Of a DNA stretch of 64,000 nucleotides, positions 1-64,000 are shown piece after piece. Made by a program: the position numbers and the translations under genes. This DNA is from Paraspadella gotoi (Eukaryota > Animalia > Chaetognatha), in the NCBI GenBank assembly GCA_051294375.1, contig CM119267.1, positions 6,065,992-6,129,991 of the forward strand. Reading direction: 5' to 3'. Positions within the stretch are counted from its first letter, which is position 1, and every line of letters begins with the position of its first letter. Below the pieces are notes generated by a model, which was not told the DNA's origin, did no database searches, and was given only the letters and a program-made list of their open reading frames with translations.

Positions 1-63
1 TTGTGCTAAAATATTGTCAAATATTGTCAACAAAAGAAATTCACTAAAACCGTTTTTCAACAT

Positions 64-1308
64 TCACTTATCGCGATAAACGTTCATCGCGGCTCTGTGA
101 ACAATGGTGTGTCTGAGGGAGACGTCGCCCCACCAGTCGGAATAACCACCACCGATCACGGTGGCAACGGGAATGCCCCGCTTGTAGAGGTGGTTGAGAA
201 CGTAGTGATCGCGGTCGAAGATGCCCTGATCGGTCATCGACAGACGCCCGAGCACATCGTCCGCGTGAGTGTCGACGCCGGCGTCGTAAATAACGAGATC
301 GGGAACGAAGGTGTCGACGATTCTCGGCAAGTTTTCGACGACACGCTGGAGGTATTCGGTGTCGCCGACGCCATCTTCCAATGAAATGTCGAGATCGGAT
401 TTTTGTTTTCTGAGCGGAAAATTTTTGGCGTTGTGGACGGAAAAGGTGAAAACGGAGGGATCTTCGGCAAAAATAAAGGCCGTCCCGTCGCCCTGGTGCA
501 CGTCAAGATCCACGACCAGAATCTAATAAAACAAAAATGATAAAGATGTTTTTTTTTTCCTTCTTTCTTTCTCTCTCTCTCTCACCTTCTCGACCATCTC
601 AGAAGCCACCATGAATCTCGCCGCAATCGCAATATCATTTACGAGACAGTATCCAGCGCCGAAGGAGGGAAAGGCGTGATGCGTTCCTCCGCCCGTGCTG
701 CAAGCGATTCCAGTTTCCAGGGCGAGTCGACAGGCGAGGATGGTGCCACCAGTCTCTAGCCTACAACGACGCACCAAACCGGGCGTCCACGGAAAACCCG
801 TACGGCGCCGTTCCTCGTCCGTGGTGAGACCCCGAAAGAACGAGTGCACGTAGACGGGATCGTGCACCAAAGCGCAGATGGCGGCGGGCACGGGCGGCGG
901 CCTCACTACCTGCCGCTTCTCGATCACCCCGTCCATCATTAGGTAATTAAAGAGCCCGTCGAATTTGCCCATGACGAATCGGTTGTTGGCGGGAATCTCG
1001 CAAACGAAGCCGTGATGATGCACGACTGGAAGGGAGCGCCCGAAGCGAAGATGCTCGTCGCAAGCCGCCGCGGCGAATTCCAAGTCGACCGGGCCGCCAG
1101 TCCTTGCGTCATTCTCGGAGAGGGTATCGATGTCCAATGAGTTCGGGTTGAACGAGAGGGCCGCATGGTGAGACGCGCGAAAGATTATAAGTCTTTTAGA
1201 GAGAAGAGTCTTTATCGAAGAGAAAAGTTTAATATCATTCCTGGGGTTATTAAATTCAACATATGACCGAAAAGAAAGGTATTTATTAAAGTGGCGGCAT
1301 AAAGCCAT
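64..1308 (-). CDS. Histone deacetylase family protein (HDAC11/HDAC12-like, AcuC/AphA-type), 2 exons, intron ~523-585
   Basis: ORFs 523-1308 and 64-513 join across a GT-AG intron. HDAC motifs GGGTHHA, GYCLVND, DLDVHQGDGT, YDAGVD.H.DD.LG and GGGY are present. Confidence 0.9.
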
Positions 1309-1691
1309 TCATTAATCTGAAGTAAATTTAAATGAGAGAAATGAGGTTATCACATTCTTCTCGAGATTCAAAATCATTAACATTTTATGACTATGAGAAC
1401 ATTAATTAAACATCCAATAAATATATTTAGGTTAAAAGTGGTCACAGATACAAAAATCAAATGGGGCTCAAAAAACTTCCCATCCTATCAATAATCAATG
1501 TCAATTTTGTCCAAAAGTCAATAATTTTGTTAATAAAAAATGCACTAACAAACAAACAACTTATTCTTAGTAAATATGATCGTCGGAATCGGAACCCATG
1601 ACGAACCACATAGTATACGTACACTAAAGTGCAGTGACTCAAAATTCTCAACAAATGCATGTAAATTTTTTTAGAATATCAATTAAAAAGT

Positions 1692-2933
1692 TCAAAATTT
1701 CCTATCAGGCCACCAAATTTCTGCCAAAGCATCGTTAAAACTAATTCCTTCCAACACCTGAAGAGAATAAGCCAAGGCTTCCGGCATCCATACCCCCAAC
1801 AAGTAATCAACGCTTTTATTATTTAGTGTGTCGGTCCCGAGGATCCGTTTCATTGTCCCTTTGAGAGTCTTCACGAGTCGATCGACGTCCTCGTCACGTC
1901 GAAACGGTCCGAAATTGTTCAACTTGAGAGGCTTGAGTAACGACGGAGAGGAATCGAAGAAAACTTTAAGGCACGACTTTTCTCGGTCCTCGTGAATGGC
2001 CCTCAGTCTGGCCCGACATTCGTCCGAAGAGAGAAATTCTAATATTCTCTCTAATCGTCCGTTTTTCGATTCTACGGCGGCTTCCATCTCTTTACACAAG
2101 TTTCGCCGCCCGCGCTTCCCGTCGTCGTAAACCTCGGATTTGGACGGATTTTCAACTCCGAACTCGCGATTATTATTAAAAGGTTCATCTTCGCTATCTT
2201 CCTCCCCAAGGCCGCTTGTGAGAGATGCCTGACGATCGACTGCGGGTTCCGCCCTCGCTATTTTCGATTTCTTGATGTCCGGAGAGAAGGAAGAAGGATC
2301 TTCTTCATCCCGACAATCGTATAACGAATACAACGAACCCGGGATTTTGGCCAAATATTCGAACACGTCTAACTCCATCGAGCCCTCGGCTCTTTTGCGA
2401 AGAAAGTTGTCGAGCATGCCGACGGCGTTTTCGAAACGAAGTCCGTGTTTGGATTCGCCGTCGGTCAAAAAGTATCTCCTCTCTCGACATGACCAAGGTT
2501 TGATGGAGTTGAGCGCTATACGGAAACCCTTTGAGGCGAGAGAACGTTTACGGTCGCAGTCGTCCGTCCACACAATAGTGGCCGCACGGCGTGATTTGTA
2601 CACGTTCTTCACAACGGCGGGCCACCAATCGTCACGGTGCTTGGCCCAGATTAGGTCCCCGCGTTTGAAGAGAGGCTTCCGGTTCTCGACCGACGGTGTT
2701 AATACGCAAGGCAGATCAGAGTCGTCCGAACTGCAGGAAGACGCGACTTCGGCGGTTGGAACAAGAGGAAAAAGGTTAGGAAGAAATTGACAAGCGAAAG
2801 ATTTAGCATTCCGTGTCAATGATGTCGGGAAAGAGCCGAGTCATTTACCGGTTGACAGATCCAAATCGCGGTCATCTAAGGTCCCGTTCGTCCCGATTTC
2901 TTGAGAGAGGGCTTCGTCGGAATCCAGTTCCAT
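1692..2933 (-). CDS. PWWP-domain protein, MUM1/PWWP3A-like
   Basis: PWWP motif GDLIWAKHRDDWWPAVV and a MUM1-like C-terminus (LGVWMPEALAYSL). Probable first exon starts at ATG 2933 (MELDSDEALS) and ends at a GTAAAT donor near 2848; the acceptor is uncertain. Confidence 0.75.
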
Positions 2934-3382
2934 CGCTTTCAACGTGATTGAGCAAACAAAAAAGTAAAAGGTAATAAATAATAGTGTAAAAATAGCGAGA
3001 GTTTAAAAACTTAATCAATTCGTAAAATACAGAGGAGAACAAAAACTAAGAGAAGATTCCAGAGATTCCAGAAAAAAATTTCGTTTTATAACATATTTCA
3101 TAAAAAAAATTACTGTTCTAATGTAAGAATGAGAAAATTTATAATCTCCAAAAGCATCACTAATAATTTATAAGCATTTTGACCAAAAAGTTACAGATAA
3201 ATTTTGATTACAAAACAGCTAATCTTCAAAACTGCAAAAAAGACCTTTTGTAACTAAAAAGGCGAAAACCATTCTTTAATTCGGGGCAAATAATTATTTA
3301 AAATAAATTATTGTGGCTTTGACCTTTATAAAGAAGTTGGCGTGATTAATAAAAGAACTAAAAAGTAAATGAGTATTGAGTA

Positions 3383-4619
3383 GGGTAGTGCGGGGTAATT
3401 CGGAACACTTTTGGATGTATTCATATTTTTCACATAGTAAATTTATTTTTTCTAATTTTTTTTCTGGTGATATATCGAGCAGTGTCCCCGCTACGTTTTT
3501 ATCCTGTGGCCGCTAGGGGCCGCATTTTTAAAAAAATTGAAAAACGTTCAGTTTTACCCCACCCTGGGGTAAAATGGAACACTTAATATATTATGAAATC
3601 GGTACAACCAATATAAAAATTATCCATTCATTTAATAAATAAGTTATCTTGCCCCTGACTTTGGACAGGCTTTGGTAGTTTAAGGCCTCCATCACTCTTA
3701 CAAGATAATGACATAGCAGGTCCCTGCAAGCTTTCAATCAAGACTCTCTCACAGTCTCCTTTATTCACTCCTTTACAATATAATAATAATAATATAATAT
3801 TACAAAATATAATGACTAAAACATTATTATTTGGAGTATAGAGCTCCTAATTGATAAAAAAAGTATAAAAAATTTTAAATCTTACATTTTTTTCATTCCC
3901 GAATATCGTCCCCATCTTTCCTTTCAATTAATATTGGTTTTTTCCCCATTTTTAAATTTCCAATGTTATTTTTTCTTAATCTTTTTATTTATAATTTTTA
4001 TTTATCTTTTTAAATTGTATTTTATTTTTTATATTAATTTCATCTTAATTTTGTCTCAAACTAATTTTTAAATTCTATTCCAAATTTTTGTATATTTTTT
4101 ATTGCTAAAAATTGATTTTTTACTGTAACATTAATAGTATAATAATTTTTTTCTGCCTAATTATTTAACAAATGTTTCTAACTGTTATCAATACTTAGTA
4201 AATTATTACTAACACGTTATAAAAAGCATATGAGGTAACACAGAATACTTACTTTACAGGTTTACAAGTTTACAGTTGTTCCGTTTTACCCCAATTTAAT
4301 TGTAGCTATAATTGAATTATTTTTTCGAAATAATCTATTCAATAACTAAAAATTAGTAGTCTCGTCTCGTCGTATCATATATTAATATTCCATAATCATA
4401 TTACTTTAAATGTAACGGTGAATAGAGGCTTGAAAACGACTACTCAAAGACAAAATTTGATAAGCAGCTTTCAATGCTGTAACTTTAATAATGGAAAGTT
4501 AAGTTAGTGAAATATTTAATGCACCAAAAAAATGATAAAATATCTTCAAACATTTTTTTATTTCATTTTATATGTCAGTGTTCCGAAATACCCCTGTTCC
4601 AAATTACCCCGCACTACCC
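3383..4619. mobile_element. Non-autonomous TIR DNA transposon (MITE, pogo/Tc1-mariner-like)
   Basis: Left end GGGTAGTGCGGGGTAATTCGGAACA and right end TGTTCCAAATTACCCCGCACTACCC are inverted repeats with 1 mismatch. TA lies on the left flank and TC on the right. Internal GGGGTAAAATGGAAC-type copies occur at ~3546-3582, ~4278 and ~4578. No transposase ORF. Confidence 0.85.
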
Positions 4620-4746
4620 TCTTTCAACTATGTATCAAATCAAATCTATCTACGCTGGTTATTTTAAGCAAGAACAGGTGTAAAGAAGCATGGTGTAACA
4701 TTAAGCGGCTCCTTTCAACCGGCATTTTTTTTAAAAGGTTTTCCGT

Positions 4747-6031
4747 TTAGAGAAGATTGTGATCTATCCTAAAGCGCACAATCTGTTTCCACCAATCCCG
4801 GACTTCCTCGATCGAATGTTTGTGAGACGCGATAATTGTCGTTGCGTAACGTTCCGAATCGAACTCCACCCGTCCATTGTAACCAAGGAAACCGGGCACT
4901 TGAACCCTTTCGGTACCCAAGTACATTCCTGCCACGACGCCAGTCCAATAAACGTCCTCGACTGGAAGCATGCGCACGCGTGGGTAAGCGAGTAGGAGGC
5001 GCTCGACCGTCCTTCGCGATGCGACGTAACAGGGACCGTGTATGTAATCGGGAAAAACGGAATGGGGATATAGGAAGAAAGAGACCGCCCATTGGTCGAA
5101 GATGGATCGTCGGGGCATGCAATTGTGGCAGATAGAGCCGCCTGAATACAAAATAATGCAACCTTAATTTGGTCGAATTATTGTTTTTAAAATGATGCAA
5201 CTTAATTTGGTCGAATTATTGTTTTTAAAATGTTGTTAAAATGTTTTTAAACCTAAAAATTCGACGTTTCTATCAACGAAGAGATTGGTTTGATGAAAGT
5301 AATCGATAAGAGGAAACGGGTTGAAGAAAACATCAGAGTCAACTTTGACCAGAAAACTGGAACCGGAACAATGAGTGGAAGCCCAAGAGAGTCCGTGAAG
5401 GACTTTTCTCGTCAAGTTTTGGTAAGTGTCGTTCAGATCCGCGAAAATAATGTCGTTGTTGTCTGCGAACAAAAAGCAACAGTAATGATAAATAAGAGCA
5501 GTGAATAAACCCTGATCAGTGATCACGGATTACGTGCCTTTGGTCTCGTACACCAATTCGGCAATATCTCCTTTGGGTCGACCGAGCAGAAAGAAGGTGT
5601 TGACTTTCGTATCGCGATAAACTCTTGGCAAACCCCAGGACGTCCTGATGGTTTGGCGTCGTTCGTGCTCGTGCTGCTGACTTAATACTGTCAATATAAA
5701 ACATTAAATATTAAACGCTGAATATTAAACAATCCGAAAATTTTTTGTCCCCAAAATTACCCAAAATGGTCAAAGCGTAGGAGCTACGAAATTCGCACCG
5801 AGGCACATTGTTTCGGTCGAGAAACCCGTGAAGAGAAACATTGAAAGACTGGCAAGGGGTTTCGTCGCAAAACAACGGCGGCGAAACGAGTCTGGCGAAG
5901 AGGGGAAGCAGAAAAAAATATACGATGAGGACGACGCTGAAAGAGACGAGGGAGCAAAAAACGTTGCAACGCCTCCGACAAAAATAAGGGAAGAAACTCA
6001 TCGTTATTGACGAGTTTCGATCATCGTTCAT
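4747..6031 (-). CDS. Beta-1,3-galactosyltransferase / GlcNAc-transferase (GT31), multi-exon
   Basis: N-terminal TM anchor followed by DTYQNLTRKV, FLVKVDSDVFFN (DxD motif), FPDYIHGPCY and EDVYWTG across ORF fragments separated by short introns. Confidence 0.85.
5156..5232. repeat. Two-copy tandem repeat (~38 bp unit) in an intron
   Basis: atgcaa(c)cttaatttggtcgaattattgtttttaaaatg occurs twice in tandem. Confidence 0.85.
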
Positions 6032-6175
6032 TTATCGATCGTTCAATGGTTTCTTCATTTTTTCGCAAGTGACCTCCGAGCTGGGCTCTCGTAAGCGGCA
6101 TTTTTTTCCCAGCCTGCTAAAGAACATTTGGAACAATAAATAATATTACAATTTTAAAAGCATTCATAGATACAC

Positions 6176-7059
6176 TCATGTCCAATTTTTTAAGATAAAA
6201 TCCACAGCTTGAGAAAAGTTATCGCAGGTGGCATCAGGAGGAATATTAGTCTTTCTTTCGTCACCGTCTCGATATTTTCCAGTTCTAACGAGGATGCCCC
6301 TGAGTCCGATTGCCATGGCGCCGGCGACGTCGTCCTTGACGTCGTCGCCTATCATGGCAACTTGGCGCTCCTCGAGCGACTCGTTCCCACCCGCTCTAAG
6401 AGATTCTAGCGCGGCGCGGAAAAAAGCTGGCTCGGGCTTGCCGACAACATCAGCGACAACGCCGGTGCAATATTCTAGCCCGGCCACGTAAAGGCCAGGA
6501 CCTGCGCGAAGACCGGAAGTCGACTTGTAGTACCTTGACGAGAAGTTAGACAAAGTTGATCGGAAGTTCATAGGCCAGACTTTTCAAAATCCTTTCACCA
6601 TCACCTTGCTTTATGTATGGCGATGAGTCGACCTCCGTCCAGCAACACATTCATAGCCCGCGACATGTGGGCGTGGTCGAAACGTTCCGGCGCCAGACCA
6701 ACGACCACGCTGTCAGGGCTGTCTACCTCAACAGACATCCCTTCAAATTCATCCATCGCCGCGTCGTCGATCAACAGCAGTGGACGCAGCCCCTCCCGCT
6801 CCACCTTGGCTCGGGCCGCGGAGAGCGAGGTGAGAATCTCGTCGTTGCCAATTTTAAAGCCGAGAGCGTGGAGACGTTGGAGCAAGCGTCGACGGCTCTC
6901 CTTGGTCGTGTTGGTCACGAACTTGAGGGCAACGCCCTCCCGCCGCAAACGGTCTACGGCCTCTCGACATCCGGGAATCGCCTGATCGTCCACGTGAAGT
7001 GTCCCGCTCAAGTCTATGAGGACGGCTTTGATTCTGGGCGAGGAGAGCGAGGACATCAT
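6176..7059 (-). CDS. HDHD2: Haloacid dehalogenase-like hydrolase domain-containing protein 2, intron 6534-6604
   Basis: Motifs DLSGTLH, FVTNTTKES, IHKAR|YY across a GT-AG intron, VVGKP and MIGDDVKDDV. Confidence 0.93.
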
Positions 7060-7212
7060 GGACCTGAACAAAATTTGATGTTTATCACGGGACATGTTGG
7101 CCACGAAAGGAAGACGCATGTCTAAAAACGAAAAATTACATTGACAAACGAAGACGATAGATATAAATAAAAATTCATCGGTCGAGCGGCGAATAAACGT
7201 CTATCATGAGAG

Positions 7213-7635
7213 TCACAAGGCCCAAGGCGGAGTCTCCGATTCCCGTGGGGCTCCGGAAGAGTTCGAAGGAGCGGCGGCGTTCCCATCGCCCGCGGCGCCG
7301 CCGACCCGGGCGTCCACGTCGTTGTCGTCGTCTGGACTCTCGTGATCTTCCATGAGGTCGTCGATCTCGTCGTCGTCCTGCGACTCGCTCTCCTCTCCCT
7401 CTTCCTCGTCGTCGTCGTCGTCCTCCTCCTCATTGTTGAACTGTTCTGCGGCCGACTTGCCGATCGGGGGAATATCCTGCCCCTGGTTGCCCAGACCGTC
7501 CAACCAACTCTGGTGGCGCTCCTCTCGTTTCGATAGTTCCGCCTCGTCGTCCGAGGGACGGTCCACCGAGACCCAAGTTGAATCGGGAAAGGGGGGAGTA
7601 AAACTAGGAAAGATTCGAGAGCCCGGGAACTGCAT
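7213..7635 (-). CDS. ANAPC15: Anaphase-promoting complex subunit 15
   Basis: FPSFTP...W..VDRPSDDEAEL...E..HQSWL...IPPIGKS followed by an acidic tail. Confidence 0.85.
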   Translation of the reverse strand: MQFPGSRIFPSFTPPFPDSTWVSVDRPSDDEAELSKREERHQSWLDGLGNQGQDIPPIGKSAAEQFNNEEEDDDDDEEEGEESESQDDDEIDDLMEDHESPDDDNDVDARVGGAAGDGNAAAPSNSSGAPRESETPPWAL

Positions 7636-8176
7636 AGTTTTTATGAGGCTTTGTTTTGAAGGTTCCAAAACAAGAGTAACTACTTTACGAAAAAAATGCA
7701 ACAGCATTATCAATTAATCCGAAAAATAACACGGTTAAGAAATATTTTTTAAATAAAACTTTTTTAACACTAAAAAAAACATATTTTTTTGGTAAACATT
7801 CTGGTTGACTTCCATTATCGTACGATAGATTTAAAATTAATTCTCCCTAATGACTTGGGAATCTTTATTTGATATATACTATATAGTGATTAGTGAAGCG
7901 ACAAGAAGCAAGTAATAAAATTTCAAAATTAGAAGGTCCTATCGATAATTAATCAGTAGTAAATGCTTTACATATCCAAATTGGAAAGGATAATGATCCA
8001 AATAAGCTTGAAAAAAAATTGTATCGATACTTCAAACCAGTTCTCTTACAATACTCTATAGAGTAAATCAAGGTTCTAATGAGTATATTATATAGAACTC
8101 CCTAATTCAGTACATACTTAAAAAGGATTAGACAATAGACATGTTTCAGGGTCTTAGTATTGAATATTGTACATGA

Positions 8177-11100
8177 TTATTGCTGGTTAAACAACTGCAA
8201 ATCTAATTTCACAACTAGTTCTCCCTTCGAAACTTCGTTCAAGGGAACGTGCTTTGAAATGGGACCGCGCAACCTTTGATCCCTCTCCCTGAGAGAGGCG
8301 TGGATGTCTTTGATTGAAATTTCCGATCTCCCCATGAAATCGTCAGGGGTGAAATAATCCTTGTCGTAAACCGTGAGACAAAGCACGTCCTGGTCCAAAT
8401 CGTGAACTAGGAATTGCATGGAGGCGTTCCAGGTTGGACTGAGAGTCCTCTGCGCGACCTCAGTCCGATTTTCCTGCGACCCCATAGTGGCGTGGCAATA
8501 GGGATCGCTAAGTCCGTTGTCGTCCCTGTCGACTAGGTCACGGGCTTCAACTATGGTGATCAAGAGTCGCCCTACTGCTGGGATCTTTTTTGCAGACTCT
8601 TTTTTGGCCTTTAACTTCTTTTCTAAATCCAAACAACTCTTAGAAGCGTTAAGGATCTTACGAACCCAAGTCAGTCTCTCGTTGCGCGAATGCGCCTTCA
8701 GCAGTAACGGCTGACGCTCGGGACCCACGTTCAGCTGGAAGACTGTTTCATCCTCCTCGGAAAAAGTGGAAACCTCGACTTCGTTCAAGAAAATAGGCTG
8801 CCGATAGGTTTTCAGCTGCATGTCGGCTTCGACGTCCATTATGAAGGGCTTGTTTAGAGGCTTGACGGCTTGAGTGAGCAGCAGGAAATCGTTGAAGAGA
8901 AAGCCAACCAACTCTTTGTTGCTCTTCACCTTGGTCACGGTGCCCGCGTGAAGAAACTTACGCGGGCCGAGTGAATTTGTTAAGGAATTAAAGACTATGG
9001 ATTCTGACGACGATACCGATTCGCTGCTTCCTTGGGATTCACATTGCACGTGACTTTGGAGCCATTCCAAACGCTCCGTGTTCTCTTTTTCTCTCACTCC
9101 TTCGTTGACTTGGACGCAGAGCTCGTCCGCCTTCTCTGCCGCCTCTTTAACATACTCGTAATCAGGATGCTTCTCTGGCGTGTATTTGAGAATTTGCTTG
9201 ATGAGCAACGGATATTTGGTGATTCTCTGCATCGGTTTCAAGAGAAAACTGCTCAGTGGCATGCCTTTGGCCGAAGGATGTTGGCTACATCTCGACAGAG
9301 CCTCTTTGAAAGTAGAGTCTTGCTCGAGTCTGCGTTGAATAAAAGTGGAGGCTTTTAATTGACAACTGCAGTAGCGAATATAGGATGCAAAGTGCGGCAT
9401 GTTCTCGCACAGGATATCCCCGATCATAATGATGTCAGCCGACCCTTGTTTCTTGTTCTTTTTACACATCTTTTTTCTCACTCTCAAGGCCCGCAATAGC
9501 TTGTCGTTGGCCTGAGATATTTCGTGCCAGTTGACAAATATTGCATCGATCTCCTCGGGTGCCAAATTCGACGAGAGAGGTCGCCGGAATACCTCCATCA
9601 CTATGGAAATGTCGGCATGGTAGGCCTCTTCAGTTTCTATGAGCTCTAAAATGGCGGCTTGTCGGTGGGAAAGGATACCTCGCTGATCATCGTCGAACGT
9701 GAAATCGCTAGACCCCCTCGACGATGAACGAGCGACGTTCTGGCTCTCACCCGACGCGGTATGCGGCTGCACGTAATTGGCGGGAAACAGTCCCGTGCTC
9801 TTCACACGGGAACCGAGATCCCCCTCGAGCAAGTCGCCCCTCCACCAATCGACTTCATCCTTCTGCACGTTGGTGATCAAATTTCCCTTGAGGAAACTTA
9901 GTTCGTCGTCGTTCATCGCAGTATAATTGTAAAGGGCGACGACGGACTCTACGGGCACTCCCATCGAAGCGGACTGCGGACTCGCGGAGGTGCTGGACGA
10001 TGTCGCCGCAGCCGCTGAAGCCGCGGCTGCAGCGATGGAGACAGGTTCCGGGTTTGGCGTCGTGGAAGAAGAGCGTCCTTCGACGATCCGCTCAATTTTG
10101 ACGTAGTCGCCAGGGAACCAGCCAACCTGTCGCTTCTTGCCTCGAATCTGCAGCTCGCCCTCCCACCAACCCGAAGGATTCTTCTTGCGCACTGCCACGG
10201 TCTGTCCTTCGACGAGCGAGAGTTGCCCCGAGCCAAAGGCCTCAAAAGAGGCGATGGCTGTTGCTAGTTCTAATTCGCGTGTGCGACCGACGCTCTCTCT
10301 TCGAGATCGAGATCGACTCTCGGCCCGAGAGTCACCTCGAGAATCTCCCCCACTTTCGCTTCCCAGGCGAGTGGAACGGCCCGATTTTGAGGACCCCTGG
10401 GGTGTTTGCTTGCCCGTCGGGACGTCCAGATTTCCCGTAGGATGCTCCGGCTTTGGAGGTGTTGGTGATGGCTTGACGATGGGTTCTATCTCTCGAACGT
10501 AATTCGCAGGAAAGATGCCAGTTTTGTCGGCGAAAGTACCGGTCCACCAGTCGCCATCTGCGACAGAAACTTCAATGGTGACGCCAACGTCGAAATTTAA
10601 ATCTCCCGCCTCCGACGAGTAAAAGGGATAAAGAGAAACACAGCGCCGCACTGTGACAGTCTCGACGCCGGGAGCGACGCGGATCGGAGTAGCCGATCTC
10701 TCCGGAGCTGCGGCGACAGCTGAAACGGAAGGAGCGGTCGGGGCTGGCGTTAGCGTGGGTTTGATATCGAACGGCGAAGCCTCAAAGGCCGATGAAGCAT
10801 CGAATGCGGGCGTGGAAGACTTTGAAGGTGGAGTTGCCGACGCTGCCGCCGCCGCCTCGAACGAGTCTTTGATGGCGGAGACGCTCTTAGCGGCGGAATT
10901 CTGTGGCGGCGAACTCCACGTGTCGTTGGCAAACGGATCCTTTGGTTCAGTGGTGGTGACTGCGCTGGGTTCGCTTGTTGCCATACTATCCGTTATTTTC
11001 TCAACGTACGCTTCGGGAAACCATCCTGTTTTAAGACCCAGACGACCGCCCATCCATCCCGGATCGGCGTCCTGATTTTCGTCGACCTCCACAACGTCGC

Positions 11101-14008
11101 CTGGCTTGAGAGAAAGTTCATCCTCATTTCTGGCGTCAAACTGATAAATGGCGCGAAACTTGGTTAACTTTGGACCTAAAAAGGAAAAAGGATGTTTTGT
11201 TACGCTATACGTATTTAACACCGCTTTACCTCCGTCTTCACTCAATTACTTAATAAGTTCTACCCACTATCCTAACGACTTCCAGCTACGTTTGATGGAG
11301 ACAATTCTCTGAAGAAGATCATTTAAAGACTCACCCTCTCGCCCTCTTACACGTTTGCAAAGCAAGAAGAACTAGTATAACCGCGCCAATGGCAGGCGTC
11401 GCCACTGAGGTTTCGAAGCCCCCAACAGGTTAAATGCAAGATGCCCCACTAAACTTAGCATGACAGGCAACTATGATCAATCGTAGAATTATTTTTTTCT
11501 TTTACCGGAAGTCGACATTGGTTGAGAATCGCTGTTGCCGAAAGAAGCCCAGTTTGATGTCTTAGCTTCGAAACCTTAGAACCAAAGGCGAGACTTCGGT
11601 CGACCATTTAATTATTATAATAATAGTTATCGATAAACTTGATTTGGTCGAAGCACAAAAGAACATTTTTCACTCATAGTAATGTTTTTAGTTTTTACCT
11701 AGAGAAACTTGAGATTGAAGGGAAGGTTTACACGGCGGGAATACATCCGCCTTAAAGACGTCCGCAGATGATGACCAAACATCTTTGTTCCCCGACCCAA
11801 TTTCCTGGGTTTTTTTAAGCTCGAGTACCTTTTTGACCCATAAAATGTAATTTTTTTATTTCATATTTTGTCCAAAAAAAAAAAAAAAAAGAGGTAAGAA
11901 ACGAACAGTCTCGAGAACCCACCTTTTCGTACTTGACCCGTTGTTCCTCCTCCAGCCGCACGTTCTCGGCCTGCAGGGCTTCGATCTGTTCCCTTAACAC
12001 GGACATCGCTTTGGACATTTCGGCCACGGTGGTCGACTTCTCCTTAATTCTTTGGTCGATGTCGTCGAATTCCGAGCGAAACTTGTCAACTTTCTCCTTC
12101 TTCGCCCCCATGACTTTGAGAATACTGTCGTGACTGTCGGATGTGGAGGGATCGTCCTTCGTGAGAGGTTTGCCCAGGTATCCTGTTTGAGGAAAGGCGA
12201 AAGAATTATCGCAGATTTTTTTTTCTTCCGTTTGCTATCCAGCAAATTACCAGGAGTAGCAGCGAGCTGACGTTTAGAATCCATTAGTTTTCTTTCTAAA
12301 TCGGTGATGGTCGCCATCTTTTGGTCTCGACTCTCACGCATTCCATCGATGGCACGAGTTTGCGCCGTCACCTTTTAAATTCGTTAATTATGATCGAATA
12401 CATGACCACATTGACCAGAGGCCACAGGCAAAAATTATTATCAAACCTGTTCTCTCGCTTCGTCGATATCCTTAATTAGTTGAGAGGATTTATCCATCAG
12501 GGATTGATGCTCCGCGGCAAGGTCGTTGGATTTGGTTCTCAACCCCCTGACCTTGGCCATTTCCGAATTCTTTTTCTCCTCCATCTCCAGCCTTCTCTGT
12601 CGTAGCCACTCTTGCTGGCGTTGGCGTTCCAACTCACGTCGAGCCGCCTCTCTCTGCTCCAAAGCGCGCCGTCGCTGCTCCTCTTTTTCCTCTTCTATCT
12701 CTCGCTGCCTCGCCATTTGTCGCTCTAACTCCAATTGGCGGCGGCGCTCCTGCTCCTGCTTTATCCGGTCCCGCTTCTCCGCCTCGGCACGTTCGACGGC
12801 CTCCCGCATCGCCTGCTCCTTTTTCAGAGTGTCCTGAAGGGCGCGGCGACGTTTCTCCAGTTCCTCGTTGCCCTTGTCGAAGTTTTCCTTGCGACGGTCT
12901 TCAAAGGTCACCGGGCGAATATTGAGCGAATCGTCGTCTTCGAGAGAAACGGGCTGAGTTTGACCCATCGGCGTTAAAGTCTAAAAAAAAAAAAAAAATC
13001 AAATGGAAATTGTTATTCTCATTCTCCACTCTTTACTTTAATAAAGTTTTTCGAAATGATTCCAATCTGCTAAACATACCTGCGAAATACCCATAGATCG
13101 CAAATCCCCCGCGTTTGAGCTCAAACTAAGAACGGGAGCTTCGCCGTTGCCTCCGTTGCTGACGGAGGAGAGAGAAGCCTTTCTACGAAAGACCGAGGGA
13201 AGAAGTTCCTTAGGCAGAGTCGCCGGAAGAGTTTGGCCGGATTTGACCTGATCGATTAGATGCATGGCGATGCAAAATTCGTCCGCGCTCAACTTGCCGT
13301 CGTTGTCGTAATCCGAGAGGCCCCAAATGTGGGCCAACATCGTCTGAGTTCCGATTGTTAATAAAAAGCAAAAATAATCTTTTTTAAAACTTTTTTATGC
13401 TAGTAAGTAGTAACATAGTAAAACTCATAGTATACTCATTATATAAGCTATTTAGCCTTCCCAAAAAAATTAAAAAAAAAAAAAAAAAAACTCGCCTGTG
13501 AAAGACCAGAGTGTAAGAGCAAGGATCTTGCTTGGACTCCCGTCAAATATCCCATTCTCTGCTTGTCATGTTGATTGAACATTTGAGTAAACTTGAGCTT
13601 TTGGTTCTGCGGTATAGTCCAATCAACGCCGATGGACGAAGAGGACCCAGGAACAGTAGCCGAGACGATCGAGGATTTACGCGAGGGTGAGGCGGGTGCT
13701 CCGGACGGAGGGAATCCTCCCGTCGGGTCGCGCAACATTCCAGGCGGAAGAGAAGTCGGCAATTCGACACCCTTTAACCGTCGGGTGATGAGCGCCATGG
13801 CGATCGAGAATTCCTTTCTTGACATTCGGCCCTCCGATCCCTTCACGACCAAACCCCATATTTGAGCCAAGACTGGCTGAGGGAGGCCGCTCCGTAGAAA
13901 AAAGTCGCGCGCCTGTTGCCCCGTGATGTGATCGACGCCGGGCGCCAATTGGCCGAACTGACCGTCGTGACCCGCGCGTTCTTCGCGAGAAATGGACCAA
14001 ATGTCCAT
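8177..14008 (-). CDS. ITSN1: Intersectin, long form (EH-EH-coiled coil-SH3s-DH-PH-C2), ~8 exons
   Basis: Two EH domains (13038-14008), a KLERQ coiled coil (TFEDRRKENFDKGNEELEKRR), and SH3, RhoGEF, PH and C2 domains in the exon at 8177-~11175. Confidence 0.95.
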
Positions 14009-14465
14009 AATTTTTGTTGGAATGTCGCTCTAAAAGATTAATTAGCGAAACATTTCCGACAAAACGAAATGGTTTTTCCGAACCAACATTTTCAAAAGAG
14101 AAACCATAACAAATAATGGGTTAATATAAAAACCATCACTGAAAATTTCAAATATTTAAACTAATTTCACAAAAGCTAATAAAGCGAGATATAATTACTT
14201 TTAGATTGTAACGTAGTAAAAAGCTAAGAAAAATACAAATAAAATAATAAAAAAGTGAAAAGTAATGACAAAATTCCTCGATACTATATAAAAAGTATGA
14301 GATGAAAAATGACCCAAACCATATCACAGAAAAGAGAAACATATCCTTTCGGAGAAGGTAAACTTGAAAGCTTTAAAATAGCGAGAGTAATCGCAGTGAA
14401 TTCGCTCTCTGAAACTCAAACTAATGCGGTGGAACTGACTTTATTATTTTTTTTTTCCCTAAGCG

Positions 14466-17400
14466 TCAGCGAGGTATCATCCTCGCAACGCGAATCGTCG
14501 AAGAGTCTGCCGAAGAATCCAATAAAACGGGAATGACTAGAGAAGAAGCGTCGTAGGCGCAGATTCCGTCCTCCGACTGACAATAAAAGACGACAAACTC
14601 GACCTTGACTTCCGCCCGCGGACAATCGCGGCCGACGACGGCGCCGAGATTCACGGTGGCGCCGAAAGTAGCGCCGTCGAAAACGACGAAGCCGCGAGGA
14701 GGATCCTGGGACTCTTGACCTATTTCCCTACGGCAGATGAAGAACGAAGGAGCGTCGGCGGTTTGCTTGAAGCCCTCCTTCAACGTCAACTCTAATCTAA
14801 TCTCGAGGTCACCGTCGACGACTCGCTGCTCATCCATTGACGACTCGAATACTCCTCGTGAAGGCAGCTGAAGGGGAACGGGTAAGGTCTCGACGACCGA
14901 GTCCAAGACGAAGTCTACCACTGGAGCCTGGCCACTCTCGAGGTCAAGAAGGAGTACACGGTGATTGTTGGTGTCGGCAACGAGAAGTTTGGGCCTTTCT
15001 TTCCAAAGAAAGAAATCGAGACCGCCTGGTTCGTTAAGCTGGCCCTCTGCCGGAGGCCAAATAGTGGAGCACGACCCGGATTTTGGACATACAAGTTTGA
15101 TTTTGTGGTTGTAGGAATCGGCCACATAGATTCGGTTCGAGGAATAATCAAAACAGATTCCAAGGGGATGTTGAAGTCTGGCTTTCATTCCCTCTCCTGA
15201 TAGAAGAAAAACTCTGGTATGTTTACTAATTAAACCCACACAAATCAAAGTCGCACCCACCGTCGCAATCTCCGAAAGCAAAAAGATTCTTTGGATCGTG
15301 ATCGCCGCCGACCAAGGGTCTCGTCGCGCCGTCCTTGAGGTCGACATCGCGAATCGTCGAACTCTCGGCGTCGGCGACGAACAATGAATTAATTCCGTCT
15401 TTAGCGCCTGACTTGGAAGAATGAGAAGGCGGTGGTGGTGGCCGGGGTGGTGGCGGTGGTGGAGGGGGTGGTGGGCCAACCTGCTATGGCGAGATAAAGA
15501 GAAGTTTTAAAAAATTATTAAGTGATAAATTTTATAACAACAAACAGTCGACATTCAAACGTGTTTTTTTCGCACCATTGGGTTGGACTTACCTTAATAG
15601 ACGAATCTGACGGCTCCGAAGCAACCGGCGAAACGGGTGAGACGTTAGTCGTTGAAGGTGTCATTGACGTAGCTCCTTCGGAAGTAGTCGTCTCGTCGTC
15701 ACCAGAATAAAATCCCAAGCAAACTCCGCTTGGTTGCGCGAATCCGGCGCGTGGAGGGTAACTGTTGTTGCGATTCTCCTCGACGCCAGATCCCAGGAAG
15801 CGAACGCAGGTGGAGGCAGGAAAGAAGACCTTCTTGTACCACAAAGAATGACAAAAGAAATAGACCCATATTTGGTGAGTTCCCGCCATGGCGATGAAGG
15901 CGACATCATGGCCGTCAATGGATTTGCCGAGGCAAACGTCCCAAGGAGAAGATATTTCCTGCTGTGGGCCAGGGAGACCGCCTTCAAAATCTTGGCCTTG
16001 GAGACCTTCAAAATAAAATAAATTAAAAATATTATTTAAGAAAGGATGATCATAAGGGTGCAGTGATGAAAAGATTGAGTGTTGGAACAATGTTTTTTGC
16101 TGCCTTTGTACATGTAATAAAAAATAATTAAGCCCCTTTTCAAAAAAAACTTTGCATAACAGTATCATAAATTGAATGTTTTTTATCGTAATATCCTTAT
16201 AAAATCTTAAAATTTCAAAACCATTTTTTTTCAATTTTAATAGGTTTCCGATTCACCGGGAAAAAATGAAAAACTTTTGTAAAATATGTTTTATAATATT
16301 TTTAGGTTAAACCTGCGAAAAATTTTAGTAAAACGTTTCATCATCATATGATTCACATAATAGTTTCTACTACAGAGAGTGAAAAAGTGGAAAATTTTGG
16401 CTTTTTTTGACGCTGAAGACATTGAAATTTTTAATAACATGTTTTATATTTTTGATCTAATTTTTATAAAAAAATGAGAATCTTTAATAAAATTTAAAAA
16501 ACAAATATTTTTGAAAATTTATTATTTTATAAGGATATTACTATAAATATATTATAATTAATAATACTGTTCCCAAAACAATATAAGCAAAATATTTTTT
16601 GTACGCGTTAATCATACTATCTCACGTCTAAACATCCTTGTGTGTTCACTCAAATAAAATGTATGTTGCCCAGTGCTCCACTCTAATAAACATATAAAAC
16701 GTATTCCCGATTCTTACCAGGGATTCCGGCGAGAGTTTCGACTTTTCCGAGTGAGCCGTTTTTAGGAAACGAGATCACTCGCAGCAAATGATTGTCGGTG
16801 TCGGCGACGAGTAATTTCCGCTCATCATCATTCCACCAAGCGACCCCTTGAGGAAATCTAAACTCTGGTTGGGACGATCCGCCTCTTCCGCCGAAGGTTC
16901 CGTCGCGACTTCCTTCCGACTTTCCGCCGATGACGTGATGCACTTGGCAAAAGACGTTCGATGATCCGGTGGAGTCGTCCGATCGCATGGATCCAACGAT
17001 GATTCGGTTGTTGCCGGAATCAGCGACGGCGATTTGCCCGTCCTTAGAAACGCAGACTTTACCCGGGAATGAGAGATGCAAACTGACCCCAGTCGACGTA
17101 AGAGTATCCACGATATCTTTTAAAGGTATCATTGGGAGCGGATTCTTATTGAGCGGCAGCTTAGATCGGTTGGAGTAGAACTTCAACGCGGCTTCGACAA
17201 AAGCGAAAAGAGATTCTCGATTTCCCTCGCCCTCGAACATCGTCAAAAGCTTGCCGCTCGGGGAAACGAGGACCAGGGTGGGCCAACAGCTTACACCCAA
17301 TTCATCCCACAGCCAAGAATCCGCATCGTTTACTACCTGGCAAAAGGGTAATAATTGACTATTAGATATTATTACTATTACGATGGAAGAAATTGTTGAT

Positions 17401-17940
17401 AGAAAGGTATTTACGGGGTGCTTTAATTTGTGTCTTTGGACAGCAGAGAGGATAGAATCAGCGTCCTTTTCGTGGGCGAATTTGGCGCTGTGCACTCCAA
17501 TGATGGAAAAACCGGTTTCAGCCGGATATCGTGTATCGAGCTCGTTCAAATCCTACGGAAGTAATAAGTACTTTTATTAAAATTTAAATGGTAAGTTTTT
17601 ATTTTTTTCTGCTCCATATCGGCCTCAGAAAAATAAATTTTAAAGAACAATGAACACTACTTTAAGGACACAACAGAACACAGGTACTTACGGGTATTAT
17701 ATGCATGCAATTAATGCAGCAAAATGTCCAAAAATCCAAGAGAAGCAATTTCCCTTGTAGGTCGTCATCGCGCAGGGGACGATCAACGTTAATCCACTGA
17801 AGGCACGAGGCGAATTTGGGAAAAGACGGAGTCGAATCCGTTGACTCAATTTCCTCTAAATACACGCGGATTTTCGCCGCCGTCAAATCTCTGTCTTGAT
17901 CGACGAGCCATTTGTCTTTTAATTCTCTCAGTTCATTCAT
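14466..17940 (-). CDS. NHLRC2: NHL repeat-containing protein 2 (thioredoxin-like domain plus NHL repeats), multi-exon
   Basis: [47 protein letters not shown] and LQHPLG...[10 protein letters not shown]. Confidence 0.95.
16157..16570. repeat. Degenerate inverted repeat (foldback/MITE remnant) in an NHLRC2 intron
   Basis: ~65-bp arms at ~16157-16222 and ~16508-16570. Core tttatcgtaatatccttataaaa pairs with ttttataaggatattactataaa. Confidence 0.65.
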
Positions 17941-18122
17941 CTTTCAATCTTGTAAAAGATCAAGGTCGATGATTGCGTGATAAATATTGACTTTTAGATT
18001 AACGAGATGAGGTTACCAATAATTTAGGATGATTTGACGTAAAATTAGGTGCAATAGGCTACATAATTTATGAACTCGTACCAATTTTATAGTTCCAAGA
18101 CTGCCCTGTGGAGACTGGAGAG

Positions 18123-20155
18123 TCAAAGAGGCGGATGATCATCGAAGGCGCTGAATCTCCGTCGTTTACTCAGCGCTAACCATAAAAGCGCCTTGACGAT
18201 GGCCCAAGCTGCCCGAAAGAGTACCGGCCACAAAAGTAAAAAGACGACCGACCTCGTGGTAAATCCCGGAAAAAGCCACGAGCAGGCGGTCGAGAAGAGG
18301 TGATTGATGGGCGGCGTATCAATGGGCGCCAAACCAGATTCGGCGTTTGTATTGGATTGAATCGGCGCCGATTCGGGTCTGGCGCCATTCCGCGACGTCC
18401 AAAATAACGTTTCCAAAGTGTTCATTCTTGAGCTCAGCGACGAAACGTCTTGCTGGATCCTGAGCAACGCCACGGCGATCTGCTCGTTGACAGCGACAGA
18501 TGCGGATCGGTGGGGAGGCCGCTCACCGCCATCGGCGCCGGAATTGGTCGCCGGATTACCACTGGAGCGTCCGCGTGCCGAAACAGCCAATCCACGAACC
18601 CGTGAGGACGACCCAGCTGGGCCGTGAGGTCCCGTCAGACTCGTACGCCCTCCGGTTGCGCTGGTATCGGAACCACCACGGTGCCGGCGACTTTTGACCG
18701 CCTTAAAAGAGTCATCTCCACTGCGGATGGGCCAGTCGTCGAAGTTGCGTCGGCGCCCGCCGCCTGACCATCGAGAATGTTCGCTGGAGTCGCTCGATGA
18801 GTCAGCCTCGTCGTCCCGCCGACAAGTCGACGTCAACCGGCCACGATCGTTCGTCTCTCGCGCGCGACCCAAGCTCACGTCCGCGACGTCGGTCAGGACC
18901 CGGAGCTCATCGGAAGCTTCGGGAGGCGACGGGGCGACGACACGATCGCGTTGGGAAATTTTCGGTCGGGCTCCGGCCGAGTCGGAAACTACTCGTGACA
19001 GTTTCTCTCCTATGGAGTCGTGGACGGGCTTATCATTGGAAGCGACGAAAATGGCCTCGACAGGGAGAGGTACCAACGAGGTCGTTGGCAAGTTCTCCTC
19101 TCTCGGAGAAATTAGCGCCGGAGTGAAAAAAGCTTCGGAATCGGTTGAACAGATCGACGTGGCGCTTGTTGTCTTTGCAGTTGTCTCAGAATTCCTCCTT
19201 TCCGTCGAAGCCTGTCGTTCTAACCCACTTGGACCTAACTGTGCCATCGCGTTGACAGACTCGCAAAATTCTTCGTCGCCTTCGCTCTCTTCAACTTCGG
19301 CCGCTTCGGTGGCGAGGGCCATCGCCGAGTCTTTCGTCATCGCCGCTTTGGACTCATCGTCGTCTTCGTCGCTGTCGTCCTCGACACCGTCCAAGCTGGC
19401 GTCGCCATCTTTTGCGTCTCCGTTGAGCATCGTTTGACCCGTCACCATTCGCGTCGCAAAGAGAGACGCGTTGAAGGGGCTTTGATGTTGATTCATTTGC
19501 AAAAAGGGCGAGGAGGAGACGAGGTTCCCAAGCGGCGTCGAGTTCGTCCCATAGTCGGCGGGGCGAATCGTGTTTGGTCGATGGGGTAAGTGGATTCCGT
19601 TTCCGACGAGATGCGGTTTCGATTTTGCTACGACTTCGATCGCATTATCGTTCGTCTTTTCCACGACCTCGTTTCGTCGACTCTCGCGCCGCTGCGGGTC
19701 GTCGACGGGAGACGTTTCGCCTTCCGGTTCGACCCACTCATAAACGTTTCCCAGCTTTTTCGTCAATTCCCTGACTTCGGCGGTTTGAGGCATCATTTCG
19801 ATCACCTTCGCGATCTCAGACACGTAAAGAGTCATGGCCTCTTCCTTGTCCATGACGCCGAGTTGATACCATGAGTCCCATTTCGCGCGGTTCACCACGT
19901 CCCAGAAAGAAGGTCGCGAGACATTGCATGGACCTACGGTGGCCTGCTTGTAACAACTGTAAAGCTTTAACTTAAGCTCTCTCGAAGGCTGGAATGGACC
20001 CTCTTTAGGAAGATCCTGGACAACCTGAAAAAAAAGGGGGATACCGGTACGAAGTGGTATTAATTAAATTATCTAGAATGACTGCGTTGTTCCGTAATGG
20101 CGGTCACCTGCACGGCAGCGAGGAACTTCTCTTCAGTCGTGGATTTATAATTCAT
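18123..20155 (-). CDS. ACBD5: Acyl-CoA-binding domain protein 4/5 (peroxisomal, tail-anchored)
   Basis: ACB domain (LKLYSCYKQATVGPC...FWDVVNRAKWDSW), coiled coil NEQIAVALLRIQQDV and a C-terminal TM (VVFLLLWP). Intron ~20025-20107. Confidence 0.88.
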
Positions 20156-20298
20156 CTCAACAATAAATAAATTTCAATTCTATATTCTTATTCATCTTTG
20201 TTGTTTTCTCACTAAACGAATTTTAAATAATTGATCGAAATAAAGTAAAAACAATGACAATCAACATATTGAAAGACAATTTCGAAAACTCATTTTTT

Positions 20299-21666
20299 CT
20301 AGTTTTCTTGAGTGCATTTAGAATCTATGAAATACTCAAATAACGTTAGTTTTAACCAGTGTTGTCGTTCTCTGGAGCATCTATAAATTGAGTATCCATC
20401 AGTAATACCATGACCCAATTCATGCTTAGAAAAACTTGTGAGAAAGGTTTTGTTTAAAAGACCTTTCTCGGCGTAAATTTTTTTAGACAGATCGATCTTG
20501 TTACAAAACATCATCCACTTTGATTTATGAGCAAAATCGCAAGCGGCAAGAAATGAAAAAGTAACCGCTTTTGGTTCGCATCCAACTGGATGTTTAACAT
20601 GAAAAACACAGGCTTCAATATCGAAAATTAGAGTTTGAAAGCTATTATTGTGAAAAAAATCCAATAATAGGTATGGAAACTTTACCATAAAAAAGTCGAA
20701 TCCTTTTCCATGACTTTTTGGTAAGTTTTTATAGAAAAGATGTGTCAGATCAACAATTTTTTCTACTAATCCGCTGAACAAATTGACTAAAATCAATTCG
20801 GCTCCCGCTTCAAATTTACGAGTTTTAAGAACAATTACTTTTGTATCTGAAGCAAAATCCGCACAAGCTGTAAATTTTTTAAGGTCATTTTTAGGGACTA
20901 TCACAAGGTCTATACATTGTTCAATTCGTTCATACACTTTCCATACTTTAAGAAATCCATTTTCGAGGCATGTCACTAAGTTTCGGTAAGATTTTATACT
21001 CGAAAAAAATCGTTCTTCTTTCGCATGACTCACGATATCAAGGACAGGTTTTGTTTGACTATGAGAATTATCAAGTATAATTAGTTCAAAATTATTCATG
21101 CGTTCAATCACCAAAAATATAAAAGCATTTTTCATCGCTAAATGAATAATTGGTCCCGAGTAACCGTCCAAAACAAATTCATTCAAGACGGAAAGGTCAT
21201 TCGATGTGAGGATGCTGAACTGTAATTCATTGCCATCTCGAACAATGGGATAAACCACCGCTAATTTGTTGTTCAACGAATCTAAGGCAAAGTACCAAGG
21301 ACCAACGCCCAGGTTAGTTGTCAGTGTTTTAAAAATAGGGTTTTTATACCGTCCTCTTTTTAAATTAGAATCGCTCTCGTATTCTAAACGCTTTATTTCA
21401 AGGAAGTTTCGTTTTAAAAATTCAATTCCATATCCGGATTCCATTCTAGAAATAAATTCCCGAGACATCCGCTCATCCAAATGCGTTGTTTGATTTCGCC
21501 AAATCAGGAACGAATTATCAATAATTTCAAAAAATCTCCGACAAACAGATTTGCATATTAAAATGTCTTCAAAATACAAAAACGTGAAAATATTTTCAAT
21601 AATTTCATTCGAAAGATCGTACAAACCAACTTTGGGTTTTTGTATTTTACAAGTTTTATTTCCCAT
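20299..21666 (-). CDS. F-box protein with a divergent C-terminus, intronless and AT-rich
   Basis: F-box LYDLSNEIIENIFTFLYFEDILICKSVCRRFFEII; likely start MGNKTC at 21666. Confidence 0.8.
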   Translation of the reverse strand: MGNKTCKIQKPKVGLYDLSNEIIENIFTFLYFEDILICKSVCRRFFEIIDNSFLIWRNQTTHLDERMSREFISRMESGYGIEFLKRNFLEIKRLEYESDSNLKRGRYKNPIFKTLTTNLGVGPWYFALDSLNNKLAVVYPIVRDGNELQFSILTSNDLSVLNEFVLDGYSGPIIHLAMKNAFIFLVIERMNNFELIILDNSHSQTKPVLDIVSHAKEERFFSSIKSYRNLVTCLENGFLKVWKVYERIEQCIDLVIVPKNDLKKFTACADFASDTKVIVLKTRKFEAGAELILVNLFSGLVEKIVDLTHLFYKNLPKSHGKGFDFFMVKFPYLLLDFFHNNSFQTLIFDIEACVFHVKHPVGCEPKAVTFSFLAACDFAHKSKWMMFCNKIDLSKKIYAEKGLLNKTFLTSFSKHELGHGITDGYSIYRCSRERQHWLKLTLFEYFIDSKCTQEN

Positions 21667-21802
21667 GGTTAATAACTTAAACTTAATGCTGAAACTAAAA
21701 CTCGGAATATTCCATAAATTATATTTACAAACACTCAGCAAAAACGTCTCCCTAAATGAGTTAATAATTAAAAAAATAAAGAAGTAAATAAACAATCATT
21801 TA

Positions 21803-24238
21803 TTAAGTGTAAAAAATTATTTCAGGTATTTGACCATCTTCCACAGAGGTGCCATTGTTTGAACCCGCGGCGTAGGAAAAAGTAAATACGACCCGTTCTC
21901 GGGAAGCGCTCTCGTGAACGACTTTACGTTGCCCCTTGGTCCCGTAGAACGAATCTGGTCCCTTGAGAGTGCACGCCGCCGTATAGTTCATGTTGGGATA
22001 AATTTCCACGGGTTCCTTGAACATGACCCGGAATGTAGAATTGCTTCCGTCGCAGGGAAAAGAAGTTTCATTTTGTCCGACGACGCGAGAAGAGTCCGTG
22101 TGCGTGATTTGCATGCTGACGGCGTACTCGGTGGCGCCGTGTATGGAGCCGTAAAGGCCGAAGCCGACGATAAAGATTTTGCGGTTGACCATCAATCGGA
22201 TTCGGTCGCTCGTTCCGCTGTAGCCCCAACGGCTTTCCGTTTGGCAGAACCGGTTCACCACCTGCTCTTTACCGGTGAGACAACAACGCGGAACGTCTGT
22301 AAAGCTCACACTGGGCTTGGGGTTGACGGTGAAGTAGAGGAAGAGGGAAACGACTTCGGCATCAAGTAGCAACCCAGACTGGGCGGGGCCGGAGGCGAAC
22401 TCTTCTATGTTCATAAGGGGGAATCTTATGAGGTAGAGCGCGCGCCCAAGGACCTCGCGTTTGTTCTCCGAGGTGGCGGGAATGTTGCGCCGGTTGCATT
22501 CCGCCTCGCTCCACCGGGCCACGGCTCCGAATAATTTTACCTCGCGAATCCCCAGCGTGTCCCGCTCGAGCACGACACCGAGCGTCTCCAAATCTACGTC
22601 GGTGAATCCCTCAGCGGAGACGGCTTCGTGGGTGTTTTTGTCAATAGTTTCCAAACAAAGCGCCGCCAACTGAGGTTCGTCGAAGAGTCGAGCCTGCGTC
22701 AAGAGCATGAAGGCGTTGTCGGGGGCCAGATTTTTTTTAAGAAACTCGACGCAATGGATCTCCAAAGCGGGTACGGCGTACTTCTTGGCTGTGTACAAAG
22801 TCGTCATGACCGTCTCGGGACCGATCGTCACTTCGTCCGAATAGAGAAACCTCAGCGTCGAGAGAAACGCTGCAGGCTCGACGTCCGGGAGTTCGATCTC
22901 GTCCTGTCGCGTGGCCATGCCGCCGTTGAACATGGCGTCAAAGACGGCGCTACCAATGGATAGGACGAACTTGTGTGCGGGAATTCTTTGGACATTGGCA
23001 CCTTTGCCTACCAAAAAATGAACGTCAGCCATGGTGTCGTTGTTGTACATAAACGCCAGGCGTTCTTTTACAGTAGGTTTGGAAGCCTGCCAGTTGTAAA
23101 GGGGTTCGGCGCCCTCTAGACCCGGTGCCACGGCCAGAGCCGACGGAGCTGGCGCCGGAACCTGACCCCTTTGTTGTTCTCTCACGATAGGAATGGAATT
23201 GAGGCCACTCTGACCATTTGGAGCTGGAAGATTGTGAACCGGCCCTTCTTGAACAACGGATGTGGCAGTAGGATGATTGTGAATTACGGAAACGCGCTCG
23301 TCAGAGTTTCCTCGCGGCGAATCTCGTGCCAACGCGACTCGAGTGGATTGACGATCCTGAGCCCGATCTGCGCTTTGGCTTCCCTCTGATCCGCCATTAA
23401 TCGCCATGGCCTTCGTCCAGGCGGAAACGTTTTCCAGGTTCTCGCGCTCGCTGTTGGACAGGGAGACGTTGGGCAGGGAGACGGTCGCGGATGCCTTGGG
23501 ACGAGCCCCGTTGACGCTCGGCTGAGTTGGTTGAGAAGAGTTGGGCGTCTCTTCAGCCGCCGTGACGGAATCACTATTGTTTTGGTTGGATTTATTGGAA
23601 GGGAGAGAGCGATGACGAGACTGAGCGGCGTTCGAAGTGGCGTTGAGAGGCGGGGGAGTCCCATGACGTTTTTGGACCGCCAGGGGGAAGGGGACGAAGT
23701 CATTTCCTAGAGGATAAATAAACACAGCAATATACACATGTACATGTATATACGTATATATTGTTTCACTGTTTAATTAACCTGCATTTGTTTGAGCCGC
23801 TCGACCGGAAATAGCGTCATAACTGGGACCGAGGTAAACTCGCTCCTCGTCAGTATCGTCAGACGATCTCACGTCTTCAGAGACGCTACGACAAGGTCGT
23901 CTTTCCTCAGCCGCTTCGGAGCGCCGGGATTTGTTGGCCGTGTGGCGTGAACCGGCTTGAGACAACCCGCGCCCCCAATGAGGTTGGCACATGAATTTCC
24001 CGCCGCTCCCGCCGCCTTCGCGTGCGGAATGGGAAGAGGGGTAGCCATTGTCTTTGTTTTTTCCCGTACCAGGTTCGTTGGAGAGGCCACAGACGGTGTC
24101 TCTATTTTGCGCAGTCGTCTCGGATTTCTTGCTTTGACTTTTAGAACCGTTTTTCGCCAGCAAAGAAGGTTCGGAAGGTTTATCTTCATATGGTTCCGTT
24201 TCTTCATCATCAGAGTCTTTGGCATTATAACTGGCCAT
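21803..24238 (-). CDS. BTBD2: BTB/POZ domain-containing protein 1/2 (BTB-BACK-PHR), intron 23707-23781
   Basis: [33 protein letters not shown] and the C-terminal [18 protein letters not shown]. Confidence 0.93.
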
Positions 24239-24603
24239 TTTGCGATTTCAACAATTGGGGAGTCAGGCGGAAGCGACTAAATTTATTCATTTTTTATGAA
24301 AGAATATACTACGTAAAAATCAAAACTAAATGAGAGAATCGGATCATGAAAAAGAGAGCGCTAGTAACAATACTAACAGGACATGACTGAAAAAAAAAGT
24401 TACTGTACACATTCAGGGATAGGACAGCTTATTTATTATTACAATGGTTGTACCAATTTCATAACATTGATGAAAATGGTTAACTATTTTTGCAATAACA
24501 TTCAATAATACTCAATAATCATATCACTAAGAAATTAAACGGTTTCCATCCAAATAGATTTGAATTCGAATTTAAACTAAGAAAAAAATGAGTGTCAAGC
24601 ATG

Positions 24604-25989
24604 TTATGTGTTAGCATGCTGTTTCGTATTCGTTAAAACTAAATGTGATATTTCCATAGTAGACCAAATACGGAAGGGTAAAGCCCAAAACGAAGCTCCT
24701 TCGGTCACATAAACTTGTGAGTCACCCTTAACACCAAGCCCCTCATAAAGACCTCTAAAAAATGGGTTTTCTAACCATAATAAAATGTTCTCTGGAAAAT
24801 ATTGTCCGCCATGCGTATGAGCAGATAAAATCAGATCAAAATGAAATCGCGAATTTAACGCGCTTAAGGCAGCTTTTGGCTGATGAGTTAATAATATTCG
24901 GGTATGATTATCTTTGATATCATTCATTGCCAAATCTAATTTAAAACCGTGGCCATCATAATTAACTTTATTAGCATAAATGTCATCAGTCCCGATAAGC
25001 CATATATAATCTTTATTTAATGAACAAAAAATTTTAACACACGAGTTGTGAAGAGGGCGAATGCCTAAACCTCTTAAAAATGAGAAAAGTTCATCAACAT
25101 GTCCCCAAATGTATTCATGGTTTCCAGTCACAAAATATATATGTTTTGCCTTTAGATTCTGTAACAAGGAAACCGTATTAGCAAAATCTGCTAAGCTTCC
25201 ATCAAGTAAATCACCATTAATTAAAATAAGATCAGGATTTAAGTTATTAGTGATGTGTACAATTGTTTCTATATGCTTACTGCCAACAGAGGTTCCAATG
25301 TGTATGTCACCAAGATGAGCAATGACTAAACCTGTTAAAGAATGTGGTAACCCCTTGATTTTAATATCAACTTTTTTAACTTCAGGGGGACCTAATGCTC
25401 CATAAATAGAAACAGAACTGATCAATAAGGCAAACGTTAATGAACCGAGAGCCCGAAAGCAATGGAAGTAAGCATTAAATGAAGGGACAGCTGCAAATAC
25501 AATTTTGTAAAAAAAACCGTACACAGTCCAAAGCACAGTAATTAACAGAGCACTTGTAAGGAACTGTAGGTGAATCCCAGCAACACACCATGCAATGTAG
25601 AGAAAGGTTTGAGGTAGGGGGATTGACAAGAGCGAGGTTACCCACGCTAATTGCGATAAGATGCAAATAACCACAAACAGAAATCTTTTAAAGTAATGGA
25701 AAAATAAAGTATATGATGGATGAAGTTCCAAAATGAAGGCAAAATTTGTTACACTGAAGCCAAATAAACTGAGAAATGTCAAAAGCACTTGTGATATAAT
25801 CAGAGTTTGCATTCGTCTGATGAAAATACTCGTTTCCCTATTGTAGGAGCGAAGCGAAATCTCCAACCACAGGACACCAGATGCCAAAAAGCTTAAGAAC
25901 AGTATAACCCAGCGCCTTGGCAAATAATTCTTTATAACGGAGATAGAGGTTTGATTTAATCTTTCAATTAGTTGTGGTAGACTAGTCAT
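24604..25989 (-). CDS. TMPPE: Transmembrane protein with metallophosphoesterase domain, copy 1
   Basis: N-terminal TM helices plus DIH, GDLLD, GNHE and HTHGGQ motifs; intronless. Confidence 0.88.
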   Translation of the reverse strand: MTSLPQLIERLNQTSISVIKNYLPRRWVILFLSFLASGVLWLEISLRSYNRETSIFIRRMQTLIISQVLLTFLSLFGFSVTNFAFILELHPSYTLFFHYFKRFLFVVICILSQLAWVTSLLSIPLPQTFLYIAWCVAGIHLQFLTSALLITVLWTVYGFFYKIVFAAVPSFNAYFHCFRALGSLTFALLISSVSIYGALGPPEVKKVDIKIKGLPHSLTGLVIAHLGDIHIGTSVGSKHIETIVHITNNLNPDLILINGDLLDGSLADFANTVSLLQNLKAKHIYFVTGNHEYIWGHVDELFSFLRGLGIRPLHNSCVKIFCSLNKDYIWLIGTDDIYANKVNYDGHGFKLDLAMNDIKDNHTRILLTHQPKAALSALNSRFHFDLILSAHTHGGQYFPENILLWLENPFFRGLYEGLGVKGDSQVYVTEGASFWALPFRIWSTMEISHLVLTNTKQHANT

Positions 25990-26436
25990 GGTTCCAAAAA
26001 GATTGGCAAAATATACACGCATATACTTCGTTTCCTAAATGGATATAAAAATATTTTAAGTAAAAGCTTTTGTAAATAAAAATACGATATAACGTTTTAC
26101 ATAAAACCCCACATAGAACACAAATTTACCACAAATATTAGTAGTTAAACTTAAGATTTTTTTCAATTTAAAAATAAATCGATTAGTCAACAAAAATAAA
26201 ATCAATAATTAAAGCAGTTGAAACAGTTGCTGGTAATAAAAAGCAAAAGCAATAAATCACAGCCGGATTGGTAAAAAAAAAGTTATTCAAAAGATCCAAA
26301 ATTGGCGACATTAATATAAAATTTCCTGCAACAAGATCCATAAAACCATTTTGATATTTAATTACATATAAGAAATACCCTATTTTTTTCAAATAATAGT
26401 TACACTTAAACTAAAATGAATGTTTTCGATTATAAA

Positions 26437-27771
26437 TTAAGTCAAAATAAGCTTTGATATTTCCATGGTAGACCCAAGACGAAAGGGAAAGGCCCAAAAC
26501 ATTGTCCCTTCAGTCACATAGACCTGTGAGTTACTTAAAGGTCCTAATCCTTGATAAAGACCTCTAAAAAAAGGGTTTTCTAGCCACAACCAAATATTTT
26601 CTGGAAAAAATTCTCCTCCGTGAGTATGAGCCGAAAGGATAAGGTCAAAGTGATAATGCGAATTTAGAGCGAGTTGGGCTGCCTTCGGCTGATGGGTAAC
26701 TAAAATACGGGGATGATTATCTTCAATGCCACTCATCGCCAAATCCAAGTTAAAGCCATGATTATCATAACCGATTTCATCGGCATAGATATCGTCCGTC
26801 CCAATGAGCCAAACGTAATCATTTTTTTTGGAGCCAATGATTTTTACGTGTGAATTTCGAAGAGAGAGAAAGTCATAGGTAGAGAGAAACCGAAGCAGAT
26901 CATCTACATTTCCCCAAATATACTCATGATTTCCCGTAACTACATAAACACCATACGTAGCTTTAAGCTTCTCAAGGCGAGACAATGCATCAGCAAAATG
27001 GCTAACACGTCCATCGAGAATATCCCCATTTATTACAATTAAGTCTGGATTAAAACTATTGGTGATTTCCACAACGGTGTCTACGTGATAACTACCCACA
27101 GACATTCCAATATGTATATCTCCGAGCTGCGCGATTACTAGTCCTTTTAAAGAAGGTGGTAATCTATCAATCTTGATTTCAATTGGTCGAACCTCGGGTG
27201 GACCAAGCGCTCCATGGATAGAAAACGCACAAATTACAATAGCATAGACAAATGAAGTGATTGCACGAAAATTATGGAAGTTTAACCAAGATGGGAAATA
27301 AAAAAAATTTTTCCATATGAGCGTCAAAAACAGAGCGCATAAAACATACTGCAAATGAATTCCAGCAGCGCACCATGCTACGAAAAGAAGCTTAACGGGA
27401 AAGGGCGAGGATATTAAAGCTGTTACCCATGCTAACTGTGTCAAAACGCAGACACAGATTAAAAAAAGTCTACAAAAATCCCACAGAACTATCACAGAGA
27501 CACGATAGCTTCCTAAAGTGTAAGCCTTTATTCTGCTTTTGTTATAGACGAAGATACTGAGGGCAGCCACCAGTGTTTGAGATAATATCAAATACTGCAA
27601 CCGCCTAAAGAGCATTCTTGCATCTTTGTCGAATGACTGCAGGAGGAATTCTGCGAAAAGAACGCAAGCAGCCAGTAATCCAACAGCTATAACTAACCAC
27701 CTGGGCGTTAAATGTTCGAAAATAGGAAAAATTTTGTGTTGAAAATAGTTTTTGACAGAATGAAGCGTCAT
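26437..27771 (-). CDS. TMPPE: Transmembrane protein with metallophosphoesterase domain, copy 2 (tandem paralog)
   Basis: Same motifs; collinear with copy 1 along its length. Confidence 0.88.
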   Translation of the reverse strand: MTLHSVKNYFQHKIFPIFEHLTPRWLVIAVGLLAACVLFAEFLLQSFDKDARMLFRRLQYLILSQTLVAALSIFVYNKSRIKAYTLGSYRVSVIVLWDFCRLFLICVCVLTQLAWVTALISSPFPVKLLFVAWCAAGIHLQYVLCALFLTLIWKNFFYFPSWLNFHNFRAITSFVYAIVICAFSIHGALGPPEVRPIEIKIDRLPPSLKGLVIAQLGDIHIGMSVGSYHVDTVVEITNSFNPDLIVINGDILDGRVSHFADALSRLEKLKATYGVYVVTGNHEYIWGNVDDLLRFLSTYDFLSLRNSHVKIIGSKKNDYVWLIGTDDIYADEIGYDNHGFNLDLAMSGIEDNHPRILVTHQPKAAQLALNSHYHFDLILSAHTHGGEFFPENIWLWLENPFFRGLYQGLGPLSNSQVYVTEGTMFWAFPFRLGSTMEISKLILT

Positions 27772-27834
27772 GGCTCTTATAGCACTAGGTAAATTCCAAA
27801 AATTTTATTGGAATAATGTTTCTTCTGAAATAAA

Positions 27835-28065
27835 AAAAATTTTAAAAGTATTGTGATCTCGCCAGACGTTACCATCAAAGAAAATTAATAAAAAGACCAC
27901 CAAAAAAAATACGAATGATTGATGTAATAGTGATTGATTGATGTAATAATAATTTATTTATTAATGTAATAGTAATTGATTGATTGATGTAATAATAATT
28001 GATTGATTGATGTAATAATAATTGATTGATTGATGTAATAATAATTGATTGATATAATAGTAATT
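27835..28065 (-). mobile_element. End fragment of the Helentron/DINE-like repeat family also found in the SAMM50 and ECHDC3 introns
   Basis: The reverse complement matches 48540-48640 and 52545-52580 (aacgtctggcgagatca.tatacttttaa). It is followed by an (ATTG/AAT)n microsatellite. Confidence 0.7.
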
Positions 28066-28066
28066 G

Positions 28067-29873
28067 AGCATTCCTGGAGATCAATGCCCTCTGGAGGCCT
28101 ATGGGAAAATGAAGAGCAAGGTTTTTTTTAAAGAATAAATGGAAAAAAGAAGAGAAATGGAATGGAAAAGGATAACGTTTTGAGAAAAAAAAGGAATTCA
28201 GATATCTTTTTTTTTTTTAATATTTTTTATTTTTATTATATGAAATTGGTACAACCAATATATATTTGGGTAAAAATTAAGGTTAAAATAAATTATGGTT
28301 AAGAATAAATTAAGAATAAGTGTAAGTGAATTTAAAAAAATTAAGGTTAAAAATAGGTTAGGCTTAAGTTAGGGTTAGGGGTAAGTTAGGAGGGTAAGTT
28401 AGGGGTAAGGGTAAGTTAGGGTAAGTTTGGGTTAGGGGTAAGTTAAGGGTAAATTAGAGTTAAATTTAAAATTAAGTTTTGGCTTAAGTATACAATAATT
28501 TAACATTTCAAAAAATAATATTTAAATATTAATAAATTTATAAAAATATAATAATAATATTTACAAAATAACAGTTTTTATTTATGATTACAATGGTCAT
28601 TTAATAATTCGGAGAGAATGAGAGATATCAGGGTTAAAATTGCCTCTCTCTCTATCTCTCAAAGTTAGTGTTAGGACCCGCCGGTCCGTCCCTCCAGAAA
28701 AACGCCCCCGAGAATCTTTGATTCGAGGAACTTCTATCGGCGAACCGCTTCGGTCGTTCGGGGAAACCTTCAAAGGCAAGAATTGGCGGCCGGAGTGGAT
28801 CGACGAAGAATATCAAACAGTTTATCTTTTAATCTTTGAGTTTCTGAAGAATTCTTAAAAAAGGTACCTTAATAAAATAATCAAAGCATATAGATATTCA
28901 AACAGTACACAGAATAATATCAAAAATCATTATTAAACGTTCAAAAGAATTACAATGAATTATATAAAGAAAACGTAAGGATTCAGAACGCAATGAATAA
29001 TAATGAAAAAATACTGAATTTCGACAAAATAACTGAATCACGACGATGACGAATGTAGAGAAAAGATCATAAATAAACGGTAAATCCTTGTGACGACGTA
29101 ATAAAGTTTAACACAGATATCACGATTTGTGAGTCTTTGGATCTAACATTAGTATCCAAATATTTAAAAACTATTAAAACTGGTTGATGAAGGTTCAAAA
29201 AACAAGAACCTAAACATATCCGAATTATTAAATGATCATCAATGGTTATCACAAATGAAAACTGTTTTGTAAATATCTATCAAAGGCAATAAAAAAAATT
29301 ATTATGAAAGAACCCCCTCCTCGACCTAGCGGAGAGGGAGAAGACGTCGGGAGAGAAACTGGACTAAAGACCGGGACCGCTGGCGCCGTAAAGTTTATAA
29401 GTTTCTTATCCACTTGGAGTCTTGATATTTAATGGTACCTTAATAAAATAAAGCATATAGATATTCATACAGACAATAATGAAATACTAACTAATTAATC
29501 AAAGCAATAGTAAATAAATAAACAAATCCATGAAGAAACCACTAAGCGTCCACAAATGTTTATTATTTTAGAGAAGAGTCCCGTTTCAGAGCAGAATCTG
29601 GAATGACCGCAAAAGAGAGAAAGAGACGTATGTCGATATCTCCTATATTAAAAGAGCATCTGAGTTACGGTCGTCTGGACTTTACAATTATAATTAATTT
29701 TTTTTTAAAATTAAAAAGAAATCCTTAGCTCGTGAAGCTTAAAAACGTTTTTAATATCATTGTTGTTACAGTCTTAACTTTTCTTTTCCATAAAAAAAAG
29801 AACTTTATTTTTTCCTTTTCTTTCTTTTCGTTTTCCCATAAGCCTCCAGGGGGAATTCAACTCCGGGATCGCC
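28067..29873. mobile_element. Non-autonomous TIR element (Mutator- or hAT-like) with an 8-9 bp target-site duplication
   Basis: ~50-bp imperfect TIRs (AGCATTCCTGGAG...GGCCTATGGGAAAATGAA versus TTCGTTTTCCCATAAGCC...CTCCGGGATCGCC). AGTAATTG flanks both sides (28059-28066 and 29874-29881). It contains GGTTAG/GGTAAG repeats at ~28350-28470. Confidence 0.75.
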
Positions 29874-30179
29874 AGTAATTGATTGATTGATGTAATTGAT
29901 TGATTGAAAGCGGATAATTAAATATTAGTTATCTGGTTCTAGGTCCCGATCACATTAATGAAGAGTTATCTCTTTTGAAGGCAATTGATAAACGTTGTAA
30001 AAACGATTTACATTCGAAAAAAATTAATAATATGAATTAATTAATCGAATAAATGCTATTAAATATTGATAATTAATTAACGAAAGGCGAAGGGTGTTTC
30101 TTGTTTGTTGACTTTTCGACCAAAGGAACATCGAGGAGTAGGAGGAGGAAGAGGAGGAAGAAGAACGAATAAAACAAAA

Positions 30180-30730
30180 GGGAGCTAAAAATAGAACCAG
30201 CCTTACAATTATTATAAAATTGTATATATAAATCTAAATATTTTCCCTTTTTATCTTTTTTTTTTTTTTTTTGCATCTAGACCTACCCCTTCCCCTCGCT
30301 GGGAACCGGTGGGGGTTGAGTATCGTTTAATCGATGGAATTCATGGGGAAGTGGAAAGGGACTGAGGAAGAGGAAGAGGAGGGAGAAGTGGAAGAGTCCA
30401 CGGTTGGCGTCTCTCCTTTTTTTATTTTGTTTTTACTTAAATTTATTTTGTTTTGTTTTACTTCTTTTTCCATTTTTTTCATATTTTATTTTTTTCCCTC
30501 TAGCCTAAGGAATCGATTAAACTTTCTTACTCAGTCACACGGTCGAATGAATTTTCCGTCGATTACTTTGAATGTGGCTCGCGATTGTCTAGACGAAGAA
30601 ACGTGCGAACACCGTTTCTGTGCTTTGCCTCGCATCCGTTTGATTGAACGCGGGATTTTTCTCTCACCGGTTCGTGTTTGTTTACGTTCGAATTACGTAA
30701 TATCACGCGGCCCGTTTATTTATTTCAAAT
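30180..30730. promoter_or_regulatory. Putative bidirectional promoter at the strand switch
   Basis: This is the only divergent intergenic region. It has a GC-rich centre with an outward-facing GGGGAAG(G/T)GG on both strands and a CpG-rich non-coding block at 30540-30730. Confidence 0.45.
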
Positions 30731-30839
30731 AACGTTTTAACCTAATGCCTTATCATAATTTACTTTGTATCATTACTTACTGAGTGATCAATGACTAACA
30801 ATGCTTCTCATTTCAGAATCAATCTCTTAAATAAAGGAT

Positions 30840-32471
30840 ATGGCGTTCCTTGACGATCGTGACTGGCTCATTTCCCATATTCGCCACTGCTTCGTGACGA
30901 GCGACGAAACGGGGCTCTGCGAAAGAATCATCGCACAAGACGAAGAATGGGAAAGACTCGTCGACGGAGATCGAGGACGAGACGTCTTCATGTCTTTCGG
31001 CTCCTGGACGAGAAACGATGAGGCTTCCTCCGATTCCGACGGATTCTCCCAGGAGTCGTCGTTTTCCTCGTCGCCGCTCGCGTCTCCCGTCGCCGCTTCA
31101 ATGCCCCATTCTTTCGAAATCCGTTTCGGCCTCAACTACAGTTCCAAGTTCAAGAAAGACCGTCAACCCGTTGGAATCAAAGTAAAAAAGGATAAAACGC
31201 CGGCGCCGAAACAGCGAAACTTTGACTGGCGCCGTGAAGACGTAGAGTACGATCCGGAATCGATGGGACACTTGTTCGAAAGGAAAGAGATTCCGGCTCG
31301 TTCTGCGGACTCTGACGGCGATGCGAAGCCGCTTTCCTCGCTTTCCAAGCTGTTGACTACCGTGGCGGATCTCCCGGAGGACCCTTTCTTCTCGTTCGCC
31401 CAGTTTGACGCCGCTTCTCACCCAGGCGTCGCCGCCAAACGCATTGACATCTTTTTGATGATGTGCAGTGGCGAAGATCGGTGGCAACCCATGCCCGTCG
31501 TAGTGCAATGCACGGCCCGGGTTTCGGACCTCATCGGACTCATCTGCCATCATTACTCTCGCAAGCGTCGCGTCCCTCCTTTGAAAAACCTTACCGTCGA
31601 CGGTTATTCCTTATACATCGCCGACGACGACGGCGAAGTCGACGACGACATTCCACCCTTGGACTCTCGAGAACCAATTACCAAGTTTGACTTCACGAGC
31701 CTGGCATTGGTTGAGAAAGATTCCCCTCCGAGCGCCGAAGACTCGGCCACTATCATTACCGTTAACATTCCTCAGCGAGGCTGGCACAAAGTGCAGATAG
31801 AAAATCCAGACGTTCCTATGAAAGTCATCCTGAAGATTGTCCTCCAGCGCCGTCGAAAGAAGGAAGGACGCGGGATCGAGTACGTACTGGAGAAACAGAG
31901 CGAACCGGGTATTCCCGTCGACTTGGAAAAACCCCTAAAGGAGATGGAAACCCTAGAGTTTTGTCTCATTCGCCTTAACTCGGTGCGTGGCGACGAACGT
32001 CCAGACGACGAAGTTCCGGCCGAAGAGGATCAGCGCGACTCCATCCCGGAGATCCTCGGGATCTTACCTTCTCTGCCAGAGGCGAACCGACGCTACAAAG
32101 TATCCGTGGTGAAAAAGTTCAAGGCCAACGCCGAAGTCCACTTGGACATTGACGGGGAGCGATTGGAAGTAACGCCCATTTCGGGTTCCGGCTCCAGCGT
32201 CAAGCCCTTGAATCTAGAGATGCAGACCCTTATTCATGCCGAGATCGTTGAGGAGAAGGCGAAAGGCAAAGCCACATTTCGAGTTCGCTATCAATCGGGC
32301 GGCAATTCGGACGCCAAGCACATTGATTTCAAGTGCCTGTCGATGGTGGCGAGGGAAATTGTTGATCGCGTCAACGCCGTATTAGATTTCCGGACCGGAT
32401 TGTCCGGCATTGTAGTCCGAAGAGAAAAGACGGAAAGGAGAAGCATAAAGCGGCATTCACTGTTGCCGTAA
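30840..32471 (+). CDS. MAPKAP1: TORC2 subunit SIN1, intronless
   Basis: MAFLDDRDWLISHIRHCFVTSDETGLCE, a CRIM region (DLIGLIC...YIADDDGEVD), then RBD and PH-like C-terminus. Confidence 0.95.
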   Translation: MAFLDDRDWLISHIRHCFVTSDETGLCERIIAQDEEWERLVDGDRGRDVFMSFGSWTRNDEASSDSDGFSQESSFSSSPLASPVAASMPHSFEIRFGLNYSSKFKKDRQPVGIKVKKDKTPAPKQRNFDWRREDVEYDPESMGHLFERKEIPARSADSDGDAKPLSSLSKLLTTVADLPEDPFFSFAQFDAASHPGVAAKRIDIFLMMCSGEDRWQPMPVVVQCTARVSDLIGLICHHYSRKRRVPPLKNLTVDGYSLYIADDDGEVDDDIPPLDSREPITKFDFTSLALVEKDSPPSAEDSATIITVNIPQRGWHKVQIENPDVPMKVILKIVLQRRRKKEGRGIEYVLEKQSEPGIPVDLEKPLKEMETLEFCLIRLNSVRGDERPDDEVPAEEDQRDSIPEILGILPSLPEANRRYKVSVVKKFKANAEVHLDIDGERLEVTPISGSGSSVKPLNLEMQTLIHAEIVEEKAKGKATFRVRYQSGGNSDAKHIDFKCLSMVAREIVDRVNAVLDFRTGLSGIVVRREKTERRSIKRHSLLP

Positions 32472-32617
32472 AAGGGTGTCCGAAGAGGTTCGCCTCTATA
32501 GTATTTCATTGTGTTGGTTTTTCAATGATTACCTAAATCTAGTCCATTACGAATGAAATTCATTTTTTATTTTTTTAATTTATACTTTCTTTCTGATCTC
32601 AGCAATCAGTCGTTGAA

Positions 32618-34962
32618 ATGTCGGAAAACGACGAAAACCACAGATGCGTCGTTGAAGCAACAGTCGTCAGTGGTTTCGAAGAGGTTGCCGCCCAAGAGAT
32701 ACGTGATAAACTGTCCGCGAATCCCAACCCGCTTTATAATGAATATGAGATTTTTAAAGGTACAATTTGAATGAGTTGAGAAACCTCTAAAACATATTGA
32801 TAATTGAAGTATTGAACAAAAGTTGGTTGAAAAAATTGCACATGTAAGAGTAAAAAAAATGAAAACAAGATCGGTGCATCCAATGTGTTGCGCCGCAATG
32901 ATTTTCTTTTCACGTGTATTTCTCTTTGATCATATGATTACATAATTATGAAATTTGTATAACAAACGTTTTATGGTTCATAATTTCAAACAATCAGACA
33001 TTACACGAAGTATGCCGCATTCATTTTACGTATTTATAACATGTACTGTATCGGAATTCTGTCTTTTATTCTTGAATGTTTTACGATTTCCTAAAGGCGG
33101 CGCAAGCAGTTTCTTAGATTTGAGGTTTTTTTCTGTATTAATAAATTAGCTAATTATAAATATTTTTAATATAAGTGGGACAGACCAAGACAGACATACC
33201 GACCGACCGACCGAAAAGTGACTTAGAGTTGCTCAGCGAGTACTCGCGGCGCAAATAACAAGAAAATTGTACGTTTAAACACTAAACACCTATAAATTTA
33301 AACCTTTCCTTTCAGGCCATTTGTATTTCAGCCTCGATGTCTGCTCAGTAAAGAACTTAAGCCAACTTCAAACTGTTGACAACTACTACGTTTTGGCGAC
33401 GGAGGTGCTGAGCGTCGATTTCTCTACTGACGTCTACGATTGCCTCAAACTTATTCGTCGGTTCCCTTCGCGGGTGCAATGGCAAGAAGCCTTCCTAGTT
33501 TGGCGCTCGGTGACGAATAAATTCCTGGATTACAACGCCGATAAAACCGAAAAAGAGATAGATACGTTTTTGAGGGACGAACCAGATTCTGAATGGTGGC
33601 CTCACGTTAGTCAAGTCAATCCTCTTTTTGAGCCCAAGTCGAAAAGCAATCGCAAAAAGGACAATAAAAAAAAGATAGTAAATGACTGCAAAACGGCTGG
33701 TCACGATGACATTGCCTCTTCGTCGCCGCCTGTGCCGCAACCGCCAGCGTCTCGCAAGAGCTCAAAAGCGAAAAATCCAAATTTGCCAACGTTTCGGGTC
33801 ACTTGCCATCGTTCCAAACCCGATGGATCTAAGCACGCTTTCACTTCGCAGGACGCCGCTAAGGTGTTCGGTGGGGCTATCAATAGGTAAAAGCTGAATT
33901 TTTTTTATCATAAAATATGGTTTTTAGTTATAAACTAGGAATTTTAGCGTTTTCGAATGGAACGTCGACATGACGGATTTCGACTTGGAGGTTGTCCTGA
34001 ACATTTCTAACGATAAAGTATGGGTGGCCATCGCTTTAAACCAGGAGTCTCTCCACAGAAGGCACATTCTTCATTTCGGTCCAACGACTCTTAGGTCGAC
34101 AATCGCAATGAACTTGCTTAAATTCTCCGGTTGGTTTTCTTGATTGGCTTGCTTACAATAATACAATTCAATCAATACGTTTATATATTAATCATTAAGA
34201 TATGCGCAATGGCGACACTATGTGCGACCCTATGTGCGGAGGAGGCAGTATTCCCATAGAAGCAGCCTACGAGTGGCCCGATTCCCATATCATCTGCGGA
34301 GACATTCACGATTTGGCCTTCCAAAGAGTTTACGATAACCTCGTATACAATAACACCAAGATCGCCGGAAAAAAAAGTAATTATAAATAGACTAATTGTT
34401 TTGTTGAGCAATCTCGTGAACGTTTTCGCCATTAAAAAAAACCAGATTCGCGAAAACCTCTCTCCGTGGACGCCTTTCAGTGGGACACGACGAGATTACC
34501 TCTACGCGACGAAACCGTGGACGTCTTCGTCACCGACCTGCCTTTCGGTAAACGAAGCGGGTCCAAGACGGAAAACAGAGTTCTCTACCCCGCTCTTCTC
34601 AACGAACTGGCGAGGGTCTCGAGGCGAGTCCGTCCATCACGATAAATCCGAGTATCACGATGAATATCTAATCAAGTAATTATTTTCAATGTTTCTGATT
34701 TGAATATCATTTATGCAGGCGGGGAAGCGGTCGCGCTGTTTTACTCACCGAAGACAAGAATAGTTTTTTCCGCGCCTTTGAGGCAAATCAATCGTTGTGG
34801 TTCAAGAAGAAACACCTTTGGATAAACATCGGTGGAATGTGGGGGGGCGTTTTTCTCCTGCAAAGAACAGATTCTCCATGGAAACGGCCGAATCCCTCGA
34901 AAAACAGTTTGCGGCAAAAGGAAAAACGGAAAAGAAAGTTGACTAAAGAAAGTGCTTTCTAA
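32618..34962 (+). CDS. THUMPD3: THUMP domain tRNA (guanine-N2)-methyltransferase, multi-exon
   Basis: TFRVTCHR...HAFTSQDAAKVFGGAI, ESLHRR, FGPTTLRST, CDPMCGGGSIPIE, VTDLPFGKR and GRAVLLT. Confidence 0.92.
32860..33262. mobile_element. Helentron/DINE-1-like non-autonomous element in THUMPD3 intron 1
   Basis: Subterminal inverted repeat TTGCGCCGC (32888) / GCGGCGCAA (33097, 33246), palindrome GCGAGTACTCGC, and a (GACC/GACA)n microsatellite at 33180-33213. Confidence 0.55.
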
Positions 34963-35070
34963 AACTTTTTTGTTTGTTTTATTTATCTTTGATTCAACGA
35001 ATTACGTTGAAATGTTTCAAGTTTGTTAACAATTCTTTGGTGAGTGCTCTTAAAAAGGTACACAGTAGTC

Positions 35071-35289
35071 ATGAGTATTGAGACGATCTACAATTCCATC
35101 TTCAAGCGTACCTCGACCTTTGCGCTCGCTATCATTGTCGGCGCGCTGTTTTTCGATCGCAGTCTCAATGTTATTATAGACAAGGTGTGGTATCGAACAA
35201 ACCATGGAAAGCTGTACCCGGATGTAGCTCGTCGAATGGAGGCGATCAACGCTGCTGCCGACGAAGAGGACGAGGACGATGACGAATGA
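35071..35289 (+). CDS. UQCR10: Cytochrome b-c1 complex subunit 9
   Basis: IYNSIFKRTSTFALAIIVGALFFDR...NHGKL. Confidence 0.93.
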   Translation: MSIETIYNSIFKRTSTFALAIIVGALFFDRSLNVIIDKVWYRTNHGKLYPDVARRMEAINAAADEEDEDDDE

Positions 35290-35519
35290 TCGACAAACTA
35301 CGAGAGCTTATGTCCAACATCGGAATCAAGAAAATGACTGAACTTTTAGCTCCCTGCCTCCAATTGATGAATGCGCCGTATTTATATAAAAGTTTTATAA
35401 GTTTATATAAAAACTTTTCATCTTTATGACCTCAGTAATATGTTGAATTGCTGGTTTTGTTTTTCAGATTAATTAGATTACATTTCAAGGAAAATACTAT
35501 TTTAAAACAAAGGTAAACT

Positions 35520-36412
35520 ATGGCCGAAACCGATACTTTCGAAAATGGCGTTGGGGAGGAAGATTACGAGGCTTTGAGGGTAAGTAGTTGTCACATGTGA
35601 TCCCTTGTTTTTAGTAATCTTGACCGGAGATCCACCAAAAAAAAAAAAAAAAAAAATAACTTCATGCAAACTATTTAACTAAGAATTAACGGTATCTCTC
35701 TTACCCCGATCCCCACACCAAAAAAAAAAGAAACCTGAAAAAAAAAATTTTCCCCACATAAACGTGAAAACGAAAACAGGAAGAAGAGCGTGCGTTGCGT
35801 AGCGGAAGCGGAGAGGAAGCCGCCGCAGTGGAGGATCCCGAGCTTGAAGCCATCAAGGCCCGCGTCCGCGAGATGGAGGAAGAGGCCGAACGCTTGCGAC
35901 AGATGCAGTCCGAGGTCGAGAAGCAGATGAACCTGGCCGGAAGCCCGACCAGCCCGACTCCAGCCCCAGGCGCCCCGGCCTTTCCCACCATCGAGGAGAA
36001 AATGGAGGCCGACAATCGCAGCATCTACGTCGGAAACGTGGACTACAGTTCCACCGCCGAAGAGCTCGAGGCTCACTTTCACGGTTGCGGCTCCGTCGAG
36101 CGCGTGACCATCCTGTGCGACAAGTTCACCGGACACCCTAAGGGCTTCGCTTACGTCGAATTCGCCGACTCCGACAGCGTCACCACCGCCCAAGCTCTCG
36201 ACGAGAGCCTCTTCAAGGGTCGCCAGATCAAAGTCCTTCCGAAGAGGACCAACCGGCCCGGCGTTTCCAGTACCAACAGGCCGCCGAGGGGCCGCGGAAG
36301 GGGCAGGGGTCGCGCCTCTTTCGGCGTAACTCGCGGATACTTTCCACGCGGAGCCAGAGTTTATCGCGGCGGGTACAGGGGTCGAAGAGCTTCGTTTTAC
36401 AGTCCTTACTGA
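35520..36412 (+). CDS. PABPN1: Nuclear polyadenylate-binding protein, intron ~35580-35779
   Basis: [19 protein letters not shown], an RRM ([10 protein letters not shown]...KGFAYVEF), KRTNRPG and an Arg-rich tail ending YSPY. Confidence 0.97.
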
Positions 36413-37234
36413 GTCGGCCACAAAAGGAATGCGCGATCGCCGTTCCATTGGTTTGCTCTTTTGCTTTAGTGTTCAGAAAGTGAATTTCTAGATTTCGAAT
36501 TGCAGAATAAAAGTTGGCTAAGGGAAAATTATATGTCTCATTCCCGATGAAAATATGGAAATGGCTCTTACTTTGTGTAAACGGTTTCTTTTTGTCTTGG
36601 ATAATAGCATTCATTTTTCAAATGTAATGAAAATTTTCAAATTACTTGTTTCAGTAATGTTTAATGGTCATTATGAATTTTAAATAAAATGTTTATTTGG
36701 TCACTTTTTTCCCTTATCTCATTAATCAATCCTCCTTTCATCATTTTTGTTATCATGAAGACTAAAATAGTAATTTTCTCCACTCCCCTCTTTTATTCTG
36801 CTTCAATCCATCAATATTTCTACCGCTCAAAAGCTTCGAGCCAGTGACTTTTTTAAAAATTTTGGTTAGTCTTTTTACTTTTTCCTCATTAAAAATTTGT
36901 AAATATTTAAGTACCAAGAAATATTGATTAAAATTTTTTGACTTCAAGAAGTTTTTGATCGCTGTATAAAAGTTTACTTACTTTACCACTTACGAGTTAA
37001 AACTTTGAAGTTGTTTACTTGCGTTCTTCCTTTATATTTCGACTGCTGTTGTTCGATTTAAATTTGTTTTCTGAAGAGTGTTTCTTTCATCTTTTTCGCC
37101 AAATCATAACGCGAGACGATGTCATAAATTCTAGTGTAATCAGTCGCTTTCCCCGATGGAAACTTAAATATTTTGTATCTCTCATCTTCAGAGAATAACA
37201 TTAGTGATTAAGGACAATTATAATATCTGGAAAA

Positions 37235-38575
37235 ATGTTGCGCCGTCCCGTAGTGGAAGCTTTGTTCCTTCGTAATTTGGGTCGTCGGGAGAGCCTGCGT
37301 CAAATTAATCCTGCTGTCATATCGACTGGATTCAAGATTCGCGTTATCCCTCCTCCAGCTAGTCTTTTTAACTTATCGCGAAGCTTCTCGACGGCGAAAG
37401 AACCCGCAGCCTCGGAACAAATCGTGGACTATTTCGTTCTTCCCCCACCTCCTTCAGTTTCTTCCAACCCGTCGGTCGAGCCTTTGTCCGCCTCAGAGTC
37501 GCTGACCGACATCGGGCTCGGTGGCTACTGGCCTCCCGGTCTTGTTCAGCACGGATATGATTTTCTCCACTCGCTCGGCCTTCCCTGGTGGGGATGCATC
37601 GTCGTTGGCGCCGTCGCCGTTCGGACAATGATGGTGCCCCTCTTCGCCGCCGTACAGAAAAACTCGGTGAATATGTTTAATCACGCCCCAGAAATACAGC
37701 AGTTTCAAGTCAAGCTTTTAGCCGCTCATAGTAGAGGGGACCGGGTTGGAGCCTTGAAGTTGTTGGCGGAACAAAAGCAGTTCATGAAGGACCACGACAT
37801 CAGTCATTTGGGACAAATTCGACTCATGTTGGTCCAAATGTCCGTCTTCGTCTCCATGTTTTTCGGACTAAAAGAAATGGCGCAATTGCCGATAGAGAGC
37901 CTCAAAACTGGAGGCCTTTTTCATGTGGTAGACTTGACGACCCGGGATCCTTTATTTATTTTACCTGTCGTCACCTGCGCCACCATGTACTTTATCATCA
38001 CGAAAGGCGCCGAGGGTGCGAACTTAGAACTCATGCCTCGACCCCTTCAATACTTATTTAAACTCATGCCATTCGCCATTTTCTTTCCTGCGGCATATTT
38101 TCCTTCGGCGCTCGCTCTTTACTGGATGACGTCCAATATTTTCTCTCTCTTTCAATTTTACTTCTTTAAAAGCGACTTTGCGAAAAACTTTTTCGGCTTA
38201 CCGGACCGAAGAGAGATTTCTCCGGAGAATCTTCCACACTTCTCTCAGCATGGGTTCGCGGAGAGTTTCGCCACTGCGACGGCAGCAGCGCAGGAGGGGG
38301 CAACCACGGCGGCAAAAATCAACTCCATGAAGCTGCCCGACGACAAGCGGGACTGGCAAGAGACAGTTCTCGGACGGGAGCGGACTGCGAAAGAGCAGAG
38401 TTTGAGTGCCGAAGAATTAGCTGCGCGGCATGGTGACATTAGGAAGATTGTTAAAGAAATGCGGGAAATGAAAGAAAAGATTAACTCATTGGAGGCAAAA
38501 TCGAAAGTGGAATCGAAAAATTTGAAAACTCTCGATGAAATTCATATTCGAATTCCGAAAGATAAGTCGGTATAG
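37235..38575 (+). CDS. OXA1L: Mitochondrial inner membrane insertase, intronless
   Basis: GLGGYWPPGLVQ...GLPWWGCI, GGLFHVVDLTTRDP and ALYWMTSN. Confidence 0.92.
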   Translation: MLRRPVVEALFLRNLGRRESLRQINPAVISTGFKIRVIPPPASLFNLSRSFSTAKEPAASEQIVDYFVLPPPPSVSSNPSVEPLSASESLTDIGLGGYWPPGLVQHGYDFLHSLGLPWWGCIVVGAVAVRTMMVPLFAAVQKNSVNMFNHAPEIQQFQVKLLAAHSRGDRVGALKLLAEQKQFMKDHDISHLGQIRLMLVQMSVFVSMFFGLKEMAQLPIESLKTGGLFHVVDLTTRDPLFILPVVTCATMYFIITKGAEGANLELMPRPLQYLFKLMPFAIFFPAAYFPSALALYWMTSNIFSLFQFYFFKSDFAKNFFGLPDRREISPENLPHFSQHGFAESFATATAAAQEGATTAAKINSMKLPDDKRDWQETVLGRERTAKEQSLSAEELAARHGDIRKIVKEMREMKEKINSLEAKSKVESKNLKTLDEIHIRIPKDKSV

Positions 38576-38953
38576 TAGCGTGATTTTTTTGGGTTTTTTT
38601 TGTGGCTTTTTTGACTTTTCGTAGATCTATTTATAACGCTGTGGTGGAATGAGTGAATGAATTTTATTCCGTATGTACTATGATAAGAACGGCATATAGA
38701 GCCTCCAAAAACAGGTTGAAACCTTATATTCTAAGTCTAACAATAATTTCTCGAAAAGAGAATAAAACGATGAAGAAAGATAAATTAACAACCTTTCGAT
38801 CCGTAACTGGATGGCAAGTGATACAACCTTATACGCGAAGATTGTTGGTCTTTGACTGTCATAAAATGTTTGTTCTGCGTTTTCTTATTGACTCTACAGC
38901 CTACAATAGCCTAAAAACAATGCTTTGAATAAAGACGAAACAAGAAAAAAAAA

Positions 38954-41900
38954 GATGTCTAAGCGCACGCGAAGCCTTGATACGGATTCGCAGACGGGGG
39001 ATTCCGAAAAGAAACGGCGAGACGGCGATAGCGCGGTCGAAGAACGGGAGGTTCGTATCGTCACCTCGAGCAAGAAGAGTTGGCGAAACGACGGCGGTGG
39101 CGACGGGGCCGTTGCCGAAGACGGACGAAGCAAGCATCACCGCGACACCTCTCGCGGCGGTGACGGCAAGGATCGAAAATCCAAAGACGAGGCTCGGGAC
39201 AAGGAACGCGACAAACGGGACAAAGATCGTGATGGAAGGGACAAGGTTCGGGATAAAAAGGAAAGAGATCGCGGCAAAGATCGGGACAAGGAAAAGGACA
39301 ATAGACGCGACAACGACCGCGATCGGGCTCGGGAATCCGGGAGACGTAACGAGGGACGAGACAGAAGCCGCGACCGCAAAAGGGACGACAGCGGTCGTGC
39401 CCGAAACAGGGACAAAGACCGCGACAACAACGATCGTGATCGGAACGAATCGGAAGCGAATGACGGGCGCCGTAAGGGCGCGAACGAAGCGGGAAAATCA
39501 GCTCGGCGAGCCAGCGACGGCGATTCCAGCAAAGGCAAACGCGAAGATGCAAAGGCGAGAAGAAAGACAATCGGTGGATGGGCCGAGGCGTCTATGGACA
39601 TGGCTGCCGAGGCTCAGCAAGAGTTTACGGAAAAGGACGCCTACCGAGAACAGATGGAGAGCTTGAAACGCGAGAAGGGCAAACCCAAAACAAATCCCTT
39701 CGGTGCCCGACCCCGTCGGGATTCCGAGGACAGTTTCAACCGCGAGAGCGACGAGGATTGGAACCGGGACGATGGTTGGAACGATCGCGGCGATTGGCGC
39801 GAATTCGACGGGCGACGCTTTCGACGGGGTGGCAGGGGTCGCGGCGGAGGGTTTCGCGGGCGTGGCCGAGGCGGAGGCGGCGCCGGCGGGGGTCTGGCCT
39901 CGCGGGTTGAGTCCGAAGAACTAGAGCGCGCGAAAGAGGTGTACGAAGACGCCGCCCACGAGTGGGACCGCCACGTGGCTGAAACCAACGATTACGACGA
40001 GACTCACCCCGTCTACGTCACCATGATGACGGCGCACAAGGAAATGATGAGGATCAAGCAATCTTTACAGGACGAGAAATTCTTCGGGAGAGGCAGAGGC
40101 TTTCGAGGATTTCGCGGAGACCGAGGTCGAGGATGGGGAAGAGGGAGGGGAGATTGGCGTGGAGATTGGCGAGGAGGCAGGGCTAGGGGCTGGGGAAGAG
40201 GGAGAGGAGACAGGGGCGGGTTTCGCCGTTTCGACAATCGCGGAGGGCGACACTTTTCCGGACAAGACGACGCTTCGAGATCTTCCAGCCGGTCAGAAGA
40301 GGACGGAGCTGGCGAAAAGGGAGAGAACGATGCCGGGATGAGAAACCAGAAGCAAGGAGGGAAGAGTAAGCCCGTCAAGGTCGGCATAGGTCGCAACGTA
40401 TTCGACGATGAGGATGTCCAGGAAGAAAATCAAAACAAGAAGGGAAAATGGAAAATGTGTCAATTCTTTTTGGAAGGTTATTGCAAATTCGGTGATAACT
40501 GCAACTTTCTTCATCACCCGGAAGAGTCCGACACCAAGAATGATAATAAGAGAAGAAAGGAAGATGAGGTGGAACCAGAGTTCCATCCTCCGGCGGATTA
40601 TACGCCAACAGAAAAACCCCCTGCGCCGAGCGTCCCCGCGTCCAACAAGCTTTCTTTCGTTCCTTCGATCGATTACTACATCCCTCAGATCAATGCCGAC
40701 GAAAATTCCGCTCCCTTCATAAATTCCGATGAGCAATGGAAAAAACTGAAAGAGACTGTAAGGCGTCAGACCTATTATCTTTTGAGGGAAGTTTACTCGG
40801 AAAGCGTCAAGACGATCATTGCCGTTGAATCGGAACAGTGCGAATACAGCCTGAAAGAAAACAAAGTCTATTTCGTCGGTTTTCAATCAAGTCACCATCG
40901 AATTCCCGGAGTAATAGAATACACGACCGAGGTGGAACGATTAAGCAAAATCAAAGGTCTCATCAACGACGATTGCGGGATTCCGATCGATTCTATCGAA
41001 GAGCTCTTCTGCGAATCGTTAAATTTAGACAAACGAGATCATAAAGAGGAGAAAAAGGAGGACGAGGCAACGGATGAGCAGAAAGACAATAAGCCCGACG
41101 AGACGTGGTCGCATTACGAACTAAAGCTGGAGTCGGACGCTAATTACCTCGAGGCTCTCAAACATGATCATGTTGTTCCTATGATAACCCACGACTTATG
41201 TAGCATGATCGTACATTGGCCGGAGGCCCATTTTAAATACGTTGACAAGCAAGTGGAAAAATCCTGGATTGATGGCTTGAAAAAGAATTTTACGCAAATG
41301 GGAAGTATTGGTTGCTTCGTGCAAAAAAGAGATCACCGCGCTAAACGGGACGCCATCGTGCATGCAGAGTACTTACCTGAACCAGTTTGTCTTTTCGTTA
41401 CCTTTGTTTTTCCTGAAATAATAGACTTCTTGTGCGATATGAAAATGGAATATGGACATCTCCCTTTCACATGTCAGCGTATAAGGGCGACGCAGGAAAG
41501 TTTAAACGAAGTTTTAGAACGGGGTCTGCCTATGCTCGTTTCCCCACTCTATCTACCGAAGAAAAGAATTTTAAAATCATTTGACTACAAGAATGTGAAA
41601 GGTCCGGGTAACCTAGCGCGTGAACATCTCGGATTGAAGGTGGACGCAAAAGAACTTGATGATCAGTCTTCTTTGATATTTGTTCCCCCTGTTGCAAAAC
41701 CTCCCGTCGTAAAAGAAGAATTTCCGAAACAAATTCAAGAAGTTATGGTTTGCAGTCAGCAAGCTCACGACGAATGGGTAAAAGCTGGTAAACCTCCAAC
41801 TCCTCATCCTACATTTTTAAGCAAGGCTGAAATAGGTAAGATTTTAAAGAGCATGATCGATCAGTATTTACAGTTTAAAGCGAAGCAAAGTGACCTAGGC

Positions 41901-43502
41901 CCCGACGGAAAAAAGAAAAGAAAATCCAGATGGGAATCGAATGAAGTCAGCTTTGTTCCTAATAATTCTGTAACGGAAACGACGAACTTTCCCAATGACG
42001 GACCGGTGTCGGCCAATCCCATGGGGCATCGTGTTGCAAAACCGCAGGCTTTTGTCACAAAAGCTCCCGTGACAGCAAGTGCGCAAATGTCATCGGATCA
42101 GTTTGACGTAGATGAACAAGACATTTCTTATTTAGAAGCAACTTATGTCGATGATAAGCCCCTTTTTTTCGAAGATGTCATGGATTATTTTTCCAATTTT
42201 GGCGAAATTAAATGGTGTACTCATTCATCTACCAATGCTCTCGGCGTCGCATTCACTTTTTCAGACACTAATCTTTCAAAGACTGTTCTTCGATACGAGC
42301 ATCGAATTCACGATACATCTATAAGTCTTAGAGCCATGGATAAAAACTGGGAAGAAATCTTTCCTATCAACTCTAGTATGGTTTCAAACGAAAATTTTGA
42401 AGAACATGCGTTTCAAGAAGTTGGAGATTCAAGGCAGAGTTACGAAAGTATTCTTCCACCTAAAGAAACTCTTCAATCGCCATCAATGTCAGCTCTCCCG
42501 AATAACATTGACAGTTATAATATGCCTTCAATCGAGTCTTTGCGCAAAATAATATCCGACGTAGAAAGAGTAAACCAAAATTTAAAAATTGATGTTAAGC
42601 CGAGTAAAAAAAGTGAGTTTCCACAATCATATAATGATTTTTCAATGTCAGAAACTGAATCAGCGGCATTACCTCAAGAGAAAGAAGCTGGGGAATGGGA
42701 GGCTCAAGAAGAAGTTAATGAAGACTTTTTTGACATGGAGTTGATGAGTAAAATACGTCAACATTGGCATCATGCTGGAAAGACGGCAACAATAGACGCG
42801 AGTACAAGCAATAATTACCGTGAAAACGTTAATGAAACTCGAAGTTATGAAGACAGACGAAGAGTTGCTGACCATACGAGTGCATTTTTTGAGAAACCTT
42901 CGGAGGCTTCTTCGGATGATCCTGATGATAATGAAGATGATAAAGAATTTGAAAAGTATTTATCAGCCAGTAAAGACTTGGACGAAGATGATGATTTTGA
43001 AGACGAAGAGCAGGATGCTGCATTTGCTGCATATTTAAAGAATTTCCAATCTAATTCAAGGGATACCAAGGATAGTTTAGATGAAAGAAAGCCAAATGAT
43101 TCGTATCATCAAAAACAAAATTTGGAAACCCGATCTTTTTATTCTGAAAGCAATTATCGAGCTGATCATTCAAGTAATTCCAAAGATGAAACCGCTCAAA
43201 CTTATCAAACTCATCAACACCATGATCTGAAAAGGCGTCGATTTAGTGGAAATTACGACGATTTTGGAAGTTATAGTATTTCGGAATCTAATCGTTATTC
43301 TGGGCAGGCATCTAATCGTTATCACAGGCATCAGAACAATCCGGATGATTCTTGGCATAGAGAGGAGACTTCTCCTACAAATGCTCGACATTTTAATGAA
43401 GACGCTCAAAGACACATAAACCAAGATCGAGCAATGTATAGAAGGGAAAAAAATAGAGAAAGTTTTGAAGAAGTGCCAAATAATGAGTATCACAGGTTTT
43501 AA
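38954..43502 (+). CDS. Large unrecognised RNA-binding protein (RD-rich, RGG, CCCH zinc finger, degenerate RRM-like domains, ULM), intronless
   Basis: 4.5-kb open frame with CQFFLEGYCKFGDNCNFLH, RGG tracts and KKKRKSRW. Confidence 0.8.
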
Positions 43503-44070
43503 ATATTTCTTTACAAATATACATGACTAATATGCATGTAAATACTGTAAGTTGCCCTTATCATATTTTCATCCGCAAAGGATGTTCCATTTTATGTTTT
43601 GAAATCATCGCTATGCCATGTTATGAAATTTGTTAAACTGTTCAAGAATATTTTTGTTTTGCACACATTTTTCTTAGTTTCGCTTACAATTATAAGAGCA
43701 AGCTAGGTTTAAAAATTATTGAAAAATTGTTTTCTTCTCTCTCTAGATTTTATCAAAAAACCTCCTTGGACGATGAGAATGAACTGATAAAAACAAAGCA
43801 AAATCATCCAAGGCTTATGAGAAAAATTATCACTTCGACAACAGTATTTTTAATTTTTTTTTTAAATATATATTTTTAATCGTTTTAAATTCTGAATTTG
43901 TTAAAGTTGTTACATCCCAAACTTCCCTGTTTTTGGCGCTGTATATCATTTTTTTTTTTTTTTTTGATTAACTTTTTTACGCTTACTGTGCTCTATTGAA
44001 TAATTTGTATCAGTGAATGAGTAATGTTTAAAACTAATCAATTTATATGCTAGTTCGATAGTGTCACAAA

Positions 44071-45765
44071 ATGAATTTTTCGGAAATGAAGTCTAAATCT
44101 AACTCATTTAATTACAATTTTAAAACAAAAATTTGCAGACGATGGTCTAAAAATAAATTCTGCCCGAACGGTGATAAATGTAGTTTTGCTCATGGACCAT
44201 CCGAAATGAATAATCTGTATAAAACTCGAATTTGCCAATTTTGGAAGAAAGGTGGTATTGGTGGGTGTCCAAATTTGAATTGCACTTTTGCACATGGAGA
44301 AAAGGAACTGCGCCCTTTTTATAATGGTAATAATAAAAGAGAGCGGCCATTGCCCAAGAGGTGTAAAAAACAATTAATTGTCTTATCCAAGAACCATGAC
44401 GGGTTTGCTGAAAGACGTGCAGATGTAGTGGGAGTGGAGGAAAAATCATTTGACTCTGGTTTTTCGAACGGAAGTAAGAGAGATGAATTGAAAAATGAAC
44501 TTGACCAATCAACGTCCTCTGATTCGGGGAATATATATTACGGTTGCAATGACGGGATGGAAAACGTTTCCTTCGCTCCTGAATATTCATCTACTTTGAT
44601 TACAGTTCAAAACTTGGGGACGTTTCCCATCCCTAATGTTCGTGATGTACAGTGTATTAACACAGTCTCAAGTACCGCGTGCCATAATTTTTTGAATTTA
44701 TCAGACCAAAGCGCGAAAAGGGAACATAGTCCAAGAACGTCCTTTTTATTGGAAACTAATTCGAAGTCCCGTTCAAATGTCAGCCTTTCAAGTGATACTA
44801 ATTCAGATTTGTCTTTTCATCGAATTAAGTCGCGATCAAGATCAAGGGCGAAAGAAAAATGTAGGCGTTACTTTTCACCTCCGAGGCGACTGAAACGCAA
44901 GAAATCTCGCTCGCGATCCCGATCTCCTAAAACTCGCGGCCACGGCTCTAAGAGTTCGTGCAAAACCCTCAAAGTTAAACAAAGGTCTAAATCACCGAAA
45001 AAAATATCGCCTCGATCCAATGATCGTTCGGTTTCGTCCGATTCTGAGGACTCTATGAGTCTTGTAACTCTCCGTGACGAGGACAGAATTGAACTCGAAA
45101 AAGCTCATTCGATTGTGGACTTTTCTAAGAACATCTTGGACAAGGAGCTTAAGAAAAAACCCGGAATGAGTACCGTGGATAATCCTTTTTATGCGGCTTA
45201 TTTTGAAGCTTGTGAAGGATTGCAGAAAGTCAAAACAGATATTCGTAAAAAGCAAAACTTACAAAAGGCCCGAATAGAGAAATATGTAAAACAAAAAGGT
45301 ACTGAAAGTTTTGCGAGAGAAAGAAAAGATATCATGAGCAAGTTTAAGCACGAAAACGAGGATGTCAATAACTTTTGTTTTAAAAATTCTAGTTCTATTG
45401 AGCATCCCCTTGTTTATTTGGAAGTTTCCACTATGGACGAATCTCCGCTTAATATCGACCAAGTTGAAAGCTACTTTAGCAGTTTTGGTCTTTTGAAATA
45501 TTGTATCCAGGCTGGAAACGATTCCACAGTAATATTTTCATTTGAAGATGGTTCTCTGTTAAAGACTGCCTTGGAATTCGGACATCGTGTTGAAGGAAAA
45601 GCTGTTAGGCTTCAAGGTATGATTGATGGCGGTATTCCAGTCGGAACACCTTCAATTACGATTGACTCTGGACCGACTTCGTCCTACATGTCTGATGCCC
45701 CAACATGTCCTGAGGAATTTGCGCTATATATTGAGAAATTAGCAAGTTCTGTTAAAAATTGGTGA
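44071..45765 (+). CDS. Tandem CCCH zinc-finger / RS-rich / RRM-like protein, partial paralog of the upstream gene
   Basis: Two TTP-like fingers (FKTKICRRW..CPNGDKCSFAH and YKTRICQFW..C..CTFAH), an RS tract and a C-terminal RRM-like domain. Confidence 0.82.
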   Translation: MNFSEMKSKSNSFNYNFKTKICRRWSKNKFCPNGDKCSFAHGPSEMNNLYKTRICQFWKKGGIGGCPNLNCTFAHGEKELRPFYNGNNKRERPLPKRCKKQLIVLSKNHDGFAERRADVVGVEEKSFDSGFSNGSKRDELKNELDQSTSSDSGNIYYGCNDGMENVSFAPEYSSTLITVQNLGTFPIPNVRDVQCINTVSSTACHNFLNLSDQSAKREHSPRTSFLLETNSKSRSNVSLSSDTNSDLSFHRIKSRSRSRAKEKCRRYFSPPRRLKRKKSRSRSRSPKTRGHGSKSSCKTLKVKQRSKSPKKISPRSNDRSVSSDSEDSMSLVTLRDEDRIELEKAHSIVDFSKNILDKELKKKPGMSTVDNPFYAAYFEACEGLQKVKTDIRKKQNLQKARIEKYVKQKGTESFARERKDIMSKFKHENEDVNNFCFKNSSSIEHPLVYLEVSTMDESPLNIDQVESYFSSFGLLKYCIQAGNDSTVIFSFEDGSLLKTALEFGHRVEGKAVRLQGMIDGGIPVGTPSITIDSGPTSSYMSDAPTCPEEFALYIEKLASSVKNW

Positions 45766-46079
45766 CACTTTTTCGTCCGAAAATATTTTTAACGCTACAA
45801 TTTACACAGTATGCATGTTTAGTTTTCTTGGATGTTGTTTGTTATGTTTGTAAGATTATTCAAGTTGATACTATTAATTTGATAGGAAAAATGCAATGAG
45901 CATTCGCTCTTGAGTCTTGAAAAAATACTATTAAATTGGACGATTCAAGATGAATAAATTCTTTATAATTCTTTTGGATTTTTTTACGTTAATCAGCCCG
46001 TTCGATTTGATTTTACCCTCAGATTTTATAGTGAATTAACATGAACTTAAACTTTGGCATTTGATGATAGATAATTAAC

Positions 46080-49000
46080 ATGGATTCCGACAAGTCGACC
46101 TTGTTCGACGGGGCAAATTCGAACGAAGAAGACGGACCACAAGTGAAAAGGGTCGTTTTGGAGGAGGTCCCCGCCCACGTAAACCGAATAAACGTAGACG
46201 GCTTGGCAAGAACCAAGGACGACATCGTTACCAAAGTTTGTCAGAACGTCTTCAAAGCCGGCAACTTTGCAGGCAACAGTTTATTATAAATATTATTTGC
46301 GACAAATTACTATAATTTTAAATTGGCTCACGATTTTGGCCTCTTGATTTCGCAGCCGTCCTCCAAGAATGTCTCGTCGCCAAGGCTAAGATGGAGCAAG
46401 GCTTGGGCCTTTTTTCTGAAGTAGGCGTGGAGATAGACGTCAGCGAGGATCCCAACGACGCCAGCAGAGAGGGTCTCGATGTTACCATGAGAGTTAAAGA
46501 ACCACGGAGAGTCACCGGCGGTGTCCATACGCTCGTGGGACATAACGACGGGTCGCTTATGTTGTCCGTGAAGGTTAGTTAATTTTAAGCATCGATCGAA
46601 ATGATCCAACAAAGCATTTGTCTTAAAAGGTATGACCGTACGACCAAAAAAAGACTTGGATCTTTTTTAGACCCCGAACGTGTTTGGCCGGGGGGAGAAG
46701 TTAAGCTTAGAGTACACGCACGGAATGATGAAATCGAAGACGCACACGGTCTCATTCACGAAACCGATCGATGCGGATCCAGACAAGTGGTTCACCGCCG
46801 CTGCCTTTCACACGCACGACGACAAGCCGTGGTCCGGTTTCGGAGAATCCTCACGGGGATTTGGCTTCAGAGTCGCCTTGCCAGGTGAAAAAAATAAACT
46901 ATTTTTATCTCGCCAGCTTTTCAGGCTTGGGCGCATTTTTTTTTAGTTCTGATTATCAAATATTATCATAATCGCGTTAATAAATAATTATTATTGAATT
47001 GATAAATCATTATCATCGTGTAAATTAGTTATTATTATCATGTAAATAAATCATTATCATCCTACCAATAGATTAATTAAATATTTTACAATCGATTCTA
47101 AATGTTTTATATTTTTATCTCGCCAATTGGGCTTAATTAATTAATTGGGGTTATTTTGGTTTGCCTCTGCTTTTTTGTGACCGTTGTCATTCACGCTTTT
47201 TTATCGTCACAATCGCTTTGTGTTTGCAACGATCTTGTAACGCTTTTGCGTATAAGTGGCGTCGTTGTCGGAGTTCCAAATTATAGATCGCTTTTTTCAT
47301 GATTAAATTTGGGTGTATAAAGCTGAAAATTTATATTCAGCTTCTCATCATTGATGTCCTTAAAATTGGGTCAGGACAGTTAATAAATATGTTTTGTTTA
47401 CGTTTTATCATAACAAATATCCTCTATTTTATGTCTCTTTCACTCGCTCTTTTAATTATATGTAGCTATCTCTTTTTCTTTTCCCCAGTGCTAATTCATC
47501 GGAAAATAAAAAACAAGTCTGCAGCTGGCTCTGCAAGGGTTCTTTCTTTTTCTCTCTTTTCTTCTGCTGCTGCTTTTTGATTTTTTTTTTTCTGATTGCC
47601 TTTGTTGCTGCCGCTGCTGACTTGTCCGAAAACGATTTGGCTTCTCTCTCTCTCTCTGCGTTTTTATTTTTAAAAAATTAAGATTGAACTCGTAAAATTA
47701 AGCATCGCATTCATTCATGTTATCATTTTGCTATCGCAACATCGGGTTTTTATTTCGTTTTTTTTCTCTCTCTTTATGCAATTGCGACGATCCTTATGCT
47801 TTTAAGATTTTTACCATCTTAAATTTGTTCTCTTTTTTCCATCGTTTTTTTTTTATTTGTTTAAAAATGAGTTCAGCTCTGCAGAGGCTGTCCAGCTTCT
47901 TTCTATCTTTCTTTTTCACTCATATACGCATGTTTTATTTATGATGAATGATTCATTGTGTTAATGAATAATTATCATCGCATTAATCATTTGGTTATTA
48001 TATCAATTATTGCTTATTATCATATCAATTATTGGTTATCATCATATTATTGGTTATCATCGTATCAATATTTGGTTATCATCGCATAAATATTTGGTTA
48101 TTATGGCATTAATAATTGGTTATTATTGTATCAATAATAAGGTATTATCGTATTAATCAATTATTTTATATTAATCAATTATTATTATATTAATAAATTA
48201 TTATTATATCCATCAATTAATTATTATTATATCCATCAATCAATTACTATTATATCAATCAATAAATTATTATTATATCAATCAATCATTATTATATCAA
48301 TCATTATTATATCAATCAATTACTATTATATTAATCAATTAATCATTATTATATTAATTAATAAATTACTATTATATCAATCAATTATTATTTATATTAA
48401 TTATTAATATATCAATCAATTAAATACTATTATATCATTAAATATTATATCAATCAATCAAATATTATTATATCAATCAATCAAATACTATTATATCAAT
48501 CAATTATTATTATATCAATCATTATTACATTAATAATTTGTTATCGCATCATTCATTTTTTATTTTTTTTTAGATTTTTTAATTAATTTTCTTTGATAGT
48601 AACGTCTGGCGAGATCATTATACTTTTAAGATTTTTTAATTCGTATTTTTAGCTTACGGGGGACTCAACACATTTCATTGGGACATTCTTTGGCGAGAGT
48701 TGAAGGCGTTGAACAATGGGGTCGCTATGACGGTTCGACATGACATGGGCCACTCTCTCAAGTCATCATTAAAACATACATATACCTACGACACGAGGGA
48801 CACGCCTATCCTGCCTTCTGTCGGCTTCTTGGCCAAGATCGCCAACGAGCTTGCTGGAATCGGTGGCGATGTGAGGTGATTAACGTTGCTAGTTGTACCG
48901 CGGCTTTTTCTTTCTTTTCTTTTTTTTTCCGAGGAGGAATTATAGTTTTTACTATTGTTAAAACTGGATTGTAATATCGCGTAGGTTCGTCAAATCTGAG

Positions 49001-49608
49001 GCGGAATTGCAATGGAATCTACCGCTTCCACTCGGCGTTGTTTTTCAATCATCGCTCGTCGCTGGAACCTTGAAGAGTTTCAGCGACCTTTCGAGAATTA
49101 ACGACCGATATTTGTTAGGTGGTTTTTGTTAGGTGGTTTTTTCATTGTTTTTTCTCATTGAAATTCATTTTCTAAAATATCGGCCCCAACGGTTTCAGGT
49201 GGACCCTTGACTCTTCGTGGCTTTCGACACAACGGCGTGGGTCCCTCGGAGGAGGGTTATGCGCTAGGTGGGGAATCCTACTGGGGCGCTAGCCTTCACA
49301 TCTACACCCCCTTGCCCTTTACGAGCTCTCGTTCGTCCCTGTACGACTACTTTAAGACGCATGCGTTCGTCAACGCCGGCGGCCTTTACTCGGGTGGCGG
49401 AGGCGGAACTGATCTTCATCGCAATCGTTTCCCCAAACGCGCCGCCGAGTTCGTATCGTCGGCGCGGTTGTCAACGGGCGTCGGTCTCGTCGCTCATCTC
49501 GGTCATGTCGCCCGGATGGAACTTAATTATGTGTGGCCCTTACGTTCGAGCCGAGGCGACGGCGTCGCGCCGGGTCTCCAGTTCGGCGTCGGCGTCGCTT
49601 TTTTTTAA
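46080..49608 (+). CDS. SAMM50: Sorting and assembly machinery component 50, multi-exon
   Basis: INVDGLARTKDD (POTRA), PNVFGRGEKL, GGPLTLRGF and RMELNY...QFGVGVAFF. Confidence 0.95.
46900..48640 (+). mobile_element. Helentron/DINE-like non-autonomous element(s) in a SAMM50 intron
   Basis: TTTTTATCTCGCCAG at the 5' end (again at ~47112) and the inverted CTGGCGAGAT at ~48606. A long (ATCA/ATT)n minisatellite spans ~47960-48545. Homologous to 51590-52580 and 27835-28065. Confidence 0.65.
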
Positions 49609-49835
49609 TCGCGGAATTCGATGTCGACGTAAAATCTGTTTTGTCTCATTATTTATGTACTTGCCGAGTCGAAGGCTCAATCCCGCCGATCGAGCTCATC
49701 GCACTTTTTTTTTCGTTACAGAGATCCTAGAAAATTTAGGAAAACGAAACTTTTTTTCTCTCAATGATCTCACAACTAGAAGCATCTGAAATTTAGGAAC
49801 TGACTCTCGAGATAAAACTAGAACGACAAGCAATA

Positions 49836-50408
49836 ATGTCCACTCCAGCTCGTCGTCGTCTCATGCGCGACTTCAAGAAGCTGCAAGAAGATCCGCCGAC
49901 GGGCGTTTCGGGCACGCCTTCCGAAGGAGACATCATGCGTTGGAACGCCGTCATATTCGGGCCGCACGAGACTCCTTTCGAAGACGGCACCTTTAAACTT
50001 TCTATGACATTCTCGGAAGAATATCCCAACAAGGCCCCCTCGGTCAAATTCGTCTCGAAGATGTTCCACCCCAACATTTACGCAGACGGCAGTATCTGTC
50101 TGGACATTCTACAAAATCGTTGGAGCCCCACCTACGACGTCGGGGCCGTGCTTACCTCCATCCAGTCTTTGCTGGACGAGCCGAACCCCAACTCTCCTGC
50201 TAACAGTCAGGCGGCTCAACTTTATCAGGAGAATAGGCGAGAGTACGAAAAACGCGTGCGGGCGACCGTGGAGCAGAGTTGGATAGACGCCAGTTCCTTC
50301 GAGGAAGATCTCATCGACGCCGCCAAGACCCTGTCGCTCGCCGACAGAGGCGGCGGGGCCGCAGTTGCCGCGGATCAGGCAACCGGCGGTGCCGCTGCTG
50401 AAATATGA
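49836..50408 (+). CDS. UBE2A: Ubiquitin-conjugating enzyme RAD6/UBE2A, intronless, with a C-terminal extension
   Basis: [41 protein letters not shown] and [14 protein letters not shown]. Confidence 0.97.
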
Positions 50409-51010
50409 TTTCGTTAGGTTTTTTAATTCTTTATGTATCTTCAATTCTTCCACTGTACTATGATTGCCTTAATCACTTGCGGAGTCACTTTAGGTATTTG
50501 TCCATGTCATCACCTTTCTATCTACCTTTGTCACCTAAATACTGTAGTTATTTATATTTCCGGTGGGTCTAGTCATCACAAACGGATATGAGCCTTGTAC
50601 TGACCTAAATTTATATCTTTGACAAAAGCTAATAGCAAGAATTCTTTGCTAGATACTGTTTCCTCCTCGTTGTTTCATCTGAAACAAAAATGAATGAGGC
50701 AATTTTATTTGTTAAACAAAATTTTTGTCTTGGAACCAGTTTTGTAAGCTATATGCTTGACGCATTCAAAGCAGCTAGTCAAAACTAAAAATTATCTAGT
50801 TATATGGCTCAGATTAATATACTAAATACAATGAGTCACGTAATTTTGCTGTTATTTCTGGAAACAACCAGTGCAATGGTTTCCTGATGCAATCTCACAA
50901 TTTAGTCGTTAAATTTGAGGCCGCCGAGTTTTAGCACAGATTTCGTCGGCATCTCTGCCGATGGTAAGATTTAATTTACAACTTACTTGATTTTTTCGTG
51001 AAGCAAAAAA

Positions 51011-53203
51011 ATGTTCATCACGAAAATTCGCCCTGTATTCGGGACTTTACGTGGCATAAGCCACCGCTTAAACTCCACGGCGCCGATCACCTCGGTCGAG
51101 GACGTCGGTCCGGTGCGAACGATTTTGCTAAATAACCCCAAGAAGAGAAACGCTCTGGGCCTTCAGATGTTGGAGGAGCTCTATCAGCATATCTCCGCAT
51201 CGTCCTCAATGGAATCAATTAAGGTTCTCGTCATCGGCCACGTCGGCCCAGTCTTTTCGTCTGGCCATGACCTCAAAGAACTTACGCCCGAGAGAGGGAG
51301 CGAATTTCACGCGAATATTTTTGACCTTTGCACCAACGTCATGAAACTTGTACAGGTATCGATCGTACTTCGTAGTACGTCCTAATACTTTATCTATTTA
51401 ATGTATTTATCTTTATCGTTTAGAATTGTTTGTGTCGTCGTCTTCGTCACGCTATTTTACAATTGGAAATTGTAAAAGTTTTTTTTTTTTTATCATGAAG
51501 GTCATGTTTCATATCAATACTCGGATTTGTTTGTTTTATTTATAAAACAATTTTTATATAAAAAATAGGAATTACAATTAAGTTTTAATTATATTTCTTT
51601 CTCTTTTAATTATATGTCGCTCTCTCTTTTTTTTTCCTTTGCTGCTTCTTCTGATTCGTCTAAAAACAAGTTCAGCTCTTCAGCGGCTGGACTTCTCTTT
51701 CTCTCTCTCTCTCTCACTCATAAACGAATTTGTTTGTTTCATTTATTATGAATGACTCATCACATCAATGAATGACTATCATCACATTAATAATTAATTA
51801 TCACCATATTAATGATTCGCATCAATAATTGGTTATCGCATTAATAATTGGTTATCGTCGTATCAAAAATCAATTACTATTACATCAATAATCAAATACT
51901 ATTATATCAATTACTATTACAATAATTTGTTATCGCATCAATCATTCGTTTTTTTTTCCTGATTTTTTCATGAATTTTTTTTTGATAGTACTATCTAGGA
52001 AAAAAGTATATCACATAATTTATTTCTTTAATAAAAAGTATTCAAAACATGGATAAAACATCTTTAATATTTGGTAAGCCATTCCTCGGCATTCATCTGG
52101 ACATGCTCTCATACAGCAAATTGAGGTATGACAGTGAAATATTTTTTCACATCTTTAACGCAATTCTTTTCAGCCACGATGTTGATGTTGCGTATCTTTC
52201 CCTCTTTTCTGAGAGCTATAATAGTACTTTTTTGAACCAAAAAGAGGTGCAAGGCCTTTAGCATTACCAAATTAAAAAGAAATTAAAAAAATAACTAACT
52301 TTATTCAAAATAAAAACAAATAACTAAATACAAAAAAATGGTGGAAAAATAAATATGATTTTTTACGACATTAAGTAACAAAATTGTTTTGCCTCTAACT
52401 TCTATACGATTTGACCTACAAAAAATGGAAGGAAGATACTAAAAGGAAATTCAATGTAGATTTGGAAACATTCTTTTTTTAAATCAAACAAGTTTTCGAG
52501 TAGATATCCTTTATTAAAAATGTGATATATTTTTTTTCCAAGATCGTCTGTCGAGATCACTATACTTTTAAGATTTTTTTTTTCTCAACGAAAATTATTT
52601 TATTTGCTATACATTCATTGACATACATATTGCGTAGGATGTTCCCATTCCAGTGATCGCTAAGGTGAATGGCTTAGCAACGGCGGCAGGATGTCAGCTC
52701 GTGGCGACTTGCGACATTGTCGTCGCGACGCAAACTTCAAAGTTCGCCACTCCGGGCGTCAACGTGGGTTTGTTTTGTTCAACTCCGGGTAAGTGCAACT
52801 GACAACTGAGGGCTATCCCACACGGGATTTATTTGTTTAACCCTTCTCGCCAGCCGTGGCCGTGGCTCGCGCCGTTCCACAAAAAATTGCGGCGGAGATG
52901 CTCTTTACCGGCGAGCCCATCGACGCAGACGCAGCCCTCCGACATGGGCTTTTGTCGCGAGTTGTCCCGGAAAAGGAGTTGGACGCCTCGGTGGACCAAC
53001 TGACAGCTAAAATTTGCTCCTATTCCCGGTCGGTCGCTGCTGTCGGGAAAGACTGCCTCTACCGGCAAATGAGGATGGAGAGGGACGCCGCCTACAAATT
53101 GGCGGGGAAGACCATGGTCGAAAACTTGCGGCTCTTGGACGGACAAGAGGGGATAACGGCGTTTGTCGAAAAAAGAAAACCCGTTTGGGTCAAATACAAT
53201 TGA
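51011..53203 (+). CDS. ECHDC3: Enoyl-CoA hydratase domain-containing protein 3 (mitochondrial), 3 exons
   Basis: [43 protein letters not shown] and [14 protein letters not shown]. Confidence 0.95.
51590..52580 (+). mobile_element. Copy of the SAMM50-intron repeat family with a nested TIR element (51995-52542)
   Basis: Shares gttcagctct.cag.ggctg, the minisatellite and the end gtctg.cgagatca.tatacttttaagatttttt. The nested TIRs are CTAGGAAAAAAGTATATCACA and TGTGATATATTTTTTTTCCAAG, flanked by AT. Confidence 0.7.
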
Positions 53204-53364
53204 AATTAAATCATTGGAACTTGGAATTGTTCCGATTATTGAATCGATTTTTCTTTTATTTATTTCGTATTATTTAACTGTGATATTTTTATCTTCAAAT
53301 TTAAAAAAAAAAATTGTGACATCTTTATAGATTAGGGCTAAGACATACGTATATATTATACACT

Positions 53365-55179
53365 ATGGAATCGGAAATATTGTCCGAATCCGACTCAGCA
53401 ATGGATGGCGCCAAATGTGTTTTGGACGATCTGTTGGAAAAACTGGAGCCCCCGCCGATTATTCCGCTGATTCCACGAAAAAGTCATTCAAATTCACACC
53501 TTGGCGACAACGACGCAAAAAAAGAAGAACAATGCAACGGATATCCTGAACCAGAGGCACTAGCCCCGAACATTCCTCCAACGGATATACTGAGCCTTCT
53601 GGATGAAAAGCTCCATCACAACAACGATACAACCGACAAATCTGACCGAAAATCCATTTGTTTTTCTGAAGAATCTCAGCCGGGTCACAAAGCGAAAAGA
53701 TCTCGCGAAAACGGAATTTCTGAGGCTTCCGAGGCCGACGAAGGCTCATTGTTGTCCCCTCAAATTCAATCCCGTCCCAGTTTGTCGGCAACCATTTCTC
53801 AACTCGCCGCCCGAGTCTCTTTCATCGACACACAGGAAAACGAAGACGACGACGAGGACGATGATGACGGAGACGCCGTCGATGCGGACAGGACTTTCGA
53901 TAAAGTTATTCAGAAAGAGAGCGCAGAAGATAGCGTTGAGAAAAATAGGAATATAGACAGCAACTTCGAGAACGACAAGGACGACAAGAACAGTGAGCAT
54001 GAAGCGGACAAAAGCGCCCTCGATGACATTCAAAAAGGTGCCGACATGGCCGAAAGCGTTGACGATTACGTGGAGACTAACATTAGCGCTGACAGTGAAA
54101 TGAAATTAGAAGAGAGCAGCAAAGTCTCCGAGAGGGACATTGACGCCGATACACCGCCAAGAACAATGACGAAAGACCAATTGAACGACGCATTAAAAAA
54201 AAGGTTTTACGACTTTGTCAGCACTCTTTTCGAAAAAGCCGAGAGCATGGAAACTCGGTTTTCTCATCTTGAAAAGATGACCGAGGCGCTCCGGCGACGC
54301 CATCGGGAGCAGGACAAAACGTTGATGAAGATTGAACGCACGACGAAATCTAACGATCGTCGTGGAGGCTGCCGGCACGTGGCGTGCCAGACGAACCTTG
54401 GCGGAGGATCGTTGATCGCCGCTCAAAAGATGTCGCGCGGTCCCAGTCGACAGCCGGCGCCGGCCGGTTCCGCGGGAAGACATCCTGGTAACTCGGCAAA
54501 GCGGAATCAGGAGGTCGTGGATTTGACGGACGAAGACTCCGGTCCCGCCCTGAAGCGCCCCGCCACCGCCCATACACAGGCTTTTTCCCAGTCCGGTCAA
54601 GTCCCAGTGTCGAGCAACGCCGCCTTGCAACGCCTGGTAGACTCGGGCGCCGCGAAATTCGTCGGAGGCGCCCCAACAAAACCCTCTTCTCCGGCGAACG
54701 TCCCTCTGCGGTCGGTCACGAATCAACAGGTGGGACTAGCTTACCTTCAACAGTCGCCAGCCCAGCCGCCGCCCGGCATGCCGTTGCTCCTGGCTAAGCA
54801 TCCCGCACCCCTCCCGTCACAACCCGTGTTGATGGTGTTGGGCGCAAAGCCGACTCCTCCCAAGCCATGGCTGAAAATCGAGCTGGTACCGATGCAGCAC
54901 AACCGCGGAGTAATGCTTTCGTGGGACATTAACTCCGACTTGAGCGTTTTCTCCAAGATCGTCAAGTATCAGTTGTTCGCCTACCAAGAGACGGTTGCCA
55001 CTCCCTCACCGAGCCTGTGGAAGAAAGTGGGGGACGACGTGGCCGCCATGCCTTTGCCCATGGCATGCACTCTTTCTCATTTCTTGTCGGGGAATCGATA
55101 TCACTTCGCCGTTAGAGCCATGGACGAACATTCTCGCGTCGGCCCTTTTAGCGACCCGCAGTCAATTTTTTTAGATTAA
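53365..55179 (+). CDS. ATF7IP: ATF7-interacting protein (MCAF1/Windei; SETDB1 cofactor), intronless
   Basis: Acidic N-terminus, coiled coil, SIM-like VVDLTDED and a C-terminal FnIII domain (GVMLSW...YQLFAYQE...WKKVG..AMPLPMACTLSHF...YHFAVRA.D). Confidence 0.9.
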   Translation: MESEILSESDSAMDGAKCVLDDLLEKLEPPPIIPLIPRKSHSNSHLGDNDAKKEEQCNGYPEPEALAPNIPPTDILSLLDEKLHHNNDTTDKSDRKSICFSEESQPGHKAKRSRENGISEASEADEGSLLSPQIQSRPSLSATISQLAARVSFIDTQENEDDDEDDDDGDAVDADRTFDKVIQKESAEDSVEKNRNIDSNFENDKDDKNSEHEADKSALDDIQKGADMAESVDDYVETNISADSEMKLEESSKVSERDIDADTPPRTMTKDQLNDALKKRFYDFVSTLFEKAESMETRFSHLEKMTEALRRRHREQDKTLMKIERTTKSNDRRGGCRHVACQTNLGGGSLIAAQKMSRGPSRQPAPAGSAGRHPGNSAKRNQEVVDLTDEDSGPALKRPATAHTQAFSQSGQVPVSSNAALQRLVDSGAAKFVGGAPTKPSSPANVPLRSVTNQQVGLAYLQQSPAQPPPGMPLLLAKHPAPLPSQPVLMVLGAKPTPPKPWLKIELVPMQHNRGVMLSWDINSDLSVFSKIVKYQLFAYQETVATPSPSLWKKVGDDVAAMPLPMACTLSHFLSGNRYHFAVRAMDEHSRVGPFSDPQSIFLD

Positions 55180-55689
55180 TGATGATTAAAATTCGTGTTC
55201 ATAACTTACGTTTAACCTTATTAGTTTCTTTGCCTGTACGGTTTCTTTCTCGACGATTTAAAATATTATTTATCAACTTTTTTTTTTTTTTTTGATCGAA
55301 TGTGAAATTGTTTTATCAAATTTTTTTCGTAACAAATAATCTCACCTTCGTCCTGAACTAAAACGCACATTGATTCGAAAATGTTTTAAATTATTTTTTC
55401 TTACTTCATCGGTTTCTTTATTATCGAAATACAAGCATCTTTATTTTTTTTCATTATGGATTATAGTTTTTCGTACTTGAATAGCGAAATATATTAAAGA
55501 TGTTCGTTTTTGTAGATAAAAGAGTTCGAAACCGGCTAAATTAGATGAAAATGTATGAAAATACAAGTTATGTTATCAAAATACCAGTACAGTTTACAGT
55601 CAATTTCTGCATATTTCAAAAAAAAAATTGTTTTCTCCCCCCAAGTTTGATTTAGATTTGGCAAAAACTCAAAAAAACCTTTGAAGAAA

Positions 55690-56055
55690 ATGGCTTATAA
55701 AGGCGGGAAGGTTCAAAAGGTGATGGTGCAACCGATCAACTTGATCTTCCGATACCTCCAAAACCGTTCGCGAGTTTCCGTCTGGCTATTCGAAAACGTC
55801 AACACGCGAATCGAGGGCCACATTATCGGATTCGACGAATACATGAATCTCGTGATGGACGGAGCCGAAGAGGTAGACAATTTGCCCTCCGAAATCGCGT
55901 CGCCAAATTGAAACTAGATTTTTTTTCTCATTTTTCAGGTCCACATGAAAAAAGGAACGAGAAAGACGGTGGGAAGGATCATGCTCAAAGGTGACAACAT
56001 CACGCTGCTGCAGCAGATCGACGGCGGACAAGAAGGCGCAGCTGCTCCTGAATAA
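55690..56055 (+). CDS. SNRPE: Small nuclear ribonucleoprotein E, intron 55873-55938
   Basis: [18 protein letters not shown]...[10 protein letters not shown] and [13 protein letters not shown]. Confidence 0.97.
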
Positions 56056-56225
56056 TCCTTATTATTAATCATACTATTATTGTCGTTACTCTTGTTTACG
56101 GCAGCTTTCCATTTCGAATTGTTTCCTTTCATTCGAGTTATTCAATATTCATTCAGTTATATTACTTTATCATCCAAGAAACGTTTACTTTTTTAAAATG
56201 TCCTAGACCCTTTAGCGTCGCTGAA

Positions 56226-57605
56226 ATGTCCATAAACGTCCTGCCGGTGGAAATACTGTTAAAGATCTTTAAATTTTTAAAGCCCTCGGATCTCAATCGC
56301 ATGGCCTTAACTTCAAAATGGTTTCGAGACGCGGTGGAAGTCGATTCTCTGTGGGAAACGAAAATTCGTGAAGCTTATAATCTAAATCCCACCGATTATA
56401 AAATTCCGGAGACGTTTCCTGTTGTGACGGCCAAATCTTTTTATCGATACGTGTTAGCCAAATACGGCAATTGTCTCGGATTCTGGCGCCGGAAACACTT
56501 TAGAGGATGCCTCCTCATCATTTACGTTCGAGGGGGAGAAATGGTAGGGTACAAAGTTAACCCTCCTAAAAGATTTCACGACGGCGTCGACAAGACGCTC
56601 TGCTTCAAAATTAAAATGAAAGGAGTAGATGCCATCGAAATTGAATATTACTTCAATGGAAATTTATGTCGAGGAACCGATATCGATATCAGATACAGTA
56701 ATGGGGACGAGGAATCGTTATTAATCATGACTTCCGATCTTAAACATACTCATAACAGGTAACGTGAAGGAGTATGTAAATTGTACTTTTGCATTGTACA
56801 GTGATGGTCATGATATAAGTTTTATTAGGTTACCCTAACATATGGAAAATTAGCATTGAAATTCATGCTCAAGATAAGCTCAAGATAAACTCGAGATAAA
56901 ATTTTAAATGTAACAGCATGTTTACCTTCGGTTACTGTGACCGTCCCTGGCCGATCGATTACGCCAAAACTGCCGGTCACTTTTTCGTTCAGCAAACGCG
57001 GAACCTGTGATAAGACGGAAGCGTTCGTCCCAATCGGAGATTGGTCCTCTCCATCACGTATGCCAGCTAGGAAAGTTTGTTCTTTGAAACCCGGAATGTA
57101 CAAAGGGAGTTACAGAAGCGAAGGGATCGAAATCGTCGAAGTATTCGTCAAATCGGATTCGCTGCTCTTGGGCAAAAAAATCACGGGCGATCAATACGTC
57201 CCTGCTGGAGAAATTAGCTTCCGAAGTCGATTGGACGCGCCGCTTCATCCTCGGGTCGACCAGATGCAGCGAATGAACTCGTTAAGATTAGTCTCGATCT
57301 GTCAGAATTTTGACTGCCGTTGTCCAAATCCGTTTCCTCTTCAGCCTTTTCGGGTGCCTTTGGATTGTTCTGTGGACGTGCCCGGGTTCCCTCATCCCTC
57401 TGAGGCCAAGGGATGGTTTTCAGCTGAGTACAGAGTTGCATACCCTCGATTTACCAATCCCGAATGGGTGCAAGCTCATATGGTAATTTTCAGCGAAAAT
57501 GAGTTTGCTATGTTTTGTTTCCAGCTAAACGACAGAGTTGTGTTCAACAGTCTTGCGTTTTATACCAAGTTGAAGGATTTTGATAAAATGCCATTTGATA
57601 AGTAG
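56226..57605 (+). CDS. FBXO31: F-box protein, FBXO31-like, 2 exons
   Basis: N-terminal F-box plus C-terminal KPGMYKGSYRSEGIEIV...GKKITGDQYVPAGEISF, typical of the cyclin D1-binding domain. Confidence 0.8.
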
Positions 57606-57934
57606 ACTTTAATGTTGCCTTTATAACTGTCATGTATTTTTTTGCCACGCTTCTGACGTTTTTCCGTTAATATCATTAAATTTGTAACACCTGTTTTGCT
57701 TTGATTTCCATTTTGATTTTTTTAGATTTTAATATTTTTAGATATTCTGACAGCATTTGTTGCTGGGTAAAAAATTATTAACATTTTTTTTCTTCACCGT
57801 TTTAATTTTATTATTGCACTTTCATTGACTTTTAGACTAAGTCACTTACCCACTGATCTCAACTAACGCCCAATGTATGCTTTCAATCAAATGTCTACGT
57901 TCCTCCATTAACGTTATTCTCGAAACGGAACGCG

Positions 57935-60900
57935 ATGGCAAAATCTTCTCCCCTGCCTTTTTTTGTTGACGAATATTGCCCAAACGGGACGTCGCCTTCT
58001 ATCGCCTGGGCGGACGACGGTTTAACCCATTGCTTTATTGACACCGTCTCTTCCTGTCTTCTTTTCGGCCTCTTGCTGATTTTTGGGTCTCTCGAAATAT
58101 GGGTTTATTGGAAATATTCTACGCAAATTCGGCGCGATCAGCGACCGAAATCGGCCTTCTTCCTCTTCCAGATCGTGTTCACAGCTGCGCTGACTCTCCA
58201 CTATATCGTTTACTTATTCTTGAGACTATTCTTCCTTCGCGACCGCGAAATCTTCGGATACATGATCGTCGCGGCCACGTTCACCATATTGACGTACCCG
58301 CTCTCTCTAGTGGTGATTCTGCTGGAGCGTCGGCGCCAGTTGCCGTCCATACCAACGCGCGGTCACGGATTTGTGTTGCTGATCTTTTGGACGCTGGCCT
58401 TCGCCAACGAGAACCTCGCCTTCGTTTCCATCTATGGATCGACATGGTTCTGGCGTCTGTCGTCAACCTCAGACAGCGTCGAATTTGCTCTTTTCGTCGT
58501 GCGTTACGCGGCGACGCTCTATCTATTCGTCGCCGGCTTTTTTGCTCCGGGAATTCCCAAGTCTTCGTCGCTGACACGAAGATCCTCCTACCACAACATG
58601 CGGAACCATGGGGATTTGGGTGAGTCCAGCTCAGGATCCACCTGGCGAAACCTGGGGAGGAAGCTCAAGCTCATGTTCATATACATCTGGCCAAAACGAT
58701 CCCTGCCGCTGCAGTTGGTGGCCCTATTTTGCTTCACTCTCCTCATCGCCGGTAGAGGAATCAACGTAATGGTTCCCATTTACAACAAGTACATCGTCGA
58801 CGATTTGTCGACGGCCATAGGGCGAGACGACAAAGGCAAACCCATCTTTCGATTCTGTTGGGACTACATTCTAGTCTACGTTGGGTTAAAGTTTCTGCAG
58901 GGCGGCGGCGCTGGCGCCTCGGGCCTGCTGAACAACCTTCGCTCATTTTTGTGGATTCGAGTGCAGCAGTACACGACTCGTGAGATATCCGTCTATTTCT
59001 TCGGACATTTGCATAGTTTGTCGTTGGGTTGGCATCTTTCTCGCAAGACCGGAGAAGTTTTGCGGATCATGGATCGAGGAACAAATTCGATGAACAACCT
59101 CTTGAGTTATATATTTTTCAACATCGCGCCCACCATCGTCGACATAGTCATCGCCATCGTTTATTTATCTTCGGCTTTTAATCTATGGTTCGGGCTCATT
59201 TGTTTTCTCACGATGGCTCTTTATCTCTTGGCCACTGTTTTAGTCACCGAATGGAGGACGAAATATAGGTATGTGATTAGTTGATTACTCGGGTTTTTAT
59301 TATACACTTAGAAATTTCTTTAACTATCTTTCTCCTCTTTCCAAAAGACGCGCGATGAACAAAGACGATAACGATCGGAACGCCAAAGGTGTCGACTCTC
59401 TCCTTAACTTCGAGACTGTCAAGTACTATGGCGCCGAAGACTACGAGGTCGGTCGATACCGCGACGCCGTCCTCAAGTACCAAGTCTCTGAATGGCTTTC
59501 CAATGCCTCCCTGGCGGTACTCAACGTCGTCCAAGGCTTCGACATCAACGCCGGCCTCTTGGCGGGCTCTCTCCTTTGCGCATACATGGTGGCCAACGAT
59601 ATCCAGGGTCTGACTGTCGGCGACTACGTCCTCTTCGCCTCTTACATCGTCCAACTATACGCTCCGTTGAACTGGTTCGGTACATACTATCGCATGATCC
59701 AGCAGTCTTTTGTCGACATGGAGAACATGTTCGAGTTGTTGGCTCAGCAGCAGACCGTCAAAGACATACCAATGGCGCCTGAATTGCGCCTCGACAACGG
59801 CGCCATCGAGTTCCGCAACGTGCACTTCCGATACGTTGCAGACAAGGAGATCCTCAAGGGGGTTAGTTTCACCGTGCCCAAGGGAACGTCTCTTGCGTTA
59901 GTGGGTCCATCGGGCAGTGGAAAGTCGACGATCATCCGCCTCCTCTTCCGCTTTTATGACGTGGACGATGGAGCCATTTTCATTGACGGACAGGACGTGT
60001 CAAAAGTAACGCAAAAGTCGCTGCGGCAGTCAATCGGCGTTGTGCCTCAAGATACGGTTCTGTTTAACAACGACATCCGTTACAACATTCGTTACGGCAG
60101 AGTAAATGCCTCGGACTACGAGGTTAGTTTCTTTTATTATTTGCAATGATGCTGTTGTCGTAAATGTAGACCGACTAATCCCCCACTCTTTCAGGTAGAG
60201 CAGGCGGCCATCGCGGCGGACATTCATGACAAAATCCTTTCTTTTCCCGACGGCTACGAGACGGTGGTTGGAGAACGGGGGCTGAAACTTAGTGGCGGAG
60301 AAAAGCAGAGAGTAGCCATCGCCAGAACCATTTTAAAGGTACGTTATATGGGCATAATTTTACTTTCGCCGACTGGGGTAAGGGAATTTAGGGTTAAGTG
60401 TTGGAGGGAAGTGGGTGAAATCGACTCGTAAGGATGTCCCACAGAAACTTTGGAGTGAAAATAATACATGGAATATGAGGGTATTGGGGGAGCACCGTGC
60501 TATTTGCAGAGGCGGACTTGCAAATAAACCGGTGGAGTCGTGCCACACGAAGAGATGGTTGATCAGGCCAATCTCCTCCGACTTCTTAAGCAGGGATATC
60601 TGTTGAGCCTGTAGTCAAGTCATCCAAATAATACCACGCGACAAAGTGTTACTGGCAATCGCAGAGGCCTGCCGTCTCTACAACGTCGAAGCGTTGGACT
60701 GCGCAAGGACACTCCAAAAGAGCCAACCAAGTCTCAAGCGCCAGCAGTATCTGGCTCTAGGACAAAGCTCGGTCGAAATCCACAGAGAAAATGATATTGA
60801 AATGAAAAGAACCAAATAACTTCACAGTCTAGCTGAACACAAGGCTATCAAAACAGCAGGACTGCTGATGGATGAACAGTCTCCAATCCACAGTGCCTCA

Positions 60901-62020
60901 GAGTTGACCCGAAAGACTTATGGGTAACAAAGCACGCTTCCGAGAATGTAAGCGTGTGAACTGTCGACAGTGGGTGCTCCACAAAAGTGGATAGGACGGT
61001 GCACCACTGTTGGAGGCGGATTTTATGGGGATTCGCCAGCGGGCGAAGGCGGCTCGCGTCAGGTGGTATTGGGATCGCATCGGGGTCTCCCACATCGTCC
61101 TCCAAACTGAGTCTGAGCGGGCGGCGCAGTCGACAGAAGCAATAGTCTTATCGTATGGATCTATGAGATATGAGAAGCACACAATATGACAGGGAGACGC
61201 TGACCAAGAACTGTGTATTCTGACACTTATCATTTATACATATAAAGCACGATAATCATTTATCTGAAATGTAAACAATAACAAATAAGGTAAATAAAAG
61301 CAATCATTATTTATATTTTTATTGAAGAACAGTTCCTTAATTGTTCGTAGCAAATTGTTCTTCATCTCGAGTCCTTCGATGTCCGCACGAATTTGTCTCC
61401 AACATAAGGGTGGTTTAGGAGTGGTTTAAGGTGATTAGGGCTCGGTTGTTTAAGGTTAAGGTAATCAGGTAATACATTTTTTTTTGAATTATTTCTTTTT
61501 TTAAGTAGTTTTTTTAAAAAAGCCAAATAAGGCAATAAAACGAATATTTTTTAAGCCATTTTTACTTGTAAACAGATTTAGTGTAACTGAAGTATTTTCT
61601 CAGGCCCCCAGCATCATCCTTCTCGACGAAGCGACGTCGGCCCTCGACACGCAGACTGAGCGGAACATCCAAGCGGCGCTGGACGTGATTTGTAAGAACC
61701 GGACGACGGTGATGGTCGCTCATCGTCTTTCTACTATCGTCAACGCCGATCAGATCCTCGTGCTTAAAGAGGGCGAGGTCGTTGAGAGAGGTCGCCACGA
61801 GGAGCTCCTCGCTGCCGATGGACTTTACGCCGGAATGTGGAACCAACAACTGGAGGCAGATTCCGATGACGCGCGCGAAGGGGCGGATGACGAGAATGGA
61901 GACGACTACGACGGCGGAGAAGACGGTACCCCCGCCGTGGCCGAACTCGCTCCGACGGAAGTCGCCGTCCGAATCGAGGGGAAGAAGTCAGGCCAGGAAA
62001 AGGGCGATGAGAACGTTTAG
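57935..62020 (+). CDS. ABCB6: ABC half-transporter ABCB6/HMT-1, 4 exons
   Basis: TMD0 (YCPN...CFID), [47 protein letters not shown] and [10 protein letters not shown]. Confidence 0.96.
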
Positions 62021-62315
62021 ATAGGATATCGGGTTACGTTGCGCATCATCTGTGTTGTATTAGTTGTATTAGTTCGGAATAAGAAATTCGTGTTTCTTAC
62101 TGCTGGTTTTGTTCTATTTTATTGCGGGATATTTTGTTTATTTACCACCGTTACGTATTTCTGGTCTTATTGTTACGTAGGTTTTTTTTAATGGTGTCGA
62201 GTAGATAGTACCTTTGTTCTAGCTAAATTTACTTGTATTTTTGATTGATTCACGTTTAGAAATTAGGCAAAAATTTTAGGGACAATGAAATGGGAATTTG
62301 GAAAATAGAATAATA

Positions 62316-62918
62316 ATGTCCAATAGAATCGGAAAGCATAAGACCTCCTCTACGGACTTGAGAATTTTGCAAGAATGCGAAAAAGAGGCCTTCGTCAATA
62401 AAAGCCTCCCTTTGATGATCGGTATGGGTGTCGGAACGCATTATCTCGTCAAAATTGGCAAACTGACCGCCAATCCGAAGTGGGGATCCTTGGTCAAAGT
62501 GAGCTTCGCTGCGCTCTGTGGCAACATTCTCGGCAGACTACTCCACATCGGGACGGTCAAGGAAAAGCTCAAGGCGGAACCCAACTCTTTGCTGGGCCGA
62601 GAATTACGGCGCATTGAGGGCTCCCCGCTTCTTGAGCCCACGGATCTAGAAGTTATCGATATTCTGCGTTCGGAAACCCAAGGGCGAGGCGAGGCGAGTC
62701 GGGAAAGCGGCTCGTTGGATCACGGTTACGACGAAATGAGGCGCCTGCACAGAGAGAACCCGGCCGCTGTGGCGCCTTCTGTTTCGGAACGGATGAATAA
62801 ACCTGTGAGGGACTCGATTCAAGGTTCTTTTGACGACATCCCTCCGGAGGAAAGGCCTATCAACAAGAGGATGCCCGTTCCAAAGAGGAACAAATACGGA
62901 GACATCATCGACGACTGA
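62316..62918 (+). CDS. OCIAD1: OCIA domain-containing protein (Asrij)
   Basis: ILQECEKEAFVNKSLPL...PKWGSLVKV..., NSLLGRELRR, YDEMRRLHRE and the C-terminal RNKYGD. Confidence 0.85.
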   Translation: MSNRIGKHKTSSTDLRILQECEKEAFVNKSLPLMIGMGVGTHYLVKIGKLTANPKWGSLVKVSFAALCGNILGRLLHIGTVKEKLKAEPNSLLGRELRRIEGSPLLEPTDLEVIDILRSETQGRGEASRESGSLDHGYDEMRRLHRENPAAVAPSVSERMNKPVRDSIQGSFDDIPPEERPINKRMPVPKRNKYGDIIDD

Positions 62919-63136
62919 GTTTTCCGCGATGATTGATGCTTTTTTAAGTTTTTATTTATTTTCGATTGTTGCCAGTCCGTCAGATGCGACGTCTCTTTCG
63001 GACGTTGTATCGTTTTCCTTGGAATCGAACCCTCGTCCCTTTTACGCGAAAGGATTCTTTTCGTGGCAGAATTTACCTGCCGAGCCTCGAACAGACGATC
63101 CGCACAAAAGCAGGATGGATATCGATAATCCACGCG

Positions 63137-64000
63137 ATGTCTTCCCCCGAAACGCGTAGCCTTCTCGAAGATTTCGAGAATGAAGCGGGAAAGAGCAGTC
63201 TCATTCTACCTCATTACCGGCAACACCACAACTGGGACTGCGGAATCGCCTGTCTCAAAATGGTCAGCATTTCCTCCAACCCTTTCATTTCACTTTTTAT
63301 TTTTGACAGTTTGCTTTTTCAAAATTTCATGAAAATAAAAGTTTTTTTTTCTCAAAGCAATTTCCCCCCCCCCACTTGTCTTTATCCGCTTAGGTCCTCT
63401 CTCATTTGGGCCTAAACGAAAACGATGAACTGTCGACCCATTGCGAAAGGCTCGGCTTAAAAACTTCGATCTGGTCGATCGACTTGGCCTACATCCTCGC
63501 CGCATTCGGCATAGACCACAAAATGTTTACCCTCACGCTCGGCGTGGACGAGAACTACCAAAGCGTCGGGTTCTACGCGGAACATTTGAACGAAGACAAT
63601 TCCCGCGTTAACGCCCTCTTTCGAGACAGCAGCCTCCACAACGTGAGAGTCGCCAAGGAATCCGTCGAAACGGAGGCGATTCTACGTCATTTGGAAAATG
63701 GTCAGATCGTCGTCGTCCTAGTCGATTGGAAGAGGATGGATTGTCTCAAATGCAACCCGTTGTACGATTTGAAGATGAGGAGATCAGTCAGCGAACTAGG
63801 GGCCTTTAACGCCGGTTATCAAGGTTCTCTGATGTTAGATTCTTAGAATAATTTTTTTTTATTAATAGCTTTGTTCGTGTTTAGGCCATTTTATTTGCCT
63901 GACGGGAGTGAACCGAGAGAGGAGTCTCATCTACTTTTCGAATCCTTCTTCGGCGCAGTCCGTGTGCGTCTCTCGCTTCGTGGATTTTGAGGCGGCGAGG
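63137..64000 (+). CDS. GUCD1: Protein GUCD1 (C39 peptidase-like), truncated by the window end
   Basis: PHYRQHHNWDCGIACLKM, SIWSIDLAY, FTLTLGVD..Y and YQGHFI. Confidence 0.9.

Follow-up and report, generated by a model that had tools for sequence, protein, structure and literature searches.

The window, by which we mean the whole 64,000-nucleotide stretch of Paraspadella gotoi DNA analysed here, contains 28 genes, 12 on the minus strand and 16 on the plus strand, which point away from a single strand switch at 27.8–30.8 kb (Table 1). An earlier note on this DNA had described this arrangement, and the position and strand of all 28 genes are borne out by domain matches: each of the 12 genes of the minus arm (64–27771) matches a Pfam family, as do 15 of the 16 genes of the plus arm (30840–64000), the THUMPD3-like gene being recognised through two exons that match UPF0020. 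The note also had both runs reaching the edges, and within the window they do, the last genes extending to either edge and the GUCD1-like gene being truncated there. The genes are of housekeeping type, with roles in metabolism, mitochondria, trafficking, RNA processing and the ubiquitin system, and by Pfam there is no DNA-binding developmental regulator among the 28. Two pairs are tandem paralogues: the TMPPE-like copies are 55% identical, and the CCCH proteins have a 75-aa block in common (in the ESM Atlas, CCCH1 finds only scores of 0.80 or less).

Table 1. Genes and other features of the window, in order of position within each group.
Feature	Coordinates	Strand	Remarks
Minus arm	64..27771	-	12 co-oriented genes; candidate long operon
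Plus arm	30840..64000	+	16 co-oriented genes; candidate long operon; truncated by window edge
Histone deacetylase, presumably HDAC11-like	64..1308	-	Pfam Hist_deacetyl
MUM1/PWWP3-like	1692..2933	-	Pfam MUM1-like_PWWP
Galactosyltransferase, B3GALT-like	4747..6101	-	Pfam Galactosyl_T
HAD hydrolase, HDHD2-like	6176..7119	-	Pfam; stop to next ATG just 74 nt
ANAPC15	7213..7635	-	Pfam ANAPC15
Intersectin, long form	8177..14008	-	Pfam EH, SH3, RhoGEF, PH, C2
NHL-repeat/thioredoxin-like protein, NHLRC2-like	14466..17940	-	Pfam
Acyl-CoA-binding protein, ACBD5-like	18123..20195	-	Pfam ACBP; start codon uncertain
F-box protein	20299..21666	-	Pfam; low GC; without coding intron
BTBD1/2	21803..24238	-	Pfam
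TMPPE-like metallophosphoesterase copy 2	24604..26022	-	Pfam
TMPPE-like metallophosphoesterase copy 1 (TMPPE1)	26437..27771	-	Pfam; first gene of minus arm
Splice acceptor	27824..27827	-	X1 record 1 starts at 27824, first exonic base; cis or trans
Nested repeats	27834..29907		X1 depth about 1000-1600; left end recurs in two introns
Strand switch, putative bidirectional promoter region	29908..30394		X1 record 2 reaches 30395
MAPKAP1 5' UTR: non-coding exon up to 30669, then cis intron 30670-30816	30395..30816	+	GT..AG joint in X1
MAPKAP1/SIN1	30840..32471	+	Pfam; first gene of plus arm
THUMPD3-like methyltransferase	32618..34962	+	UPF0020 (two exons); five RNA-supported introns, one GC-AG
UQCR10/QCR9	35071..35289	+	Pfam
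RRM protein, PABPN1-like	35520..36412	+	Pfam; one RNA-supported intron
OXA1-type insertase	37235..38575	+	Pfam 60KD_IMP
CCCH zinc-finger protein 1 (CCCH1)	38955..43502	+	Pfam; 1515 aa, single ORF
Unpaired acceptor, likely trans-splice site	44011..44014	+	57 nt 5' of CCCH2 ATG; X1 record 4 starts at 44014
CCCH zinc-finger protein 2 (CCCH2)	44071..45765	+	Pfam
SAMM50-like (Omp85)	46080..49608	+	Pfam
Ubiquitin-conjugating enzyme, UBE2A-like	49836..50408	+	Pfam
Enoyl-CoA hydratase, ECHDC3-like	50961..53203	+	Pfam
ATF7IP-like	53365..55179	+	Pfam fn3_4
Sm protein, SNRPE-like	55690..56051	+	Pfam LSM
FBXO31-like	56226..57605	+	Pfam
ABCB6-like transporter	57935..62020	+	Pfam
OCIA-domain protein	62316..62918	+	Pfam
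GUCD1-like	63137..64000	+	Pfam Guanylate_cyc_2; truncated by window edge

Coding introns are present in 16 of the 28 genes and the remaining 12 are single ORFs; over the whole set seven introns are RNA-supported and 27 further acceptors are predicted, 31 of the 34 cis donors in the window are preceded by a G, and several start codons were picked by eye. At the curated Pfam cut-off there was no match among 108 additional ORFs (best E 0.006), comprising 85 of the 87 ORFs of at least 50 aa from 14 gaps and introns (two had already been scanned) together with 23 antisense ORFs, and a first subset of seven antisense ORFs gave none either. These scans took in part of the antisense ORFs listed, and on the 7 and 23 scanned we reject hidden antisense genes. 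Neither Rfam nor ARAGORN finds an RNA gene in the window. The arithmetic of the note's probability of about 2e-7 for at most one switch under random orientation is right, the value being that for one window chosen from a large scan. With the same selection in mind, the probability is 7.7e-7 after the two tandem paralogue pairs are collapsed, and 0.0008–0.03 if neighbors keep the same strand 70–80% of the time.

At the 26 same-arm junctions the stop-to-ATG spacers, UTRs included, have a median of 304.5 nt; the shortest is 74 nt, 12 are below 250 nt and 24 below 600 nt. All 26 junctions join co-oriented genes, and the short spacing overall is that of animal spliced-leader (SL) operons. Seven spacers exceed 400 nt (414–1813 nt) and could hold promoters. 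The AATAAA hexamer is present in only 6 of 25 spacers, which is the level in shuffled sequence, and in a hexamer screen TATTTA is found in 18 of 25 against 9.4, which is not significant once corrected over all hexamers. Fixed acceptors of the nematode type can be rejected, with six TTTCAG observed and 4.1 expected.

Expression data come from contigs of X1, a single sequencing run from one study, which we take to be RNA from its skipped introns and which may contain DNA; RNA data were obtained outside 4.7–24.7 kb and up to 46.3 kb, and the test of transcription covers TMPPE1 on the minus arm and the plus arm as far as 46.3 kb. The most extensive evidence is X1 record 3, a 9,953-nt contig over 32731..43709 (+) that spans five genes from the THUMPD3-like gene to CCCH1, with six cis introns removed and all four spacers (108, 230, 822 and 379 nt) retained; a contig spanning genes is an assembly product and shows no single transcript. 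Gene order and orientation in X1 and the window agree over 33.3–43.7 kb, with three letter differences in the listed pieces. No single record crosses the MAPKAP1–THUMPD3 junction among the records listed, and X1 is interrupted between CCCH1 and CCCH2. None of the four bridged junctions shows a break at the expected leader join, which removal of assembly tips may explain. Two sets from other organisms, X2 and X3, gave 41 and 27 records, all of them short pieces on single genes and uninformative on gene order; the pieces listed lie at the PABPN1-like and CCCH1 genes.

The 5' end of MAPKAP1, the first plus-strand gene, is a cis-spliced 5' UTR exon inside the switch, seen in X1 record 2, which reaches 30395 and carries 49 further unplaced letters at its 5' end. 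We infer that a bidirectional promoter near 30.0–30.4 kb serves both arms. On the opposite side, record 1 begins at 27824 close to the nested repeats, and we considered the repeat edge as the cause of this contig end; it was rejected, as a repeat would extend the contig about 30 letters into itself.

Records 1 and 4 both start on the first base after a CAG, without loose letters, and YAG accounts for 1.9% of spacer positions. The acceptor of record 4 scores only 0.4 bits, there is no donor of 5 bits or more in the CCCH1–CCCH2 spacer, and weaker donor-like sites are present in all five other spacers scanned. As with MAPKAP1, the acceptor at TMPPE1 could simply be a cis acceptor, which leaves CCCH2 as the only internal site in support of trans-splicing. 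The 31-letter geometry of the assembly graph was verified to the base at the start of record 3 (32731, 30 before the split at the donor at 32760), and under it the other upstream piece at the starts of records 1 and 4 does not end in G; a leader, if there is one, probably does not end in G. Nothing leader-like was seen among the 18 X1 loose-end rows listed (366 more exist), nor was a leader gene of chaetognath type found in the window. Predicted acceptors before internal genes include 35477, 37192, 38900, 46023, 6113, 7121 and 26034. Acceptor scores before the ATGs exceed those of shuffled sequences (3 and 6 of 200) and of post-stop or antisense controls (P 0.006–0.035), and strong donors are depleted in the spacers (1 versus 5.7 expected; P 0.022). 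Gene by gene the acceptor signal is weak: 7–8 of 28 are above the median cis score versus 3–5 of 26 controls, and two of 28 reach P<0.05.

The explanation that we favor, at about even confidence, is that the two divergent runs, one of 12 genes and the other of at least 16, are very long operons with a shared promoter in the switch, resolved by SL trans-splicing into single mRNAs. Transcription of both arms would start at the putative promoter described above and polymerase would continue past the ends of most genes; the leader would be joined at an unpaired AG acceptor lying some tens of bases 5' of each downstream ATG, and upstream 3' ends would form near that acceptor, mostly without AATAAA. 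New genes, such as the low-GC F-box gene and the TMPPE and CCCH pairs, would be retained only if inserted on the same strand, making the runs longer. Polycistronic transcription, which the earlier note had proposed, gains genuine if indirect support from the spliced five-gene contig, the 5' UTR exon in the switch and the CCCH2 contig that starts at an unpaired acceptor. The part of the proposal with least support is the continuity of each arm over its whole length, for which a single unit is a candidate and a chain of shorter units the alternative.

Such a chain would consist of ordinary SL operons of two to six genes, the longer spacers containing internal promoters (hybrid operons), and strand persistence in a housekeeping cluster would account for the long run; we give this reading an appreciable though lesser probability. 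It accommodates the seven longer spacers and the interruption of X1 between CCCH1 and CCCH2; a strict 250-nt stop-to-ATG rule yields chains of four genes at the longest, and the longest operons published have nine (PMC12460157) and seven genes (PMC7986045). However, the spliced contig crosses the 822-nt spacer, the longest but one, the start of the CCCH2 contig is an acceptor and not a free 5' end, and independent operons would be expected to flip strand, which none of the 26 same-arm junctions does. It is rather unlikely that the genes are independently promoted and monocistronic, co-oriented in a compact genome by selection against convergent transcription, with the contig joined by UTR overlap, read-through or genomic DNA. 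Contigs are not molecules, X1 may contain DNA, the 5' UTR of MAPKAP1 is ordinarily cis-spliced and the listed loose ends show no leader; but spacers of 74–146 nt would have to fit a 3' UTR, a promoter and a 5' UTR, and two contigs start exactly on acceptors. Moreover, the share of window words present in X1 is 0.89, close to the 0.87 expected of spliced RNA that retains spacers and lower than the value of almost 1.0 that DNA would give, the divergent pairs expected of such genes are absent save one, and directons in animals have a mean length of about two genes (10.64898/2026.07.29.740908).

Record 3 itself, fully cis-spliced and unbroken over five ORFs and four junctions, would also be expected of stable polycistronic mRNAs without a leader, translated by re-initiation or internal entry. 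We regard these as very improbable: scanning ribosomes seldom translate five long ORFs, assembly logic alone can yield such contigs, and record 4 starts exactly on the unpaired acceptor. Chance or an assembly artefact is barely credible, even for a window chosen from a very large scan, given probabilities of 2e-7 to 8e-7 under random orientation and the independent confirmation of order and orientation by X1.

If the long operons are real, each arm as one unit would likely surpass the animal operons described so far, which in the studies cited here are short islands of up to seven to nine genes amid strand runs averaging about two. Units of 12 to at least 16 genes from one bidirectional promoter would then measure how far gene-by-gene promoters can be given up, provide a metazoan test case for how small operons might grow into directons of trypanosome style, and suggest that operon length has been underestimated through the use of distance cut-offs. 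More broadly, and only tentatively, we raise the possibility that an intron-bearing animal has moved independently toward a trypanosome-like architecture, with housekeeping genes in divergent units that span more than 30 kb and hold anything from a dozen genes to dozens, shared switch promoters and trans-splicing largely without AAUAAA, genome-wide and probably phylum-wide.

In BTBD and MAPKAP1 trees the window sequences group with full support only with unnamed JGI/Logan proteins and stand apart from the molluscs, annelids, brachiopod, insect and deuterostomes sampled; the matches listed include no named chaetognath, nematode, rotifer or tunicate. A metagenome scan found seven loci with BTBD relatives, none carrying any other of the 36 window ORFs tested, and six of the gene names are absent from the three P. 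gotoi supplements searched.

The SL-resolved operons of chaetognaths (Spadella cephaloptera, PMC2481426; Paraspadella gotoi, PMC12460157) are similar in their close co-oriented housekeeping genes, their tandem duplicates and their unmethylated gene bodies, 18 of 20 coding segments in the window having a CpG observed/expected ratio of more than 1.1. The leaders in Table 3 of PMC2481426 all end in A, matching the non-G end predicted here, and in the one chaetognath operon mapped the upstream poly(A) site lies only three bases from the next acceptor (PMC2481426; PMC12460157). They differ in length, the longest reported P. gotoi operon having nine genes under a 250-bp rule (PMC12460157), whereas the two arms here, which share a switch, have 12 and at least 16. 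Operons of Ciona and Oikopleura (PMC7986045) are likewise leader-resolved, and their cistrons are separated by a very small gap or none, an arrangement that would account for unbroken RNA cover of the spacers, but those of Ciona hold up to seven genes. The BTBD tree, in which tunicates were not sampled, places the window outside the sampled deuterostome clade. Caenorhabditis elegans operons are not known to hold more than about eight genes and depend on AAUAAA and on TTTCAG as a fixed acceptor, whereas in the window AATAAA is no commoner than by chance and the acceptors vary. These SL2-resolved operons do share housekeeping genes, and have intercistronic gaps of about 100 nt (PMC7986045 Table 3). 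The earlier note had set animal operons aside as too short a comparison; published maxima rest on strict distance cut-offs, and the animal SL operon of chaetognath or tunicate type is the closer model.

Hallmarks of trypanosomatid transcription are initiation confined to strand switches and base J at the ends of the units. Their polycistronic units resemble the window in that unrelated genes form long directons on either side of a switch and AAUAAA is hardly in evidence, with directons averaging about 30 genes genome-wide and genes that are largely intronless (10.64898/2026.07.29.740908). Here, in contrast, more than half of the genes have coding introns, and the first plus-strand gene has a cis-spliced 5' exon. 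Trypanosomatids trans-splice all mRNAs; at MAPKAP1 the acceptor is cis-spliced and the 49 letters at the 5' end of that contig are unplaced. The description of the locus as kinetoplastid-like therefore stands for its layout and mixed gene functions and fails for gene structure, and the two runs are probably a variant of the animal SL operon that is unusual in its length.

A six-frame reading-frame and Pfam check upholds as real the 28-gene layout of the earlier note, with 12 minus-strand genes, 16 plus-strand genes and one divergent switch. Gene names come from homologue searches for BTBD1/2 and MAPKAP1; for the remainder they are putative and based on Pfam domains. None of the antisense or gap reading frames scanned reached the Pfam cut-off (0 of 7 in one scan, 0 of 108 in another), and no RNA genes were found there. 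Cis introns, mostly short, interrupt 16 of the genes; the other 12 are single reading frames. The spacers, taken from stop codon to next ATG with both UTRs inside and with several start codons picked by eye, span 74–1813 nt (median 304.5; 12 of 26 below 250 and 24 of 26 below 600), and are AT-rich; 23 of 25 carry more T than A when read in the sense direction. AATAAA is present in 6 of 25 (9 copies versus 9.8 in shuffles), while TATTTA, a possible substitute 3′-end signal, is present in 18 of 25, across both arms, versus 9.4 in shuffles (uncorrected). The longest spacer (1813 nt), between the B3GALT-like and PWWP3-like genes, contains an inverted-repeat element and also a piece in common with a repeat in the switch; minus this material it would measure about 0.5 kb.

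Window positions of the arms, genes, contigs and elements discussed
Feature	Position	Strand	Remark
Minus arm	64-27771	-	HDAC to TMPPE1
Inverted-repeat element and shared piece, longest spacer	3370-4620
GC donor, intersectin	13495		inferred
F-box gene	20299-21666		low GC3
TMPPE pair	24604-27771	-	low GC3
Record 1 start	27824	-
Nested repeats of switch	27834-29907
Three-copy repeat	27834-28065, 46950-48637, 51630-52579
Repeat sharing a piece with longest spacer	28.1-28.3 kb
Non-repeat switch sequence	29.9-30.4 kb
Purine-rich tracts	30132-30158, 30347-30396
MAPKAP1 non-coding exon	30395-30669	+	record 2; spliced to 30817
Plus arm	30840-64000	+	MAPKAP1 to GUCD1-like
Record 3	32731-43709		split at donor 32760
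GC-AG intron, THUMPD3-like	34624-34718		RNA-supported
CCCH1	38955-43502	+
CCCH1 3′ half and CCCH2	41001-45765	+	low GC3
Record 4 start	44014	+
CCCH2	44071-45765	+
GC donor, SAMM50-like	near 46273		inferred
Insert in ABCB6-like intron	60339-61602

The first ATGs of the two arms lie 3,068 nt apart, mostly across nested repeats, with about 0.5 kb of non-repeat sequence. There the two purine-rich tracts lie on either side of a run of 20 T and a stretch rich in C, a candidate promoter signature. The sequencing run X1 (one run, one study; contigs placed on 26401-46300) omits seven introns there, six GT-AG and one GC-AG, and is therefore at least largely RNA; it contains 0.89 of the words of 30800-40500, the prediction for spliced RNA with spacers being 0.87. 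Joints number 15 among the matches listed, with 38 more beyond those. The GC donors inferred in the intersectin and SAMM50-like genes are like that of the GC-AG intron. Record 2, an X1 contig, carries a non-coding MAPKAP1 exon in cis-spliced form, which places the 5′ start of the first plus gene within the switch. Record 3, at 9,953 nt, runs through the THUMPD3-like, UQCR10, PABPN1-like, OXA1 and CCCH1 genes with six introns gone and all four spacers retained, employing none of the donor-like sites in those spacers. Contigs are not molecules, however long, and such spacers could also be spanned by way of DNA or of UTRs that overlap.

Two further X1 contigs, records 1 and 4, begin at the first base past a CAG, 53 and 57 nt before the ATGs of TMPPE1 and CCCH2, with no loose letters. 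Contigs in an assembly graph of 31 letters begin where two upstream paths join, and this logic is exact to the base at record 3, which starts 30 letters before its donor, the point at which spliced and unspliced paths part; a start right after AG implies a second upstream piece with a last base other than G. A G precedes 31 of the 34 cis donors in the window, and no donor between CCCH1 and CCCH2 scores as high as 5 bits. On the evidence of these two contig ends, a leader ending in A would produce both starts; the TMPPE1 end, in the first gene of its arm, may be cis-spliced to a switch exon, and polymorphism could imitate either end. No spliced leader (SL) was seen among the 18 loose-end matches listed for X1, beyond which there are 366 more. 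Most animal leaders outside the chaetognaths end in G. The final base is A in all leaders that PMC2481426 tabulates, for two chaetognaths.

An SL operon of some form is, in our judgement, probable. In the form that we prefer, to which we give an even chance, two long operons would begin back to back inside the switch, and downstream genes in each arm would have no promoter of their own; an unpaired acceptor ahead of each would take the leader, and 3′ ends would be made near that site. With a matrix built on 33 cis acceptors, of which RNA supports 6 and the other 27 are inferred, acceptor scores in the 50–70 nt before 28 ATGs exceed dinucleotide shuffles (mean reached by 3 and 6 of 200) and post-stop and antisense controls (P 0.006–0.035). 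This acceptor effect is weak gene by gene (P < 0.05 in 2 of 28), and MAPKAP1, whose acceptor is proven, gets only 1.0 bit from the matrix. Strong donors number 1 in the spacers against 5.7 expected (P 0.022); weaker donor-like sites occur in five of six spacers scanned at 5 bits. The main rival keeps the SL mechanism and divides each arm into a series of shorter operons, some of them started by promoters inside the arm; we regard it as a tenable second choice.

That the genes are independent seems unlikely to us, and a stable polycistronic mRNA we consider very improbable. Chance is the least credible account; the random-orientation probability of at most one switch recomputes to 2.1e-7, in agreement with the ~2e-7 proposed earlier, and is 7.7e-7 once two paralogue pairs are collapsed.

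One non-coding repeat with tandem arrays of 19–23 nt occurs three times, each copy facing the same way with respect to the transcribed gene. A 3′ splice acceptor follows the same end of each copy, about 10–60 nt downstream (in TMPPE1, SAMM50-like and ECHDC3-like, respectively). T-rich tracts may be its target, and it is reminiscent of Helentron-associated or DINE-1-type elements. GC3 is 0.29–0.36 in the F-box gene, the TMPPE pair, and CCCH2 with the 3′ half of CCCH1, versus 0.55–0.73 in conserved neighbours; these are possibly young intronless insertions or duplicates absorbed into the run. CCCH1 and CCCH2 are lineage-specific zinc-finger proteins and have in common a 75-aa block of RRM-like look; CCCH1 shows a composition shift mid-gene and RG-rich repeats, and its DNA-level alignment with a contig of X3, a run from another organism, indicates conservation in a relative. 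The GC-richer insert in the big ABCB6-like intron, with short ORFs and no Pfam match, is possibly a decayed retroelement.

Among the best 120 matches of each, BTBD1/2 shares 90–91% identity with three JGI/Logan proteins and at most 78% with named animals, and MAPKAP1 44–57% with five and at most 39%. In trees of 31 and 20 chosen sequences, respectively, the latter a quick version, the window protein clusters with JGI/Logan proteins only, with full support, apart from the sampled molluscs, annelids, brachiopod, insect and deuterostomes; neither tree samples nematodes, rotifers or tunicates, or any of the other small phyla. Set against the chaetognath traits described in PMC12460157, unmethylated gene bodies, tandem duplicates and an inferred non-G leader all agree. 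CpG is undepleted in 18 of 20 coding segments, and chaetognath affinity drawn from gene-body CpG, duplicates and leader end is a lead only.

Operons in C. elegans reach about eight genes. Ciona operons reach seven according to PMC7986045, and PMC12460157 places 18% of P. gotoi genes in operons of at most nine genes under a 250-bp rule. The literature searched, mostly outside subscription papers and mostly at abstract level, yielded no report of animal directons (runs of same-strand genes) this long from one switch; across 525 animal genomes, one survey puts directons at ~2 genes, against ~30 in trypanosomatids (10.64898/2026.07.29.740908). The kinetoplastid-like character proposed earlier holds for the layout and fails on introns: the window shares the arrangement of a trypanosomatid unit and differs from it in having cis introns within its genes, and it is probably a lengthened version of the SL operon known from animals.

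Follow-up and report, generated by a model that had tools for sequence, protein, structure and literature searches.

Operons and spliced leader (SL) trans-splicing are patchily distributed among animals and may have had a single origin or many. The stretch of the Paraspadella gotoi genome analysed here (64,000 nt, hereafter the window) raises the question of whether its closely spaced genes are transcribed together and, if so, how the transcripts are separated into single mRNAs. An original prediction had proposed SL-resolved operons, based on short gaps between stop and start codons, and on unpaired 3' splice acceptors just upstream of the ATGs. As set out below, long operon-like co-transcription is likely and resolution by a spliced leader is plausible, and we assign this reading a probability of roughly 0.5. 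If confirmed, it would bring in one more lineage, with polycistronic units of unusual length, and would let one ask directly whether operons grow as a result of genome compaction.

Gene orientation and intercistronic gaps

The window holds 28 genes in two rows that diverge from a single region, with 26 of the 27 neighbouring pairs co-oriented and only one strand switch (Table 1), for which random orientation gives a P of ~2e-7. When genes separated by gaps of 250 nt or less were merged, leaving 16 units, P was 5e-4; it weakened to 0.02 when gaps up to 400 nt were merged, and at 600 nt the comparison was uninformative. The minus row comprises at least 12 genes over ~28 kb and the plus row at least 16 over ~33 kb, as both are open at the window edges. 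In order of transcription, the minus row contains two TMPPE-like genes, BTBD2, an F-box gene, ACBD5, NHLRC2, ITSN1, ANAPC15, HDHD2, B3GT/GT31, a MUM1-like PWWP gene and an HDAC11-like gene, and the plus row SIN1, THUMPD3, UQCR10, PABPN1, OXA1L, two CCCH zinc-finger genes, SAMM50, UBE2A, ECHDC3, ATF7IP, SNRPE, an FBXO31-like gene, ABCB6, OCIAD and GUCD1. Apart from BTBD2 and SIN1, these names are labels from the first inspection or from general usage, for which Pfam domains are the basis; the single THUMPD3 exon that was tested gave no Pfam match. The genes are mostly unrelated and of housekeeping type. Orientation is a stronger feature than the acceptors discussed below, and was absent from the original prediction.

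Transcription of both rows is likely to start at a small number of promoters and to give multi-gene precursors. One such promoter probably lies near 30.3 kb, within the divergent region, and each row may consist of several operons in file instead of one unit. No Pfam match (two ORFs tested), tRNA or Rfam match at the gathering score was found in the divergent region. A different view is that this is an ordinary compact genome, in which small promoters and poly(A) sites belong to the individual genes and may overlap the 3' end of the neighbouring gene, and in which the AGs are chance occurrences in T-rich DNA or the ends of cis-spliced 5'UTR introns. A precedent is the annelid Dimorphilus, whose compact 73.8 Mb genome is described, in the accessible part of the report, as having neither operons nor leaders (PMC7854359). 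We regard this view as unlikely, since it leaves the co-orientation unexplained, with only two gene pairs resembling tandem duplicates, and since as little as 108-146 nt would have to accommodate a promoter together with the 3'UTR of one gene and the 5'UTR of the next.

The 26 same-strand gaps, measured from stop to ATG, range from 108 to 1813 nt with a median of 304 nt, and 12 of them are no longer than 250 nt. These 12 are the shortest of all and are the very gaps listed in the original prediction, whose lengths were exact in every case (Table 1); two depend on the chosen start codon, as there are in-frame upstream ATGs at 7119 (HDHD2) and 62984 (GUCD1). Measured in this way, the gaps suggest that the true intercistronic regions are often shorter than the ~100 bp of the nematode type. 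The gaps had also been described as U-rich on the sense strand. T indeed exceeds A in 22 of 26 gaps, but this is not specific to gaps, as introns behave alike (26 of 34), a point in favour of the view of individually transcribed genes; nor could gaps be told from introns by their CpG counts. In nematode SL2-type operons a poly(A) signal is expected ~100 nt before the acceptor. The canonical poly(A) signal AATAAA was found within 200 nt of the stop codon in 6 of the 14 long gaps and in none of the 12 short ones (Fisher p 0.017, post hoc), while variant poly(A) hexamers occurred at scattered positions in 10 of the 12 short gaps. Polyadenylation in the short gaps may proceed without AATAAA.

Table 1. 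Positions of gene rows, intercistronic gaps and 5' features in the window. Gap lengths run from stop codon to ATG.
Feature	Position	Strand	Remark
Minus row, 12 genes	65..27771	-	ORFs, gene models, Pfam; open at window edge
Plus row, 16 genes	30840..64000	+	ORFs, gene models, Pfam; open at window edge
Divergent region, sole strand switch	27772..30839	.	Putative, likely shared promoter region
First minus-strand gene, predicted 5'UTR intron or outron	27825..30286	-	Strong AG 27825; candidate donor 30286
SIN1 non-coding 5' exon	30395..30669	+	X1 contig; 49 further contig letters upstream
SIN1 5'UTR intron, cis-spliced	30670..30816	+	Contig joint 30668->30816, GT..AG; acceptor is the named AG 30816
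Gap HDHD2-B3GT, 144 nt	6032..6175	-	Best AG 6114
Gap ANAPC15-HDHD2, 153 nt	7060..7212	-	AGs 7122 and 7064
Gap ACBD5-NHLRC2, 182 nt	17941..18122	-	Only weak AGs near ATG
Gap F-box-ACBD5, 143 nt	20156..20298	-	AG 20212, weak
Gap BTBD2-F-box, 136 nt	21667..21802	-	AG 21689
Gap SIN1-THUMPD3, 146 nt	32472..32617	+	AG 32602; donor-like 32488 (score 6.7) could pair
Gap THUMPD3-UQCR10, 108 nt	34963..35070	+	Shortest; weak AG; bridged by intron-free contig
Gap UQCR10-PABPN1, 230 nt	35290..35519	+	AG 35467 read through; all donors in gap <=1.2
Gap PABPN1-OXA1L, 822 nt	36413..37234	+	AG 37191 strong, read through
Gap OXA1L-first CCCH gene, 379 nt	38576..38954	+	AG 38899 read through; donor-like 38715, 38814
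Gap CCCH-CCCH, 568 nt	43503..44070	+	No contig bridge; AGs 43746 (strong), 44013
Gap second CCCH gene-SAMM50, 314 nt	45766..46079	+	AG 46022 read through
Gap SAMM50-UBE2A, 227 nt	49609..49835	+	AG 49721, 114 nt from ATG, read through
Gap ECHDC3-ATF7IP, 161 nt	53204..53364	+	AG 53330; 153 AG-free bases upstream; donor-free gap
Gap SNRPE-FBXO31-like, 170 nt	56056..56225	+	
Gap OCIAD-GUCD1, 218 nt	62919..63136	+	65 nt if start is ATG 62984, just after AG 62975

Acceptor-like sites upstream of start codons

All ten AG motifs named in the original prediction were present, at most one base from where they had been placed, and in three cases (38899, 46022 and 49721) a further ATG follows the AG, upstream of the real start. 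We compared the highest acceptor score ahead of the ATG with that of dinucleotide-shuffled sequences, using windows of 70, 85, 100 and 130 nt. For all 28 genes, the score was reached by 1, 0, 7 and 1 of 400 shuffles, respectively, and for the 26 internal genes by 5, 1, 36 and 7 of 400. Over the 18 genes for which no AG had been named there was no significant excess (43, 37, 168 and 87 of 400 shuffles reached the score), a result in keeping with chance AGs in an ordinary compact genome. Start codons are preceded by a genuine acceptor signal, though a modest one. The assumption that every internal gene carries an acceptor of cis-splicing strength within 70-130 nt of its ATG was rejected, as none of 200 simulations came out as low as observed, and according to the simulation the data fit 25-50% of the internal genes. 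The part of the original prediction that gains support is the operon-like organisation, carried by the co-orientation of the 28 genes more than by the acceptors, which fit only this fraction.

The acceptors are variable and follow no single fixed consensus. The nematode Ur motif, which would be expected ~50 nt before the acceptor and reads TAYYTT in the available section of PMC7668243, occurred 23 times in the 130 nt before ATGs against 19.6 expected, which 75 of 300 shuffles reached, so there was no enrichment. The word TTTAC/ATTTAC was found 22 times before ATGs against 9.8 expected (0 of 300 shuffles), yet it had been picked from ~800 words, and over whole gaps it did not replicate between the rows (z 3.6 for minus, 0.9 for plus); we keep it as a lead only.

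In the preferred reading, the precursors would yield single mRNAs through cleavage of 3' ends that is coupled to SL trans-splicing at unpaired acceptors, with a common leader supplied by an SL RNA gene. No such gene was found in the 64-kb window, whether with Rfam at the gathering score or among SL-like matches at E up to 1, nor did the window contain a strong donor combined with an Sm-like site, for which generally known Sm patterns were used. A metagenome scan for relatives, with the UQCR10 alignment, gave three loci from 522 pattern matches, which were 41-46% identical and no close relatives. Alternatively, the rows might be co-transcribed without any leader, either as stable multi-gene mRNAs whose translation relies on leaky scanning or re-initiation, or as precursors that undergo cleavage and re-capping; the AGs would then be chance or minor sites. 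The lack of AATAAA in the short gaps agrees with this, and so does the finding that half or more of the internal genes have no acceptor of cis strength near the ATG, although acceptors, taken over all genes, are still significantly in excess.

RNA-like contigs and the 5' ends of the first genes

Assembled contigs of one public run from the same organism (X1) were compared with positions 30301-50300. That these contigs represent RNA is a guess supported by the skipping of introns: 12 introns are skipped, and thus the assembler follows spliced paths. Of the eight gaps in this region six are bridged by contigs, which does not prove a single transcript, and intronic contigs at a depth of 6-8, representing background DNA or precursor, could by themselves bridge gaps. 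One intron-free contig of 9953 nt runs over five genes and another of 4862 nt over at least three, with no break at the gaps. These contigs are in keeping with co-transcription without a leader, and polycistronic mRNAs have been reported from green algae, as far as the accessible text goes (PMC7896298). We nevertheless consider that explanation quite improbable. A contig that crosses genes does not establish one transcript, and five successive long ORFs would be difficult to translate by scanning.

The original prediction held the acceptors to be unpaired, and the contigs cover six of the AGs that it named. At five of these (35467, 37191, 38899, 46022 and 49721) the contigs pass straight through and no cis joint was seen, which is consistent with unpaired sites and speaks against the ends of cis-spliced 5'UTR introns. 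The sixth, AG 30816, is cis-spliced to the donor at 30670 (Table 1). This site is joined to a local 5'UTR exon, an outcome that the original prediction had itself named as contradicting it. The donor of this SIN1 intron scores 8.5, and the median of true donors is 7.5. The 34 coding introns modelled, which served as training set, exclude the FBXO31-like intron, which could not be modelled, and the PWWP intron.

The gap between the two CCCH genes behaves differently. At 43709 one contig departs from the genome and continues for 25 letters, and the next starts at 44014, one base past AG 44013, so that RNA cover appears to be interrupted at 43710-44013. This AG is the best within 100 nt upstream of the ATG and was scored without reference to the RNA; 11 of the 361 positions in this gap follow an AG. 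Contig ends are weak evidence. From the way assembly graphs work, a break exactly at 44014 would require a partner without a terminal G, contrary to the 31 of 34 donors that have G at -1. Of the six loose ends listed for the X1 contigs, none falls at a predicted acceptor, and contigs cannot show a leader.

Cis-spliced 5'UTR introns, which would agree with the view of individually promoted genes, are genuine in SIN1, and the sequence indicates that the first minus-strand gene, TMPPE1, probably has one as well. A repeat element adjoining AG 27825 is also present in a spliced SAMM50 intron.

Comparison with known operon systems

Operons of P. gotoi have been described using gaps of less than 250 bp as criterion, the longest containing nine genes according to the available portion of the report (PMC12460157). 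To the extent covered by that portion, they share with the window the housekeeping genes, the gaps below 250 bp and the absence of a need for an operon-specific leader. In contrast, at a cut-off of 250 nt from stop to ATG the window yields groups of only two to four genes, yet all of these are co-oriented. Two tunicates that use a single SL, Ciona intestinalis and Oikopleura dioica, likewise have unrelated genes in tight same-strand groups, and their intercistronic regions, which are very short or missing altogether, would match the 57-180 nt from stop to AG in the window once 3'UTRs are subtracted. Ciona operons are mostly dicistronic, with a maximum of seven genes in the part of the source available (PMC7986045), whereas the window has rows of at least 12 and 16 genes, a row not necessarily being one operon, and a leader was not seen in its contigs. 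With the SL2 operons of the nematodes Caenorhabditis elegans and Trichinella spiralis the window shares short gaps, and also a richness in T some 60-130 nt upstream of the ATG; it differs in lacking TAYYTT enrichment and AATAAA in short gaps, and in its variable acceptors.

The long one-way rows of unrelated genes that start from a strand-switch region resemble the directional gene clusters of kinetoplastids, as these are outlined in partial sources. Kinetoplastids are not known to use an AATAAA signal, and the short gaps of the window are similar in this respect. Unlike kinetoplastid DNA, the window comes from an animal, has 34 coding introns in its gene models as well as 5'UTR exons joined by cis-splicing, shows an evident acceptor at some genes and not at every one, and has the break in RNA cover mentioned above; moreover, its rows are known over ~30 kb each only. 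In kinetoplastids the SL is reported to be obligatory (PMC7986045). Kinetoplastid genes are not known to have individual promoters, and for the window the acceptor simulation speaks against an acceptor of cis strength close to every ATG. Tentatively, and with considerable doubt, these animal housekeeping genes might be organised in a trypanosome-like manner, in directional clusters of a dozen genes or more that run outward from a strand-switch promoter, are separated into mRNAs by a leader or in some other way, and are polyadenylated without AAUAAA.

The proteins themselves are conservative, yet the genome that encodes them is intron-poor and runs one way across tens of kilobases. Three trees were made, with 23, 28 and 18 rows chosen among the 120 matches listed and with poor taxon sampling. 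The SIN1 tree placed the protein in a 100/100 clade with five proteins, and did not resolve it from those of molluscs, vertebrates, a chelicerate and a sea anemone. In a quick tree, BTBD2 fell outside vertebrates, echinoderms, molluscs and insects, and the protein is 76-78% identical to its vertebrate, amphioxus, echinoderm and annelid orthologues.

Gene orientation

By combining open reading frames, splice-aware models, and Pfam, we found 28 animal protein-coding genes in the window, which is intron-poor, with 34 modelled coding introns (mostly 61-112 nt) and several genes lacking introns. Every gene left of 28 kb (12 in all) is read from the minus strand, and every gene right of 30.8 kb (16) from the plus strand, giving one strand switch in 27 neighbour pairs (P ~2e-7 if orientation were random). 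When genes with gaps of at most 250 nt were merged, 16 units remained and P was 5e-4; merging at 400 nt gave P 0.02. The co-orientation thus implies either units that extend far past the short-gap groups or distinct operons that are themselves aligned. Only two pairs resemble tandem duplicates. This one-way orientation of both rows is absent from the original prediction. An unrelated metagenomic locus, also compact and intron-poor (L001, 1-10156), carries long ORFs on both strands, unlike the window.

The likeliest reading, to which we give a probability of about one half, is that a few promoters would drive co-transcription of the genes. At least some downstream mRNAs would be released by cleavage together with leader trans-splicing, and first genes would retain 5' exons spliced in cis as usual. 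A separate compact promoter for each gene would leave the gene orientation unexplained, and we consider this doubtful. The original prediction is thus partly confirmed in its observations and partly supported in its interpretation: the genes are organised in the manner of operons, and their membership of the family resolved by a spliced leader (SL) is plausible.

Coordinates of features in the window
Feature	Position	Strand	Remark
Minus-strand gene row	65-27771	-	
Weak type-P5 twister ribozyme match	3654-3696	-	
TMPPE-like metallophosphoesterase genes	24604-27771	-	tandem pair, no introns
Divergent region	27772-30839		
AT-rich minisatellite-bearing repeat element	27834-28067	-	transcribed orientation
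Degenerate TTAGGG-like array	28348-28447		in divergent region
Plus-strand gene row	30840-64000	+	
CCCH zinc-finger genes	38955-45765	+	tandem pair, no further Pfam domain
AT-rich minisatellite-bearing repeat element	47950-48640	+	transcribed orientation
Rad6/UBE2A-like enzyme	49836-50408	+	
AT-rich minisatellite-bearing repeat element	51750-51990	+	transcribed orientation
FBXO31-like gene	56226-57605	+	

Short gaps and acceptor sites

The 12 short stop-to-ATG gaps named in the original prediction were all exact, and they are the shortest of the 26 same-strand gaps (median 304 nt). The gaps had also been called U-rich, and T exceeds A on the sense strand in 22 of 26, but introns are alike in this respect (26 of 34). 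AATAAA is missing throughout the 12 short gaps but lies within 200 nt of the stop in 6 of the 14 long ones (p 0.017, post hoc). No enrichment of the nematode Ur motif was found before ATGs; the word TTTAC was enriched there, yet failed a split-half test. A search for an SL RNA-like gene within the 64-kb window found none. The weak twister match (30.6 bits against a gathering value of 37.6; E 0.018 for the window) lies on the sense strand inside the longest gap, B3GT to PWWP, and may be a chance hit or the relic of a retrotransposon. Repeat element copies stop just ahead of an acceptor AG at 27834 and 48637.

All ten named AG motifs are present. With an acceptor matrix built from the 34 modelled introns, the best AG before each ATG was scored against dinucleotide shuffles. 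Over 70, 85, 100, and 130 nt, the observed value was reached by 1, 0, 7, and 1 of 400 shuffles for all 28 genes, and by 5, 1, 36, and 7 of 400 for the 26 internal genes. This excess came mostly from the ten genes with named motifs, the remaining 18 not being significant. Simulation pointed to a cis-strength acceptor near the ATG in ~25-50% of internal genes and rejected 100% (0/200). The shuffles retain the pyrimidine content of the real sequence, however, which tilts this simulation to some degree against the full model, and acceptors used in trans may be unlike those used in cis. Donor scoring found no good in-gap donor for most named AGs; candidates for 32602 and 38899 scored 6.3-6.7, less than the median true donor.

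RNA contigs across the plus row

Assembled contigs of one RNA-like sequencing run, X1, which contains 0.81 of sampled words from 30000-39000, were compared with positions 30301-50300. They skip at least 12 introns among the 15 joints listed, thus X1 behaves as RNA. GC-AG introns make up a high share of the models (4 of 34: 13495, 34624, 46273, and possibly 5537), and RNA joints back two of them. With introns removed, a 9953-nt contig runs from THUMPD3 through UQCR10, PABPN1, and OXA1L to the first CCCH gene, and a 4862-nt contig from the second CCCH gene through SAMM50 to UBE2A. Together they bridge six of eight gaps; such contigs reveal neither where transcripts start or end nor whether one molecule spans several genes, and contigs inside introns, at depth 6-8, indicate a background that could itself bridge gaps.

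The named AGs had been described as unpaired. Five of them (35467, 37191, 38899, 46022, and 49721) are read straight through, and since the assembler took the spliced path at modelled introns, efficient cis-splicing there is unlikely. The SIN1 site does not fit the description: a joint from 30669 to 30817 marks a 5'UTR cis intron closed by AG 30816, and the branch-point-like motif noted earlier is part of it. Assemblers of this kind would discard a short leader as a dead-end branch, so its absence from X1 contigs carries no information.

Between the CCCH genes, the first contig departs from the genome at 43709 with 25 extra letters, possibly poly(A), upstream of a strong AG at 43746. The next begins at 44014, one base past AG 44013, the best-scoring before the second CCCH gene. 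This unbridged gap is no more than a hint; with a nearby donor, at 43845, AG 44013 could serve as a cis acceptor. Co-transcription without a leader would fit both the weak acceptors and the unbroken contigs, but would make translation difficult, and we regard it as unlikely.

Published systems and protein content

According to main texts, the longest chaetognath operons hold nine genes (PMC12460157), and Ciona operons up to seven, often with no intercistronic region (PMC7986045); few subscription papers were covered, and supplementary operon tables could contain longer animal operons. PMC7986045 also surveys SL-bearing groups and gives an Oikopleura intercistronic median of ~31 bp; the main text of PMC11067885 defines Oikopleura operons, and no maximum size was found there. 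Trichinella operons (intercistronic median 124 bp) carry the Ur motif (PMC7668243), and a compact annelid genome is described without operons (PMC7854359). Polycistronic mRNAs are reported from green algae (PMC7896298). In this mainly open-access literature, we found no SL or operon reports for kinorhynchs, gastrotrichs, gnathostomulids, priapulids, or Xenoturbella, and, judging by titles and abstract openings, none of directional gene clusters in animal nuclear genomes, the 13 papers on such clusters mostly concerning kinetoplastids and dinoflagellates.

In protein searches, BTBD2 orthologues from vertebrates, amphioxus, echinoderms, annelids, and molluscs shared 76-78% identity with the protein encoded here, and one environmental protein shared 90%. 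Searches and trees placed SIN1 in a 100/100 clade with five proteins (44-57% identity), its best named matches being molluscs (38-39%). Among seven ORFs lacking assignment, a hidden-gene scan gave the GUCD1 start as the sole match. The FBXO31-like gene did not fit a model in a single frame, and an 11-nt tandem duplication (~56866-56888) terminates in a stop codon; a damaged gene copy, an assembly error, or an intron that was missed could each account for this. Past its catalytic domain, the Rad6/UBE2A-like enzyme carries a C-terminal extension of ~40 residues.

Follow-up and report, generated by a model that had tools for sequence, protein, structure and literature searches.

A candidate divergent promoter zone between two long same-strand gene runs in a 64-kb stretch of animal DNA

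Background

In C. elegans, divergent transcription starts are paired at about 120 bp according to one report (PMC3730107) and at 60-160 bp according to another (PMC3730108), as far as the accessible text of both goes. Operon spacers in Trichinella present medians of 103-749 bp in the accessible part of PMC7668243, and the longest chaetognath operon given in the accessible part of PMC12460157 contains nine genes. Runs of genes on the same strand average about 2 genes in animals and about 30 in trypanosomatids, as stated in the available portion of 10.64898/2026.07.29.740908. Narrow promoters of <150 bp, together with an absence of trans-splicing, are described for Dimorphilus gyrociliatus in the available portion of PMC7854359.

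The window analysed here is a single stretch of 64 kb. An earlier note on this DNA had described a mirror-symmetric centre at its strand switch, from which one bidirectional promoter would launch both gene clusters through spliced non-coding leaders.

Data and scoring

The RNA evidence consists of the assembled contigs of a single run, X1, from one study; their status as RNA is a guess, supported by seven joints that skip introns. Such contigs drop rare variants, a contig end is not equivalent to a transcription start, and a contig over several genes is not equivalent to a single transcript. The alignment of X1 left out the low-complexity positions 30130-30394. Contig depth in genes was 40-220, and the mean depth was 2.06 over 29871-30231; absences of contigs carry no evidential weight. 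The depths of 67.1 and 72.5 in the bins 30232-30592 and 30593-30953 represent one contig, record 3, alone. X1 also comprises 16 joints and 764 pieces beyond those used here, and two other runs, X2 and X3, cover next to nothing of the stretch.

Splice-site matrices were built on 36 introns of the window (median length about 80 nt), 7 with RNA joints and 29 read by eye. Two of the 36 are GC-AG introns: 34624-34718 (plus strand) matches an RNA joint, and 13495-13344 (minus strand) was read by eye. SIN1, the UBE2 gene and BTBD2 were named through homologue searches; the remaining gene names, such as UQCR10-like, PABPN1-like and ABC-transporter, are labels derived from domain content and are presumptive.

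Two gene runs and a single strand switch

Pfam support was obtained for 28 genes in the window, 12 on the minus strand followed by 16 on the plus strand. All 28 fit two co-oriented runs, and the sole strand switch among them lies where the earlier note had placed it. At most one switch in 27 neighbouring pairs has a chance probability of 2e-7 on the assumption of independent strands, one of the pairs being a tandem duplicate. The runs and the genes next to the switch are:

64-27771, minus strand: run of 12 co-oriented genes (Pfam; starts and stops checked by position), which may extend past the window
24604-25989, minus strand: tandem paralogue of the metallophosphoesterase
26437-27771, minus strand: metallophosphoesterase, first gene of the minus run (Pfam Metallophos; X1 records 1 and 2)
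30840-32471, plus strand: SIN1/MAPKAP1 (subunit of TORC2), which opens the plus run and has an intronless coding part (Pfam CRIM, RBD_SIN1 and SIN1_PH; homologues; atlas)
30840-64000, plus strand: run of 16 co-oriented genes (Pfam; positions checked), cut by the window end, its last gene open-ended

The flanking pair, metallophosphoesterase (minus) and SIN1 (plus), is divergent, with a gap of 3069 nt from ATG to ATG. The members of both runs are unrelated housekeeping genes, and in many of them the coding region lacks introns. The tandem metallophosphoesterase pair (24604-27771, minus strand) consists of intronless genes for membrane proteins, and a shared upstream exon is possible. The UBE2A/B protein (49836-50408, plus strand) bears a C-terminal tail common to several metagenomic sequences, a possible lineage marker; in a UBE2 tree of 49 rows, a hand-picked subset of the hits, the row from the window did not group with the named chromadorean nematodes. 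In this tree and in a SIN1 tree of 24 rows, selected from the hits in the same manner, the window was placed solely with sequences that carry no species name, and the BTBD2 hits gave no lineage signal.

No tRNA was found in the window, and its four Rfam matches were weak and all under threshold. A weak twister-ribozyme match at 3654-3696 (minus strand), in a spacer of 1.8 kb, scored 30.6 bits against a family threshold of 37.6 (E 0.018). A metagenome scan recovered seven distant SIN1 loci among 281 candidate stretches and no useful match to the strand switch.

Long same-strand runs of unrelated genes that diverge from one gap resemble the directional clusters of trypanosomatids, in the available text of 10.64898/2026.07.29.740908. 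Unlike those clusters, the runs belong to an animal with cis-introns (36 annotated), fall below the mean of about 30 while being cut by the window, and are known from these 64 kb alone. A literature search, in which subscription papers are thinly covered, returned no animal with such runs; the per-genome table in Data S4 of the same study may list outliers.

Spacers between the genes

Measured from stop to start, the 26 spacers have a median length of 304 nt; 18 are of 400 nt or less and eight are longer (one of 1813 nt), while the shortest are 74 and 93 nt. T exceeds A on the sense strand in 23 of them. Acceptors scoring at least 7 are present in the last 70 nt before the ATG in 7/26 spacers, compared with 1.2 in shuffled sequences (0/300 shuffles reach the observed value), and a strong acceptor is missing there in the other 19. 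Donors before the ATG are not enriched (1/26 vs 1.1). Over 200 nt the acceptor excess is weaker, at 10/26 vs 5.1 (6/300 shuffles), and the mean best score is reached in 28/300.

Spliced contigs bridge three spacers, which is not the same as a single molecule spanning them; two of the three, ahead of the UQCR10-like and PABPN1-like genes, are crossed by record 4, a spliced contig of 9953 nt. Assembled contigs may lose short tips, and no common spliced leader was found among the six X1 loose ends listed, the run having 216 more.

These features (co-oriented housekeeping genes, short T-rich spacers and, in some spacers, donor-less acceptors before starts) are shared with the SL operons of nematodes, tunicates and chaetognaths, as described in the accessible parts of PMC7668243, PMC7986045 and PMC12460157, and the spacers in the first two of these sources are similar in size to those of the window. 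Runs of at least 12 and at least 16 genes differ from the chaetognath operons, with their maximum of nine (PMC12460157, accessible part), as does the result for the six loose ends. Each run may represent a series of several operons.

Dense genes and short spacers are also found in the compact genome of D. gyrociliatus, for which the available text of PMC7854359 reports no operons and does not mention long one-strand runs. This operon-free compaction in an animal lends weight to a rather improbable explanation, in which the switch is an ordinary head-to-head promoter of a compact genome, each gene has its own small promoter, co-orientation results from collision avoidance or tandem history, and the contigs that cross spacers come from read-through or overlapping UTRs. 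Also in its favour, no leader sequence was seen among the six loose ends listed, and a contig over several genes does not amount to one transcript. On the other hand, spacers of 74-146 nt would need to accommodate a promoter between a 3′ UTR and a 5′ UTR, donor-less acceptors are enriched before the start codons, and the animal mean for same-strand runs is about 2 (10.64898/2026.07.29.740908, available portion).

The SIN1 leader on the plus strand

Three features describe the region between the switch and the SIN1 start codon:

30346-30669, plus strand: non-coding first exon of SIN1 (record 3 over 30395-30668; 30346-30394 extrapolated from record length)
30403-30503, plus strand: segment proposed as an intron, a retained T-rich part of the 5′ UTR (record 3, including a letter difference at 30495; 65% T)
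30670-30816, plus strand: SIN1 5′ UTR intron of 147 nt, GT..AG (RNA joint in X1 record 3)

Record 3 spans 30395-30668 and 30816-32285. Its joint, from 30668 to 30816, skips 147 nt with GT..AG ends (cut +1) and is anchored by 255 letters on the shorter side; SIN1 itself is cis-spliced. The record carries 49 further unplaced letters which, if colinear, would put its 5′ end at about 30346, beside the right-hand 10-mer of the core.

The segment 30403-30503 has the length of 101 nt and the GT and AG ends ascribed to it, and its splice scores are ordinary (donor 7.0, mid-range; acceptor 6.9, above 19/36 window introns). As an intron, it is contradicted by the assembled RNA, in which record 3 runs gapless over 30395-30668 at a depth of 122. 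Because the SIN1 contig is unspliced through 30403-30503 but is missing 30670-30816, the plus leader is spliced at other coordinates: the proposal of a spliced non-coding leader was right in kind, with a first exon and a 5′ UTR intron, and wrong in position. A minor form spliced at 30403-30503 may exist.

The first exon includes a purine tract, the proposed 101-nt intron and two upstream ATGs, and the spliced leader contains upstream ORFs of 46 and 6 codons. The 46-codon uORF (30546-30669 joined to 30817-30834, plus strand) spans the leader intron, has its stop 5 nt ahead of the SIN1 start and could regulate translation.

In agreement with the statement that neither proposed intron holds a credible ORF, the two ORFs of the region, 30334-30732 (plus strand, 132 aa) and 30073-30276 (minus strand, 67 aa), had no Pfam match. 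A coding first exon from the ATG at 30334 was weighed and rejected; the overlapping ORFs are those without a Pfam match.

The core and its sequence tracts

The following elements lie at the switch:

30125-30184, plus strand: first purine tract (40-mer scan)
30281-30345, no strand: G+C-rich non-coding core, likely promoter zone (composition; adjoining the estimated 5′ end of the SIN1 contig; promoter function putative)
30345-30400, plus strand: second purine tract (40-mer scan)

The G+C-rich core delimited earlier at 30287-30402 is real (116 nt, 55% G+C), and the two outward-facing 10-mers occur at 30286-30295 and 30345-30354, matching as an inverted pair at 9/10 positions. The mirror symmetry built on them is at chance level. 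An inverted pair of 9/10 appears in 39/300 dinucleotide shuffles of 30280-30410 and in 53/244 real windows of 131 nt; the best inverted composition profile (r 0.48) is equalled at 21/104 other places; and the hairpin fold has a z-score of 0.04. Core motifs taken by position are equally unremarkable, the 6-mer at 30330 occurring 28 times within the window. A bacterial promoter scan, an inapt method here, remained at chance level.

The region reads better as two same-strand units, each a purine tract with a T tract, than as a mirror. At a shift of about 209 nt this doublet gives r 0.64, matched at 2/104 places, with an anchor picked post hoc. In the whole 64 kb, 40-mers with at least 92% purine and at least 35% G occur on the plus strand just at 30133 and 30345, both at the switch, and on the minus strand at 595. 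A run of 17 T occupies 30256-30272 on the plus strand, and an acceptor-like site at 30256-30280 on the same strand scores 8.0, above 28/36 window introns; no known transcript uses it.

The switch is the sole head-to-head one, the estimated 5′ end of the SIN1 contig falls at the core, and the core is likely a promoter zone where transcription starts for at least one side. The location proposed for the promoter is probably right; little of the mirror centre with its twin 100-nt introns is real.

The minus side and its repeats

The features between the core and the first minus gene are:

30185-30286, minus strand: segment proposed as an intron (A-rich on its own strand; the T17 run on the plus strand; both ends inside the stretch skipped by the alignment)
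27826-29910, no strand: nested dispersed repeats that separate the first minus gene from the core (summed contig depth 340-1865)
27825-27826, minus strand: splice acceptor lying 54 nt upstream of the first minus gene (score 7.6, above 22/36; contig start)

The segment 30286-30185 indeed measures 102 nt and has GT and AG ends. Both proposed introns were said to be T-rich on their own sense strand, which holds for the plus segment and fails for the minus one (47% A, 32% T), where no sense-strand T-richness with a pyrimidine tract precedes the AG. Its donor is mid-range (8.0) and its acceptor scores 2.9, above 9/36 window introns; GT..AG pairs of this quality have a frequency of 0.8-0.9 per kb on antisense strands. 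The intron is not borne out by this composition, the weak acceptor and the frequency of such pairs, and 30185-30286 likely either belongs to the promoter or is where a much longer intron or outron begins. An alternative minus donor at 30206, with a score of -0.8, under all 36 real donors, is a tentative candidate. No minus-strand leader was seen in the X1 contigs, with 30130-30394 skipped.

It is very improbable that the core is a mirror with leader introns of about 100 nt at 30403-30503 and 30286-30185, even as minor forms. Mid-range donors, the plus acceptor and lengths that fit the median of about 80 nt speak for such introns, and rare variants would be dropped from contigs. Against this, the assembled form keeps the plus segment, the minus segment combines A-richness with a weak acceptor, the symmetry does not exceed chance level, and comparable GT..AG pairs are found at 0.2-0.9 per kb on antisense strands.

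The repeat block is high-copy and includes inverted copies and G+C-rich islands. Its end at 27812-28067 matches repeats inside long introns at 47.8-48.6 kb and 51.6-52.6 kb, and the repeat end found before 27825 recurs ahead of the acceptors at 48652 and 52637, which belong to two long internal introns. Because the same repeat end precedes these internal acceptors, the 2.4-kb stretch of repeats down to 27825, including 27826-29910, is likely one long intron or outron.

The copies at 27812-28067 (minus strand), 47833-48637 (plus strand) and 51601-52599 (plus strand) carry a 23-nt A+T satellite in sense orientation in all three. The satellite-bearing repeat ends 30-70 nt before a 3′ splice site and may insert into or expand introns near acceptors. 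A degenerate telomere-like tandem tract is present inside the block at 28340-28460. Elsewhere, the long ABC-transporter intron (60339-61603, plus strand) has 43% G+C vs 25-27% in other long introns and may hold a fragment of a mobile element.

A gap full of high-copy repeats, inverted copies among them, would suit a rearrangement breakpoint or assembly join at 27.9-29.9 kb, with the runs adjacent by accident and under no shared control. This is extremely unlikely in view of the intact 5′ gene structures on both flanks, which face away from the gap, and of a window free of N.

Record 2, aligned over its full 1820 nt, starts at 27824, one base past the AG at 27825, and continues through a 447-nt spacer into the paralogue. 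Record 1, the contig of the paralogue, starts at 26034, one base past the acceptor at 26035, and overlaps record 2 by 30 nt. If these contig starts at acceptors are branch points of the assembly graph, as we infer, a second upstream partner, with a last base other than G, would be joined there. Known spliced leaders, as far as described, end in G, and such a partner would fit a cis-spliced exon better than a leader.

The same region bears on a reading that we consider possible and yet unlikely, in which the core serves as promoter for just the plus run and the minus run has its own promoter at 27.9-29.9 kb, perhaps supplied by a repeat and about 1-2 kb apart from the first. The tracts of purines and of T recur on one strand rather than mirroring each other, and the strong acceptor-like site ending at 30280 shows a local skew entirely of plus-strand type; the 3069-nt gap with its 2.4 kb of repeats offers room, and the repeats contain G+C-rich islands. 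However, the repeat end before 27825 also occurs in long introns, which suggests a transcribed intron or outron, and the start of record 2 coincides with an acceptor, as expected of a spliced end.

A model for the strand switch

We propose, with about an even chance of being correct, that the core is a promoter zone launching both runs, which are probably operon-like, and that the two short introns are likely not working parts. The layout makes it plausible that both clusters share a single bidirectional promoter. In the proposed mechanism, the plus start would be located near 30343-30346, where the G+C-rich core ends on the right, with SIN1 keeping a non-coding first exon of its own. A divergent minus start would lie about 60-160 nt leftward, on the other side of the T17 run and the core, and the 2.4-kb repeat stretch that extends to the acceptor at 27825 would be removed as one long intron or outron. 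Shared or read-through transcripts would be resolved into the mRNAs of downstream genes through polyadenylation together with leader trans-splicing at the unpaired acceptors of the short spacers, as in the operons of nematodes, tunicates and chaetognaths, and the longer spacers may hold internal promoters.

By analogy, the closest functional counterpart of the site would be a divergent promoter that precedes nematode operons, a likeness that does not establish membership in that class. As with the bidirectional promoters and outrons of C. elegans (PMC3730107, PMC3730108, accessible text), the genes are head to head, the non-coding core is short, a start is predicted at its edge, and one side presents a long stretch before the first acceptor. 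The differences from those promoters are that the plus gene keeps a cis-spliced first exon, that the minus gene lies 2.5 kb off behind repeats, and that the starts are estimated ones.

A stronger version, speculative and rather unlikely, would be an animal with a trypanosome-like organisation of its housekeeping genes, in which every run comprises at least a dozen unrelated genes, exceeds 30 kb, is transcribed from a single promoter at a divergent strand switch and is cut up by trans-splicing. The site would then be marked by the paired purine and T tracts, and a minus leader may join either tandem paralogue.

Conclusions

Head-to-head promoters with a spliced 5′ UTR are commonplace, and the unusual part of this locus is the pair of runs, of at least 12 and 16 genes, that it would drive. 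The surrounding architecture, rather than the mirror feature, is the part worth following. If one zone of 300 nt launches both runs, it would allow the reach of polycistronic transcription, and the sequence that sets its start, to be tested in an animal.
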